Positions 1 to 64,000 of a stretch of DNA of 64,000 bases are shown one piece after another. Location: positions 8,246,001-8,310,000 of the forward strand of contig OZ059898.1 of NCBI GenBank assembly GCA_964057225.1. The letters run 5' to 3'. Position 1 is the stretch's first letter. Each line of letters begins with the position of its first letter. The translations under genes and the position numbers were made by a program. The stretch is from Auanema rhodensis (lineage: Eukaryota > Animalia > Nematoda). The notes under the pieces were generated by a model. That model was not told the DNA's origin. It ran no database searches and was given only the letters and a program-made list of their open reading frames with translations.

Positions 1-39
1 GACGTCATCGAAGTCCACCAGATTACCTCAGAGGTTTGA
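1..39 (+). CDS. Possible 3' end of an upstream gene (...DVIEVHQITSEV*), ending in a class I PDZ-binding-like motif
   Basis: Open frame 1-36 ends in TGA (37-39) and AATAAA follows at ~85. Only 12 codons are visible. Confidence 0.25.
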   Translation, partial: DVIEVHQITSEV

Positions 40-154
40 AAAAAAAGGAAAGTATGTAGAAATTTGATTGTATATATATAAATGAATAAAAACAATTTGA
101 TTAACAACGTTGCACGTGTACAAACAACTAAGAAAAACGGGAGGAATAAGAGAG

Positions 155-2954
155 TTAACGGCGCATCTGGAAATAACTTTTTTGTTTAATATATTAAGAT
201 AACACATACAAAAGGTGATGGTAATGTATAGCTTGGCCTACTTTCTAGTAATGTCATTGGTGCGTTTATCTGAAACGATGAAATGAGAAAATATAATTTA
301 TAAATAATGGTATCATCCTCACCCTAGTAGCATCTTCATTTTCACTTGTACAGTCACGATTTCTTCTCTAAACCATTTCATATTTATATAAGTTTCATGA
401 ATTTTAAATTAATACCTGCTCGTCAAATCTTTTCAGTTTCTTTGATTCTGGCGGAGTTGCAAGCAAAGGTTTTCTTTTAGACACTTCGACACAAACACGG
501 GATGGAGACATAGCTTCTTCTTTTGCTACTTTGCTACTTCCGGAATCAGAAATGTCCTGAAGCAACAAAATAACACTGAAACATTCTATAAAACTTACCA
601 TGTTAATTTCATCTTTGATACTGGAACTCAGCGATCCAGTAGTAGACCTGGCTTCAACTTGATATGACGACGTATCCATCTTAAAGAAAAATTTTAGCGT
701 TAAAAAGGAAGAGTGAAACTACTTCCTGTTTCAGTGAGTTGAGGGAACATTGCGAATCTAAGCGAGATCTTGCCGATTTCTCCTTCAAGAAAATGAAATA
801 ATAACAAAATCAAGGAAGAACTCACAGGAGATTTATGCTTCTTCTTTTTTTTCTCGCTATTAAAGGAAGAAGCTTCCTTACTCGTTTTACTTCTATGTTC
901 TGTCTCGGACGACTCGCTTACAGAATTATTGAATACCCGTCTTTCCTTGGAATAGCTGCTCTTGCTATTGTTGCTAGCAACTTCCTCGATTGAGGTTTCA
1001 GTTTCTGTATTCACATGAGTACGCTTCTAAAACCACGTAAACATATTAAAATATCATTTTTTTGAAAATTACTACCCCTTGAGACTTTGTTTTCTTTGGA
1101 GTAGAATTACCCTAATTAAATTGTGATTTGTAAAATTTAAATAAAATGAAAAAACAAACCATTGGAGAATCATCTTCCGAGGAAGATGAAGAAGATCGGG
1201 GTCGAAGAGGAGGTGGCGGATTTGACTAAATACTAGCTTAAGAAAAGGAAAATATGCAAACTTTACCTGATATCTACGATCAACAGTGTCTCTCACAATT
1301 GTTCCCATATAATTTATTTTTTCCTTTTCCGTCTACAATACAAAAAATAAGAAAAAGTATTTTAATTTTGAAAACTTTAGAGAAAGCAGGTATTGGGCAA
1401 GGGAATGCTTTCTTTATTACTTTCTCTAGCTTAGAGTTATGAGATCTTTTCTCGTACTCAAACTTATACCTGGAAATATTTTGAAAAAATTAGAAAATTG
1501 TAACATTTAACTAACTTGATAACCGCGTTTTTAATTCCTTTAACGCCATCACGCAGATCATGAACATCCTTCAAAGTAAATGTAATTTTCATAACTTTTA
1601 GATATAAACCTTTAAGTGAGCGTTTGCTCTAAACGCATCTTTGAATAACTCAACGCAATTTGACATAGGGCACGCAATAACATCATTGAAATGAGAACTT
1701 AGCACATGATACCGCCTTAAAAAAAATAACCAAAAAAAATTGAATAGTTGGCAGTGATGAACCTGCTACTAGACGATTTATACATTTTCCCACAATTGGG
1801 AATTTGACATTGGAAATCACTGTAAGGCCACATTGGGAAACACTCTTTCATCTGTAACAATCGTAAAGTAAATACTATCATTAGAAAATAGCACCTTATG
1901 CTCAAGAAGATCTATATAATCATCTTCTTCATGATCAATAGGCATATGATAAAGAGAAACATGGTTTTTTCGAACTTCTAAAGTAACACTTAAAATTAAG
2001 AAGGATTTCTATATATATATAACCATAGTGAGAATTTATCATTTTTTTACAAACATAACATTTCAAGTCAACTATTTCAGTTTCTAGTGCTCGATCTATT
2101 TGAGCAGCAATTGGTTCAGTTTCAGTATCCTAAAAAAATTGTTCGCATTAAACAAACGGTAATACATGCCTGTATAGGTCTCCACTCTACTGAATCCATA
2201 GTGGTTTCTGAAGTACCTTCAGACCTGCGCCTGACACTCTCAGATCGTCTCTTTTTTTTTGGGGATTTAGCTTTGATTGTCGTATCAATTTCAGGATCAG
2301 CAGGAGTAGGAGAGAGTCTTAATATAACAAAACTTAAGGCTCATTCGCAAGAATGTTTAATACCTTTGGGTATGTCTACTACTTACGGCAGGGCTTGTTG
2401 GGACATTTTTATTTTTACTTGATCGTTTTACATGAGGAGATGCATTTTCAACAGATTTCTCACTAAATATGGAGAACTATATAAAGGATCTTCTTATAAT
2501 TTCTAACAATGATAATCCAGCTTTCGATCTTTCCCGAATAACAAAATCTAAATCATATAAAGACAGCAGTTCGGTGTCTTTCAATAGTTGTCTAATAAGC
2601 ATCTCATTATACTGATTGACTTTCATCTAAATACGATAGCTAAATTATATTTTGTACATTTTTACCACCTCAAACATGTGAATATGCGAATGTTCTTTGC
2701 AATGGCTTTCTCTTTCTTCTTCAGTGTAGAAGCCAGTCGTACAAGAGCCACATGCATATCTCCTTCAAAGACATAATTATGTTAAAACTAAACATTTTCA
2801 GAAACCTGTAGCCTAAATGTCTTAGAATATGCAGTTGAAGAGCATCTTTGCCGGAGAACTCCTTAGCGCATATGATACAATTGAAAATGTTACTGGATCT
2901 AGTTTTACATGATTATAGGATATCCTCTATAAAACAGACTTACCCCTCCGACAT
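155..2954 (-). CDS. Multi-exon C2H2 zinc-finger protein (5 fingers) with a Ser/Lys/Glu-rich C-terminus
   Basis: Manual splicing from ATG 2954 gives fingers CIICAKEFSGKDALQLHILRH, CGSCTTGFYTEEERESHCKEHSH, CYVCKKMINSHYEVRKNHVSLYH, CQIPNCGKMYKSSSSRRYHVLSSH and CPMSNCVELFKDAFRANAHLKDVH. Last exons read INAPMTLLESRPSYTLPSPF-MRR*. ORFs 404-679 and 700-1014 overlap the low-complexity exons, which I did not phase-check one by one. Confidence 0.85.
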
Positions 2955-3044
2955 TATAAAAAGCAATGTTAATATTGCACTTATTCACATATATGCTTTC
3001 TCAACATGAAGCTAAAATCATGAGCATGTTCAGAAAATAATGTT

Positions 3045-3281
3045 TTTGAAATTTTGAAATTAAGAATTTATGACCTGCGTACTATATTTTAGTTTGAACG
3101 CTCACGCAACTATATTTTGGCGGGAATTAATAAATTTGGATTTCGCGCTGCATAAAATGTTTTTAGTGTATAAGATTTTTGAATATTCTAATTTTATTAT
3201 AAAAATCGCCTTAATAGTCTTCTATTCACTTTTGTGTAACAAAAATTTGCTCCTTCAAATGTTTTTGAGCATTTTTTCAAA
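3045..3281. promoter_or_regulatory. Bidirectional promoter with E2F/CDE and CHR motifs
   Basis: The ~400 bp between divergent ATGs (2954 and 3353) contains TTTTGGCGGGAA at 3115-3126, TTTCGCGC at 3141-3148, and TTTGAA/TTCAAA at 3045, 3053, 3093, 3178, 3254 and 3276. Confidence 0.6.
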
Positions 3282-3352
3282 GTAAAAAAGAGCCGTTAAC
3301 ACTATTCATCGACATTTATTTAACTTGTTAAAGGTTCTATACTTATAGCATT

Positions 3353-5523
3353 ATGGATGACGTTTGTTTGCCATCAGGTAAAAGGCTAAAAGATCTTAAA
3401 GTGGTTACATTACAAAAAGAGCTAGGTAAGCGCCGGCTCTCTAAAGTTGGAAAGAAAGCTGAGCTCATTGAAAGATTGGCTGAAGTGATAATACCAGTTT
3501 CATTCTTCTTTTAATTTTTTCTAATATAGAGTCTACTCAGCGAACAAGGCAATAATGTAACTGATAACGTTGATGATACCACTTCCATAGGTAGAAAAAA
3601 GATACACCATTTGCTATCATTATATTTCTTCAGTTGAGGTTTCTCCCAGTGAAGATACCAGACGCACATCATCTTCTAGAATAAAAGCAGGACGCCGCGT
3701 ATCTAAGTTGAACCAGCAAGTAACAGAGGACGTTGAAGAAGATTCTATGGAGATCACTCCTAAATCCGTGAAATCTGCAAGTTCCAAATCTAAAACTCCA
3801 GCTCAATACATGAATGTTACCCCTATTGTTAAACGGAGAACGCCGAATCAGACTTCATGTTTAAGTTCTTCTGAGAAGTCTATCACACATAGCGTTTTCA
3901 AAAAGAGGGGCAGTATTTCTACTCCGAAATCTGCGCAATCTATAAAATCTATAGATGGTTCAGAGAAGGATAAAAAATCTCCATTATTGAAATCTGCCGA
4001 CCGAAATGTTGGCAGAAACAGTATGAATAAACTTGCTGATACTATTGCGGAGTTTCTCTCTGACGATGGTAAATTGTTTTTTTTTGTTCTATTCTTATCT
4101 GACCATTGAATTTTAGAAGATTTTGTGGCTGCTAAGAAACAAGATTGTATGGATATAGACAAAATTGCAGAGGCGTGAGTACTTTTAGAGGGTACGGATA
4201 TCCTACAATATTTTTGTTTTAGAAATGGAAAAACTCCTGTAACTTCAGCAAAGCGCCTCGGATTATTAAATAGTAAAAACAATTTAGCAGCTAAAACTTC
4301 CGGGAAGGTCTCATATTTGAGTTGATTTTGGGTTAATGCCATATTTTAGCTTTTGTTGGGACCTCTTGTAGATGCTTCACCAGCTCTAGCTGGAAATTCT
4401 AATAAAAAAATAAGTATTAATAAGTAATTTTTTTCTGACATGCCTATTTTTTAAAATAAAATTTATAGAACACCTATACGCCGTCTGAGCAAGAAGCTTG
4501 ATATCACTAATAACTCTGTGGCAGCTTCTCCTGGTCGTAGAATAAGCAAAAAATTGGATACCAGTGTAAGCTCGCTAGGAGTATCTCCAGCCTCCAAGTC
4601 AATAAAGAAAAAAGGTACAAAAAAGTTTGAAATATATCATATATTACTTATTTTTAAAGAAGGATCATCATCATCAAGATTCTTAATGCAACATACAAAG
4701 GAATTTGCTAAAATGGAATCTATTTCTGAGCATCAAGACAAATTAAAAGCTCGACACCAGTTATTAACAGCGAAAGTTCCGGACGTTGTTAAGGTATATT
4801 GTTCTGACCAATTTACGATACAAAGTACTGTTCAGAGATTGGCTACCCCAAAATCAGTTAAGGTATCTCGTAGTAAGGTGGTTCGAAAGGGTACTCAGTC
4901 CGAAACGTAAGTAGTTTGTGACTTAATTGTAGTATATAGTTGACCGCAGGAAACTATTCAATTTGGATCCTCTGAAGAAGATCGATATGAATTCGTTCAA
5001 ATTCGGCAGTGTTGCTCCTGATCAAATTTCTACTGTTCAAAAGGTTAGTTTGATATTTCTATAATCTTATCATGTATCTTCTAGGAATATGTTAAATCTG
5101 CCCAAATGCCCGTTAAAAATATAAAGAAAAACGAAATGAAGGCTGATGTAAAACAATTGACTAAAACTATGAAACTTACTATTCCTGTCCAAAACAGCCG
5201 TATTGATCTTCTGAGCACACCTAAGCATAAAGAAATTGAAACTAGTGTGTGGTTTTTTGTCTTTATAATTAGAGTGATTTATTTAAGAAAGTTTCCGTCG
5301 AGGCTACACTCCTCATAAAGGTGCAGTTAAATTTATGGATACTTCTAAGCTAACTGATGAGGAATTTGCGATTGCTGTAAAATCTGGTATAATTCCTAAA
5401 GGATCAAGGTTTCTTAATTATTCCGAATAATTATATTCTTGTTGATTTAGACAAGTTGCGGAGTATAATAGGAACATCAGAAAAGACCAAATTTTGGATA
5501 TCAGGCGTAAACTCAAACTTTAA
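3353..5523 (+). CDS. SAP-domain, nucleolar and spindle-associated protein (NuSAP/NUSAP1/Mink)-like
   Basis: N-terminal SAP motif LKDLKVVTLQKELGKRRLSKVGKKAELIERL, then a basic region rich in S/T-P sites. HTKEFAKMESISEHQDKLKARH resembles the NuSAP H..F.EMESI block, GYTPHKGAVK resembles NuSAP YEPHKGKLK, and the protein ends RKDQILDIRRKLKL*. Confidence 0.75.
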
Positions 5524-5718
5524 TTCGTATTATTGTATACTAATGTAGTAAATGATTGACTATTGCGGTTCTTTTTTCATGCTAATGATATATTGTGAGC
5601 ACTTAATAAAGGTCAACACAAAATATGGGTCAGCGTTTCTTATAAGTAGAACGGTTCAAGCAACATAGCTGATGTGCTTATAATTAGTTATATGCACATT
5701 TTCCAGTAGAATTCTAAA

Positions 5719-8700
5719 ATGGCTTATATCCCAGGAAAAGGCTGGGATTTTCCAGTTAATTCTGGAGTAAATTACTTATCAGATAAAGTAAGTTTACAAA
5801 GTCTTAAGTTTATGTACTTAACCTTGGCATAGGTTATAGTTACTGCAAGTCTATTTGGTTGTTCATTAGCAGCTGCTGCTGCATATTTTTATTTTACTAG
5901 TTCCAGTATAAAAATAGGTAAATAATTTTCTACATAGCTCCGTTAATGAAACTTGTTATTTTTATGTTGTTTTTTTCAGGTTCTCGAAAGTTGTGCATCC
6001 CTGGGTTACACAATTTGGGGCATACTTGTTATGCTAATTCACTTCTTCAAGGCTTGGCCAGGTAATAAACGTTTTGTTGTAATCATTTACTAAATCCTAA
6101 TTGAATTTGTAATGATAAACAATCTTTGCCTCGTATAATATTTCTATTTGCTCATACTTCAGCTTACCATCTGTTCTTAAATGGCTCGATGAAATAGAAA
6201 CAAAACAAATTGGTTTGAAAGAAGGATTTCTCGATGAGCTTAAAAGTATTTTAAAACGTCAGTGAATCAAAATAATAATCGTGATTTAAAAAAAAAATTA
6301 CAGAATTAAATACTCCTTCGGATGTAACACTGAGTGCTGCTGGTCTTAGTGCTGCGTTGTCGAAACACAAATGGAATATATCTTTTGGTTAGTTCAATGC
6401 TTTATTGTTAATTATGGTTTCCATTCATTACTTTCTTCTTCATACCAATTGTTGCAATCTCTACTAGATGGACATATGACCATTTTATACACTATTCACT
6501 ATATCAAAAGTTTGAATCGACTAGATTTTTCAGGTGTTGAGCATGATTTATATGAGTTATTTAATGTGTTTGTATCCACGTGGGAAGATGAGTTAAATTT
6601 ATTGAAAAAACGATTGATTGACGTCTCGTTACTAGATCTTAATGAAGTAAATTTTCAGTTTTTGAAATATTTTATTAAATATTTTTCAGTTAACTTCCCC
6701 TGATCATCAGGTTCTAACACCTAATTCCAGACGAAAAATGATGTTTAAACGGTAATTATTTTTTAAACTTTTTTTCTTGTACTACATATACCTTCATTTT
6801 TTTAACTAAAAAATAACTAAATCAATTAATTATTTATTATTTATCACTTCCTCATCACTTCCAATCATAATTTGAATTTAAACGCTTACAGATGCGCTGA
6901 TGTTGTACGATCGGATGCGAAAATTCGTGCCCCTACTTTTGGCTTAACTGCTACTGAATTACGTTGTAATGATCCCACATGCCGATTTAAGGTTTCTAAT
7001 TAAGCTGTGCTTGTTACTATTTTTCTGATTGTAGAAAGTACGATACGATGCAATTGGAGGAATATCTGTTTCAATTCCAAGAGACAGTACAGGAACGGTA
7101 CTTAAATACTTTTGTTTTATAAGTATTTTGTCACACTTTTAGTCAACTACTCTCGAGTATTTGTTGAAAAAATATTTTTTGGCGGAGATTATTAGAGGTG
7201 CTACATGTGATCGATGTAAAGAAACAAGTGGCAAAGTCGACAGTGGATTGTACAAGAAGCAAGGTTTTAGTAAGGTGCGTTGTTTCCTATATAAAATCAA
7301 ATTTTGAACTATTACTTGATTATTCAAATGCTGTTAGAGATTGGCCTCTTCATTTACTACGACTAGCCCTTAAGCCTTAATGTGTGAAGTTGATTACAAA
7401 GTATCTCACCTCAAGTGCTAGAGAAATTCTATCAGCATATCTAAAGGTTTCTCAGTAGACAAGGGTATTTTGTTTTGTTTAATTCAGGCAAGTTCTAAGT
7501 GATCACTTGGATATAATGCTGTAACTATAAGAATATATCGTTTACAAATTCAAGTTTTTTCGTGATCTGTACAGGAATTGAAAAAGAGAAGGATCACAAT
7601 ATGAACTTGTGCTAACGAAATATGTCGAGTTGAAAAATCCTGCTTCTCAATTGCAAAGTATGACAGTGATGAGAATTATAGCTCTCCATGGGGTGATTTT
7701 AGGTGAACGATTGAAAAAATAAAGTTTTTTTTAAAACAAATCGTTTATTTTATAAAGTGAGCATTCACATAATGATATGAAACTTTATGTACATATAGAG
7801 AGACATTTGCCTCAGTTCTGTCGTGGTTCGCTAGTATCCTTTTTTTACTTACGGCGGCAACATTGACCATTTCCGCAGGGAGAATAATTTTGCTGGCATT
7901 GACATCCCTAAGATATTACTGTATATTGCTCTGCAACTTCACTTGTTTACCTGTGAAGATGATGGTTGGCAAGCCATTGTAGCTGGTTGAGCACTAGCGC
8001 AAGAGTTGGTACAGCTCACTTGGCAAGCGGGTTCACATTTGGCTGCTGGCTGTTGTTGTTGGACACATTGCTGCTGACAGGTTTGCTGACAAAGTGGTTG
8101 GCATTGGCTGGATTGAGCAATGGCTGGTTGAAGTGCGATCTGAAATATTTCTAACATACTGATACTGTGTTGGCAAATAGTTACCTGAATGGTTGGTGTT
8201 GGTTGTTGTTGTTGTTGTTGTGGCTGTTGTTGTGGCTGTTGAGCTGGGGCAGCACAAGCGGTTTGGCATTGATTGCATTGTTGAGGAGATTGGGAAGGAG
8301 CACAAGCATCTTGGCATTGTTGGACACATTGGTTTGACTGATCTCTTTGTACTGGATAGTTCTGAGCGATGCAACTTGGCTCGCAAGCAGGTTGGCATGA
8401 TGGTTGGCACTGATTTTGTTGGGGTGCGCTTGGAGCACAGTTCTGGGCACACTGATCAGCACAAACAGGCTGGCATTGAGCTACAGGTTGATTTTGTTGA
8501 GCACAAGCATTATTGCATTGTTGTTGGCATTGTGGCATACATTGGGAATCTTGCTGAGCAACAGTGATCTGAAACTCCCGTTAAATCATGGCTACTATTT
8601 ATATATATTTACCTGGAAAGTAACAGTTTGGGTTTGTGGTTGTTGCTGTTGCTGTTGGACGCATTGAGAATCACAAGCTGGTTGGCAAGCGGGTTGACAT

Positions 8701-11700
8701 TGCACTGGAGCTGGGGTGGCGACTGGAGCAGCTTGGCAAATGCTTTGACATTGTTGCTGGCATTGTGGTTGACATTGGGCAGCGGGTTGATTCTGCTGAA
8801 CACAAGTTTGTTGGCACTGGTCTTGGCATTGGGGCTGGCATTGGATTTGTGGTTGCTGAACTGGCATGATTGGTTGCTGTTGGGGCTGGTCACAGATATT
8901 CTGGCACTGTTGCTGGCACTGAGGCTGACATTGTGCTGCTGGCTGGTTTTGTTGAACGCATGATTGTTGGCATTGCTGCTGGCAGGCTGGTTGGCATTGT
9001 GGCTGAGCTTGTGGTACTGGCTGAGCTTGTTGAACTGGCTGAGCTTGTTGAACTGGTACGCAGGAAGCTTGGCAGTTTTGTTGGCAGTCCTGTTGACAAT
9101 TATTAGCGGAGGCAGGGGTACACTGCTGAGAGCAGGCTTGCTGGCATGCTGGTTGACATTGAGTGGCTTGAATCTAAATGATAACTATATTATAAATCAA
9201 TTATGTGTTATGTACCTCTAAGGTCACAATTTGTGGTTGTTGAGCTTGTGGAGCGCAAGCGCACATTGGAGCGGCTGTGGTAGTAGTGGTGTACACTGGT
9301 GCTTGTTGCTGGCAAGAGCAAGACATTTGCTGTTGGCTCACAGCAGGAGCACATGAGCATGAAGCTTGGACCGGAGGAGCACATGAGCATTGTCTCTTTT
9401 CGCGAAGAGCACTTCCCTATAAAAATGAAAAAATACTTATAAGAAAAAATGGAATATATTACTCACCGAAGCGAGTAAGAAACTGCAAGCGAGGATGAAT
9501 GCCGTGTAGCTTAATTGCATATTGCTTAGATGAACCGAAGTGAAGAAGGATGTTGGTTAGCCTTTAAGATGTTCCTTTTATACGCAAGCTAAAGAGAGGC
9601 GTGGTAGATGGTAGCTTCTCTCCGGCTCGACAACCGGCGCGTGTTCCCACCTAAAACCAGTTCCGACGTATTCCGGACGACCGTTGAGCAATAGAAACCA
9701 CTCAGGTTTTTATGTCCTGGAGCTATTGAGAGATCAACATGGCAAATGTTTGAAAATAAGATGAGAGTTAATAAGTAATAAATTCTGTTTCGGTGTATAT
9801 TTCTATTGTTTTTACGACAAAATACCGTTACTTTGAATTATCCATTCCTTTCTTCACTTATTCTATAGTCTGCCTTAAAATTAAAACGCCTTAAAACGTC
9901 TTAAAATTCTGATTTATCGAATCTCATAGTTGAAGATACTTTTAAAACCTGCTCAAGTTAAACAAAACAAAATACTAATATCGCTAACTGAAAAAATCAC
10001 AGAGATGCTGACACAACTTCTCCAGATCATCCTCTTGCCCCGTACGCATATTCCGAAATACTGAATTACTTGTAGGAAAACAGCATCGTTGAAAACACAA
10101 AAACACGAATATAACATATATTTCTTTTTGTTTGTATCAAAATGTCAGCTTTTAAACAGTACACAGTACAACATCCTTTTTAACAGCACAGTTAAGTTTA
10201 GAACGCACTTCTGATATTCATATAAAATAAGCGTACTTTCTAATAATACAATACAGTAACAACAGCCCTTTAATCATTTTAACCTTTAATTTTTTATCTA
10301 TACGTTGAGAAGATTGGAACAGATCATATCTTTCCAGAGAAATGTTCTTATTAAATAGCTCAAGTGGGTCGCAAATGATTTCAATAATTAAAAGTTGTAT
10401 TGAAGTTAAAATCTTTTCATGTTTCTGAAAATGTGTTTCAAACTGTAATTTTATATATAAAAATTAAAATTTTATTTTATTTTATTTTATTTTAGCTACC
10501 ACAATGCTTGCTTATTCGTATTGAAAGAGTTGGTGTATTACCTTCCGGCCACACTATTAAAGTTAGTGATCATGTTGGTTTTGGAGAAACATTAGATGTC
10601 AGACATTTGATTTTTAATAAAAACAATCAGGTAAAATTTGAATTTTGTTTATCTTCCTTGGATACAAGGAAATAACGCTTCAGAGCTCCTTCTGTTGTCT
10701 TTGAAGCATGTTGGGGTAGGAGGGGGGGGGGGTTTGCTGTTATGCTCTTCGTATAAACTTTCTACTTGAAATGTTGTTATGACAACTACTGTTGTGATTC
10801 AATTGAGGAACAAGATCTTAGAGTGCTATTTGTCATCTGTTTCTATTCATTTTAATCGAGTACCGTTGTCCATCTCACTATGTAAATACTTTTACAATTT
10901 CACGTAATAGCGTACAAATTTCTTAGTAGCCATACGCATACAAAAACTAAAATTTCAAGACTTTTAACATAATTGATTTCAGAATGAGTACAGTCGTATG
11001 GCTTCTTATCGAAGCTCTTGCTGTGAACCAAGGACACCCGAATCAACTTCCAGAATAGTAGGAGGTCGTGAATTTAACGATGTTTCGCGTGGTAGAATAG
11101 ACCCTGGCTTGATGACTCAATACGGCACAATAGAGTTGGTATTTACTTTATTTAGTAATATTCTGATTTTCTTATTCTTCACCATTTACTTATTAGTCAC
11201 CAAGCTTTGCTAGAAGAGCTCAAATTATGTTTTCATTATCTCATATTACGAATCCGGTACAGCACTTCCAGTGTCGGTATTGTTAATAATCGTCGGAATG
11301 ATTCCTCTGATTGGCTTGGAGAAGCAAAATCATCTTAGCCCGATTATTTGCTATTGATACACAACGTGTTGCTGAGTGACTAGTATCTCTGTCAAGCTCT
11401 CGTATTAGTCTTGCGCACACGCAACTTTTGTGTTGACTCATAAGCGAACTCGCGCGACCGTGTTTCCTGTTTTTTCTCCTTGGTATACATTTCACACTTT
11501 GTTCGAAACATGTTTAACGATACATTTGGCACAATTTCAACTGTTTAAGAATGTTTTCTAGTCGAGATTTATTCAATTGTCGAAAATTCTCATTTATGTT
11601 TACTGTCGTTTTTGCCAGTAGGAGTTCTTTGAATTTTTGAAACATAATCAACTAAGCGAAATCTTTTCTAAACGCACAGTGAAGATTTAATGGATGGGTT

Positions 11701-12581
11701 GAAAAAACGAAGTCTCAATTGTGCAATTGTGAAAAAAAATCAGTCAAGCTGTTGTTCAGGTGTTATAGCTGGTTTTTTAGTGTTCACCACTTTGCTATGT
11801 CTCCAGCTACCACATTCTTTCGGCACTATTTACACGGAAACCATCTAATCTGTAAAGATGAACAAAAGAATTTCTAGTGACCAGTGAGCATAGTATTGAA
11901 TTTTTTGTTATTTCCACCCAACTCATGAAAAAAGTGAATATACGTGGGGAAGTTGCAATAATCTCTATTTGCCATCGCCGAGCAATTAGGATTGAATTTT
12001 GATCTTGATTGGTCTAGATTCTGCAGTCTTAGCACATGGATAACACCTCGATGATACAAATGAGAGCAAAAACCGGCAAATGTTGATTTTCTTGAAGGAA
12101 CCACGTATTTTTGGTATGAAAACTGGCCTTGCTAAGCCAAACTGAGAATTCTGATCTTTATATTTTTGTAACAAAATTATAATTATCTATTATAATAAAT
12201 AATATGATTACAGTGGAGGCTCATTCATGAGTGAACGGAGAGAAGCGGCTAAATACCGGTATCAGTTAAGGGCTGTGTCAGAACATCGAGGAGTACCAGA
12301 GACAGGGCATTTCGTAACATATCGACGTGGTATTACTGATATGCATAGCTGGTATTTAACAAGTGATTCAAAGGTAATATATTGAATAGATACTAAACTC
12401 ATGACTTCATGAATAAAAATATTGTACATTTTAAATTAAAAGTTGACTTATTAAGGTAACTAGAGTACCATATTCTCAAGTTGCTCAAGCTGAAGCCTAT
12501 TTGTTGTATTACGAGAGGATACAACCTAATAGATGGTATAAGGATAATAATTTCAAAACAGTTATGGATCAAGATCAATAA
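5719..12581 (+). CDS. usp30: Ubiquitin-specific protease 30 (mitochondrial outer-membrane deubiquitinase)
   Basis: N-terminal hydrophobic anchor VIVTASLFGCSLAAAAAYFYF; Cys box GLHNLGHTCYANSLLQGLA; EHDLYELF motif; His box YQLRAVSEHRGVPETGHFVTYRR...WYLTSDSKV...AYLLYYER. Large introns at ~7274-10495, 10631-10982 and 11138-12213. Confidence 0.88.
7845..9520 (-). CDS. Secreted Cys/Gln/Pro-rich repeat protein (ABU/PQN-type cuticle protein), 483 aa, nested antisense in a USP30 intron
   Basis: Exons 9520-9467, 9416-9216, 9173-8613, 8568-8185, 8139-7951 and 7907-7845, all GT-AG and phase 0. Signal peptide MQLSYTAFILACSFLLASGSA, basic site REKR, CxxxC repeats (CQPACQQQCQQSC), C-terminus GCQCQQNYSPCGNGQCCRRK*. 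Minus-strand AATAAA at 7744-7749. Confidence 0.9.
9576..9662 (-). promoter_or_regulatory. TATA box and Grainyhead-like site of the nested gene
   Basis: TATAAAA on the minus strand at 9576-9582, about 55 bp upstream of the ATG. AACCAGTT at 9655-9662. Confidence 0.55.
10713..10732 (+). repeat. Poly-G tract with G-quadruplex potential
   Basis: GGGGTAGGAGGGGGGGGGGG in a USP30 intron. Confidence 0.6.
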
Positions 12582-12794
12582 ACTTTATTCATTCTGGAAA
12601 AAAGTTTTAATTGCATGTGTGATTTAATAACTTATATGTATAATACAGTTTGCTCAAGTGCTTTCATGATATATAGGTTTTTTATTATAAAAGTTTTCAA
12701 ATATTTCTTTGCAAGGCTTACAATCCTATCATTTTCTTTTTTTTTAAATGGTGTTTTTAATTATGTTAGTTTAAAAATTAAGGTTAATGTGTTT

Positions 12795-14975
12795 ATGATG
12801 GAAAAACTTCCGGAAAACGTGGATGTTGTTGTTTTAGGCACTGGTTTGCCAGAATCTATTCTTGCTGCCGCCTGCTCTCGATCCGGATTATCGGTTCTTC
12901 ATTTGGACAGGTAAAAAATTAATCAAACAATTGACAATATCATCAAATCCGTTTTGCTTTTGGTCTAGTTTTCTCTTTATAGAACGGAATTTTATGGCGG
13001 CGATTGGGCTTCTTTCAATTTGCGGTCTATTAACGAATGGTTTTCTACCGTGAAGGAGGTACAATTATATGGTACGGGATTGATCGCCTTCATCAATTGT
13101 TTTGTTTTAACAGAAAACTGATTCAAATGATGATCTAAATGAAAGTTTTGGTAATTTGCTAGAAGAAGGTGAATCGTTAGTTAAAATTGTTGAAAGAGAT
13201 ACAATCAAGAATTTGGAGCATCACTTCAACGAAGCAAGGTGAAGGAAGCTTCTTCTGTTCAGCTTGATTAATTTTTTTGTTTAGTAATTGTGCTTCTGAC
13301 GTGAAAGAAAACGATAATGCTTCATATCAAGAAATATTAAATGAAAAAGATTGGAGACGATTCAGCATAGATTTAGTTCCAAAAGTATTACTGGCACGGG
13401 GTTCAATGGTACAAACATTATGCGATTCCGAGGTTTGGCTGTACCCATTTTCCATTATATGCGGTTGTTTAGGTTGCTAAGTACGCCGAGTTCAAATGTG
13501 TAGATAGATTTCTTTGTTTTGATAAGAATGCGAAAGACGAAACTGCCTATAACCGAGTTCCATGCTCCAAAGGTGATATTTTCCAAGATGAAAAACTAAG
13601 GTTTTTTTATTCTACATTATAAAGCCTAAGCATACTATTTCAGTATGATTGATAAGCGTAGATTAATGAAGTTTTTAACATACTGTCTACATTGGAATAA
13701 CAATTCAGACAGTTTAGATGATTGGAAAGGTTTATTCTTGACACAGTTTATTCAGTTGTTCTGTCAACAATGTTTTTTAGCCTATGAGGAAAAAAGCTTT
13801 ACGGACTTTTTGGATTCTATGAGTATTTCTGGTGCTCTTCAACAGTATGTGACTGATGCTATCGGTATCTTGAAACCAAATGCTAACACTAGAGAGGCTG
13901 GTCATTTCAATAAAAAAAAATTTAATTTACTTTTTTAGGGTCTCTCCGCTGTTTGTAAGTTTATTGACTCAGTTGGTCGTTTCGGAACTTCACCTTTTCT
14001 CACACCGTTGTACGGATGCGGAGAGCTTTCTCAATGTTTTTGCAGGTTATTTTTATAAGATGATGGGCTCCATAATATTTTTATTTTTAGATTATGTGCA
14101 GTTTTTGGGGGTTTGTACTGTTTAGGGCGTCCAATACAAGCATTTGTTGAAAAAGAAGATAGGTAAAAATATTATGAATTATAAACAACATTATTTGAAA
14201 TAATTTAGATATGTTGGAGTTATTGCGGATAATCAACTCATCAGATGCCAACATATCATTATGTCTCCCAAATATTCTACCAAAAACTCGGAAGGAGAAG
14301 CTGGCGATTGGTTACATAGATCTGTTCATATAACGAACAAATCAGTATTTCCAGAAGACAAGGAACATGTAGGTTTATTTTGTTACAGAAATTGTTTTTA
14401 AATAAATTTCAGGTTTCCCTTGTTAATTTGTCTTGCCTAGACTCAAATTCAAATGTTCGTTATTTTGAAAATGGTTATGAAGTATGCGCAGCACCAAAAG
14501 GATATTGTTAGTCGTCTCTTCAATTTTCTTTATTCTAGTGATACATTCCTGCAGATTTGGCTAATTTTAGTGGAGAAGGTTCATTAGAAAGTTTAAAACA
14601 AGTTGAGCACAAAATATTAAGTATGACAGAAGAAACAACAGGTAATACCAATCTTTACTGTCTCAAGAAAGTAGGGTTCAATGCATATAGGACCTAAACC
14701 TCTTTGGAGTTTGTATTTTTCCATTCTAACTACCGTGAAGAATTCTATGCTACCGAAGAATGTAGCTGTTGTATCAGGTCCCGACCATTCCTTAGACTAT
14801 GCTAGTGTTATTGATGAGGTGAGCGAAAGAACTTACATTAATTCAATATCATTTTCTAAAGACCCAAAAGCTTTTCACTTTGTTCTGGCCTGATCGAGAT
14901 TTTCTGCCTCGATCTTTGAAGATTGATGAGGATTCTGAAGTTCCACCCGTTGGAGAAGAAATGATGCCCGAGTGA
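12795..14975 (+). CDS. rep-1: Rab escort protein (CHM/REP, Rab geranylgeranyltransferase component A)
   Basis: [47 protein letters not shown]; [19 protein letters not shown]; [10 protein letters not shown]; [35 protein letters not shown]; ends EEMMPE*. Confidence 0.93.
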
Positions 14976-15113
14976 TTGAAATATCTTTATAATTGACTAC
15001 TACATTAAATTATTTAATTTTTAAACTTAAATAAATTTTACACAGTATAATACTTGACTTAATACTTAATAATACTATATATATAATACAAGATATAACC
15101 TAATCAGTTTTTC

Positions 15114-16336
15114 TCACTCAAGATTATCAATTTCCTTTAAGATTTTCGGGAACTGATTTAAAATATCTGACGTGGTCATTGACCGTCCTTCACTCTTAAA
15201 AGCAGCATTAGCAGCCAGTTTAATCATTTGACTACAAGCTGCGCCTGCTTGAATCTTGGCCTTTGAATTGCATGATTCTTTTCTGAAATATAATGTTAAT
15301 ATTTCCTTAGAACATTTTTCATTTACTTTAAAGCCCAATAATAAAATAACGCCATAGTTCCTGCGGTGGTATCCCCTTGTCCACCACATCGACGAGGACT
15401 TCCAACATGCTCCCACGAACCACCTATTACATAATTATTTAGGCAAATATTATTTAATCTCACTAGTGGAATCTGGATTCATGATAAGATCAACTTTGCC
15501 TTTTACAAAAATTGTGATTCCCATCTGTTCACTCAGAACACCGCAAGCAGAATTCACTTCTGCGAAACTTTTGTTTGAAAAATCTACTTTTGTATTGCCA
15601 GTGGCACTATACAATCGTGAAAATTCTACAATATTAGGTGTAAGAATAACAGATGGGGCATTGTAGTATGCTGAGGGATCTTGGCTAACAAACCATAAAG
15701 CATCCTGTATGACGTACATAACTTAATTGTAATATCAGTTTAATTATAACATACCCCATCAAGCACAAGAGGCTTGCTTTTTTCACGTGCATAGTCAAAA
15801 ACTTTTTTCACAAGATATGATTTAGGTATTTTAGGCCTATTCAAGATATCATTATCATCTTTGTTACTGATATTATTAGTGCTTTCGGATATATAGTGAG
15901 GATTGATATAGTAATCTCGACCTAAGCCAGGTCCCATTACCAGAGCATCAATACGCTCTAATTTCTATAATAGATTTGAAATGTGAGGAAAAAAACTAAT
16001 CATACTTCAGGTATTTCGAAGTACGAATGTACAATGAAATCAGGACTGAAAGATTTTATAATAGGCTTCGCAGGAATATCACAGAAAATATGAATAAGAT
16101 CAGCACCCTGACAAATTATGAGCAAAATAAAAGATAGTATCATTTTCACATACCAAGCGTGTAACAGACAATGCGGCAAACACTGGAGCACCAGTATATT
16201 CTTCTGAACCACCTATAACGGCAATTTTACCACAAGCTCCCTAAAAGTTATAGAGAAACAAATTTAATCAGGAATTAGAACAAACTTTTCTAAGACTGAA
16301 GGTAAGCGAAGGAAGCAAATTTTTCACATGAGACAT
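15114..16336 (-). CDS. NAXD: ATP-dependent (S)-NAD(P)H-hydrate dehydratase (NAXD/CARKD, YjeF C-terminal family)
   Basis: KGACGKIAVIGGSEEYTGAPVFAA; GADLIHIFC; MGPGLGRD; LVLDGDALW; ILTPNIVEFSRL; GSPRRCGGQGDTTAG. Acceptor TTTTCGTAG lies 14 nt before the ATG. Confidence 0.93.
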
Positions 16337-16587
16337 ACTTTGTGATAACCCTACGAAAATATTTAATTAATTAAAACTATAACAAGGAAAAAATAATGTT
16401 TATAAGCTTTCTGTTAAGCTAACATATACAACCATAATTTCATTTAAGAATTTTATTGATAAGGCACTTCGATGATTATCACAGACAAATAAAAATTAGC
16501 TACAAAACTACAAAAATATAAATCTGTTATTGAGGTATACTACATGACTGGAATTGAGCAACTCAGATTTTTTAACTAGAGATTATG

Positions 16588-19357
16588 TTATGTTAGAGTA
16601 GGGTTTTCATATTTTGAAAGATTTGTTACGCTTTCAAGTTTTGCAGCTATAGCAATCAGATCTTCGGTGTATTTTTCTCTGGAATATGAAAATAAATTAG
16701 AAACAACTTTGATTACTTACACAGAAGGAGATCTTTCAACCTTGTTTAAATTATACTAAAAAAAATAATATTATATGTGATACAGCAAAGATACCTTAAT
16801 GTCTCCAATTGTGTGTGTAAGTTCTTTATGAATATTTTGGCAAATTCGACGAGTTTCAATAACCTGCGCTTGCAGGCTAACAAGATGACTGAAACAAAAA
16901 GTTAATTAATTCATACTACACTCCTGGCCAACCCGGCAATAGTTGTTAGGAAACGTTGACATTGTTCTGAGACCAAATTGATTTTATCCATATTATCAGA
17001 TATTCTCGCAGCAAAATGTGAAAGAGCTTGAAGTGTTTGACTGCGATGGACCGACTTGTGATTATATTCTCCTATAATATAAGATTGAGTAATTATAATT
17101 ATGCTATAGTTCACCGATATCCAAATCAAGGGAATGTACATTCATTTCTTTAACGATAAATTTATCGAACTCGCTTTCAATAGTACTTTTATATTCAGGG
17201 ATCAACGCTATAAATATAAAAAAAGTGAAAGGTTAAGTTGAATAAATTACCAATCGCTTCTTTCAAACGGTTCAAATCTGTTCCCAATTCAGAAATACCA
17301 ATATACTGCTTCTTCTTAAATTTACAACAAAAGATAATATTAAAAACAAAAAAGTACCTCATTAGTTTGAGTAAAAAACTGAGTTTTATATATTTCGGTG
17401 CATTGATTTGCGCAAGAAAGCAACTGAGTATAAGTTTCACAGTCTTTTAAAGCTTTGTTAATATGCTTAAATAATTGATAAAGTTAAAATAATTTGATGA
17501 TAAACTCACATTTTTGGATAAGTCGTATATAAGATCTAGAGATCTTCTGATAAATTCTTTTTTATTTTCACCTTCATAGAAAATGTTACACACAAACTTC
17601 GCCCATTCTAGTTCATTTTGAGAAGAAGCTGCTAACATGGATTGATCTTCAACAAAAACATGATTAACTACAAAATTTTTGAAAACTTACAAATTTCAAC
17701 GTAAGATCGTTCTTGTTTTCTTTCGTGAGCACACAACAAAACGAAATAAGTATTATTATTCAAAGAAGGAATGAAATCCGAATTTTTCTTTTTTATAATA
17801 ATATCAGTATTACTCAATAAAACACATTGAGTATTTATTATATCAAAGTTTTGAAAAATAACTTTTTCCAGTGATGGGCATTTAAATCTAGAATATTGCT
17901 ATTATCATGACAGAAAAATCATTCAAACCCCAGCAAATAATTTTCTTTTCCAATGTCAGCATAACGAAAAACTTTTCCAGTATTTATTGAAAGGAATTTT
18001 TTTTCTTTTACTCTCAATAATGCTGAAATAAATAATTTAACTAAAATATTAACTTGAATCCTCACCATCTTTCATTTCTTTTACATCGGAAAAAAATTTA
18101 GCTTCATCGGAAATTTCGTTGGAATGGAACAGGTAACAGATCATGGAAGAAAGAGCACCATTGAACCAACTAAGTAAATTACTTAAAGCATGTTTACCAA
18201 ATAGTGTAAAACAACCTTTCAACTCTGCAAGGTGGAAGATATTTTCTATGGTGTACTACGCCGTCTTTAATAGTGACATCCAAGTCGTCTTTAAAAAAAA
18301 GTTATTCAAGTTGACTAGATAAAAATAATATGGATACCAATTTCTAAAGCCTTCACTGCTTTTAAATCGTTCCGATCAAAAGGGAAAATATTCGTAGCTG
18401 CATAAAACAATGTGATTCCAGCACACCATCCATCACTTTCAGCAGCTCTTATAGCTGTATCAACTTTCGATGCTACCCTACCTCCACCGGAGTAATGCTC
18501 ATTCAAACGAGGGTTCTTCAAGAATACTATTAAAGAACAAAACTACATTTAACAGCATTACGAGATAAGGTTTCGTGCCAACTAAAGTTTTATTAGAAGA
18601 ACTTTCACAGGTTGACTGGCCAAAGTCACAAAGTTTGAAAAGGTATTGAGATCTAAACATTTGTCAAGATTACAAATAAACGATTAGCAACTTACCGCCG
18701 AGAACGATTAACAAATACAAGTATGTTTTCCGCTTTGATATCCCTATGAATAACTTTTTTTTCTTTTAAAGATATTACTCCGCTCACTAAACACGAAATT
18801 TAGTTTTGTGAATAGATTTCAAACATACGAAGATCATGTTGCAAATCCATTAAAATAATCTGAGGAAGTCCTGCAGCATGATAAATGCTTTCCATTAAAT
18901 CCGCCAATGAGCATAATCCCATTTCCAAAGCTATACCTGTATTATTCCATCCCAAAATCTAAAATCCTTGTTTTTGCGCTGGCTATTTAATATACAACAT
19001 ACTTGTACAATGTACTCAGCACCAAACAAAATTTTCAAAAACTCGAGCTCTGTGTTAAGCAAACTAGGCGGACCATCACTTTTTGCTATTTTCACAGCGA
19101 CTGGAACACCTGTAGATTGCAATTTTCCCTTGTACACCTATAAGTTGTTTTAATAAGTTGAACTATTTCATTTCCTTTACCTTTCCATATGATCCTGAAG
19201 CAATACATTTGTTTGTGTCGGTTATAAACTGATTATTAGGGGCTTCCATGTAATATAGCTAAAAATTCCGTGCATTAATGATTTCAATGATTCTAATTCT
19301 ATATATATCTACGGGGCATGAGTGTACATATTGAAAATAAATCGGACGACTTGTCAT
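16588..19357 (-). CDS. ikke-1: IKK-epsilon/TBK1-like Ser/Thr kinase (kinase domain plus helical C-terminal region)
   Basis: IASGSYGKVYKG, VAVK, HRDIKAENILV, FKLCDFG, TLVGTKPYLNP and DGWCAGITLFYAATNIFPF (compare TBK1 DLWSIGVTFYHAATGSLPF). Splicing stays in frame past the kinase into ORF 17447-17638 and continues to ...KYENPTLT*. The family call is fairly firm; exact orthology is less so. Confidence 0.75.
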
Positions 19358-22300
19358 GAAATCAAGAGTTGCCAATCAATCAATATTCATAAATAATTTA
19401 CTAATAACGATTGTTTTAATATTTTAAATATTTTATTATGTTGTACGTAACGTTCACTTTATGAACAATCACGGGATCAAAGTTATGGACAAATAAACAA
19501 AGTCATGTTGTAGACATTGTATTTATACACTTACAAAGTAAATTTCATTGACCAATAATGAGAATAATATTTATAACAACGGAATTTTTATAATATGTAA
19601 ATTATTTTTTGGAATTATTTTAACAGAAAGCTCTGTTTATAAATTATTGAGTTGTATAAAAATTGGAGTTAGAGGTTACTCTCCTTATCTACCACCTTGC
19701 TTGCAATTTCAGGGTTTCAGAAATATTTCGATACTCTAGGGACTTTGAGTACTTTTTACGATTTTTACTAAGCATTTCAATTCTATTTTATTATTACTTT
19801 TCAATAGCTATACTATCCTTTTGAATTTGACCAATCGTTTGGATGATTTGATTCCAAATGCGTTGCCATCTCTTAATAGGGGTAAACGGCGTGCCTTGCG
19901 GAGAGGGTGGAGAAATGCACTCGCGGAACGCGTACGTACTTATTTTATTTGGTCTCCAGAGACCTGATGATTTCATGATGCTTCTTCACACAAGCCATAA
20001 TCATGCCCCTTTCTCTTTGTCTGCGCCTCTTCATTTTTGACTATCTTTTTATGGATGAGTCCTAAAGAGGCAAAAGATGTGACACTAGATATATAGAAGG
20101 AATGACCGCTAAAGAGAAACAACATAATATGTACGAAAAGAGGCGGGACATAAGGATCGAAACGGAAATTTCTTTGGAGCAATATCCGTTTGATAGCCTC
20201 TGATTAGCAAATGCGAACAATCTTATTCAATGGCATTACAGTATGTTCACATTTTTTTCCGAGATGTCTTTAAATAAATCTCTCAAGTCATTATAATCAA
20301 TCCTCACTATAGATATATATCATAAGGTAAGAAGAACTTCTTTGAAATGGCACAGAAGACAGTTTCGTGGCAGAAGTATTCTTTCGCTCTTATGAAATTA
20401 TTTTGATCTACAATCGCATACATGATGACTCTTAACAATATCGAAAGAATGCTCTTAGAACTTTCATTTTTGCTTGTCTTTCAGTTTTTTTATTTCAGTT
20501 ATCAATTTCGTTTTTGATTAGTTTTAAATATGTTAATTAATGAATAATGTATCTCACCAGTTTACAACTAAAAACGAAGCTTTTCCTCAGTCTATTTTAC
20601 CTTATGTTTGCTAATTATGCTGCGCATGTTTTCATTATAATGCCTGTTTGTTTTTCGCGTAGAACGCTCACTATTCTGTTTCTTATTCTCTTCATAAATG
20701 TCTTTTGAATCTCTGACTTCACTTAATATTTCTTCATGTTATTCAGAATTATTATACTGTGCTCATGCCCAATATGTTTCATTGGTTCCAAAATAAATAA
20801 TTATGCTCAGCGATCAGTTGTAAATCGAAGATGATGTATCATCTTCATGACTTTAACATCATCAAGCGATATCCAATCCGTTGTTAGCTTTGTCCTTCTC
20901 GCAGCTCGTTGAATGATGTTACTTCATTTCTCCAGAGTAGCCGCTTAGCTTTTCAAACATAGTTTCCATCAGCTGTCTCACCCTTTTAAGCTTTTTCAAA
21001 ACTCACATACTTCCATTTACTCATCTCGGGTTCTTGAAAATTCATTCTTGTCGTTATCCAACTAATCTTCATTCAGTTTTCCGTGTTATATTCAAACTTT
21101 CGATTAGACCAGTTATATTCCTGTAGCCATAATAAAGCATAGTTCAACTTAACCAAGTTTTAGCACTTAAATTGTATTGTATTTTTTCTTTTGTATTCTT
21201 TGTTTTTAGTTTGTTATCTGGTTCTTACATACTTGTAGTCCTGATTTCTTATTCCCCCTCAAATCTTCATACATACCCATGAGCACTTCCATCTGTTCGC
21301 TATTCTTACGCTACTGATACCAGCCGGCCATTTCCATCTAATTGTTTTCGATTATTTATTCTGAACGTTTTGTATCGTTAGTATAGCTTAGTCATCTAAT
21401 TATAATTACATCACTTCATTCTATTCTATTGTTCTCAATTTCATCCTCATCGTTCTTTTACGATCGTCCACATGCACGGCTCTTTACGTTCTTGCTGGCT
21501 GTTCAACGTCTTTCTTGTCGTCATCGTCGACGACGTTGTCGTGAAACCTCCTAGACTATCTACATGTAACGAATTCATTCAGATCGTTTACCAATTTTCA
21601 TGGTTATGTTATCGAATCGCTACTGTATACATCTATCTATTCATGTTCTTCATCTTTATGTCTCGGAAATCCGTTTTCATGTTGTGTATTTTCATTTCAC
21701 TTCTTCTATTGAATAATTGTGTTTATTGAAATTTAACTTACGATATTCTCATTGAATACCAATATCTGATTCGCATTCTTTCATTCACAAACTGTTTTTT
21801 TGTCTTGTTCTTCTTTTCGTACTGTCTATACGTATTTGAATATTTGCTGAACACACGTATAGCTCACGTAAAATGCTTAAGTCATGACTAAATCCTTCAA
21901 TTAGCATAACATTTCTTGGCAGCTGATGGGGCTCAGGCTTCTCGCTGCTTTAGGTAGGAATATGACGGTTTTTTTCCTTTTTTCATCGAGTATTCAACAT
22001 TTGATGCATGTCTCTTCTTCAAAATAGATTTGATTCACGTGTTATATCTATACTCATCATAATTGTTATTTCTGACTTATAATATTCATTCACTTTCTTC
22101 ATACATGTTTGACAGTTATTCTAACTATTTATATATATTAATTATATAAGTGTAGCAGTAGCATGTCAACCTCTTGTAATAACACTTCTGAAGAATCCAG
22201 ATTACTGCGCTTAGTTGTTGGCCTGCACTGACGACGACGACAGCATATTCATCATATTAGGAAACAATATGTTTAACGAGCTAATGAGCTCTTGTTGAAG

Positions 22301-23086
22301 CTGTTGAAGCTGTCGTTTCTCTGGAGACCTACTTAGATGTATCTATTCTTTCTTGCACTGTTCTCTCTCTCTGTTTCTCTCTTACGTTCATATTATTTCA
22401 TAGCCTGTGCATGTCTCATAACTCTCCTAAGCAACAATCTGTCATCCAAGTATTTCCGTTACTTTTGCTTAGCTCAATTAGATCATGTACTAATATTTTC
22501 ATGTGTTAAACTATATAAACTTATTCATGTATATTTTTCATTATCGTTTAAAATCTCTTGGCATCTTTATCATTTATACAGCATTTCATTTTTTTTGATA
22601 CTATTGAAAGGGCTCTCGACCAATTAGCTACTTCTACACCATATTGTTATAACTAAGCTGACCTATATGCATATTTTTTGTTTCTATCATATTACGCTTC
22701 TTTCTTTCATCTCCGTATAGTTCAGCTTAACTAGTTGACATCCATTTTCCCTAGAGGGTGAACGTTCTATTCTATTCGTTCGTCAAATTACCTATCTTGA
22801 TCTCAGAGCTATTATACGCATAGTGCAATTTATTTCCTCTCTCCGAAACCTTCTTAGTCAGGTTCAATGACTACCATACAGAGATTCATTCATTTAAGCT
22901 TTCATCACATAGTCTGAGCCTACAATATAGCTTAATCGCATGAAATTTAAATATTTGTATTTGCCATATTGACTGTGTGTGGTAGCACATATTTCAATAT
23001 AATATATGTATCTGTTAAAATATATTCTCTACATATCTTATAGATCAATATCTTCTTTTTTTAAATGCTTTTTATAATTACAGAGC

Positions 23087-26000
23087 ATGGTCGACGAAGA
23101 CAGCTCCGACGACATCATATTCACGGATTGGAGTCAAATCGGTGATGATGCAGCAGACAGTGATGAAGATGAGATGCTTGCATTCAAAGGGTATGTTTTC
23201 CACTTCTTAATTTTCAAAATACAATATTCCTTTTACTGGTTTAAAGTTTTTTTTCTTCTATTTTCATGAAGTATTCTGAAAAGAAAAAGTACATTTTAAC
23301 ACGGTGATTTTAAAATTGAAATCAACATGTAAAACGTTCAAGTCTTTGTTCCAACATATTCTTTTTTCTATTTCTCTCTTTCAAATTTTATGGTCTCTAT
23401 ATACTCTCGATAGAATATTCATGTGAGTCGTATTCATTTTTCTCTCCTAGCTCGCTAGCTTTCGCATCTTTTAGTAAGAGTCTTTTACCTATTTGTTCAG
23501 CTTATTTTTCTTTTCTTTCAGCCATTTCCTTGCCTAGTAGTAAATTTTACAAACTCGATGATGTACTGGCTTAGACATTGCAGATTTATTTTTTCATTCA
23601 ATTTGGTCTTTTTTCATGATCCTATCAGCTTAACAATCATAACCATATTAGTTGTAATGAATTGATAAATGACTTAACACGGAACAACAATTTCTTTCAT
23701 CTTTTTCAATTACTTTTGATATATATTAAGCATTTATTCAGATGTTGTTGCGTTAATTTATATTTCCTTCTGTACAATATCAAATTTGAAATTCTGAATA
23801 ATTGCTTCAAGTGTTTTATAACAAAATTTTACTTAATTCATGATTGCCATTCTTCTTTGCTTTTCAACCTCTTCAGCATTCTCATTGTTGTTGCTGTTGT
23901 TGTTCTGATGTTGTTGTCATCTGAAAGTCTGACGTCAAACTACTTAAACATAGCACTCGATGCTCAAAGTCTACTTGACCTGATGTCGCTTATGCCTGAT
24001 GTCATACAGAAGAGATAGTTAGATCCAGCTTCTAATGCTAATCGCATTCATCATCTCACATCTAATACTTGGAAGATTATAAGCCAATTATTTTATTTCC
24101 CAATTTGCTAATACCATTTATCACAACCTGTATTTCTTTGATTAAATTTAAAATTTTCTTCTATCAAAGAAGTTCTTATATACATATTAAAACGTGTAAC
24201 ACTGTATTTCTTGTTACTTCTTCATGTTGTAAAGACCTATATATGCATATATCATGCTCTTCTTATAGTTCATGAATATCTATTCCTAGCACCGTCAATT
24301 AGCTGGTGAGGTGAGACGGAAAATTCTGTCTCCGGTCGTAGCATTGGCTAGCCGGATGAGGCGGTGACGTTACCGACAGCTAATTACAGACTAAGATGTT
24401 CTGAAATAGAGTGTACTAGTATCCATATTAAGGTACACGAGGTTGTTGATCATATCCGTCTCCTATTCCATTTCTCATTCTTTCAAAATAGTTGCGTTTG
24501 ACCCTTTCATCCAATCCAATCTACTCATTATCTATGCAAATACTTTTTCATCTATAATTCTTATAAGCTTTAGTAAGAAAAGCTTGTTGACAATTTCCTT
24601 GTTTAGGCCTATTTCGCAATTAATTTTATAAGTTTAGCTATGAGAAAGAACAGCATGCCAAGTTTTATACGTATAAGCGCGCCAACGACCACCCATTATA
24701 ACCACGTGCAACATAAACTTATAGTTGTGCGTTTAGCTAATTATTCTTCCAAATTCTTTTGAAGCTTGCACATCCTGCAGAATAGAAAGATGAATTTCCG
24801 CTTGGAGAAATTTCTCATCTCCCGACAATGAAATCAGAAGCCATGTGAGCGTCAATTCAATTTAACGTACATGATCACTCAAAATGTGGAAAGGAAATAG
24901 AGTGTAATTCACGTGCATCCCCTATATGAAATATTTTTTTATAGTTTTGAAGTAGTTATATCATATATTATAATATAATTAATATTTTAATAAAGCTATA
25001 CCTTTTTATCTTTATTAGGTTAGAGGAAAACATATTATGAGCAAATTGTAGAATTTGCATCTTGACACCTTGTATTGACGCTAATTCACTGATTTGTTGT
25101 GATGTGTGTGAATCTGTTTTTGTGTTTGCTGAGAGATTCTAATGATTTGCAAACAAGTAGGAGAATAAACTCTTCTAATCTATTATTCTCTTATCTTTAC
25201 ATGTTCTATGAAATGTTTTCCGTATATCAAATATCTTCATATATACATATGTATATAGAGATAGAAGAAGTCATCACGTAGGTACTATAGGAATTGAATG
25301 ATAATGATTAGAATGATAAAAATTCTAACAGAAGACGATGAATAAATAAGGAAGGAATGATATTTAACATCATTATCTCTTTATTATTTATCTATCCGTT
25401 TCTTCTATTCTCTAACTACGATGACGACGTGAGCGACGTCTTCATACATATGAAACTATTACATTCATCTTGTTCTTCATCTTCTCTTATCCATCTACCT
25501 TCTTTTCATAGAACATCTTTATTATTTTATTGTTTCATCATCTACTTTAATAACAGTATTTTGCGAAAAGTATATTTATCATCTTGATGTCATTTATCGT
25601 TGAGATGATCCAATGATGAAATCACAATGACGGAGTATCCTCAGTCCGTATGATACGCCTCAGGGTCATATTTGCTCGTCGTCTGGTTATTTTCTTATAT
25701 TGACTGAAATATCTTCATTATTAAATAAAATGGTATTCGCTCTTACCGCTAACACAACGTCCATCCTCATTGCCTCCAATTCTCACCTTATGTCTCATCC
25801 TATGGTGCAGATGCATGCACACATATACGCCTCACAGATTCTGGTATGTAGCCTTAGGGGCAATTAATAGTTGTTGATTATCCTTTGTTTCAAATTGCGT
25901 TTTCATGTTTTCATCCTTTGATGAAGTTGAAAATTTGTCTCTTCAACGTATATATCATCAATCCCAGTATCATAGGCACGTTCTAGGCCCTCCTCTATAA

Positions 26001-29000
26001 CCCCTCTTTCCACTATATTTTCGATTTCATTTTTCTCTCCCCCTCTCTCTTTCTCTTATTCTTTTCCTCTTCCTTTTTAGGTTTCTCTCTAATTTCAAAG
26101 AGCTGGTTATTGCATCTTCATTTCTTTGTCTCCAAGCCTTATTCACCATTTCCGTTCGACACGTTTTTCACCTGTTCAGTCTTAAAACGGAAAATGTGAG
26201 CTACTTTTCACTTATTATCTTCATAAGTTTGCAACAAAAATGTTTTCTTTGTTGGTTTTTCTCAGCTCCTTTCTATCACATTGAGCTTTGCCTTCTCTCT
26301 TTTCCTTAAAATGCAATCTTATAATTCATTTTCCATGGACGGCTAGTCCATACCGAAATTCCCTTGTCTGATTTCCTCTCCTTCGTTTGTGCTTATTTGA
26401 ACGAAGACATTCGTATTCCCATACCTGACAGTCCATTTCCGGCTCCTAGTATCTCTCGCACTCTCTTTCCCTCTTTGATTACCTTGTTGTCTTGTATTCT
26501 CTACCTAGCCCCTATTCCAGAAAACTGTTGAACATTTGAATTCAATAGCCACGTGTATGTTTGCGTGTCATTTCCGTTGAGACTGTTACCTTTTCCCTTA
26601 TATTTCGCTTTTTTCTATTTCTCCCTCTCTCAATATTATGTGTTCTGTTTTTACCTCTCGTTCTTTACAAGTTCTTTTATGAATATTCTTCCGTAGTCCT
26701 TCTTTCTTCGTTCTATTCAGTTTTCCCTCTTATTCTGTAAATTTGGTCGCTTCTATCAAAGAGCATGAGACAGTACACATAATGGAGAGAGACAGATAAT
26801 AAAAGAGTATAAGATACAATACTTATATAAGTATATGAGAGAAATGAAGAGAAAACGAGCTGTGACCGTTTGGTTATTCCGAGAGCTCTGCCACCGCAAA
26901 TCTTACAGCAAATCAACAGTCATTAGTCTGTAATAGTGTGAAAGGTAGCGTCAGCTGTTTTGCTTTTGAGTTGTTTTACCTACTAACCCGGCACCTCACT
27001 TCGATTTTTCTTCTCTTTCTCATCTTGAAATCTCTTCCTCTCTCCTGTTTTGCCTTTTCATTTTTACTACATCTTGAACAGAATATGAGAGATAAAGCTA
27101 TTGGAATGTTAGACTAATTTTATCAAATTGTGGTTTGATCACTTTTTTCTTAAAAGATTTTACTTTAACTATGCAGAATAATGCTTGTTAAAAATAATAA
27201 AATATGAACAAATTGCTATTTCCTCCTCATCATCATGAACCTTCTATTCTCTCTATATTTCTCTTGTATTTTTTAGGCATCTTTAACATCTTCTCGGCTT
27301 CTTTTCCTTTAATTTCTTGTTACTGTTCTCGGCTAGCCAATCAGCTTTTTGTGTATACTTTCTATTTGCACTGCTCCTGGCGATCTGTCTGTCTGATATA
27401 TTCATCTTTTTTCTTTTCGTATCAAAATATCCCCCAATTGCTTCAAGTCATTTCCTCTCAACCATCATACTCTATGGTGTGATCTGACAGATTATATTCT
27501 AAAGCTAAATGAAAAATTAGAAATGTGCCACCATGAGCGTCTACTCGACAAGTTGAATCCTTTCGCATGTGCTCTGAATACAAAGCACATCTTTCTTCAA
27601 CCCTCTTTCTCTCTATGTATAATCATTTTCTTGGCTTTCTATAATATTTTTATAATTCTCAGTTATGTATTTCTAATATTTTTATTATTTTTATATTCGA
27701 AGAGTGCAATACCTTATCCTTAAACTCGTATTTTAAAGGACGTTGATATTCCTATGTCTTATACGCATCATGAAGTTTATTAGCCAAATTAACATCAATA
27801 AAATTTTATTTTTTCTTTCTTCGACGTATAATCCAAGTATTTTTCTTTCCGTTTTCAACACTTTATATTCATATGCATATTATCTTACTGAGTTTCAACT
27901 CATCATTGCTCTTTGATCATTAACATGTTTTCTTCCTGTATTGCTGTTAGTTTTTCTCATCTTTTCCGATTTTTTTCTTCTTGATTCTTTGCACAAAATT
28001 CTTTACAAGCTTAAGACTATTAAGCTGCTTCCCCTCGTTGTTGTCTGTATTTCTGCTCGGCCTTGTTTCATTTCTGCGGAGCATTGGTGACCACCAAATT
28101 TCCTCATTACGTATGCCTTTGCTTTGTGTTTAGTGTTCAATCAATCATCTATATCATCAGCTTTTCTTTCATTTTCACTATATGATACGATTTTGGACTT
28201 GTTCTGTTTCTTTTTCCTTTTCTTCAAATTCCTATAAACATTATTTCACGGAAATACATATATTTATGTATATTCATTAATTTGTTCATTCATATTAGAC
28301 TTCGAAACTGATTTAGAATCTAAAGACAAGTTCCCTTTGTTTACCTCATCTCAGCTTCTTTATCAAGCTTACCTGTCTTGAAAAAAAAAAAAGAAATTGT
28401 TGGTTTTGTTCTTTATACATATAGGCATGTATGTAGATTCAAACAATTCATTTTCTTACAAACATAAGAAGGAAGAAGCACATGGATTCTCATGACATGT
28501 GACCATATTTAGCTCTCATGAATCAAAAAGCTTAAATCTTAGCGATAAGACTGCGAAAAGTTTTGCTTAGTTGAATAGATTTAACAGAGATAGTATCTCC
28601 TAGTTTCACTTCATATCTCTTTTTGTGTTAAAAAATGTTTTCATTCCTTATTGCTTTCACTAATTCTATAATATATAAATATATATGTCTCTATATATCA
28701 TTTCGTCTTCTATCTGAATCTGTCAAGAATCTGATTGATGACATTTTCGGCTAACGGCTAGACATGAAATTGTGAATCGCGCTTCAATGTCTGTATGCCA
28801 TGCTTTAACCAATCTAGACTCATTTCCATGACCTCGCCATGCTTTGGACCATTAATTACCCCCAGGGCATACAAATGCTTCGCCATTCTCTCCTCATCTC
28901 TAACATCATCTATCTCATTTCTTCTCTAGTCTGTTTTATGAAATGACAAGGCTTTATTTTTCATGAAAAGCAGCCAAAATTCATAGTTTTCCGGAAAAAA

Positions 29001-30568
29001 GCTTTTCATGACAAGTTCAAGGACAAACCGAAATTAGATTTTCGAATATTTAGCTTACTCCTTCCTTCCTCAAAGTGCGATGCCGGATTTGTAACTGCAT
29101 GCGTTCGATCAGATGATTTCAGCCAGTTCTGAATACTGTCATTTTACTATTCTGAACGTGTGTCATGTTCACGTACCATTTGAATGATAGACGTGTATCT
29201 GGATAGTCGTTTTCAGTCCACACCCACGTAAGGGCGGTTGCATCATGATCAGTTTAGCAAAAAAAATTTACAAATAAACATCTTTCATCGACTTTATTGT
29301 GGTACTGCGAATTAATTTGAAGATATTTGTCCTCCCATATTCTTTTCAAGCTACTATTCATATACATACGTATTTAGATTACCACAGAAGGATATATGTA
29401 ACATGAATTATTATATAAAAACAAATTTGTTTTTGAATGAAAATAACCAAAATTTTTGATTTATAATGAAACAAAATGTAAATCGAATGACTCATTCAAG
29501 TTAGCCAGCCTCATTTTTCCTCCTCTTCCTCCTTCCTACTTCTTTTCTTCTTCTAAGAAAGAAAAGTGACAAAAAGAACTGAAAAAGTAATATATTTGAT
29601 TGATATTATGAGTCATTTTCACTATTTAAAGTAGTTCAAAGTTCAAAAATGAAAATAAAAATACTGATACATGCCAAACTAATTTTACGTTTTTTATTTT
29701 CTTAGAATAGAAAAACAGATGTTCTGACATACTTTTTTTTAAATTATAAACAAGGCATATGTGTTGTATTTTAAAATATTTAATATAATATACATAGATA
29801 CATATGTTATATATAATATAATATTATAATTATTTTTATTATAAATTAAAAAAAAAGAAACTATTGAATGTTAATAGAAAAATAGTTAAATGGGATATTA
29901 GGGTGTGACAACTTGATGTACAGTATGTGAATGTTTCTAGAATCTATATATCTTATTCGTTTTGTCGATTAAATACTAAACCGTCTTTTAGAAAAAACTG
30001 CTTTCACTTTATGTGTTTTCTTCCGATTTGAGGAAGAGTATATTCATTTTCGTGAAATTTCTCTCTAATTCGTTTCTTTTAGAATATTGCATTCAAACAA
30101 TAAATTAATGTTAAAAGTAAAAGAAGATGAGTTTAGAGGGAGAATATGTTTAAGTTCAATAGATCAATTATAGAGAAAAGATAAAATGTTTGGCAGCTTG
30201 TGTCACTCATTTCACTTATGTCATCTCTTGATTAGAATGTTTCTCAATTGATGTTGCAACTTGAAGTGATAAGCTCTTGAATATGTTGAGGATCGACCTC
30301 TTACTTTTGTCTTTTTCACTTGTCCGATGCTAACTTAATAGAGATAACAGAGAAAGAAGAGATTATAAAAGAGCGGATAGATAGATAGTAAAACCATAAA
30401 TGGCCATCTAATTCATTAATGCAAGTGTACATACTCAGCATTGTTGTAAGCAGATGAACAACTGAATGAATAAGTGACGATGCACACACACAAGGCTTCG
30501 GAAAGCATGATGATGGCTGGTTCAGTAATATTCTTTCACTCTCTCTATCGTTTATTATACCCCTCCGA

Positions 30569-30628
<60 letters not shown>

Positions 30629-33600
30629 CTCTCTTTCTCTTTCTTTCTTGACCACTCGCGCATCATCTCTTTCTGTTATACAGCTTTGCTATATGACCAT
30701 ATCCATACATGGTATGACCAAATATTGAGGAATAGAGGATGAATGAAAGATTTCAAGTTAAAGTTGGACCCAGAACACGCAACGCCGTCCGAATCCGATT
30801 GCATCATCTACAGAATGCCGCCTGGTCATGCTTGTGGCCTGCTGACGGACAAAAGAGATCACATCCAGATGACGGACGTTTAGCTGTCTTATCTCTCTTA
30901 GCTCAATGCTGCCAGACGTGTGTTCTGTTAGAGACAGCATGGTAGAAATGCCAACGTCATCTGGCTCTCAGTTCAATTCCAACGTCCATCTACTTCATTT
31001 ACTCAAATCTGATCTTTTGGCAAGATTTCATCCTTCCAACCTCGTTCAGTTTTCTAGTACTTAGCTTGTTCTCAGGATAGTATTTCTTTTCGAACTTTTC
31101 ATTTTCTTTTGATGTTTTCATGAAATTGAATATGAGTTTCGCTTGCTTTATTACTTTGCTTGACTCTTCATTCTACCTCTTAGAAATCCAGATGCCGCGC
31201 GGGGCGATTTGAGGAACACTCTCAGGCTCTTTTCTCTTTGCTTCTTGTGTGGGAAAATTATCTTTTGCAGCAATTCTCTCTCTATATGTACAGATCTTCC
31301 TGTTCTCTCTCCTTTTTCTGGCAACTATCGCTTATCCTCTTCTTCTCTAGTCTTCTCCATTTTCTTTAGTATTTCTAAACGATACAGATGTTTGTTTTAC
31401 CTTGCGCTAGAATCTCGAAGGAAGCTCAACGCTTCGTCCGAATCAGCTTGCAAACGTTTCACACAATCTGGACATCCATTTCTTCATTCTTCATCATCTC
31501 AGCGAATACCTCTCGCATCTTGCGTACTTCATCTGTTTGATCTAGGTACAAGCGATTCATTCGGCTCTGAGCTGGAGGCGAAGACAGTGTGTTATCTCTC
31601 ATGTGCTATTCCCTGCTTTCTCTTCTTTATCTTCTTTCCATGCAAAAGAGCCCGGAGGCAATCTATCTATTGCTTTTCTCATCTTAACCTTGTAGACAGA
31701 CCATCCGGATTTCGATAGATGTCTCTTCTTCTTCTTATTTTCTACTCCCCTCATACGCCTGTCCATTCATCGTCGTCGTTTTTGCTTTTCCTTCTCCGGT
31801 CTCCACCCTTTCATCTGCATATATCAGCTACGAATTCCTCCACGCCTATTCCATTTCCATCCAACGCATTTCGGTTGTTTCTCTTACACTTTCAGTTCTT
31901 TTTCAAGCTTAATTAAAGTATTTCCATTCTTAAAAAGGCGACGACGAACATTTTCTCCAGTATTCGTGTAATGACAACATCAAAAAAACTAAAAACCTTT
32001 TCCAACCTTAACAAATTACTAATTGCTTCTTCTGATTCTCTATCTCTTTGCTTGCATCCATTTGCCCTTTTCATGTTTGTCGTCCTCTAAATTCTTTTTT
32101 CCTTTTAAATTCATTCTATTTCCACTTTGGATTTTTTGTTTCTGACTTTCTACACCATTTCCTCACAAACATACATATGCTTATGCAAATATCTTTATAA
32201 CCTTCAGCCATTTTCTTTTCAATTTTTATGAGAAAGAAGGAGAAAGCCATGATTGTTTTCTCATAGGTCTTGTTTCTCTTTAAAGCCGTTTTTTCGGTTC
32301 AAAACTGAATCTATCAAACCTTTAAATCTTCAACTTCAACAAACTCATTTCAATCATATTCCGCCTTCAACTCTCTAATTCATACTCTCTATTTTCTTCC
32401 TCGGGGAAGACCGCTCTCTGTTATAACTGTGGGATCGTGAGATTTTGCTGGATCATTGTGTGTTGATCCAGCCAAACATATTTTCGTTTTACTCGACTTT
32501 CGGTCAGTTTCGATTTTCATTTCATATTCATACGTCCACATATGGACTTATATCCGGCATTCTATGTGTGTATGTGTGCCAGCTGGCAAACTGCCATTTC
32601 GGTTTCATCAAGCCTGGACAAGCTTGTCTGTAAGCTTTACTATCGCTTTCTTCTTTTGAAGCTTTATGAAATAGAATGCTCAATCGAATAACCGCTGGTT
32701 CTTTTATTCAATCATTAACTATCTTTTCTCCTCATCAACACTACCTCTTCTTGATTTGGTAACCTTCTTCACACGGTCTCTTGATTCCTAATTCTCATCA
32801 TGTAATCATCTTCAGCTAATGTCTATGACATACAGATGTTCACTTAGTGGTCAACTGGATAATGCGCGATTTCCAGCATTGTTTCAGCGTATGAACTATG
32901 CATGTGCTCTCAGATACCGAAATGTTTTCTCTCCATATATCCATCTTTGTATATCTCTCCTTCTCTCTCTCTCCTCTATGTACCTACTGTTTTTCATTGT
33001 TTCTCCCACATCATCTAGAATACTTTTTCCTTCTCTGTCTGCACGCTCTAAATTAAAACTGCTGTTACATCCGACTGTGCCTTACTCTCTCGACTGTCCT
33101 CAGTCTCTATGCATAGCGACCCCTGATGTCCAACAGGCTTCACAACAGAAACAGCAGCCAAGTGACCACCATTGCTTTGGTCCTATGTTTATTCCCTGTT
33201 GCCAAATCTTTTTCTTTTCCCTCTCCCTATTCCCGCTGTCTCGTTTCCAATCCACTTTTCCTCCGTTTTTCTTTTACAACGAAACTTTCTCTCTGTATGT
33301 GTTGGAGTCTAAAGTTCTACACGCATACGGCTACACGTCTGTGCCCTCTGGCGCTTAGAGTTCATCTTTTCTTTTCGTATCACATCGTATACATAATAGC
33401 AATATGATGCTGATTATACCGACTTTGAACAATAATCAGAACTTTCTATGTTTGATCTATCTATCCATTATTCAAATTCTAAACCATATTGCTATTCAGT
33501 TGTTTGATGTATCTCTTTAGCCTCACATAAACATAACTACTACCAATTAGAATAAACATGATGATTTACGTGAAAACAAGACCAACAAAATTTGCTTTTA

Positions 33601-34648
33601 ATTCATTTTGTATTCAACTTCTCCAAATCCTGTTGTATTTTTCCATATCTCAGACTGTTTTTTTATTATAATTTATCTATCTATTCTCAATTTTAGTTGT
33701 TGTTCTTTATTTGTACTTTTTGCTACGTTGAAGCCCTTTTTCTGTTTATTACCCTAATACATTATTCATTCTTTCTCGTCTTTCTAGACATTCAGCCGAC
33801 CTCTTCTATTCTATGCTGCATCATTCTCTTACCGCTTCACTCAGTGCGAACACCTGTTACAGCGGAAGCTTTATACACCTTTTATTCCCCTAAACAGTCT
33901 GAATCAATCGTTTTGTTGTGAAAGCTTGTTTCTCTCTTCTGCTCATAGTTTTTATTATGCTATTGCAATCGAATGTGTGGCTCTCTGTGAAGGTGTCTGA
34001 ATGGCAAGCTCATAGAGATGATGAAGGTCTGTGCACACCGTGTGTAGAGCATTGCAATCGCCAAACAGATCGGCATTGGAGATTTATGATTTAGCTGTCT
34101 GTCTATTCGCATCTTCTCCTCTTGGCTTCATCTTCACTACATTGCAGCAGCACCTCATTCAACTCTTACTAAGCTATCTGAATTTCCACATCCGTCATCT
34201 CTTACATCTTTATATTCTCCGTTCTTCTTCTTCTTCATCATCTTCTTAAAATCTTTTTTATACGTTTGGAAAGAATTGCAGTCCAGCTGGATATGCTCTT
34301 CATCAACATTCCTGCATCGTATTGCCGTACTTCGTATGTTTCTGTCCACGATCACTCAGCATAATTCCAACGTTTGCATCACCCTTACCCTCATCTTCGT
34401 CATCATGGTTGTCATCTTCTAATTCTGCTGATCTTTAACGTTCCATCTTGATCATCTTCTTCATTTTCTTCTGATTCAATCAATTTATGTTTTTTATCTT
34501 CAGACAACACACAAAAAACAAAAAACTATCCAAAACATAACTAATGCTATCTATATCTTGATATATAAATATATCTACTTCTCTGCAAATTATATGAATA
34601 TGATACACATATATAACGTAATTATATGATTATCTTATTATATTATAT

Positions 34649-34682
<34 letters not shown>

Positions 34683-37600
34683 AATATAGTATATTCAAAC
34701 TGTACCTATTGCATATTCACTTTTACCTCGTATTTCAATTTGATTTGTCATCATGAAATCGGTCGCGTACGTACATACCAATACATTGCTCATCATGATC
34801 TCATCACTTTACCATTTTCATACCAAAATCATAACTATACTTCTGAATTTTATTCTATTTTATTCAATTTTTGAACTTTTTAGGATTTTATTCCTTTTTG
34901 ATTATATGGAAAGTAATTTATTTTCATTATGAAATATAATTAATTAATTTTCATTTTATTTCTATATATTTATAAATCTATTTGTTATTTTTTCATTCTT
35001 TTAGTAATTTTAATATTTGTAAAATTATATTTTTTAAAGTTTTTTCTATTAATCGTTTTCTTATTTCAGAATCGCTCTTCTAGCTAGCCTTCTACCTGAA
35101 GGCTCGGAATTCCAACTTCCCGAAGGTACAAGCGAGCTCGAAGAACAAATTCTACGCGAACAGATAGCTGCTATTCAGCTTAGCTCTGCATCATCTAGCC
35201 AAAGTCTTGTCTCTGTGGCTAGCACATTAGCTGTTGCTACTGCTGATTCGGAAGCCTGTACAACAGCCTCCAACGCCACTAATCTTCCATCTATTATCAC
35301 AGCACGCGAAAAAATTCTGCAGCTTGAAGGAATCGTCGAGGAGGAACATCTTGATGAGGTACGCTTATGAACTATTTTTGCTATTTTGTTTTCTTTGCAT
35401 TATATATATATCACATGATGTCAAGTCACATTCTTATATTTACCCTTATATTTTTCCGAATTTTGCAGTCAAGATACCAAAAGTTTTGAAAGCAATCATC
35501 AGATACGTATTTTACCCCAACATTCTGGCTTTTTCTCAATTTTTTTTGCCGGTGTTCCTCCTACTGCACCTCATTTATTTTCTTGATTTACCTTCGTCAT
35601 ATATCTCTTTTGCACATTTGCTTATCTCATTTTTCTCTTTTCTATTCTATAGTAGAGTTCTCAACATCAATTTACTGATTTTTCTCTCGTTTTCATTTTT
35701 TTTTCACAATATAAAGAAAAAAGAATGTCCTTTCTCCCATTTTAACTACAGATTTTCTCATCGTTGATTGTTCTCCTTTTCACTATTTTGCTTTGAAATT
35801 CTTGGCGAATCATTAATGTAACTTCTACTACACTGTATTCAACAGTTATTGCATAACAATATTTTTATGGCCAACATGAAGAATATTCCATTTCTGGTGA
35901 AGAAAAAACAAAAATGTACAGTCTGTCATGCTCTTTCCTTGCTTCTATCTCATCTTAGTTTGTCCTCTCTTTAGTTACCTCTCTTCCTTTTATTCTATGT
36001 CGAGCTTAGTATCCTCTCATCAGTTTGGGTTCAATGGGCTGAGATTCATTCGTTTGGCAAAAAGCCATATGGTTTCGTTGTCGTTCGTCGTCATTCTCCT
36101 CTTTCTTCACCATCTATCTATCCTTCGACTCTATTCGATTGCGGTCATGAATTGTATGAAAACAGCCTCATTTACATAAAATTCTTTTGTTCAAGACTAT
36201 GGTTTGAACGTATTCAAGAAAGATTTTTCTCATACTTAGAGCTATCTAGATTGATTATCTTACAAAGAAAAGTAGTTTTTCTGTATTCTAAATAGACTTT
36301 TCGTTTCGAAAAACTTCATACGTTCAACATAATTATTTCATAAAATCTATTTTAAGACAATCACTTACTATATTGGGAATATATTTTGTCTTCTTATCTT
36401 CTCAATATTTCACATGGTAATGTATAGAGAGATTCATAAATGATATTACGAGTTTGAGATGAAGAGACATCTAGAAGGGTGAGAGAGAACTGTTACGAGA
36501 GATAGGGAAAAGAGCTAGGGAGCAAATTTAAAGATGGGTTCTGATTACCCTTAGGGGCATAAATGACCAGCTTCTCAGTCGTTCGAATGACAATGTGCCT
36601 GATCTTATCGTTCATGCCCTTATCGCGCTTGACTGCTTGCTCCCTTTTCCATTCTCCTGCTCTCCTGAAACAGCATCCTACTCCCTCTCACTGTTTCACT
36701 CTCTCTCTCTGCCATTCTCTCTCACATTTCTTCTCTATCTTTAACTGATTTCACTATTGGTCATCATTCCGTGCTTTCTTCTTGTTCCACATCTTCAAGT
36801 CATGTCATCTACCCACTCCTCCCTCTTTTCATTGTCTCGTTTAGTCTTGTCTGGTTGTCTTCAGAATCATATTGATTCTTTAACGAATAACATTCTCATA
36901 TTAGGTTTTGAAAGGAAATTCGCATGTAATAAACTCATCATGCTTATTCTCTCCAATTCACCTTTGCTATTCTATCTTTCTACTCACCTAGTATTCAATC
37001 TGTCAATGCGATTATGCTATATTCTCTTCAGTTTAATACTTGTTGCCGATTCTATTTCCAGTCGTCCACTGTAGTGCATTCAGGGGTGAAAAGCACTTTC
37101 AAAAAAAGAAAAGAAAAGAAAACTCCTGAAGCTGTGATGACGATTACATTGAGATGTATGAAATTTTCGTTGTCAACAGTCATCAGCTGATTTGTAGTGC
37201 TGAATCTCTACTCCAGTCACTTCTGTGCGTGCTCCATATTACTGACGTAAAGATTCATTACGATTGCCTGGCGTTCGTGCTGTCCATCTTGTCAGCGTAC
37301 AACGACCATATTCAAAGGATTTAACGCGTGAAGCAAGTCTAGCCATTCACTGCTACCTCCAGATGTTTCATTAGTCTTGTCTTCTGGCAATTGATGATGC
37401 AATCCAGGAGCTGGCAACCGTAACATCAGCCATAGCAGCAGTAGAAATACTAGAATGAAAAGACAATATGTAATTCTAGGTAGTCTTGTCTTCTTTCATG
37501 CTCTTATTAGCTCGCTCATTCAGCCAGTTTTCTGATGTGAAAAAGCCACATACGTTAAAGCTGATACACTGGCCATTTTAACTATACAAGAATTTTATCG

Positions 37601-40600
37601 ATATTTATATATTATATAAATATAAAATTGAATGTTATTTTCTTCGTCCCCTTCCAAGGTCCATCAACTGGAACGCTTTGACGTGCTCATATTTGATTCT
37701 TTCCCATAGGCTTCATCACTTTCTCTTTTCATTTTCCTCTTCACCATCATATTCTGATTTTCTATCTCTCGCTTTGCATTCTCTTAGTTATGCCTGTCGT
37801 TTATTTGCTTTTCATTCCTTTTATGTCACCCACACCTTCATCTTCCTTCCTTCTATCTATTTTCTCCTTTTCTACGTAGGTTTGTAGACCTCGTCATCGT
37901 CTCGTTTTCATCATCAAACAAATCGTAGTCAAAACTTCAGTTTCTCCAAAATCATGTCCCTCTTCTCTATTCCTTTTTCTCTCTTAGGTTCTTAATTTCT
38001 TTTTTTTATTTCCCTCCTCTCTCTCTGTCTATCTCTCTCCTTTTTTCTTATTCTCATTCTTCTGCTTCATTTTTTTTTCAAATTTACACATATGTGTCTC
38101 CACATTTGATTCATTAAATCACTATCAAAACTCTTGAAAACCATAGATTGTTTAGATCATCGTAATCTTAACATTCCTATCCATTATTCTTATTTCTTAT
38201 ACCATATTTCATTTGTGTTCAGATGATGTTGATCTAAAGTTTGTTGACCATAAACAACACAAGCTTGTACGCATACATGCATTTGCTATTCCTCCATATC
38301 GTCATAACCTTCATCATCCACAATATGGTTTCCTTTTCAAATCTTAATTTTTCTTTTCTTCTTCATGTTTTTCACAATTTTAATTGAATATATGCTATTT
38401 CTATTCATACTATTCAAACAACTATTATATACTTTATACATCTAGTTAGATTGAAATCCTGATGAGAATAGCCGTACAACATCCAACAACTACATTCAAT
38501 AGAGAGAAAAGAAATTCTCTCTCTTCCTCTCTTTCTCTCTCTCTCTCTCTCACTCTCTCTTATCCATATTTTTCTTTTTTTTCTACTCGATCATCACCCT
38601 TCTTTTCTCCGTATTTGGTCCTTAATTCTATTATCGTGAGTAAAGCTAAATCCGATTCGAATGCCATCGCCAAAATTACCCAACTGTCCTCTCCGGCATT
38701 GCTCTCATCCTTCTCGTTATTATATCTGATAGTTCATCTGAATTTTTTCTATATAGTCATCATTTAGCTTAATATTATAAAATATTTTATATTTTCATTG
38801 GCGTGTTTATGTGTTAGGAAGACTAAATCATTAACTTTGACCTTCATTCAATTTGCAATTTACCTTAACGACTTGATCATACCACTAATTGGTCAAAATC
38901 TATAAAAGTTTTTTTGGCTCGCTGCCAGAAACTCAAGCTCACTTTCGAAAAGTATCGTTTCAGTTGAAATTGTCAATTTTTGACAATGACAACGTCTTTG
39001 ATGATTCTAAATATATTTCATTGAATTCGCATAAAAACCGAAGACGATCTCTTCACGGATCATTGCGTATCTGAAATGTTCTGACATCTGGTTATAATAC
39101 TTCCATTTATGCAGTATTATCGGAATTCAGATACTATGTAGTAGATGATGTTGTCGTCTCTTTGCTATCATCATTTTTGCTTGTCCAATCAGCTTCCCTT
39201 CCACCATATTGAGCGTGAATTATCAATTGAATATGCATATAGTATTCCATCGATTATTCTTCTTTTTTTTCAAATTTTGCTTCCTATCTTGTATCTCATT
39301 GACGTTTTTCATTTTATTTTAGATTCTCACATAGATTTCCCAAAATATTAGCTTATATCCAGTACTTTCAGTCAATCATTATTATCTTCTTCTTTGTGTT
39401 TTTTTTCTAAAATTCTACTGTGTGAGTCAATCGGCCAATTGACAGTGTATATCGTCTTTCGGCCTTACAATCTCATTAAACTTTCCCTTTTTATTATTCG
39501 TCTTTTTCATTCTAATTAATACAAAAAATGAACATATTCTTCATCTTCACCTATACATCACACCTAGTCATCCGATTACAGACTGTATATCCTTATAGCC
39601 TGTATGACATTACTCTTCTATCAATATTTCTATCTAAACTTTTTAAATGTTTTATTGAAAACAATGGTTATTGACTTCATCGGTATCTTTATACGAACAC
39701 TTAGATTGTATATAATTCAAGTTACCTCCTTAAGGGAAGCTCATAAAACATGGCGATTTTCAGAATAGTTAAGGTTGCTGAACATTAACGCCCACTTGAG
39801 AAAACTTCAAATGGCTTCGTCCTTTCATCCACTTCTCCACCGCCTTGCTCTATAATTTTTCTTTCATTCTCAGCTATTGTTTTCTTGATTTTTATACAAA
39901 CCTATTAAGCAAATTAAATGGAGAATGAGGATTCCGAGAATTGAAAAAATGAAATTGAAAGTGTAAATTCGTGAGTTGACGTAGTTGGTAAAAGCAAGGA
40001 AAGACAACAGACATAGAAGGAACAGATTTGAAAAAGCAAAAAAAGCTCTCGAGTGCCAAAAAGAGCTCTGATTGTTCGATTCTGCATCTCTTGAAAAGTT
40101 GTCCCAGTGAATATACTCTATTGCTTAGCCCAACTCAAGTACTTCATTCTTAAGAATTAAAGAATTCTTATACATACATACATATGCTCAGAGAGAGGGA
40201 GAGAGAGAGAGAGAGTTATGGACTCACACTAACCATGGCCTCACAATATATTTAGTTTGCCTTTTCTTGTTAGCTTCCTTGATTCAGTATGATTCAGCTT
40301 TGATTTTTAAGCTTGTTGTTCTCAAAACTCATGATTTTTGGTCTTGTCCAATGATCTAACAGAACAGCTTAGTTCCTTTTGACTTGTGTGGTGTTGTCCG
40401 AATTTCATAATTCACAAGAAACGATAGTTTTTTTCATTAGCAGTTTCTTTCTTGGTTCGTTTGATTGCAACGAACTTAACTGCTAATTGTTGTAATCCGA
40501 ATATATTGGTAAAAAAGACAAAGAAACAGAAAAAAATTTGACTTTAAGGGAATGCTTTTTGATGAGGATATAGCAACATGGTCATGCTGCTCATTTTCTC

Positions 40601-43600
40601 TCAGTTAGCTTTCCATTAAACTAGTATTTTTCTTTTCTGCCTTTCAGCTTCTGTGTGTTTCATGTTCTTCCTCCAACTCTTTTTCTATCTCTTTCCCCTC
40701 TCTCGCAAGAAAAGCAAAGCTCAAACAAGCTTTCGTTCTATCTCTCCGTTTTCGGCAAAAGGACAGAGAAATTTTGTCTCTAGTAAGACTCTTTTTTCTT
40801 TTCTCATTCCAGATATCTACATATTCATATTCAATTTTGGATTTTATAAAACTGTTCTCTCAATTATCTTGAAAACTGAATATTTTTCCTTAATTTAGGA
40901 TCATCTAAACACAATTCATACCTTTCCTTTTTATTTATTTATTTGATTGTGTCTACGTATATACCAGAATTCTTCCGATTCTGCCGGCTTGTTCAACATA
41001 TAATTCAGAAAAATCTTTTTGAAAATTCCGTTGCGCAACATTGATTGCGTAATTGCCGTAGGCAATTTGTTGTCCAAATTCATACAGCAGCCGGAAGTAT
41101 AACCAAATCTCACATAAGCAGCGCATTATTTTGAACTAAAAAATTCTCTATGTGCGCATATGTATCTGGTTATACTTACAATACTACATTAATATTTCAA
41201 CTTACAAGCCTTATCCAGCTTAACAGCATCTTTTAAACTTTTCTTTTCTTCGGACGTGCTCTTCATCTTTGTCTTCGTTTACCAGCGTTTATTGTTGTTG
41301 TCAGCAAACACATACACAGAACAATGAGCCATTCCGATGAATGGCCCTGTTAGATGTTAGATAGAGAGTTTTCATTGGCAAGCCTCCAAAAGTGCCTAAG
41401 GGCCATGTGGCACTTTGGTTCATCTTCCTCTTCTTCACTATTCTCCTCTCCCTCTCTCCATTCATTCTGTCTCTCTCATCTCCATATATTCTATCTGCAT
41501 ATCTCTAGCATAAAGCAAGCCATAGAAATAGAATGTCAGTTGGCTGAATTTGTTTAAAACATCACGTTCTTAAGTCTGTTCATATATCTCTGCTTCTGTT
41601 TCTTCTTTCTCTCTCATTATCATTATCTCTTCCCATATCTTCCTTTTACCCTTTACTCTTCGTTTCTATTTATCCTTTTTACAATTCACCTGATTCTTTT
41701 CATCAAATAAATTTCTTTTTTTCTTTTTTTCCTTTTTTTTAAATTCAATTTTCATCCACAGACTATGATTATTCTACTATTCTATATTAACTACACTGAT
41801 TACCTTTGTAATTTACCTTGTTCAAGGACATATTCATTGAATTCCACCATATTTGTTGGAAATTTTTTTAAGTATCAAATCTCAGATATATGTATTCCAT
41901 TTCGTTCTTGTGTCCACTTATTGAATCTTGTCTCTGCTTTCATCTTATAAGTCTTCCGTCTTTTTCATTTTCTTCTGTCACTTACAGCATTTGAATTTAC
42001 TACATGGAAGTCATAGCTTAGAAATAGAAAAATAAATAGCCGGGTCTTATGAAGATATTCATTTTCCTTCAATATATTCACATACATGATAGAAATTGGA
42101 AAAAGAGTTACAGAGAGAAAGAGAGGGAGAAACCTTTGAAGTGGGAGAAACACCCATGTCCTTTTTTTGTATTTTGGCCATATCCAGACTGAGTAGCTTG
42201 TTCTTCTCCCTATTTTGTCACGTTGTTCCTATTCCTACTGACTGTTTGTTCTTCGGATTTAAACACATTTTATATAACATATGGAAGTATATAATGCAAA
42301 TGTCATGAATCTAACCCTCTTTAACTTTTCCCTTTCTCTCTCTCCCTCTTTTCTCTCTCTCTCTCCTTAGTTCTTTAAGTTACTGTAAAGAAAAGAAAAA
42401 GTAAACGGATTAGGACTCTCTTAGTTGAACAGTATGTCCCCGTTCACTCTTGAAAAACCTCGACCTTTTTAGATTCCGGCTTGTATGTTATACCGGATCA
42501 GTCATCTGTTTGTCTCTCAAGTGTCGGCTATATATTCGTTTTTCGTTATTTCATGTTAACAAGAATATTTTTTTTAAATATTGAATAATATCAAAACATT
42601 CCACTTTCTTACCTAAGAATTCTTTTTACGAAAATATTATTTCAATTCTCATCTTCCACTTTTCTTTAGTAGAATTTGATTTTTTTCAATCAAATTCATA
42701 TATATTTCATAATAAATATAATAAAAGTTATGCTGGTTTTTCTACTTAGAAACCAAGATGGGTAAGCATAGAAGTTAAGTCTTCCAGCTTCGTGCCCTAG
42801 CTCAATCTCACTCTGATTGACATTCAGCCTTGTATGGACTTTCTTGACTCCAGTAGCCAACAAGCTAACCGACGAACCAGACAGCCTATGAAGACAAGTA
42901 ACGAACATTCCATCAACTTGACTTCTTTTTTCAATTTTTTTCATCTTATAGCGACATTTCATTTACTGATGTAATAATTAACAAAAAAAATAATGAATCA
43001 TCAGTTCTATGTGGTAATTTGTTTTTTTTTCTTTTAGTTCTTTTCAAATTCTGGTTGAATGATGACAAAGTTCTTTCACATATTCACCAATTGGCTTAGC
43101 ATCCTGCTCTTGCTTTTCCTATTTCGTCATCATTTAGTCATTTTGCCTTTTATTTATATTCTTATTTAACCAACTATATCAAAATATTCATATTCAAATT
43201 TATTTTTTAACTAATTCAGTCATCTGCTAATTTTTGATCTTTTCTATTGTTTTTCCATCACACATGTCCATCCATGGGCAAAAGAAATCCGATCTAACAG
43301 ATGCTCCTTAGCTCTTTAGCACATACAATACAACTAAATCTCTTCATCCGGCTATATTTTAAATATATTTTATTTAATAATTATAATATTATTAATATAA
43401 GTTATGTCGTTTCTCTACTTCTGCCATCCTTTTGCTAGTCTTCTGATGAAGTTCGCAAGCATATGTTGAGTTAAATCAGACGACCAAAAGTTGATTGATG
43501 AACCTTTGACACGATTATTGCATCGTCAGTTTGTCTTTTTACGGCTTTTTTGCCGATCACCTACTCTTTCTTGCTTTCGACACGTTATTATAGTTTTTTC

Positions 43601-46600
43601 TTCATTAATATTCTGCTTTTACCTTTTTTTTTATTTTTTTTGATCTAATAAGTTTCCATTCACTTCCTTCTTAAAAGTCTCGTTGTTATAATTTTCCACT
43701 AATCGAATATTTTTGCTAATTATATATTATAGATGAGCAATATTTCTTCTTCTATTATCCTCACTTGAAGTTTTTTCAGTACATAGAAATACTATATCCC
43801 TTTCTCTCTCTCTCTCTTTCTTGTAGCTTTGCTATTTTCTATATTCTCACTTCCCTGTATGTTTCTTCTCTCAATCTCTTCGTTTTGCTTGTTCTTTAAA
43901 GCTTCAAACATGATCAAACCGGTTTTTCACATTCTTCACTATCTCCCTCTTCTACCAAAACCCCACCCATCTCTTTTGATAGTTTGTCTGTACCCTCTAA
44001 ACGTTTTCTTAATAGATATTTGAATTTTCTTCTTTCATACTTTTTTCTTTGATGGTGGGAAAGCAAAGAAACTGAGCCCGGTAGCGGTCTTTTAGCCAAT
44101 GTTATCTTTCTCTCCCTCTTTCTTTCTTTCAATCTGTGTATTGTATACGAATATTTCTCTCTATTTCCACCTTTCACTCTCTCAGACTTCTCTCAAAAGG
44201 ACGTATACTACAAGACGACTTTTGTTGTTCCAAATTCACAGCCTTGCCCTTTATCCAAAACCTTCTTTATCATCCATTTCATAATGATTTTCCATCATTT
44301 TCATCACATTTTTCCAGTTTTTTCTGCAACCGAAAACCAAAATTTTTTTGTCCGCCAGTAACTGACCAGCTTCAGACCCTCTTACAATCCATCTCCTCCT
44401 TCAAAATTTTATCTTTTTCTCTTGTTCGGTCTTCATCCAGCTCTTCCAGTCCTTATTTTTCTATTTCTTATCACAATCTCATATCATCTATTTCTAATTT
44501 TTATTCTCATTTTGTGATCAACATAGCCCACTTCATTGTGAGTCTGTTGATCTCGCATTTCTGGATTTTATTTGATTGCCATTTGTGCATTTTTATTTTT
44601 TCAAAAAACAACAAAGATAACACAATTTTCGAAATTATTTAATTAAATATACATATATTTCCAATTATTTATTTAATTAAACAAATTTTTTTTCTTACTT
44701 CATTTAAATAAAAAGAAAACATTTGCTTTATATTCTATTTCTGTAATCATCATCATTTAAACATTTTTATCTTATCTTTTTCATTTTTTAATATTTTTTC
44801 TTTAAATGGAAAACTCTTAACAAATGCATTCCTGTCAAGCAAATCACTCAATTCATTGTTCATATCATTGACATTATTTTGAATTCAACCGTTCCTTTGT
44901 ATTAAAAACCTATCAATGAACACAAACTCTCACGTGCAAATTGACGTGAAACATCAAATCAATTTGATAAACACGTGAACATATCATATGAATATTCTTC
45001 TTTTTTAATTTTTTTTTATATTTAAAATAAAATCTAATTTTAATTTTTTAAATAGTTTATATACTGTATATTATAATTATTGATTTATAAAATAATATAA
45101 TTATTTTTATTATATCAATAGCTTATCAGCAATATATGTATATGTTTTTTGTTTGAAAAAAGCAAAGAACTGAACATGAAAACAACTAATAAGTATGTTG
45201 TTTTCAATTTAGTTTTTATAATTTTCTTTTCATTAACTTTTGATTTTCTTCAAATATTTTGTAATTTAATTTTCATTTTTCAAATATTTGTGAGAATCAT
45301 CATTCATTTTTACCTAGCTATTTTATAATTGACGTAATATGATGATGATGATGATGAACTGTCATTGAGACAAGCATGTTGTAGAAATCTAATATTCCTA
45401 TAGCACGAAAGGTATTGATACCATCTGTGACGATGTTACATTTCATTATTACATAATACATAGTCTATTGATATATTTAATAGAATATTTTTATAATTAT
45501 TCTTTTTTTTTGGTTAATTTTTATATCAAATATGTATATTAATAGATTATATGCTATATCTTCCGAGTTAACTATCTCATGATCATTCAGCATTCAATAT
45601 TTATTTTTTTTATTAAAAAAATAGATTTTATATAATTCTTTTAATAATTTTATGAATGATCTCTTAAATGAAGACAACTGTTATTGCATTGTTGTTGCAA
45701 CTGAAGTATAGATACACTAGTCACCCTAACGCATCATCATCATCACTGTCATCTGATTATGCCATCGTCGTCATTTCCACACATAATTGGTCCATATTTG
45801 GATTTGTAATTGGTTATATTATAAATGTCTGTGATCATCATAATCATAAATGTAAAAGAAAAATAGAAGATGAACGGCAAGAGAAATGAGAGAAATAGAA
45901 ACATGAGCATGACTAGGCTATGATAGATGGGGAGGATGAGAAACAGAGTATCCATGATATGTGTCTATGAAGAGAAGGCTATGATGCAATGAATGGTCGA
46001 TGATGTTGTGGATGTGGTTTGGCGCGGATTCGCATAGTTACAGCCATGTTCATGCCATTCTTACCAGCTGCGCGATCGTCTGTTAGGCATTACCTCATCT
46101 ACAAATCACACATCCCTCTCTGATTCTTACTCTCTACCTCTTGATCGTTCCTTTCTTTTTTTCTCTCTCTCTGTCTCGCTTTGATATGTTGTAGTTTTTA
46201 CCTTCGTTGTATGATGAACTCTCCTACATGCACGATTTGAAATTTCAAATTTGCATTAAACCTTTGGCTCGTTGTTCATGCTAATAGTTGTTACCATTCC
46301 TTCTTCTTGTTTCATATATGTATGTATATACATGTTTCCACTACATGTATATAAACAATTAGAAATTTTGTAAATTCAATCTATTCAAAGAAATATATTT
46401 AACTATATGTAATATCTATTTAACATGTTAAATCTATATTATAATAGGTTAGGATTCATGCAAATGTATTCTTTCAATCATTACTATTTGCTCAAATTTC
46501 ATCTGAATCAATCAAAAGTATTTGCTTCATTTTCATTATAATCATATAATATGTATTATATATGTATATATCAATGATACACACATACATACAGATGTAT

Positions 46601-47380
46601 ACATATATATGTATATAACTATATTTATATGATTATTAACTATATTATATAGTTAATTATACTATAATATTCTCAACAGATCTTATTTTATATTTTAATG
46701 TTCCTCCAATATATATATTTCTTTCAAAGTTTTAGTATTCTTTTATAGTTTAGATGTTCGTTCGATGACATTCTCCTCTTGAAACTCTTTTCCTTTAATT
46801 ACACATAGTTATGAAATCTATCTATTTATACATATAATATTATGTTTTACGTATTCAATAATATTCTAAACGTGCAGAATATTGTTTCGAGAGTTACGAC
46901 ATGATCCGATCATGCTATGAGATGTTGATCAAGCTCGAGGCGTTACGCAACGGTTACTTGAAAACATTGAATCAAAATGCGATAGAGATGCGGATGATGT
47001 GTTACAGACTTGGGACACGGGAGAGAACGAAAGACTAAATTTGAGAGAAATTTCATCTAAAAGCTTCTGGCTGACAAAGCCTTGTATGAGTTGTCTCTCG
47101 GTCTCCCCGTTTTCTCTCATTGGCTTTACTGTTCCTTCCAACCTAATCATCTTTTCTTTATTGACCTTTGACGATACGTCGTCGTGTGCTTGTACGTATT
47201 AGGTGGTTGATGCTGAAGCTTCTGTGTATTGTACTTGGCTATCGACTCACAATTTCAATTTCACCTTCGTTTATTCATCTATATTAGCCTATCGGTTTCC
47301 TTCCTTTGTTATATACAGATACATACAAATGTGTGTATAATCGTCTTCCATTATGAACATCTTTAACAGAGTTTTCTCTC

Positions 47381-47438
<58 letters not shown>

Positions 47439-49645
47439 TTTTTCTGTCTTTCCATCTTTCTAACTTTTGAATTTGAATTTGAATCTGAACTGAAGCTAAT
47501 AACATCTTGAGGGGATAGAAAATTAAATTCATTTTTTTCAAAAATAAAAGAAAAAAATCTTTTATTCTAGTATATCAATTCCAATTCTGCATGTTAATAC
47601 TTTATAACATATTTAAATATTCTTTTCCTTTTATTTTTATTTTTTTTTACACTTTGCTATAGTGTTCAAATAAATTTAAATTTCAATCAAATGACCATAA
47701 ATCTTGTGTAGTCATTATCAATGAATTTTATTGTACATACATCAATTTAATTCTTTCTCATCCAAAATATCTTAAAGAATTTCTTTTATTTCTGATAATT
47801 TCGTTAAGAAAATTATTTTATTTTTGAAATTCTTATATTAATTATAATAAAAAGAATTATTATATACATTTATTGATTTAATTCTTATAGTTTCTCTTTA
47901 TTTATTGTTTTAAACAGCTGATCTAATGAACAAGCTTTGTGAATATATATATATATATTCTTCTGTTCGTTTGCATATGTTCTCTCTAATACATGAAATT
48001 ACCGCATATTACACTATGTATTTGTCCTGAGTGAACTTAGAGCATTTATTCCAACTTATTCTTATATACTCATATACTTATGTCATGTCATGTCATCCTG
48101 TTTTTTGTTCCTATTTCGAAGACATTGATCACATAAGTTTGAATCTAAATTTTCATTTTTTCTCCATCACCCTTCTGGACAGCTTCATCATCATTTTTCT
48201 CGTTTGCCTTCATTCGAAATGTCCACTAAGCAAACGATTGTGTGAGAGGTCATGAAGCCTCAGGCCTTTTGTGCCGACTTTCTTCTAGAGAGTAAGACGG
48301 CTGTAGTCCTTCTTTGACAAATCACCGTCCGTCTTACTACTTCAATTCTTCTTATCGAGCCTTTTCTGGTCATTCTGACATATGGATGTCTCTCTTCTGA
48401 TATTGAAATATATGGAAAGTTCCTTTAAAGCCATCACAAAGCTAGCCTTCTGTTCATGATCATCATGACCTTTTGTCTATACTTGATGCAATTTTCTTTA
48501 TATTTTTTCTAAGTAAAACTTAAATAAGATGGAAGTAACATCAATCTACTGAAATTTATTGAAATAATATAAATCAATGAAATAAAAAAAACGAAACAGA
48601 GTTAACTATATGATATACATAATGTATAAATATAATATTCTTTATTTATTTTATATTATTTTACATTCTAATGTAACAAAATCAATTGACTAGTCTTCAC
48701 AATCTATTCTAATATTAGACTTCATTCAACAATAATTCCATATGTTATACTTGTAATCAATCTCATACAACACTTACAACTACATCCTTTCTTTTTTTTT
48801 CTTTTTTTCTCTTAACTCTCCAATATTAGTCTATTATTTCATTAACTATATATGGTTAATAGTTCTTAATACGAAGCATAACCTTGATATAGAGCCTCCT
48901 GTTGTGATATTGCAAGAGCAGTAGTTGAGCAATCTCTTGTCATCCGATATCTCCTTCCTCTTTTCTACTTTTCTTTCAATCTCTCTTACTATTTCTCATA
49001 TAAGTTTTTCAATCTTCTTTTCTTCAATCCATATACGTATGTATTCATTTATTATTTTTTGTTTCTTTTTTTCACTATTTCTCTTTCTTTTCTTAAGTTT
49101 TTCAATTGCAATGTGATCCTTTAGTTCATATATTCATATATACATTCTCTAAGGATATACATACATACATGTAGTAGTTGTTTCTTTCATCTCATCTACT
49201 TCTCCTTTTCCTAAATCAAATTTTAGATGAAAATTCTTTTTTTTTTCTATTAACTTATATTCTTATAATAAATAAAATTCAAATATTTTTATAATAAATG
49301 AAACTAAATACTTAATTTTCTATTTCTTTTAACAGCTTACAGTTTGATTTTATTTTTTTTTCAAATCAAAACTATAAAAACAATAAAACTTAACACGATT
49401 TTGAAACTACATACATACATTCCAATGATGAACATCTGGATTAGTTCAACCAAATTTTTTTTCTCATCATTTCTGTAACTGTTGACACGCCACCAATAAT
49501 TTGCACAGATGTACCAGCTGTATTTTCTCTATTTTTCTCTAATTCTTCACAACTTTTGTTATATTAAACCTTGCACTCTTTCCTATTATCACCTTTTTCT
49601 GTCATCAAATTTCCAAAATTAGTTTTCAAAGTTGCAAATGTATAT

Positions 49646-49702
<57 letters not shown>

Positions 49703-52700
49703 TATCTATCTCTATCTCTATAATCTAGTCATTAATCAGCTAACAAACTAAGGGCAACACACTAACAGAATACTTGAATCTGTTTCCGCTACACCTGCTT
49801 CATATCTTTATAATCATTGATATATAAATATCTATTTAACAATATTTTGTTTTAATTATTAAGAACGAGTTCTATTTTTTTTTAAATCTTATTGATAACT
49901 TATAGTTTTGAGTACAATGTTCTCTAAGTGCATTCATATATTATTCAATTTCCAAACCTTGATATCTCGTGCTGTAATTCAAATGCTTTATACACCTTAT
50001 TCTATTAATACTGTTCATTTTTTAATTTTTCTGCTTCAGATGTCCTCCTCATGTGGTGGTGGAGTTGCATATCCTCCGTCACTCTCCGGACGGCTTTCCG
50101 GCGACGTGATGACCGGACCGAGTTCGTCTTCTTCTGACTCCGCCCATCTGCATCAGGTCAATGTGCGACCCCGCCCTCAGGTTCCACCCAAGCCACCCAT
50201 CGACACAGTCCGATATAGTATGAATAATTTGAAAGGTGGGCCGATTTTTGATCTAATCTATAGGATATATACATAAATATACATTAGTATATCAAGTATA
50301 TAATCTACAAATTATTTTTAATTTCTAATTAAATATCTTTAAAATCAAAATATTTTAAGTTAATTTATATAAAAATTATAATTTACAATCATCTAACAGA
50401 TTATGGTATTTAAATTATTTTTGCTCTTTCTATCTATCTATTTCTATTTCTATCTCTCTCTCTCTCTCTCTCTATTTTGCTCTCTCAACTCGATCATTCT
50501 GTTTATCTATCCATCCACCCCCTCCTTGATATCTCTATTTGATATAAACACTAGAGACGTAATAAGTTCATTTTGCTTTTCCAAAAGATAATTTTGACAT
50601 CAATTTTTTCATTTTATAATCTTTTCCTATTTTCTTTTTTTCTCTTATCAAATAATTCTAATAAAATCAAATAAAGTAGATTATTTCTCTTTTTAGCTAC
50701 TTTACTCCTTTTTTTTCTTTCAAATAATAATTAATTATTCATATAATTTACTTGTTTTGAATTATATTCATGAATTTATTTTGTGAATTGTGTTTCATTC
50801 GAAAACGAATTAGCACGTTTTTCCCAATATTTTTGCCACTTCATTTTCCCCATCCTCACACTCCCTACTCTTCCAATTGAATACAAATTCCGATAACTGA
50901 TTGATTGACTGCTCATTAACACATAGAAATCATAAGCTGTTGTTGCATCAAACCCACGATGTCGTCGCTCTCCTCATCATCATCGCCAACCGCGTCGTCG
51001 TTCATCATTCCGTGTTCCGTATTCTGTCCTTCAAATGTCTTATACTATACGTATAATTAGAAAGCAATGTTTGTTAGCTTGATAATCTGAGTTTAAAATC
51101 AGAAAAGACAATTCTTTTGATTTCATATTCTTCAAACTATATAATATATTTTCAAAATTATCACATTTTCTGCTTGTATACGGCACATCAATATAGCAGC
51201 AGAAGTTAACAACAGCAGTTATGCTAGCAGCATTTCTATTGTAATATATATGTATAGTTATGAGGAGTCACAGTATAGTTAACTAAGTTATGATACCTGT
51301 TCTATGTAGTTCTTCTTTCCTTTATGACAAACCCATATATGATGAATTGCGTTTTACATTACATTGAGTATTGAATGATCAACATCTAAGCTCATACATA
51401 CATTCAAGCTCATCTAAACTTGCATATGATTCTACAAGCTATTCGAACTATCTTCTGTCTAGTCATATATGGTCATCTGGTATCTAGTACATTATATAAA
51501 TAGAAATAGACTATTCTTTCTTTTATTCTTTCAACAGCTTCCCTTTTCTCTCTATTTCTCTTCATTCATTCACACTTACTCACATCATCTCTCTGTATAC
51601 CAATCAACACAGCATAAAGCCTGCTCCAACAGCAGCAAGATCACCCATACACACCAGACTTCTTCATCTCACATCTCTCCTCCTCTCACTTTTACCCACT
51701 TTCTCTTTTTCTTTCATACGCTTCCTTCCCAATGTCTATGTGTTCACAGCTTTCTTCTTGTATTTCTTAACCGTAAATGGAAAAGTTTGGCTTATGTTCA
51801 TCCCTTTGCTAACTCTCAGCGAGTCAACTTTCGCCATTCTCTCTTTATATTGGCCACTTTAGGCCTTCTCTGTATACAAACAATCATATAACCTTATATG
51901 ACCATCGTCACCCATTCCCTCTGTCTCATTCTGATTGATTACCACTCTTTCTCTCCTCATTCTCTTATTTTCTTCTCAGTATCTTATACTGTTACCTTTC
52001 TTTTTCCTGATTTTCTTTCAATCTTCTACCCTACTCCCTTTTTCACAATTTTTTTAACCTTTGAAATCTTTCTCAATTTCCTTTCTTTTTTCCAATCCAA
52101 ACAAATCATCATCCCCTTGCCTTAGTTTTGCCATCTGAGTCAACCTCATACATACGCTTCAACAGCTCTTCTAGCACCTGTTGTGTCCTTTTCCTTCCAT
52201 CACCTATCTATACCATCGTAAAGGTTTTTCATAACATCTATTCTTCTAATTAAAGAAAAAAAACTTTTCAAAAACTTCATTAAACCTTTCCATATAATGA
52301 AATAAATATTTAAATTCTCTATTCATTGATTTTTCTCATATTTTCATATTGTATACCATGTGCTTCAATCGCTTTTCCGTTTCCAAATTTACCATTTCAA
52401 ATATAAATATTTAAGAAATTGATCATCAACTGTATACATAATTCTATAAAACTTAATCGGCTTCATATTGATTGATTGAAAAATCTCATCTGAAAAGAGT
52501 TTGATAAGAATTTTGTATGTCTAAGACAATTTGTTCTGGAAAGGAAATATATATACATATATAAGATAAGGTTAAAAGCAACTGTTCCATATGTTGTCAT
52601 ATCAGAAACACATTGAACAGCGTGGTGAGTTTTGCTAAGCTTTATCATCATTACCACAGTTTTTATCAATCAAAATCATAATCTTATTATCATTTTTCTT

Positions 52701-55700
52701 TATTTTTTTCAAGCCTTGTATTGATATTCTAATTTTATTGATAATATATCTAAATATTTTATATAATTAATATATTTAGTTAACTATATGTCATATGAAT
52801 ATTTTCTAAAACCTTTTGGACGACTCTTCTTTAACTCTCAAACTTTTTCTAGATAAACTCATTAACATTCTATATTTCTTTCCTCAAGTTACTATTTAAC
52901 TTAAAAAAACAACATAAAAGAGATGATTATAAAAACAAAACAAAAAAGAAAAGTTTTTTATTCAAAAATTCCAATATGTTCCCATTTCTAACTCTAAGCA
53001 CCTGTTTCAGAATCGAACGAATGGCAGCTGGACCAGCTTCTGGAGGAGCTGTCAGCTCTAGAAACACAGCTGAATTCTTCAACTGGAGATCAGCTATTGC
53101 TTGGAATTCCGACTTTACCTCAGGCAACGTCCGGAGTTATTACCAAGCAATCAAACCTTCCACCGACGACAAACCATATGAGCACAGACTCTGCCAGGGT
53201 ACGTTTCATTATCACTACAACAGTTTTTTTTTTCGGAAATTCTTTGATGGGTTTTGAGACGTTTTTTTGAATATTCACGACCTTCAAACTGATTGATGAG
53301 TCTTCGCGCCTAGTACTCATCTAATTATTCTCTGATTCCTATTTCTTACCTAATTACTTACAAATTTATAAAATGATTCTGTCTTAAAATAAGGATTGGC
53401 CTCGAAAAAGGAGCCAAGCATCCTTATGTGACCTGTAACCTCATCCCACAGGCTACAAAGCTCCTTCAATCTCATCATCATAATTGCTTTTTTGGAGAGG
53501 AAAGAAAAACAGTTATTTTGCTGATCATTGACAGACGGCCCAGAAGGATGATGAAGACGAGGGTCATTATCATCTTCGTCAGCATCAATGCTTCTGGCAA
53601 GATGAGCTTATGGTGTACTCACATATCATGTTATATGTTGCTGAAAGAGTAAGAGTTGTGTTCAGAGCTGCTTGCCACTCTTTCTTTCTATATATCTATC
53701 TGTCTCTCTTAACCCCTCTTTTGTTTAGGGTTCACTATTTGTTTCCTTAGTCTGTAAAAGGGTGTCTGTCCTTCCAGCTTAAGCTCTAAGGCTGTACTGG
53801 ATTCAGGTCCGTATGTGTTGAGGCTTATTATCTGGTCAGCAGCTAATCTCATAATACGGTTCTGGAGAATCGCTGGAGCAAGAATATCTCTCATTCATCT
53901 TCTCAATCTCTGCGTTCTCTCGAAATACTCAACTGTCTTGCTTTACTTCGTCTTATGGCATCGTGATTCAGATGAGGAAATCCGAATTGAATTCAGCCTT
54001 AGCATCACTACAAGCCTGATGATGATCAGTGTAAATGTCTTCATTCGGCAAGATTTTCTTTAATTTCCTCAATTCTATTGAACTTGAGTTCAATTATGCG
54101 TACATCAAGTAATAATTTTTCTTTGAAAAAAAGAAAATAAAGACGATGTAAAAAGTTTTCAAAATATTTATTAATCTCATATATCATTATGTTATTTTAT
54201 AATATAATCTAATAATTTTGATTATTAATTGACATTTACTGATCATATCCAGATATGAGTAGAGATTGAACTATAAGATGACATGGGAACCATACTTCTC
54301 TAGGTCAATCTCTCAAGTATGTATGTCAGAAAAAGTAAACACACAATGCAAAAAACTAAGACTCTAAGGTTGTAATAGGCTTGTAACCTCAGCTATTTTT
54401 TGCTATTTTCTCTGGCGATCTCTTCAGTTTTCGGAATATTTTCTTTTGTGATCTTGTTCGGGCTCTCATCTCTCAGCCATATCCTGTAAACTCTTTAACA
54501 CCTCTATCGTGACCTATAGAAACATTAGTTCAAGGGGGGTTTTTGGTTTATATTTTGACCATACAAATGGATTTAATGGTTTGTTATATGATGGGAATTA
54601 GCAATATGAATATTCGCTAAATTAATCTTTTAAAATGGCAATGAAATTGATATTAGTTGGAAGTTAACCTACATATCATTTGGCTGAAGGTGTTGAAATT
54701 GAAAAGAGAGAAAGAGGACAGTTTTTTTCTTTTGTTTGAAATTAAAAAAAAATTATACTATATAGATATATGTATAATGATATTTCTATAAAATAGTATA
54801 AATATGAGATGAAGGCAGTAGAAGAGAGGTACTTATCGTTTGTGGATCTATATAAATTCTTCTGGTTCGCTTGTCTGTCCATCATGTTAACGTTTTCATC
54901 GTTAACCCTCGAACTTGAATATCGAGGAATACTGGTTAGTCGGACAGAGACAATTCACACAGACAGTACATATAAATTATCTAGATAGTATAGTTAATGA
55001 TGAGATATATGTATGTAGAAGTGTAGTGTGACGAGTAATCGTCTGACTGATAAATCCGACTGATGAAGACATGTGGACCATTGAGTTTTGGCCTTGTATG
55101 GACTTGCCACGCTAATCTGTACCTTGTCTACTCAATCTATCTATCTATATATATATAGATAGTGTATACTATATAGATAAATGTACTATGTGGATCTTCT
55201 TTGAATGAAAACAGAGGAAATTGAGATTAAATATGATGTAAAAGAAGATTTAATCGATGAAATTCAACCGCTATATCAACGTCAATATAAACAAAATAAA
55301 TCAAATAGCTTGATTTTTACTTTTTTTTTTACGTAAATTCATGTTATTTGAATTTTTTGTTTTCAATGTTGTACGTGTGAATAGATATTCATCACATCAC
55401 ATACAATGCGCAAATTAATTTGTTCATTTCACAAAGAAAGTTCGAAGAAAGAGTGAAGAAAAGAGAAGAAAAAATGTTTTTTTCTGCTCTTAACCTCGAA
55501 AATACAATAAAGGAAATGAAAACTAAACAAGTAGTGATCTTAGTTTGTACAGTTTTCTATAGTATTTTGACTGCAAAGTCATTAGGTAATGTTGGTTATT
55601 TCATTTTGTCTTTTGCATCCATCATCCTCTCTTACAATCCAACTAATCTGTTAGATCGTTTGACCGTTTATGGTAATAAACTGGATGATTTTCCGAAAAT

Positions 55701-58700
55701 CGTTTTGAGAGTCTCATGGACAGGCAAATAGTCAAAACATATGCATATGTATTGACTATATATGAATAGATAGTTATAGAGATTGCTTTAGGGGTAAGAA
55801 TATTTAACACATCCTCATCAACCAGTACCATAGTATTGCATTACATGTCCTTCGTTGCTCTTCTGGAGGCCATTGAGTAACAATTGAATGATGAACCTGT
55901 TGACGTTGCCATTAAAGAACAATACTGAAGCAATTAGTTATAATAGTATTTAGCACTCAACATGTTAATTGTCGTTGAATAGAATAAGTTAACAGGATGA
56001 CCGCTGATACAATAAATGTGGGAAATGATGTTGTTGTTGATGATGATGATGATGATCTAACCCTAATTTGCATTAAAATATTCCTCATAATCGTTTCATC
56101 ACAAAGAATTTATTTTATTTCATCAAATATTTATGGGATTCTTCTATATTTTCTGTGTTTCAGATTGGTAATGGTCCAACTCTCACGTCGTCCTGCTCAT
56201 CTCCAGATGGTGATTCTGCTTTTGGTGACAGTTCTTCTACTGAATCAAGGTAATATCATGCTTCTTCTGTATAGTAACAACTTGTTTTTAGGAATCGAAA
56301 TAGTGCTTTCTCATCTTCGAACGACAGCTGTCGTGATTCCCTACATACTCCTAGCCCAACCCAGGTACAGTTAATACAACACATTGTGTTAAACAAACCT
56401 CTTTCTTCGAAGCAATCGAAACGAGGTGGAAAAGCAAAAGGGGGGGGACGGAATTTTTCGTTGAAGGACTAATTAATTATTTTGTATTGTTCTCTTGTGT
56501 AAATCTAATTGCTAACATGAGATTACTGTATGCCATCCATCTGTGGATATATTGAAACAGTTTTTACTCCTCACATACCGACTCATATGACGCAATGACG
56601 TCATACAGTGAGGTATTGAGGAAGTATAGGAGGTAACAGAGATTCATGAGTGCTTCTTATTTATATAACAGATGGGAGGAAGTTCTGGATGTTTCTTTAA
56701 CTATGTATTCAACATAGTTAAAGACAAAGAAAAAGAAAGAGGGAGAGAGAGAGATAGTAAGGCTATTATCATACTTCATGTATAAAGAAAAAAATTGGAG
56801 GGAAGTTAGGAGAGATAATGTGAATATAAGAGAACTGTTAGAGACAGAAGCAATATAGAAATAGTTCTATATGGGCCTTAAAGAAGTAGAGAATGAGACA
56901 GAAGGTCTCTACAGAAGGCCAGGAGGCAAAGGCTGTGTAGGTATAGGTTAGAACATCGAAAAGAAGACAAAAGAGGCTGAACAGCTGGTGTTGTCATTTG
57001 CTTTTAGTAGGACATATACGTGTATATTCACAGACTCTTACTTAAACTAACCACATACAGCTTGCAGACCTCTCACTACTTGTCCTACATCCATAATTTC
57101 TTTTCAAAAAAGAAAATGTTTGAAAGAAATTGTTTTGAATATTTATGTTGAAGATTCAATTGAAAACTAGAAAATTACAAATACTGTAATCCGATGAAGA
57201 TAAAATATAGATTAGTAAAGAAATATTGAAATCTTACTATTTCAAGTCAATTAAAGATATTTTTCGAATTAAAAACATATTTTGGCATTTGAAATCGTAT
57301 TTTAACGATTCAATGTACTTAATCTTTCTTAGAATATACTATATTATCTACAGTATATATATATATGTATATATTTAAAAGAAAGAATGTTAGAAAGGAT
57401 AGATAGAAAAATAGAAAAAAAGGCTAACTACAAGAACAAATGAGATGTAGCTGTTGTCACCTTGTTTCAAAAAGATTTTTTTGTACAATTTGACAACGAA
57501 TCTAATGTTGTAATGAAAGAAAGAGAAAGGATAAATAATTAAGACAAGTGATTTATCAGCTGTTTTACAATATATTTTCTCTTTTTTTTAATTTTTTTTA
57601 CAACTTTTAATCTTGTGTCTGCCATACTTAGAAACTTATGATGAAGTAGTTTGTAATGAATAGTTCAGACATTAGATTGAGTAGATGAAACATGTCACCA
57701 AAGTAATATTTTATATAAATTATATTAGAATAGTTAATATTGATTTATATAAAAAAAAAAGAAGAAAATTCCTAGTTAATAAGAATGTTGATCATATAAC
57801 ATTTACATTTGAAATTCAGAAGACAATTGAAAAGCAATGTTTTTTTCTGTAAATCTCAAATGTTTCTGATTCACAGTATTAGTATTCATAAAAGGAAAAA
57901 TCATTTCTGATTCATCCAGCTTTGATTCATCATTCATGTTTCATGTTATGCGTACCATTGAGATACAGGTACCGTTAAGATCCTTTCCCTCTCTTTCTCT
58001 GTCTTTCTCTCTTATAAGAGAATACAGAAAGAAGTTGTATGAGGATGTCATAACAAAAAAAAAAGAAGTTTTTTTTCTTTTTCAAATGAACATGGGATAA
58101 GTAAGATATGTGAGGAACAGACTATTTCATTCATCTTTCAACCACTTTTTTCATTTCCACACAATACTCAATTTCTATTGTTTCTTTTAAAATACATACA
58201 TATAGTGTTGAATAGAGTTAAATATTTTCTTTTCTTTTACCTATTCCACAATATTTTCCATACAAATCGTCATATGAGATCTTTTGATGACAGCTGGCTT
58301 ATATATCATATAATAGACGATTTCCGTTTATGGTCTGCCGGAAAGCTTTGTGAGATGAATCAGACTAGCTATTTACTATTAAAGCATTGGAACTGATACC
58401 GCTTTTGATACTCATATAAAGGAAATATACTGATTGAATTTCATTTAAAATTAAAATTAATATTCATATGAAGTTATGATGATCAAAATCTTTTTTGAGT
58501 ATATTTTCCAGTTATTAATGTATTAATAACTATAACATGATGCTTCATTTATGTTTTTTTCTCTTGTTGTTGTCCTTATTATACTTCCGTAATTTCTTGT
58601 CATTGAAAGCAATCTAAAGCCACTAATCAACAGATTAACTTCACTTAGATATCTATCTGCTTAGATGATTATGTGTGTTCTTTTGACATACCCTGTTATT

Positions 58701-59615
58701 CCGTATTTGGCAATCTGTCGAAGCGGCAAACATCAAAGCTTCAAACTACGTGCCACAGCAGGCGCATTCGCTAGACGGCGGCATCTGAGCCATCCGGTTA
58801 AGCGACGTGTTGGAAGCGGCTTTCGTCAGATTCTTCTGCTCTTGCTCTCGGTAGAGGTTAAGATGTAATTGAGAAGGAAAACAGGGAAATGGTGTAGGGG
58901 GGGGGGGGAGTGAATATATGTTTGAAGCGGAATGGTTTGAGCTGACGTCATATTTAGCTTGATAGGCTAATGTTGCGAACAGTAAAGCATTGCCGGTAAA
59001 AGTAAAAGCTTGATCGTTTAAGTTATATAAACGATCCATCAAATAGTCAATGTGTTTACATTGTTTGTGCCGCTTTGCCTAAGGCAATTTCGTATAGAAT
59101 GATATCAATTGTTCTTTAATATCAATTACTTTTATCGGCAATTCTTTGATCTAAATGATCTGTAATACTGACATTAAGAATAATAATAATAATAATATAA
59201 ATAAAATAATATCATTTGGTTAAATAAGGAATTAAAAATAGAATCTTATCAATTTTATTTTAACGGTATTTTAAATTTTCACGTGTATCACGTATCATTC
59301 ATTTACTATTAATTGAGTTGACGCCCTTAAACGGCTGTTGAATGATAGAAAAATATGAAGAAGAAGCATATTTTCAGCATTATTTCATATTTTCTATTTG
59401 ATTATTATAATAATAATAATTATATTTATTATTATTTAAATAATAGAAACTAATACTAAAATAATGTCTAATTTCATGACTATTTCATTACTGTATATGT
59501 TATATAATAATAATTATTATTAATTTTTAATATCAATATAGCTTATACAATATATATATATTTTTTATATAAAAAGAATAATGAAAATTACCTAATTCAT
59601 TCATTATGTTTCAAT

Positions 59616-59646
<31 letters not shown>

Positions 59647-62600
59647 CTCTCTCTTTCTCTTAATTTTACTTATATGTATATACATAAATGTATAAATGTA
59701 ATGCATATGGATAAGCTATAGGTTATAGACTCTTGAGATATTATACGGTTATATAATATAAATTTTCAAGAGATTATAATATATATATATATATAGTATA
59801 TAGTATATAGTTAAATAAAACATATATGTATTTAAGTAAAGACTTATAGGGTGACAGGTTTTACAACCTATTTTGATCTAAGCTGATCAAGCTGTTGTTA
59901 ATAATAAGCTTATCGTCTAAAACTTGTCCCAAAAAAAAAACATAATGTTATTGACCTATATGCTTAAGATTTATTTTTGTTTTTATTTATGTTTACAACA
60001 ATAACAAGAAAAAAGAAATTATTAATTAGATTTTCATGTACGGTTGATTTAACAACAAAACCCTTACCGATTGAGGAATAAAAGTGAAATGAAGGAGATT
60101 GAAGGCTGACCTTTTGTCACAGAAAACCCCTAAAGAAATAGGAGAGAGATTACATAAAACAAGGAGATTTATAGAGAATAAGAGGTTAGATTTATGCTGT
60201 CAACGTAGTTCTCAAGTCGGCTTGGCTCAATTGCCTTATTGCGTAGTCATTACCATAATCAAATGTTTGGACATCTGTCTATACGATACAATATAGTTAA
60301 AAGAATTAACTATACCTTATTATTGAAAAAATATAAAAAATCATATAATAAAAGGTAAAATGATAGAATATTTGAATAAAACTATATGAATATAATAGTT
60401 ATCGTTATGAAAATGACAATAACTGATTTCTATTCATTTCACTTAATTCAACAAAAAAAAAGAAGAAAAAATTTTACTTTAATGGTTATGATTGTTATTA
60501 AAATCAAAACTCATTGTACTTGTATTCTAAGGGTGTCAAAACCAATCATTCTTTATGGCTTGATGACGTCAAGTTTTGAAATATCATGAAACATTGTGAC
60601 TTGTTGACTTATTCACATTATACTTCGTCTGTTAACCTTCAGAAAGATGAAATTTTAAATTTATTCAATAACTATTAATATTATTAAACTATATTGAATA
60701 ATTAGAAATCTTCAATATGTCAAGATTGTTATTCTGACAAAAGGTTCTCACGATTTTCGGATTCTTTCCGGACGAGTCACAATTCTCTACAGGTTGCATT
60801 CACATTTCAATGATTTCAATACATGAAATCACAGTACGATGTCAATTCATTTGGTTGTATGAAATGCAAATTGACAACGATCAAACATGAAAAAAACATT
60901 TTTTTGTTTGAATTTCCGGATATCTTAACACAGATTTCGGATGTATCCATCACTTTGTCGACACAAGTATACCGGTTATATAGTATTTTCAATTGGCAAT
61001 AACTATTTTTTCCATTAAAACAGCATGAAATAAACAATTTACAAGATGAGTTAGAAATTTGAAAATAGTATGTATATGTGAATATTCTAACAAATATTCT
61101 TCTTCTTCAAAAAAAAATTTAATTTTAAACAAATGGTTTATATAAATTTATTTATTTCAGATATCACCTAGATCAACTGAATTATCACCAGAAGAGATAA
61201 AAGCTGCTAAAATCAAGCAAGCATTAGAAAAGATGAAAGAAGCTAAAGTCACAAGAATATTTGTTAAATTTTTCGTTGAAGATGGAGCACCTCTTCAGAT
61301 GTTAGTTGATGAACGATGGACAGTTTCAGAGGTAAAACATAGATTAGAATTACAAATATAAAATATTTTCTTTTAAGACAATGAAACAATTAGCTGAAAA
61401 ACATCAAATAACATTATCTGAAGATCAATGTATTGTTGAAGAATATCCAGATCTTTATATACGTAAGTTATAATTATATTTTAAATTATAATATATATAT
61501 TGTTTGTAGGTCGTATATATGAAGATCATGAAAATTTGGTTGAAAATATACAAATGTGGCTACAAGATTCTCCAAATAAGCTTTATTTCATTCGTCGTCC
61601 AGATAAATATCCATTTATTGGTAAAATTAGTTGAAATTTATTTTCATTTCATATTCAAATACTGTTGTAGATCGCCCAGAACTTTACTTAGTCACAGAAA
61701 AAACTACTGACATTGAAGTTCCTCAAGGAACTACATGGACACGTGATGTGAAACAACAGTTTGTTGAAGATTTCTTCAATCGCGAGACTGTTGTTCCTCC
61801 TGAAATGGATGGATTCCTATATCTGAAAGCTGATGGTAGAAAAAGTTGGAAGAAATACTATTTTGTGTTGAGACCAAGTGGATTATACTATGCTCCAAAA
61901 GGCAAAAAAGCTGTGTAAGTGAAATTAAAAATGAAATACAATACTAGTATATATGTTATAGATCTTCAAAAGATTTACAATGTCTAATGAATTTACATTC
62001 AAATCAAGTTTATTCTGGAATTAACTGGTCCAAGAAATATAAAGCACCAACTGATTATTGTATTTCAATTAAGGTAATTATTTGATTTATTATAATATTA
62101 TTTATTATATTATTATAGTTAACACAATTACAAGTTAAACGATCACAATATATCAAATATATTTGTTGTGATGATGAGCCAACTTTCCGAAAATGGATTG
62201 TTGCTCTTCGGATAGCTAAGAATGGAGCTGCTATCTATCGCAACTATGAAGCTGCTTGTGAGATACGTCGTAATGCTTTGAACTCTGCTCCAATTCGTAA
62301 TAATACTCTATCTCGAATGGAATGCTCATCATCGGTTCATGATAACTTGAGTGTGAATACTACTGGACATCATCAACCAAGTTCTTGCACATCCAGCCAG
62401 CATGACCTTCGTATTCTTGCCAATAACAAGAATATGCCATCTCCATCACAAATAAGTCGTCTTAGTCAGATGACTACAATCAGTGATCGAAGTGTTGCTC
62501 AATCAACTGCATTTGATGTTTATCCTGGAGCTAACAGCTCAACTGCTGGTAGCTGCTTGAATCTTCGCGATCAATCCCTATCTTCCCTTCGGTTTGATGA

Positions 62601-63093
62601 GCAGCCGACCGGCACCATCAAGCGAGCTCCTTTGGATGTGATCCGCCGAATGAGCCAAAGCTCTTCGAATGATCGCGGAAGCACAGTTGGTACTCCAGAC
62701 GATGACTCTGATGAAGATTTCCCTGCTCCACCTCCTGTATCAGTTCAAATGCACAACATCAGCCGTACCACAACGCCGACTCAAGTAAGCTTTTCATTAT
62801 CTCAAACCGTTCTCACGCAATCCTTCTTTCAGAATGGCGTATATCCACCAACAGCTCCACCAAAGCCTGCATACCAGAAGCCCAGCGCTCCACCAACACC
62901 CGTACGACAAACACCTGTCCCAGCCCCATCTCCAAGTCCAGGAGCAACAACGCCGAAAAAAGTTCCACCACCGCCACCGAAACGTTCTGATGCCACCCGC
63001 ATCCTAACATCAGCGGCCGCCGTCACACCGCACATGAACGATCTAGAAGCAGCTCTAGCTCGACGACGCGAAAAACTTGCTCAGCAGGTCTGA
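23087..63093 (+). CDS. mig-10: MIG-10/Lamellipodin/RIAM (MRL) RA-PH adaptor protein, about 861 aa
   Basis: Phase-consistent exons: 23087-23190, 35070-35358, 50040-50235, 53011-53198, 56164-56249, 56292-56364, 61161-61331, 61378-61462, 61510-61620, 61671-61914, 61962-62073, 62119-62784, 62833-63093. Motifs: RPQVPPKP; [17 protein letters not shown]; [12 protein letters not shown]; RA domain (FVKFFVEDG...[11 protein letters not shown]); PH domain ([27 protein letters not shown]...WIVALRIAK); FPAPPP; PPPPPKR. The first two exons are less certain than the rest. Confidence 0.92.
30574..30622 (+). repeat. (TC)n microsatellite
   Basis: About 24 TC units. Confidence 0.95.
34654..34680 (+). repeat. 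(TA)n microsatellite
   Basis: About 13 TA units. Confidence 0.9.
40190..40215 (+). repeat. (GA)n microsatellite
   Basis: Imperfect GA run. Confidence 0.85.
47375..47432 (+). repeat. (TC)n microsatellite
   Basis: Interrupted TC run; it produces the RERERE ORF on the minus strand. Confidence 0.95.
49649..49698 (+). repeat. (TC)n microsatellite
   Basis: About 25 perfect TC units. Confidence 0.95.
59616..59642 (+). repeat. (TC)n microsatellite
   Basis: About 13 TC units. Confidence 0.9.
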
Positions 63094-63869
63094 GCAAGTA
63101 TTATATAGCTTTATGAATGTCTTATTTTACGATAATGTAATCGAAATTATTACAATTCATGAGCTTGTATGATTAGTTTGTTGATTTATATCTTTCCAAA
63201 TTCTCACATTCATTCATTACGTCACTCTCACTCATACATACATATATCGTTGTCGTCTATTCAAGTTGTTAATCGGTCTTCTTGCTCAATTTTACGGTAT
63301 CAGAATCGCTCCAGGATCTCTTGTTTGTAATCCTTCTTCTGGAGATTCGAGGCCGTATTTCATTGTCGTTCTAAGTCATGTGCCCGCTTATTTCTAAGAA
63401 ATAGTATATAAAATATATATAAATATAAATATATTATGTATAATTTTTATCATTTTTATTATTATTTCTTTATAATATTATGACTTAATGTTCTTAACCA
63501 TCCATGTCAAATGAGATACATTGTTCTTGTGACCGGTGTTTAGTCCCCTTCCCCCTTCTCCCTCCTTTAACTAATCGGATCCTTTTTTCATGCTTCAACA
63601 AACAAAACCTGACAGTTCATCAACCATCATCAGTTAGCTTAATAACAAAACTTTCTTTGTCTTCATCCATTTTTTTCTTTAAATTTCCATTCGAATCAGT
63701 CTTAATCTATTCGTCGTATTATCACGTGTTCCATTTCAAAATCACCATTTAGGTCCTTATATTGTTCTTCAATGTTGTCGTTTTCATTACTGTTCTCTAT
63801 ACATAATAGCTATACAATACTATATTCTATAGATTTATTAAAAATTTTATAATTCTTTTATGAAAAATT

Positions 63870-63875
63870 AATAAA
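63870..63875 (+). terminator. Candidate mig-10 polyadenylation signal
   Basis: AATAAA about 780 nt after the stop codon. Confidence 0.4.
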
Positions 63876-64000
63876 AATTGTGTAAAATTCATATTTTATC
63901 GCTATACATACAAATATTATTACGTATAACTGGAAAGATACAGCAATCCAAAATTTATAAGAAAAAAGAAATTTTAAAATTAATTCATTGATGGAATTGT

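What the first reader, a model, noticed from the sequence alone, without database searches (positions are those of the whole stretch)
22237..63357. Dispersed set of self-complementary structured islands across the mig-10 locus (candidate new system)
Seen: against a pyrimidine/AT-rich background, more than 15 GC-richer islands of 60-250 nt consist of nested short inverted repeats. Many have a closing stem around 2-3 internal hairpins (22237, 24297, 28961, 29091, 30865, 32395, 40984, 41328, 44865, 47017, 48244, 53540, 53800, 54874, 56565, 57007, 58738, 60794, 63293). They share architecture but not primary sequence, so they do not look like copies of one transposon. Several need G-U pairs that work on the + (sense) strand. 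Inference: either (a) cis-acting RNA folds in a 40-kb pre-mRNA, for example compacting long introns in a genome tuned to ~45-nt introns or yielding stable intronic/small RNAs, or (b) enhancers built from palindromic TF sites. Caveat: found by eye, and GC-richer sequence folds by chance.
Basis: partly seen in the sequence, partly recalled or inferred. Interest (0 to 1): 0.75.

Follow-up and report, generated by a model that had tools for sequence, protein, structure and literature searches.

The report
Ordinary short hairpins in mig-10 introns
The "structured islands" in this roundworm's mig-10 gene are not a new system: they are mostly GC-richer, unique stretches that look folded because the surrounding DNA is pyrimidine-only, plus a real but modest, strand-symmetric surplus of small hairpins, and a few of them probably carry transcription-factor sites.

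Summary
The 19 islands exist, are GC-richer than their flanks (0.43 vs 0.31), share no sequence, and 15 of 19 were checked to be single-copy. They do not form a coherent set of RNA structures.

- **Composition:** it explains about 80% of the variation in fold energy across the locus.
- **Architecture:** a closing stem around 2-3 hairpins appears at chance frequency in shuffled sequence.
- **Island z-scores:** they average -2.6 on both strands, against -1.4 to -1.9 for shuffled segments selected in the same way.
- **Strand:** there is no sense-strand bias.
- **Known families:** no Rfam match and no long dsRNA-type inverted repeats.

The real signal is a roughly 2-fold surplus of small hairpins (8-14 bp arms, loops under 60 nt; 58 observed, 31 expected). 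It fades with distance, is absent from the neighbouring 20 kb, and is matched in some other genomic regions. This is ordinary local inverted-repeat content of nematode non-coding DNA.

One locus-specific extra was found. ACGT-core motifs are enriched (TGACGTCA 4 vs 0.23 expected; CACGTG 7 vs 2.2), and ACGT is the most enriched 4-mer in the islands.

Covariation could not be tested, because the tool that would fetch the orthologous Auanema locus was closed. Interest is low.

The parts
35071..63093 (+). mig-10 (MRL/lamellipodin family) gene body. Exons are supported by homology at 35071-35361, 50031-50255, 53004-~53196, 56161-56367, 61158-61625 (with a short intron), 61667-61915 and 61963-63090. 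The stop codon TGA is at 63091-63093.
   Evidence: tblastn of Auanema sp. JU1783 protein P0021, C. elegans MIG-10 P0024 and Diploscapter P0020 against the window.
22237..63357 (.).
   Evidence: Exact-extent folds and z-scores on both strands, tool cross-check, single-copy checks and no mutual similarity.
53540..53597 (.). Strongest reader island. It is a single 24-bp imperfect hairpin in the intron after the 53-kb exon.
   Evidence: z = -6.1 (+) and -4.1 (-), with 0 and 1 of 200 shuffles folding as well.
56565..56626 (.). Hairpin island built around a perfect CRE octamer (TGACGTCA at 56596) next to TGACGCAA, about 200 nt downstream of the exon at 56161-56367.
   Evidence: z = -5.0 (+) and -5.7 (-).
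40521..40640 (.). It is single-copy.
   Evidence: z = -3.8 (+) and -5.5 (-). The only genome match is itself.
41095..41177 (.). Hairpin with 11-bp perfect terminal arms. It is single-copy.
   Evidence: Arms. The window at 41081 has z = -4.6 (+) and -6.0 (-). Single-copy status.
56694..56724 (.). Perfect hairpin with a 13-bp stem and a 5-nt loop. It is an example of the short-range inverted-repeat surplus.
   Evidence: It lies within the low-z region 56521-56920.
29156..29229 (.). Cluster of 4 ACGT cores inside reader island 29091.
   Evidence: 4 clusters of 3 or more ACGT within 120 nt were found, against 0.8 expected.
30876..30985 (.). Cluster of 4 ACGT cores in and next to island 30865. The 10-bp closing stem of that island carries inverted TGACG half-sites.
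44932..44976. Two CACGTG E-boxes and one TGACGTG within island 44865.
40984..41095 (.). Island 40984, with two matches to the C/EBP-type consensus RTTGCGYAAY about 10 nt apart. These two sites form one of its internal stems.
   Evidence: Sequence. z = -3.5 (+) and -4.1 (-). The motif reading is my own knowledge, and the motif is not significantly enriched locus-wide (3 vs 1.4).

Best explanation
There is no single system here. The islands are a mixed set of unique, GC-richer, purine/pyrimidine-balanced patches in the upstream region and long 5' introns of a mig-10 ortholog.

**Why they look folded.** The surrounding + strand is CT- and AT-rich and cannot pair with itself, so any balanced patch stands out. 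A 7-10 bp 'closing stem' within 60-250 nt is expected by chance about a hundred times or more in 41 kb.

**What is real.** On top of this, the locus carries a modest (about 2-fold) surplus of small DNA-level inverted repeats. Their arms are 8-14 bp and their loops are under 60 nt. They are equally foldable on both strands and are single-copy. This is the ordinary local inverted-repeat content of nematode non-coding DNA.

**Likely origin (inferred, not shown).** Short-range replication template switching, small fold-back duplications and self-complementary AT-rich low-complexity sequence, all tolerated because the DNA is weakly constrained.

**A subset with a possible function (inferred from motif enrichment only).** Some islands (24297, 29091, 30865, 40984, 44865, 56565, 58738) contain ACGT-core or bZIP-type palindromic motifs. 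They are most likely cis-regulatory DNA for mig-10's alternative promoters. In these islands, repeated copies of a self-complementary motif produce apparent stems.
For: - **Composition.** Native fold energy against shuffled-mean fold energy gives R2 = 0.80 (+) and 0.76 (-). Island windows average -27.4 kcal/mol native against -23.3 shuffled, and all windows average -15.3 against -14.5. So about 73% of the contrast between islands and background comes from composition.
- **Chance closing stems.** Perfect stems of 8 bp or more with a 20-250 nt spacer: 277 expected, 410 observed. For 7 bp or more: 959 expected, 1243 observed.
- **Distance decay of non-low-complexity inverted repeats.** Observed/expected is 2.1, 1.9 and 1.7 at spacers of 0-10, 10-30 and 30-60 nt. 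It falls to 1.33 and 1.16 at 60-120 and 120-250 nt, and to 1.05 at 500-1000 nt. The control region (1-20 kb) shows no excess.
- **Selection-matched null.** Stem-closed segments in shuffled copies of the locus number 18-32, with mean z of -1.4 to -1.9 and 2-5 segments below z = -3. The real locus has 32, with mean z -2.1 and 8 below -3.
- **Architecture.** The closed multi-hairpin form appears in 64% of such shuffled segments.
- **Strand symmetry.**
- **Patchiness is not the cause.** The excess survives a 15-nt block shuffle (native lowest in 14.3% of windows), so true complementarity is present.
- **Not unique to mig-10.** Of 9 random non-satellite 10-kb regions, L011 (20%) and L018 (12%) match or exceed the locus.
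- **Copy number.** Single-copy. The genome 'repeats' in the locus are (CT)n and (TA)n microsatellites.
- **Motifs.** ACGT 15 vs 5.5 in the islands (rank 1 of 136 4-mers) and 94 vs 60 in the locus (z = 5.1). The control gives z = -1.1 and the background z = 0.8. TGACGTCA 4 vs 0.23, TGACGT 19 vs 8.5, CACGTG 7 vs 2.2, none of them enriched in the controls.
- **Literature.** Structured introns and inverted repeats are common in C. elegans genes, and the exact structures are not conserved between species (PMC6239182). Template switching creates hairpins de novo (PMC10710096 and PMC8794818).
Against: - The locus-wide excess of stable folds is real (11% against the 4.8% null), and it is higher than in the adjacent 20 kb and in most sampled background regions. 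Some locus-specific cause is therefore not excluded.
- Nine islands individually beat all 150 shuffles on at least one strand.
- No cross-species comparison could be made, so selection on the structures is not excluded.
- The template-switch origin is inferred, not demonstrated.
- The motif enrichment was noticed after looking at the sequences. The all-4-mer scan is unbiased, but the 6- and 8-mer tests are post hoc.
Confidence: 0.7

Rival explanations
1. Enhancer reading applied to most of the set. The islands would be cis-regulatory modules of mig-10's alternative promoters. Their self-complementarity would be a by-product of clustered palindromic transcription-factor sites of the bZIP CRE/C-EBP type and the bHLH E-box type.
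For: - ACGT is the top enriched 4-mer in the islands, and it is enriched in the locus only.
- There are four perfect TGACGTCA sites against 0.23 expected, and seven CACGTG against 2.2.
- Three of the four ACGT clusters coincide with reader islands.
- The islands are GC-richer than their flanks, as regulatory elements in AT-rich introns often are.
- The stems of 30865, 40984 and 56565 are formed by inverted half-sites.
Against: - Only about 9-10 of 19 islands contain any ACGT.
- The flanks of the ACGT cores are heterogeneous, with no single extended motif.
- ACGT count does not correlate with fold z (Spearman 0.02), and the fold excess is unchanged in windows without ACGT.
- There are no conservation, accessibility or expression data.
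- The motif choice was partly post hoc.
Confidence: 0.17
2. RNA reading. The islands would be selected RNA structures in the mig-10 pre-mRNA that compact long introns or give rise to stable intronic or small RNAs.
For: - The locus shows more low-energy windows than shuffles do.
- Some single hairpins have pre-miRNA-like size and stability, for example 53540-53597 (z = -6.1), 56565-56626 and 40521-40640.
- The gene's 3' introns are about 42-127 nt, so the long 5' introns are unusual for this gene.
Against: - There is no sense-strand advantage, either overall or in the islands. Among 36 low-z regions the minus strand is the lower one in 21.
- No Rfam family matched at the gathering threshold or at E <= 1. 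The only hits were TA-rich low-complexity matches.
- There are no tRNA-like genes.
- The closing stems and multi-branch architecture occur at chance frequency.
- Mean fold energy is about -0.13 kcal/mol per nt at 37 C, far from the -0.5 (computed at 20 C) used to define structured C. elegans introns.
- It is not shown that 22-35 kb is transcribed as part of mig-10.
Confidence: 0.05
3. Decayed fold-back or MITE-type transposon relics. Each island would be an old palindromic element that has diverged beyond recognition.
For: Palindromic MITEs are common in nematode introns (PMC6239182). Some hairpins, such as 41095-41177 and 40521-40640, have terminal inverted arms.
Against: - 15 of 19 islands and the strongest extra hairpins match only themselves in the 181-Mb genome.
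- The islands share no sequence with each other.
- No target-site duplications were seen around 41095-41177 (inspection of the sequence).
- The high-copy matches in the locus are microsatellites.
Confidence: 0.05

Closest known systems
Local inverted repeats and 'structured introns' of Caenorhabditis genes (Reich and Bass 2018, PMC6239182)
   Same: Both are intronic, self-complementary and strand-symmetric DNA-level inverted repeats spread through long non-coding parts of genes. In C. elegans the exact structures are reported not to be conserved between species.
   Different: The C. elegans set is defined by inverted repeats of 20 bp or more, or fold energy below -0.5 kcal/mol per nt, and is often transposon-derived and ADAR-edited. 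Here the arms are 8-14 bp and the sequences are unique. Mean fold energy is about -0.13 kcal/mol per nt, and the only repeats of 20 nt or more are low-complexity.
Template-switch-generated hairpins (Monttinen and Loytynoja, PMC8794818 and PMC10710096)
   Same: Both are short-range, near-perfect inverted copies with small loops, arising in unconstrained DNA on either strand. The surplus here decays with spacer length, as a local mutational process would predict.
   Different: No outgroup or polymorphism data were available, so no individual template-switch event is shown. This is an inferred origin only.
Homotypic clusters of palindromic bZIP/bHLH sites (CRE TGACGTCA, E-box CACGTG, C/EBP RTTGCGYAAY) in enhancers
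   Same: The motifs are self-complementary, so repeated copies pair with each other on paper. They are enriched in this locus and in several islands.
   Different: Binding, accessibility and conservation are untested, and only about half the islands contain such motifs. The assignment of motifs to factors rests on general knowledge, not on a test made here.
Intronic miRNA or mirtron precursors
   Same: A few single hairpins (53540, 56565, 40521) have comparable length and stability, and fold on both strands as miRNA hairpins do.
   Different: There is no Rfam miRNA match, no splice-site-defined ends, no small-RNA evidence and no conservation test. Most islands are multi-branched and do not resemble pre-miRNAs.

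Membership tests
Curated structured RNA families (Rfam 15) | Covariance-model match at or near the family's gathering score | tested here: not met
   There were 0 hits at the gathering threshold over the whole window. At E <= 1 over 22-64 kb the only hits were three sub-threshold miRNA-model matches (27-29 bits against gathering scores of 87-90); the two mir-297 matches lie in TA-rich low-complexity sequence. ARAGORN found no tRNA or tmRNA.
Functional RNA structure (general) | Fold stability specific to the transcribed (+) strand | tested here: not met
   Island mean z is -2.61 on both strands. Locus-wide, the minus strand is slightly more stable.
Functional RNA structure (general) | Compensatory base changes across species | not testable with these tools
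   The closest relative found is Auanema sp. JU1783 (protein P0021).
MITE or fold-back transposon | Multiple related copies in the genome | tested here: not met
   15 of 19 islands, plus the hairpins at 40521 and 41095, match only themselves.
MITE or fold-back transposon | Terminal inverted repeats flanked by a target-site duplication | tested here: inconclusive
   Inverted arms are present by construction. No duplication was seen flanking 41095-41177 by inspection. This was not examined systematically.
ADAR-substrate / editing-enriched long dsRNA (structured introns, PMC6239182) | Inverted repeats of 20 bp or more within 2 kb, or fold energy below -0.5 kcal/mol per nt | tested here: not met
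   All inverted repeats of 20 nt or more are AT-rich or (CT)n/(GA)n low-complexity at 70-96% complementarity. Mean native fold energy is -15.3 kcal/mol per 120 nt.
Cis-regulatory module with palindromic TF sites | Over-representation and clustering of specific binding motifs relative to composition and to control DNA | tested here: met
   ACGT is rank 1 of 136 4-mers in the islands, with locus z = 5.1 against -1.1 and 0.8 in the controls. There are 4 ACGT clusters against 0.8 expected. TGACGTCA is 4 vs 0.23 and CACGTG is 7 vs 2.2. This applies to only about half the islands.
Cis-regulatory module with palindromic TF sites | Sequence conservation, open chromatin or reporter activity | not testable with these tools
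mig-10 / MRL (RIAM-lamellipodin) gene | RA and PH domain exons collinear with known MIG-10 proteins | tested here: met
   tblastn shows collinear exon matches to C. elegans MIG-10 (P0024), Diploscapter (P0020) and Auanema sp. JU1783 (P0021). The homologs carry PF21989 and PF00169.

The most novel reading that the evidence does not exclude
The locus-specific, short-range surplus of about 25-30 small hairpins is not neutral. On this reading a subset, for example 53540-53597, 56565-56626, 40521-40640 and the hairpin spanning the stop codon at 63075-63099, is maintained as functional RNA or DNA structure. Possible roles are hairpin-derived small RNAs or co-transcriptional aids to splicing of the unusually long 5' introns. 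This would act alongside a CRE/E-box-rich enhancer landscape controlling mig-10's alternative promoters.
Probability: 0.06. Interest if true: 0.5.

Novelty: already known. Interest (0 to 1): 0.14.

Why it matters
As it stands, the finding matters little. It shows how a pyrimidine-rich background and selection by eye can make ordinary GC-richer patches look like a family of RNA structures. It also gives calibrated nulls for such claims in this genome: a selection-matched null, a comparison of the two strands, and a test of how the excess changes with spacer length.

Two small points may be useful to people working on mig-10/lamellipodin regulation or on nematode genome evolution:
- CRE and E-box type ACGT-core motifs are enriched specifically in this locus, which is a testable hint about transcriptional control of mig-10's alternative promoters.
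- The surplus of short hairpins decays with distance, which fits a local mutational origin such as template switching.

Tried and rejected
- **Rfam and ARAGORN.** Rfam at the gathering threshold and at E <= 1, and ARAGORN, gave nothing.
- **MITE or repeat-family origin.** Rejected. The islands are single-copy, and the multi-copy hits in the 20-kb genome queries are (CT)n and (TA)n microsatellites.
- **Random 10-kb genome regions as background for inverted-repeat counts.** About half turned out to be satellite arrays with extreme counts in either direction, so only 9 non-satellite regions were used.
- **Compositional patchiness as the cause of the fold excess.** Rejected, because a 15-nt block shuffle keeps the excess.
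- **ACGT motifs as the cause of the overall fold excess.** Rejected, because there is no correlation and the excess is the same in windows without ACGT.
- **Long dsRNA / ADAR-type inverted repeats.** None found.
- **Islands as coding exons.** None of the 19 overlaps the homology-supported exons.
- **Technical points.** A first sliding-window run timed out and one literature query was malformed.
- **Human DNA.** Nothing in the window looked human.


Full report
**Context**

The window is G000:C6:8246001-8310000 of a 181-Mb nematode assembly. Earlier notes from this scan call the species Auanema rhodense. I did not verify the name.

The closest full-length relative of the gene is a protein of Auanema sp. 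JU1783 (P0021). It is 60-93% identical exon by exon.

The gene is a mig-10 / lamellipodin-family ortholog on the + strand. Exon matches to P0021, to C. elegans MIG-10 and to a Diploscapter protein lie at 35071-35361, 50031-50255, 53004-53132 (probably extending to about 53196), 56161-56367, 61158-61625, 61667-61915 and 61963-63090. The hits carry RA-like and PH domains.

However, homology supports the gene only from 35 kb onward. Whether 22-35 kb is intron, 5' UTR or upstream DNA is not shown.

**Is the observation there?**

The background description holds. From about 21 to 53 kb the + strand has strongly negative GC and AT skew, with long (CT)n tracts. From 53 to 61 kb the skew disappears.

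- All 19 islands are GC-richer than their flanks (mean 0.43 vs 0.31).
- They share no sequence with one another (best match 11 nt, E 0.05).
- 15 of 19 match only themselves in the whole genome.
- The multi-copy matches seen with 20-kb queries are (CT)n and (TA)n microsatellites, not the islands.

**Is it more than chance?**

*Composition.* Over 1,047 windows of 120 nt, native fold energy tracks the mean energy of dinucleotide shuffles, with R2 = 0.80 (+) and 0.76 (-).

| Windows | Native (kcal/mol) | Shuffled mean (kcal/mol) |
|---|---|---|
| Island windows | -27.4 | -23.3 |
| All windows | -15.3 | -14.5 |

About three quarters of the visual contrast is therefore composition. A CT-only strand cannot pair with itself, so any purine/pyrimidine-balanced patch looks folded by comparison.

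*Closing stems.* Perfect stems of 8 bp or more with 20-250 nt between the arms are expected 277 times in shuffled copies of the locus and are seen 410 times.

*Architecture.* The islands have 2.1 hairpins each, against 2.0 in their own shuffles. Of segments closed by an 8-bp GC-containing stem in shuffled copies of the locus (about 22 per copy), 64% show 'closing stem plus 2 or more hairpins'.

*Island z-scores.* With boundaries set on the closing stems, mean z is -2.61. Nine of 19 islands beat all 150 shuffles on at least one strand, and the strand folding reproduces the values. This selection is biased. The same selection applied to shuffled loci gives mean z of -1.4 to -1.9, with 2-5 segments below -3. 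The real locus gives 32 segments, mean z -2.1, with 8 below -3. In fixed windows only about 6 of 19 islands reach z <= -3.

*GC content.* Windows with GC > 0.45 behave like the null. The strongest excess is in the most AT-rich windows.

**What is real**

Across 22-64 kb the native sequence is more stable than all 20 shuffles in 11.0% (+) and 11.7% (-) of windows, where the exact null is 4.8%. In 53-61 kb the figures are 13% and 18%. In the neighbouring 1-20 kb they are 3% and 6%.

The excess survives a shuffle that preserves composition in 15-nt blocks (14.3%). It therefore reflects true complementarity and not patchiness.

Resolved by spacer length, the surplus is short-range:

| Arm length | Spacer (nt) | Observed | Expected or ratio |
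|---|---|---|---|
| 8 bp or more | under 60 | 58 | 31 expected |
| 9 bp or more | under 10 | 6 | 1.3 expected |
| 8 and 9 bp or more | 500-1000 | - | ratio 1.05 |

The control region shows none of this.

So about 25-30 extra small hairpins (arms 8-14 bp) are scattered over 41 kb. Examples are 32447-32472, 48291-48338, 56694-56724 and 28961-29011. The longer imperfect hairpins at 40521-40640 and 41095-41177 belong to the same picture.

This is not unique to mig-10. Among nine random non-satellite 10-kb regions the overall figure is 6.3%, but two regions reach 12% and 20%.

**RNA or DNA?**

- The two strands are correlated (r = 0.54), and the minus strand is slightly more stable (mean difference 0.10, p = 0.03).
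- The islands average -2.61 on both strands, and the + strand is the more stable one in 10 of 19.
- Among 36 regions with z < -3, the minus strand is the lower one in 21.
- No Rfam family matches, even at E <= 1.
- There are no inverted repeats of 20 nt or more apart from low-complexity ones.
- Mean fold energy is about -0.13 kcal/mol per nt at 37 C. This is far from the -0.5 (computed at 20 C) used to define structured, ADAR-edited introns in C. elegans (PMC6239182).

**The enhancer alternative**

An unbiased scan of all 136 strand-collapsed 4-mers puts the self-complementary ACGT first in the islands (15 vs 5.5 expected).

| Motif | Region | Observed | Expected | Note |
|---|---|---|---|---|
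| ACGT | Locus | 94 | 60 | z = 5.1 |
| ACGT | Adjacent 20 kb | - | - | z = -1.1 |
| ACGT | 90 kb of background | - | - | z = 0.8 |
| TGACGTCA | Locus | 4 | 0.23 | sites at 23930, 56596, 58943, 60564 |
| TGACGT | Locus | 19 | 8.5 | not enriched in controls |
| CACGTG | Locus | 7 | 2.2 | not enriched in controls |

Clusters of three or more ACGT within 120 nt occur four times, against 0.8 expected. Three of the four fall in reader islands 29091, 30865 and 44865.

In several islands the stems are formed by inverted copies of such motifs:
- TGACG half-sites form the 10-bp closing stem of 30865.
- TGACGTCA next to TGACGCAA lies at the centre of 56565.
- Two RTTGCGYAAY matches lie in 40984.

The assignment of these motifs to bZIP or bHLH factors is my own knowledge, not a test made here.

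This is genuine but limited support for cis-regulatory DNA in a subset:
- Only about half the islands contain ACGT.
- The flanks of the ACGT cores are heterogeneous.
- ACGT content does not predict fold stability, and the fold excess is unchanged where ACGT is absent.
- The 6- and 8-mer tests were chosen after looking at the sequences.

**Most likely explanation**

The set is heterogeneous. It combines a composition-driven illusion with selection by eye, laid over an ordinary, strand-symmetric surplus of short local inverted repeats in weakly constrained non-coding DNA.

The distance decay fits a local mutational origin such as replication template switching, which is known to create hairpins de novo (PMC8794818 and PMC10710096). 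No individual event is shown here.

Some islands are probably regulatory DNA for mig-10's alternative promoters.

| Reading | Probability |
|---|---|
| Heterogeneous mix as described | about 0.7 |
| 'Mostly enhancers' | about 0.17 |
| Selected pre-mRNA structures | about 0.05 |
| Decayed fold-back transposons | about 0.05 |

**What could not be done**

The decisive test is conservation and covariation in orthologous Auanema loci.

The exon-level identity of 60-93% to JU1783 suggests that long stretches of intron may not align in any case, although islands under constraint should.

**Verdict**

The 'new system' interpretation is not supported, the enhancer alternative is weakly supported for a subset, and the novelty is that of an already known, ordinary feature.

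Noticed in passing
window 63075-63099: A perfect hairpin with a 10-bp stem and a 5-nt loop spans the mig-10 stop codon. The TGA at 63091-63093 lies in the 3' arm. Such short-spacer 10-bp stems are rare by chance. The cause and any function are unknown.
   Followed up: partly
window 53041-53160 (stem about 53096-53151): This is the strongest + strand fold in the locus (z = -6.4 on +, -2.9 on -). It lies inside the conserved coding exon at 53004-~53196, roughly 50-100 nt upstream of a likely 5' splice site (AGG|GTACGT at about 53197).
   Followed up: partly
window 23930, 56596, 58943, 60564: There are four perfect CRE octamers (TGACGTCA) in the mig-10 locus, against 0.23 expected. There are none in the adjacent 20 kb, and 1 (against 0.75 expected) in 90 kb of background. 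CACGTG is also enriched (7 vs 2.2).
   Followed up: partly
window 21000-53000 versus 53000-61000: The + strand has strong pyrimidine skew (C>G, T>A, with (CT)n tracts) from about 21 to 53 kb. The skew stops abruptly at about 53 kb, although the gene continues. The 53-61 kb stretch is also the most hairpin-rich part (native lowest in 13-18% of windows). The reason for the switch is unknown.
   Followed up: no
window 30532-30674, 47372-47474, 49638-49727, 50420-50486, 59609-59660: Long (CT)n microsatellites give dozens of genome-wide matches and dominate the whole-genome DNA searches. The (TA)n-rich tracts at 34644-34694, 46539-46665 and 59772-59840 behave the same way and are trivially self-complementary.
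   Followed up: yes
window 58738-58817: This is an 80-nt patch with GC 0.59 in a 0.27 GC background. It is single-copy, has two ACGTG cores, has no Rfam hit and folds only marginally better than shuffles (z about -2). It could be a regulatory element or an unannotated exon.
   Followed up: partly
loci L002, L004, L008, L010, L014-L017, L019 (random 10-kb samples of G000): About half of the randomly sampled 10-kb regions of the large contigs look like satellite arrays, with inverted-repeat counts far above or far below the shuffled expectation. This fits a satellite-rich germline genome.
   Followed up: no
window 55381-55728 (+): There is an open frame of 116 codons, with a Met-initiated hydrophobic stretch, inside the intron between the 53-kb and 56-kb exons. 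It was not tested and may be spurious.
   Followed up: no
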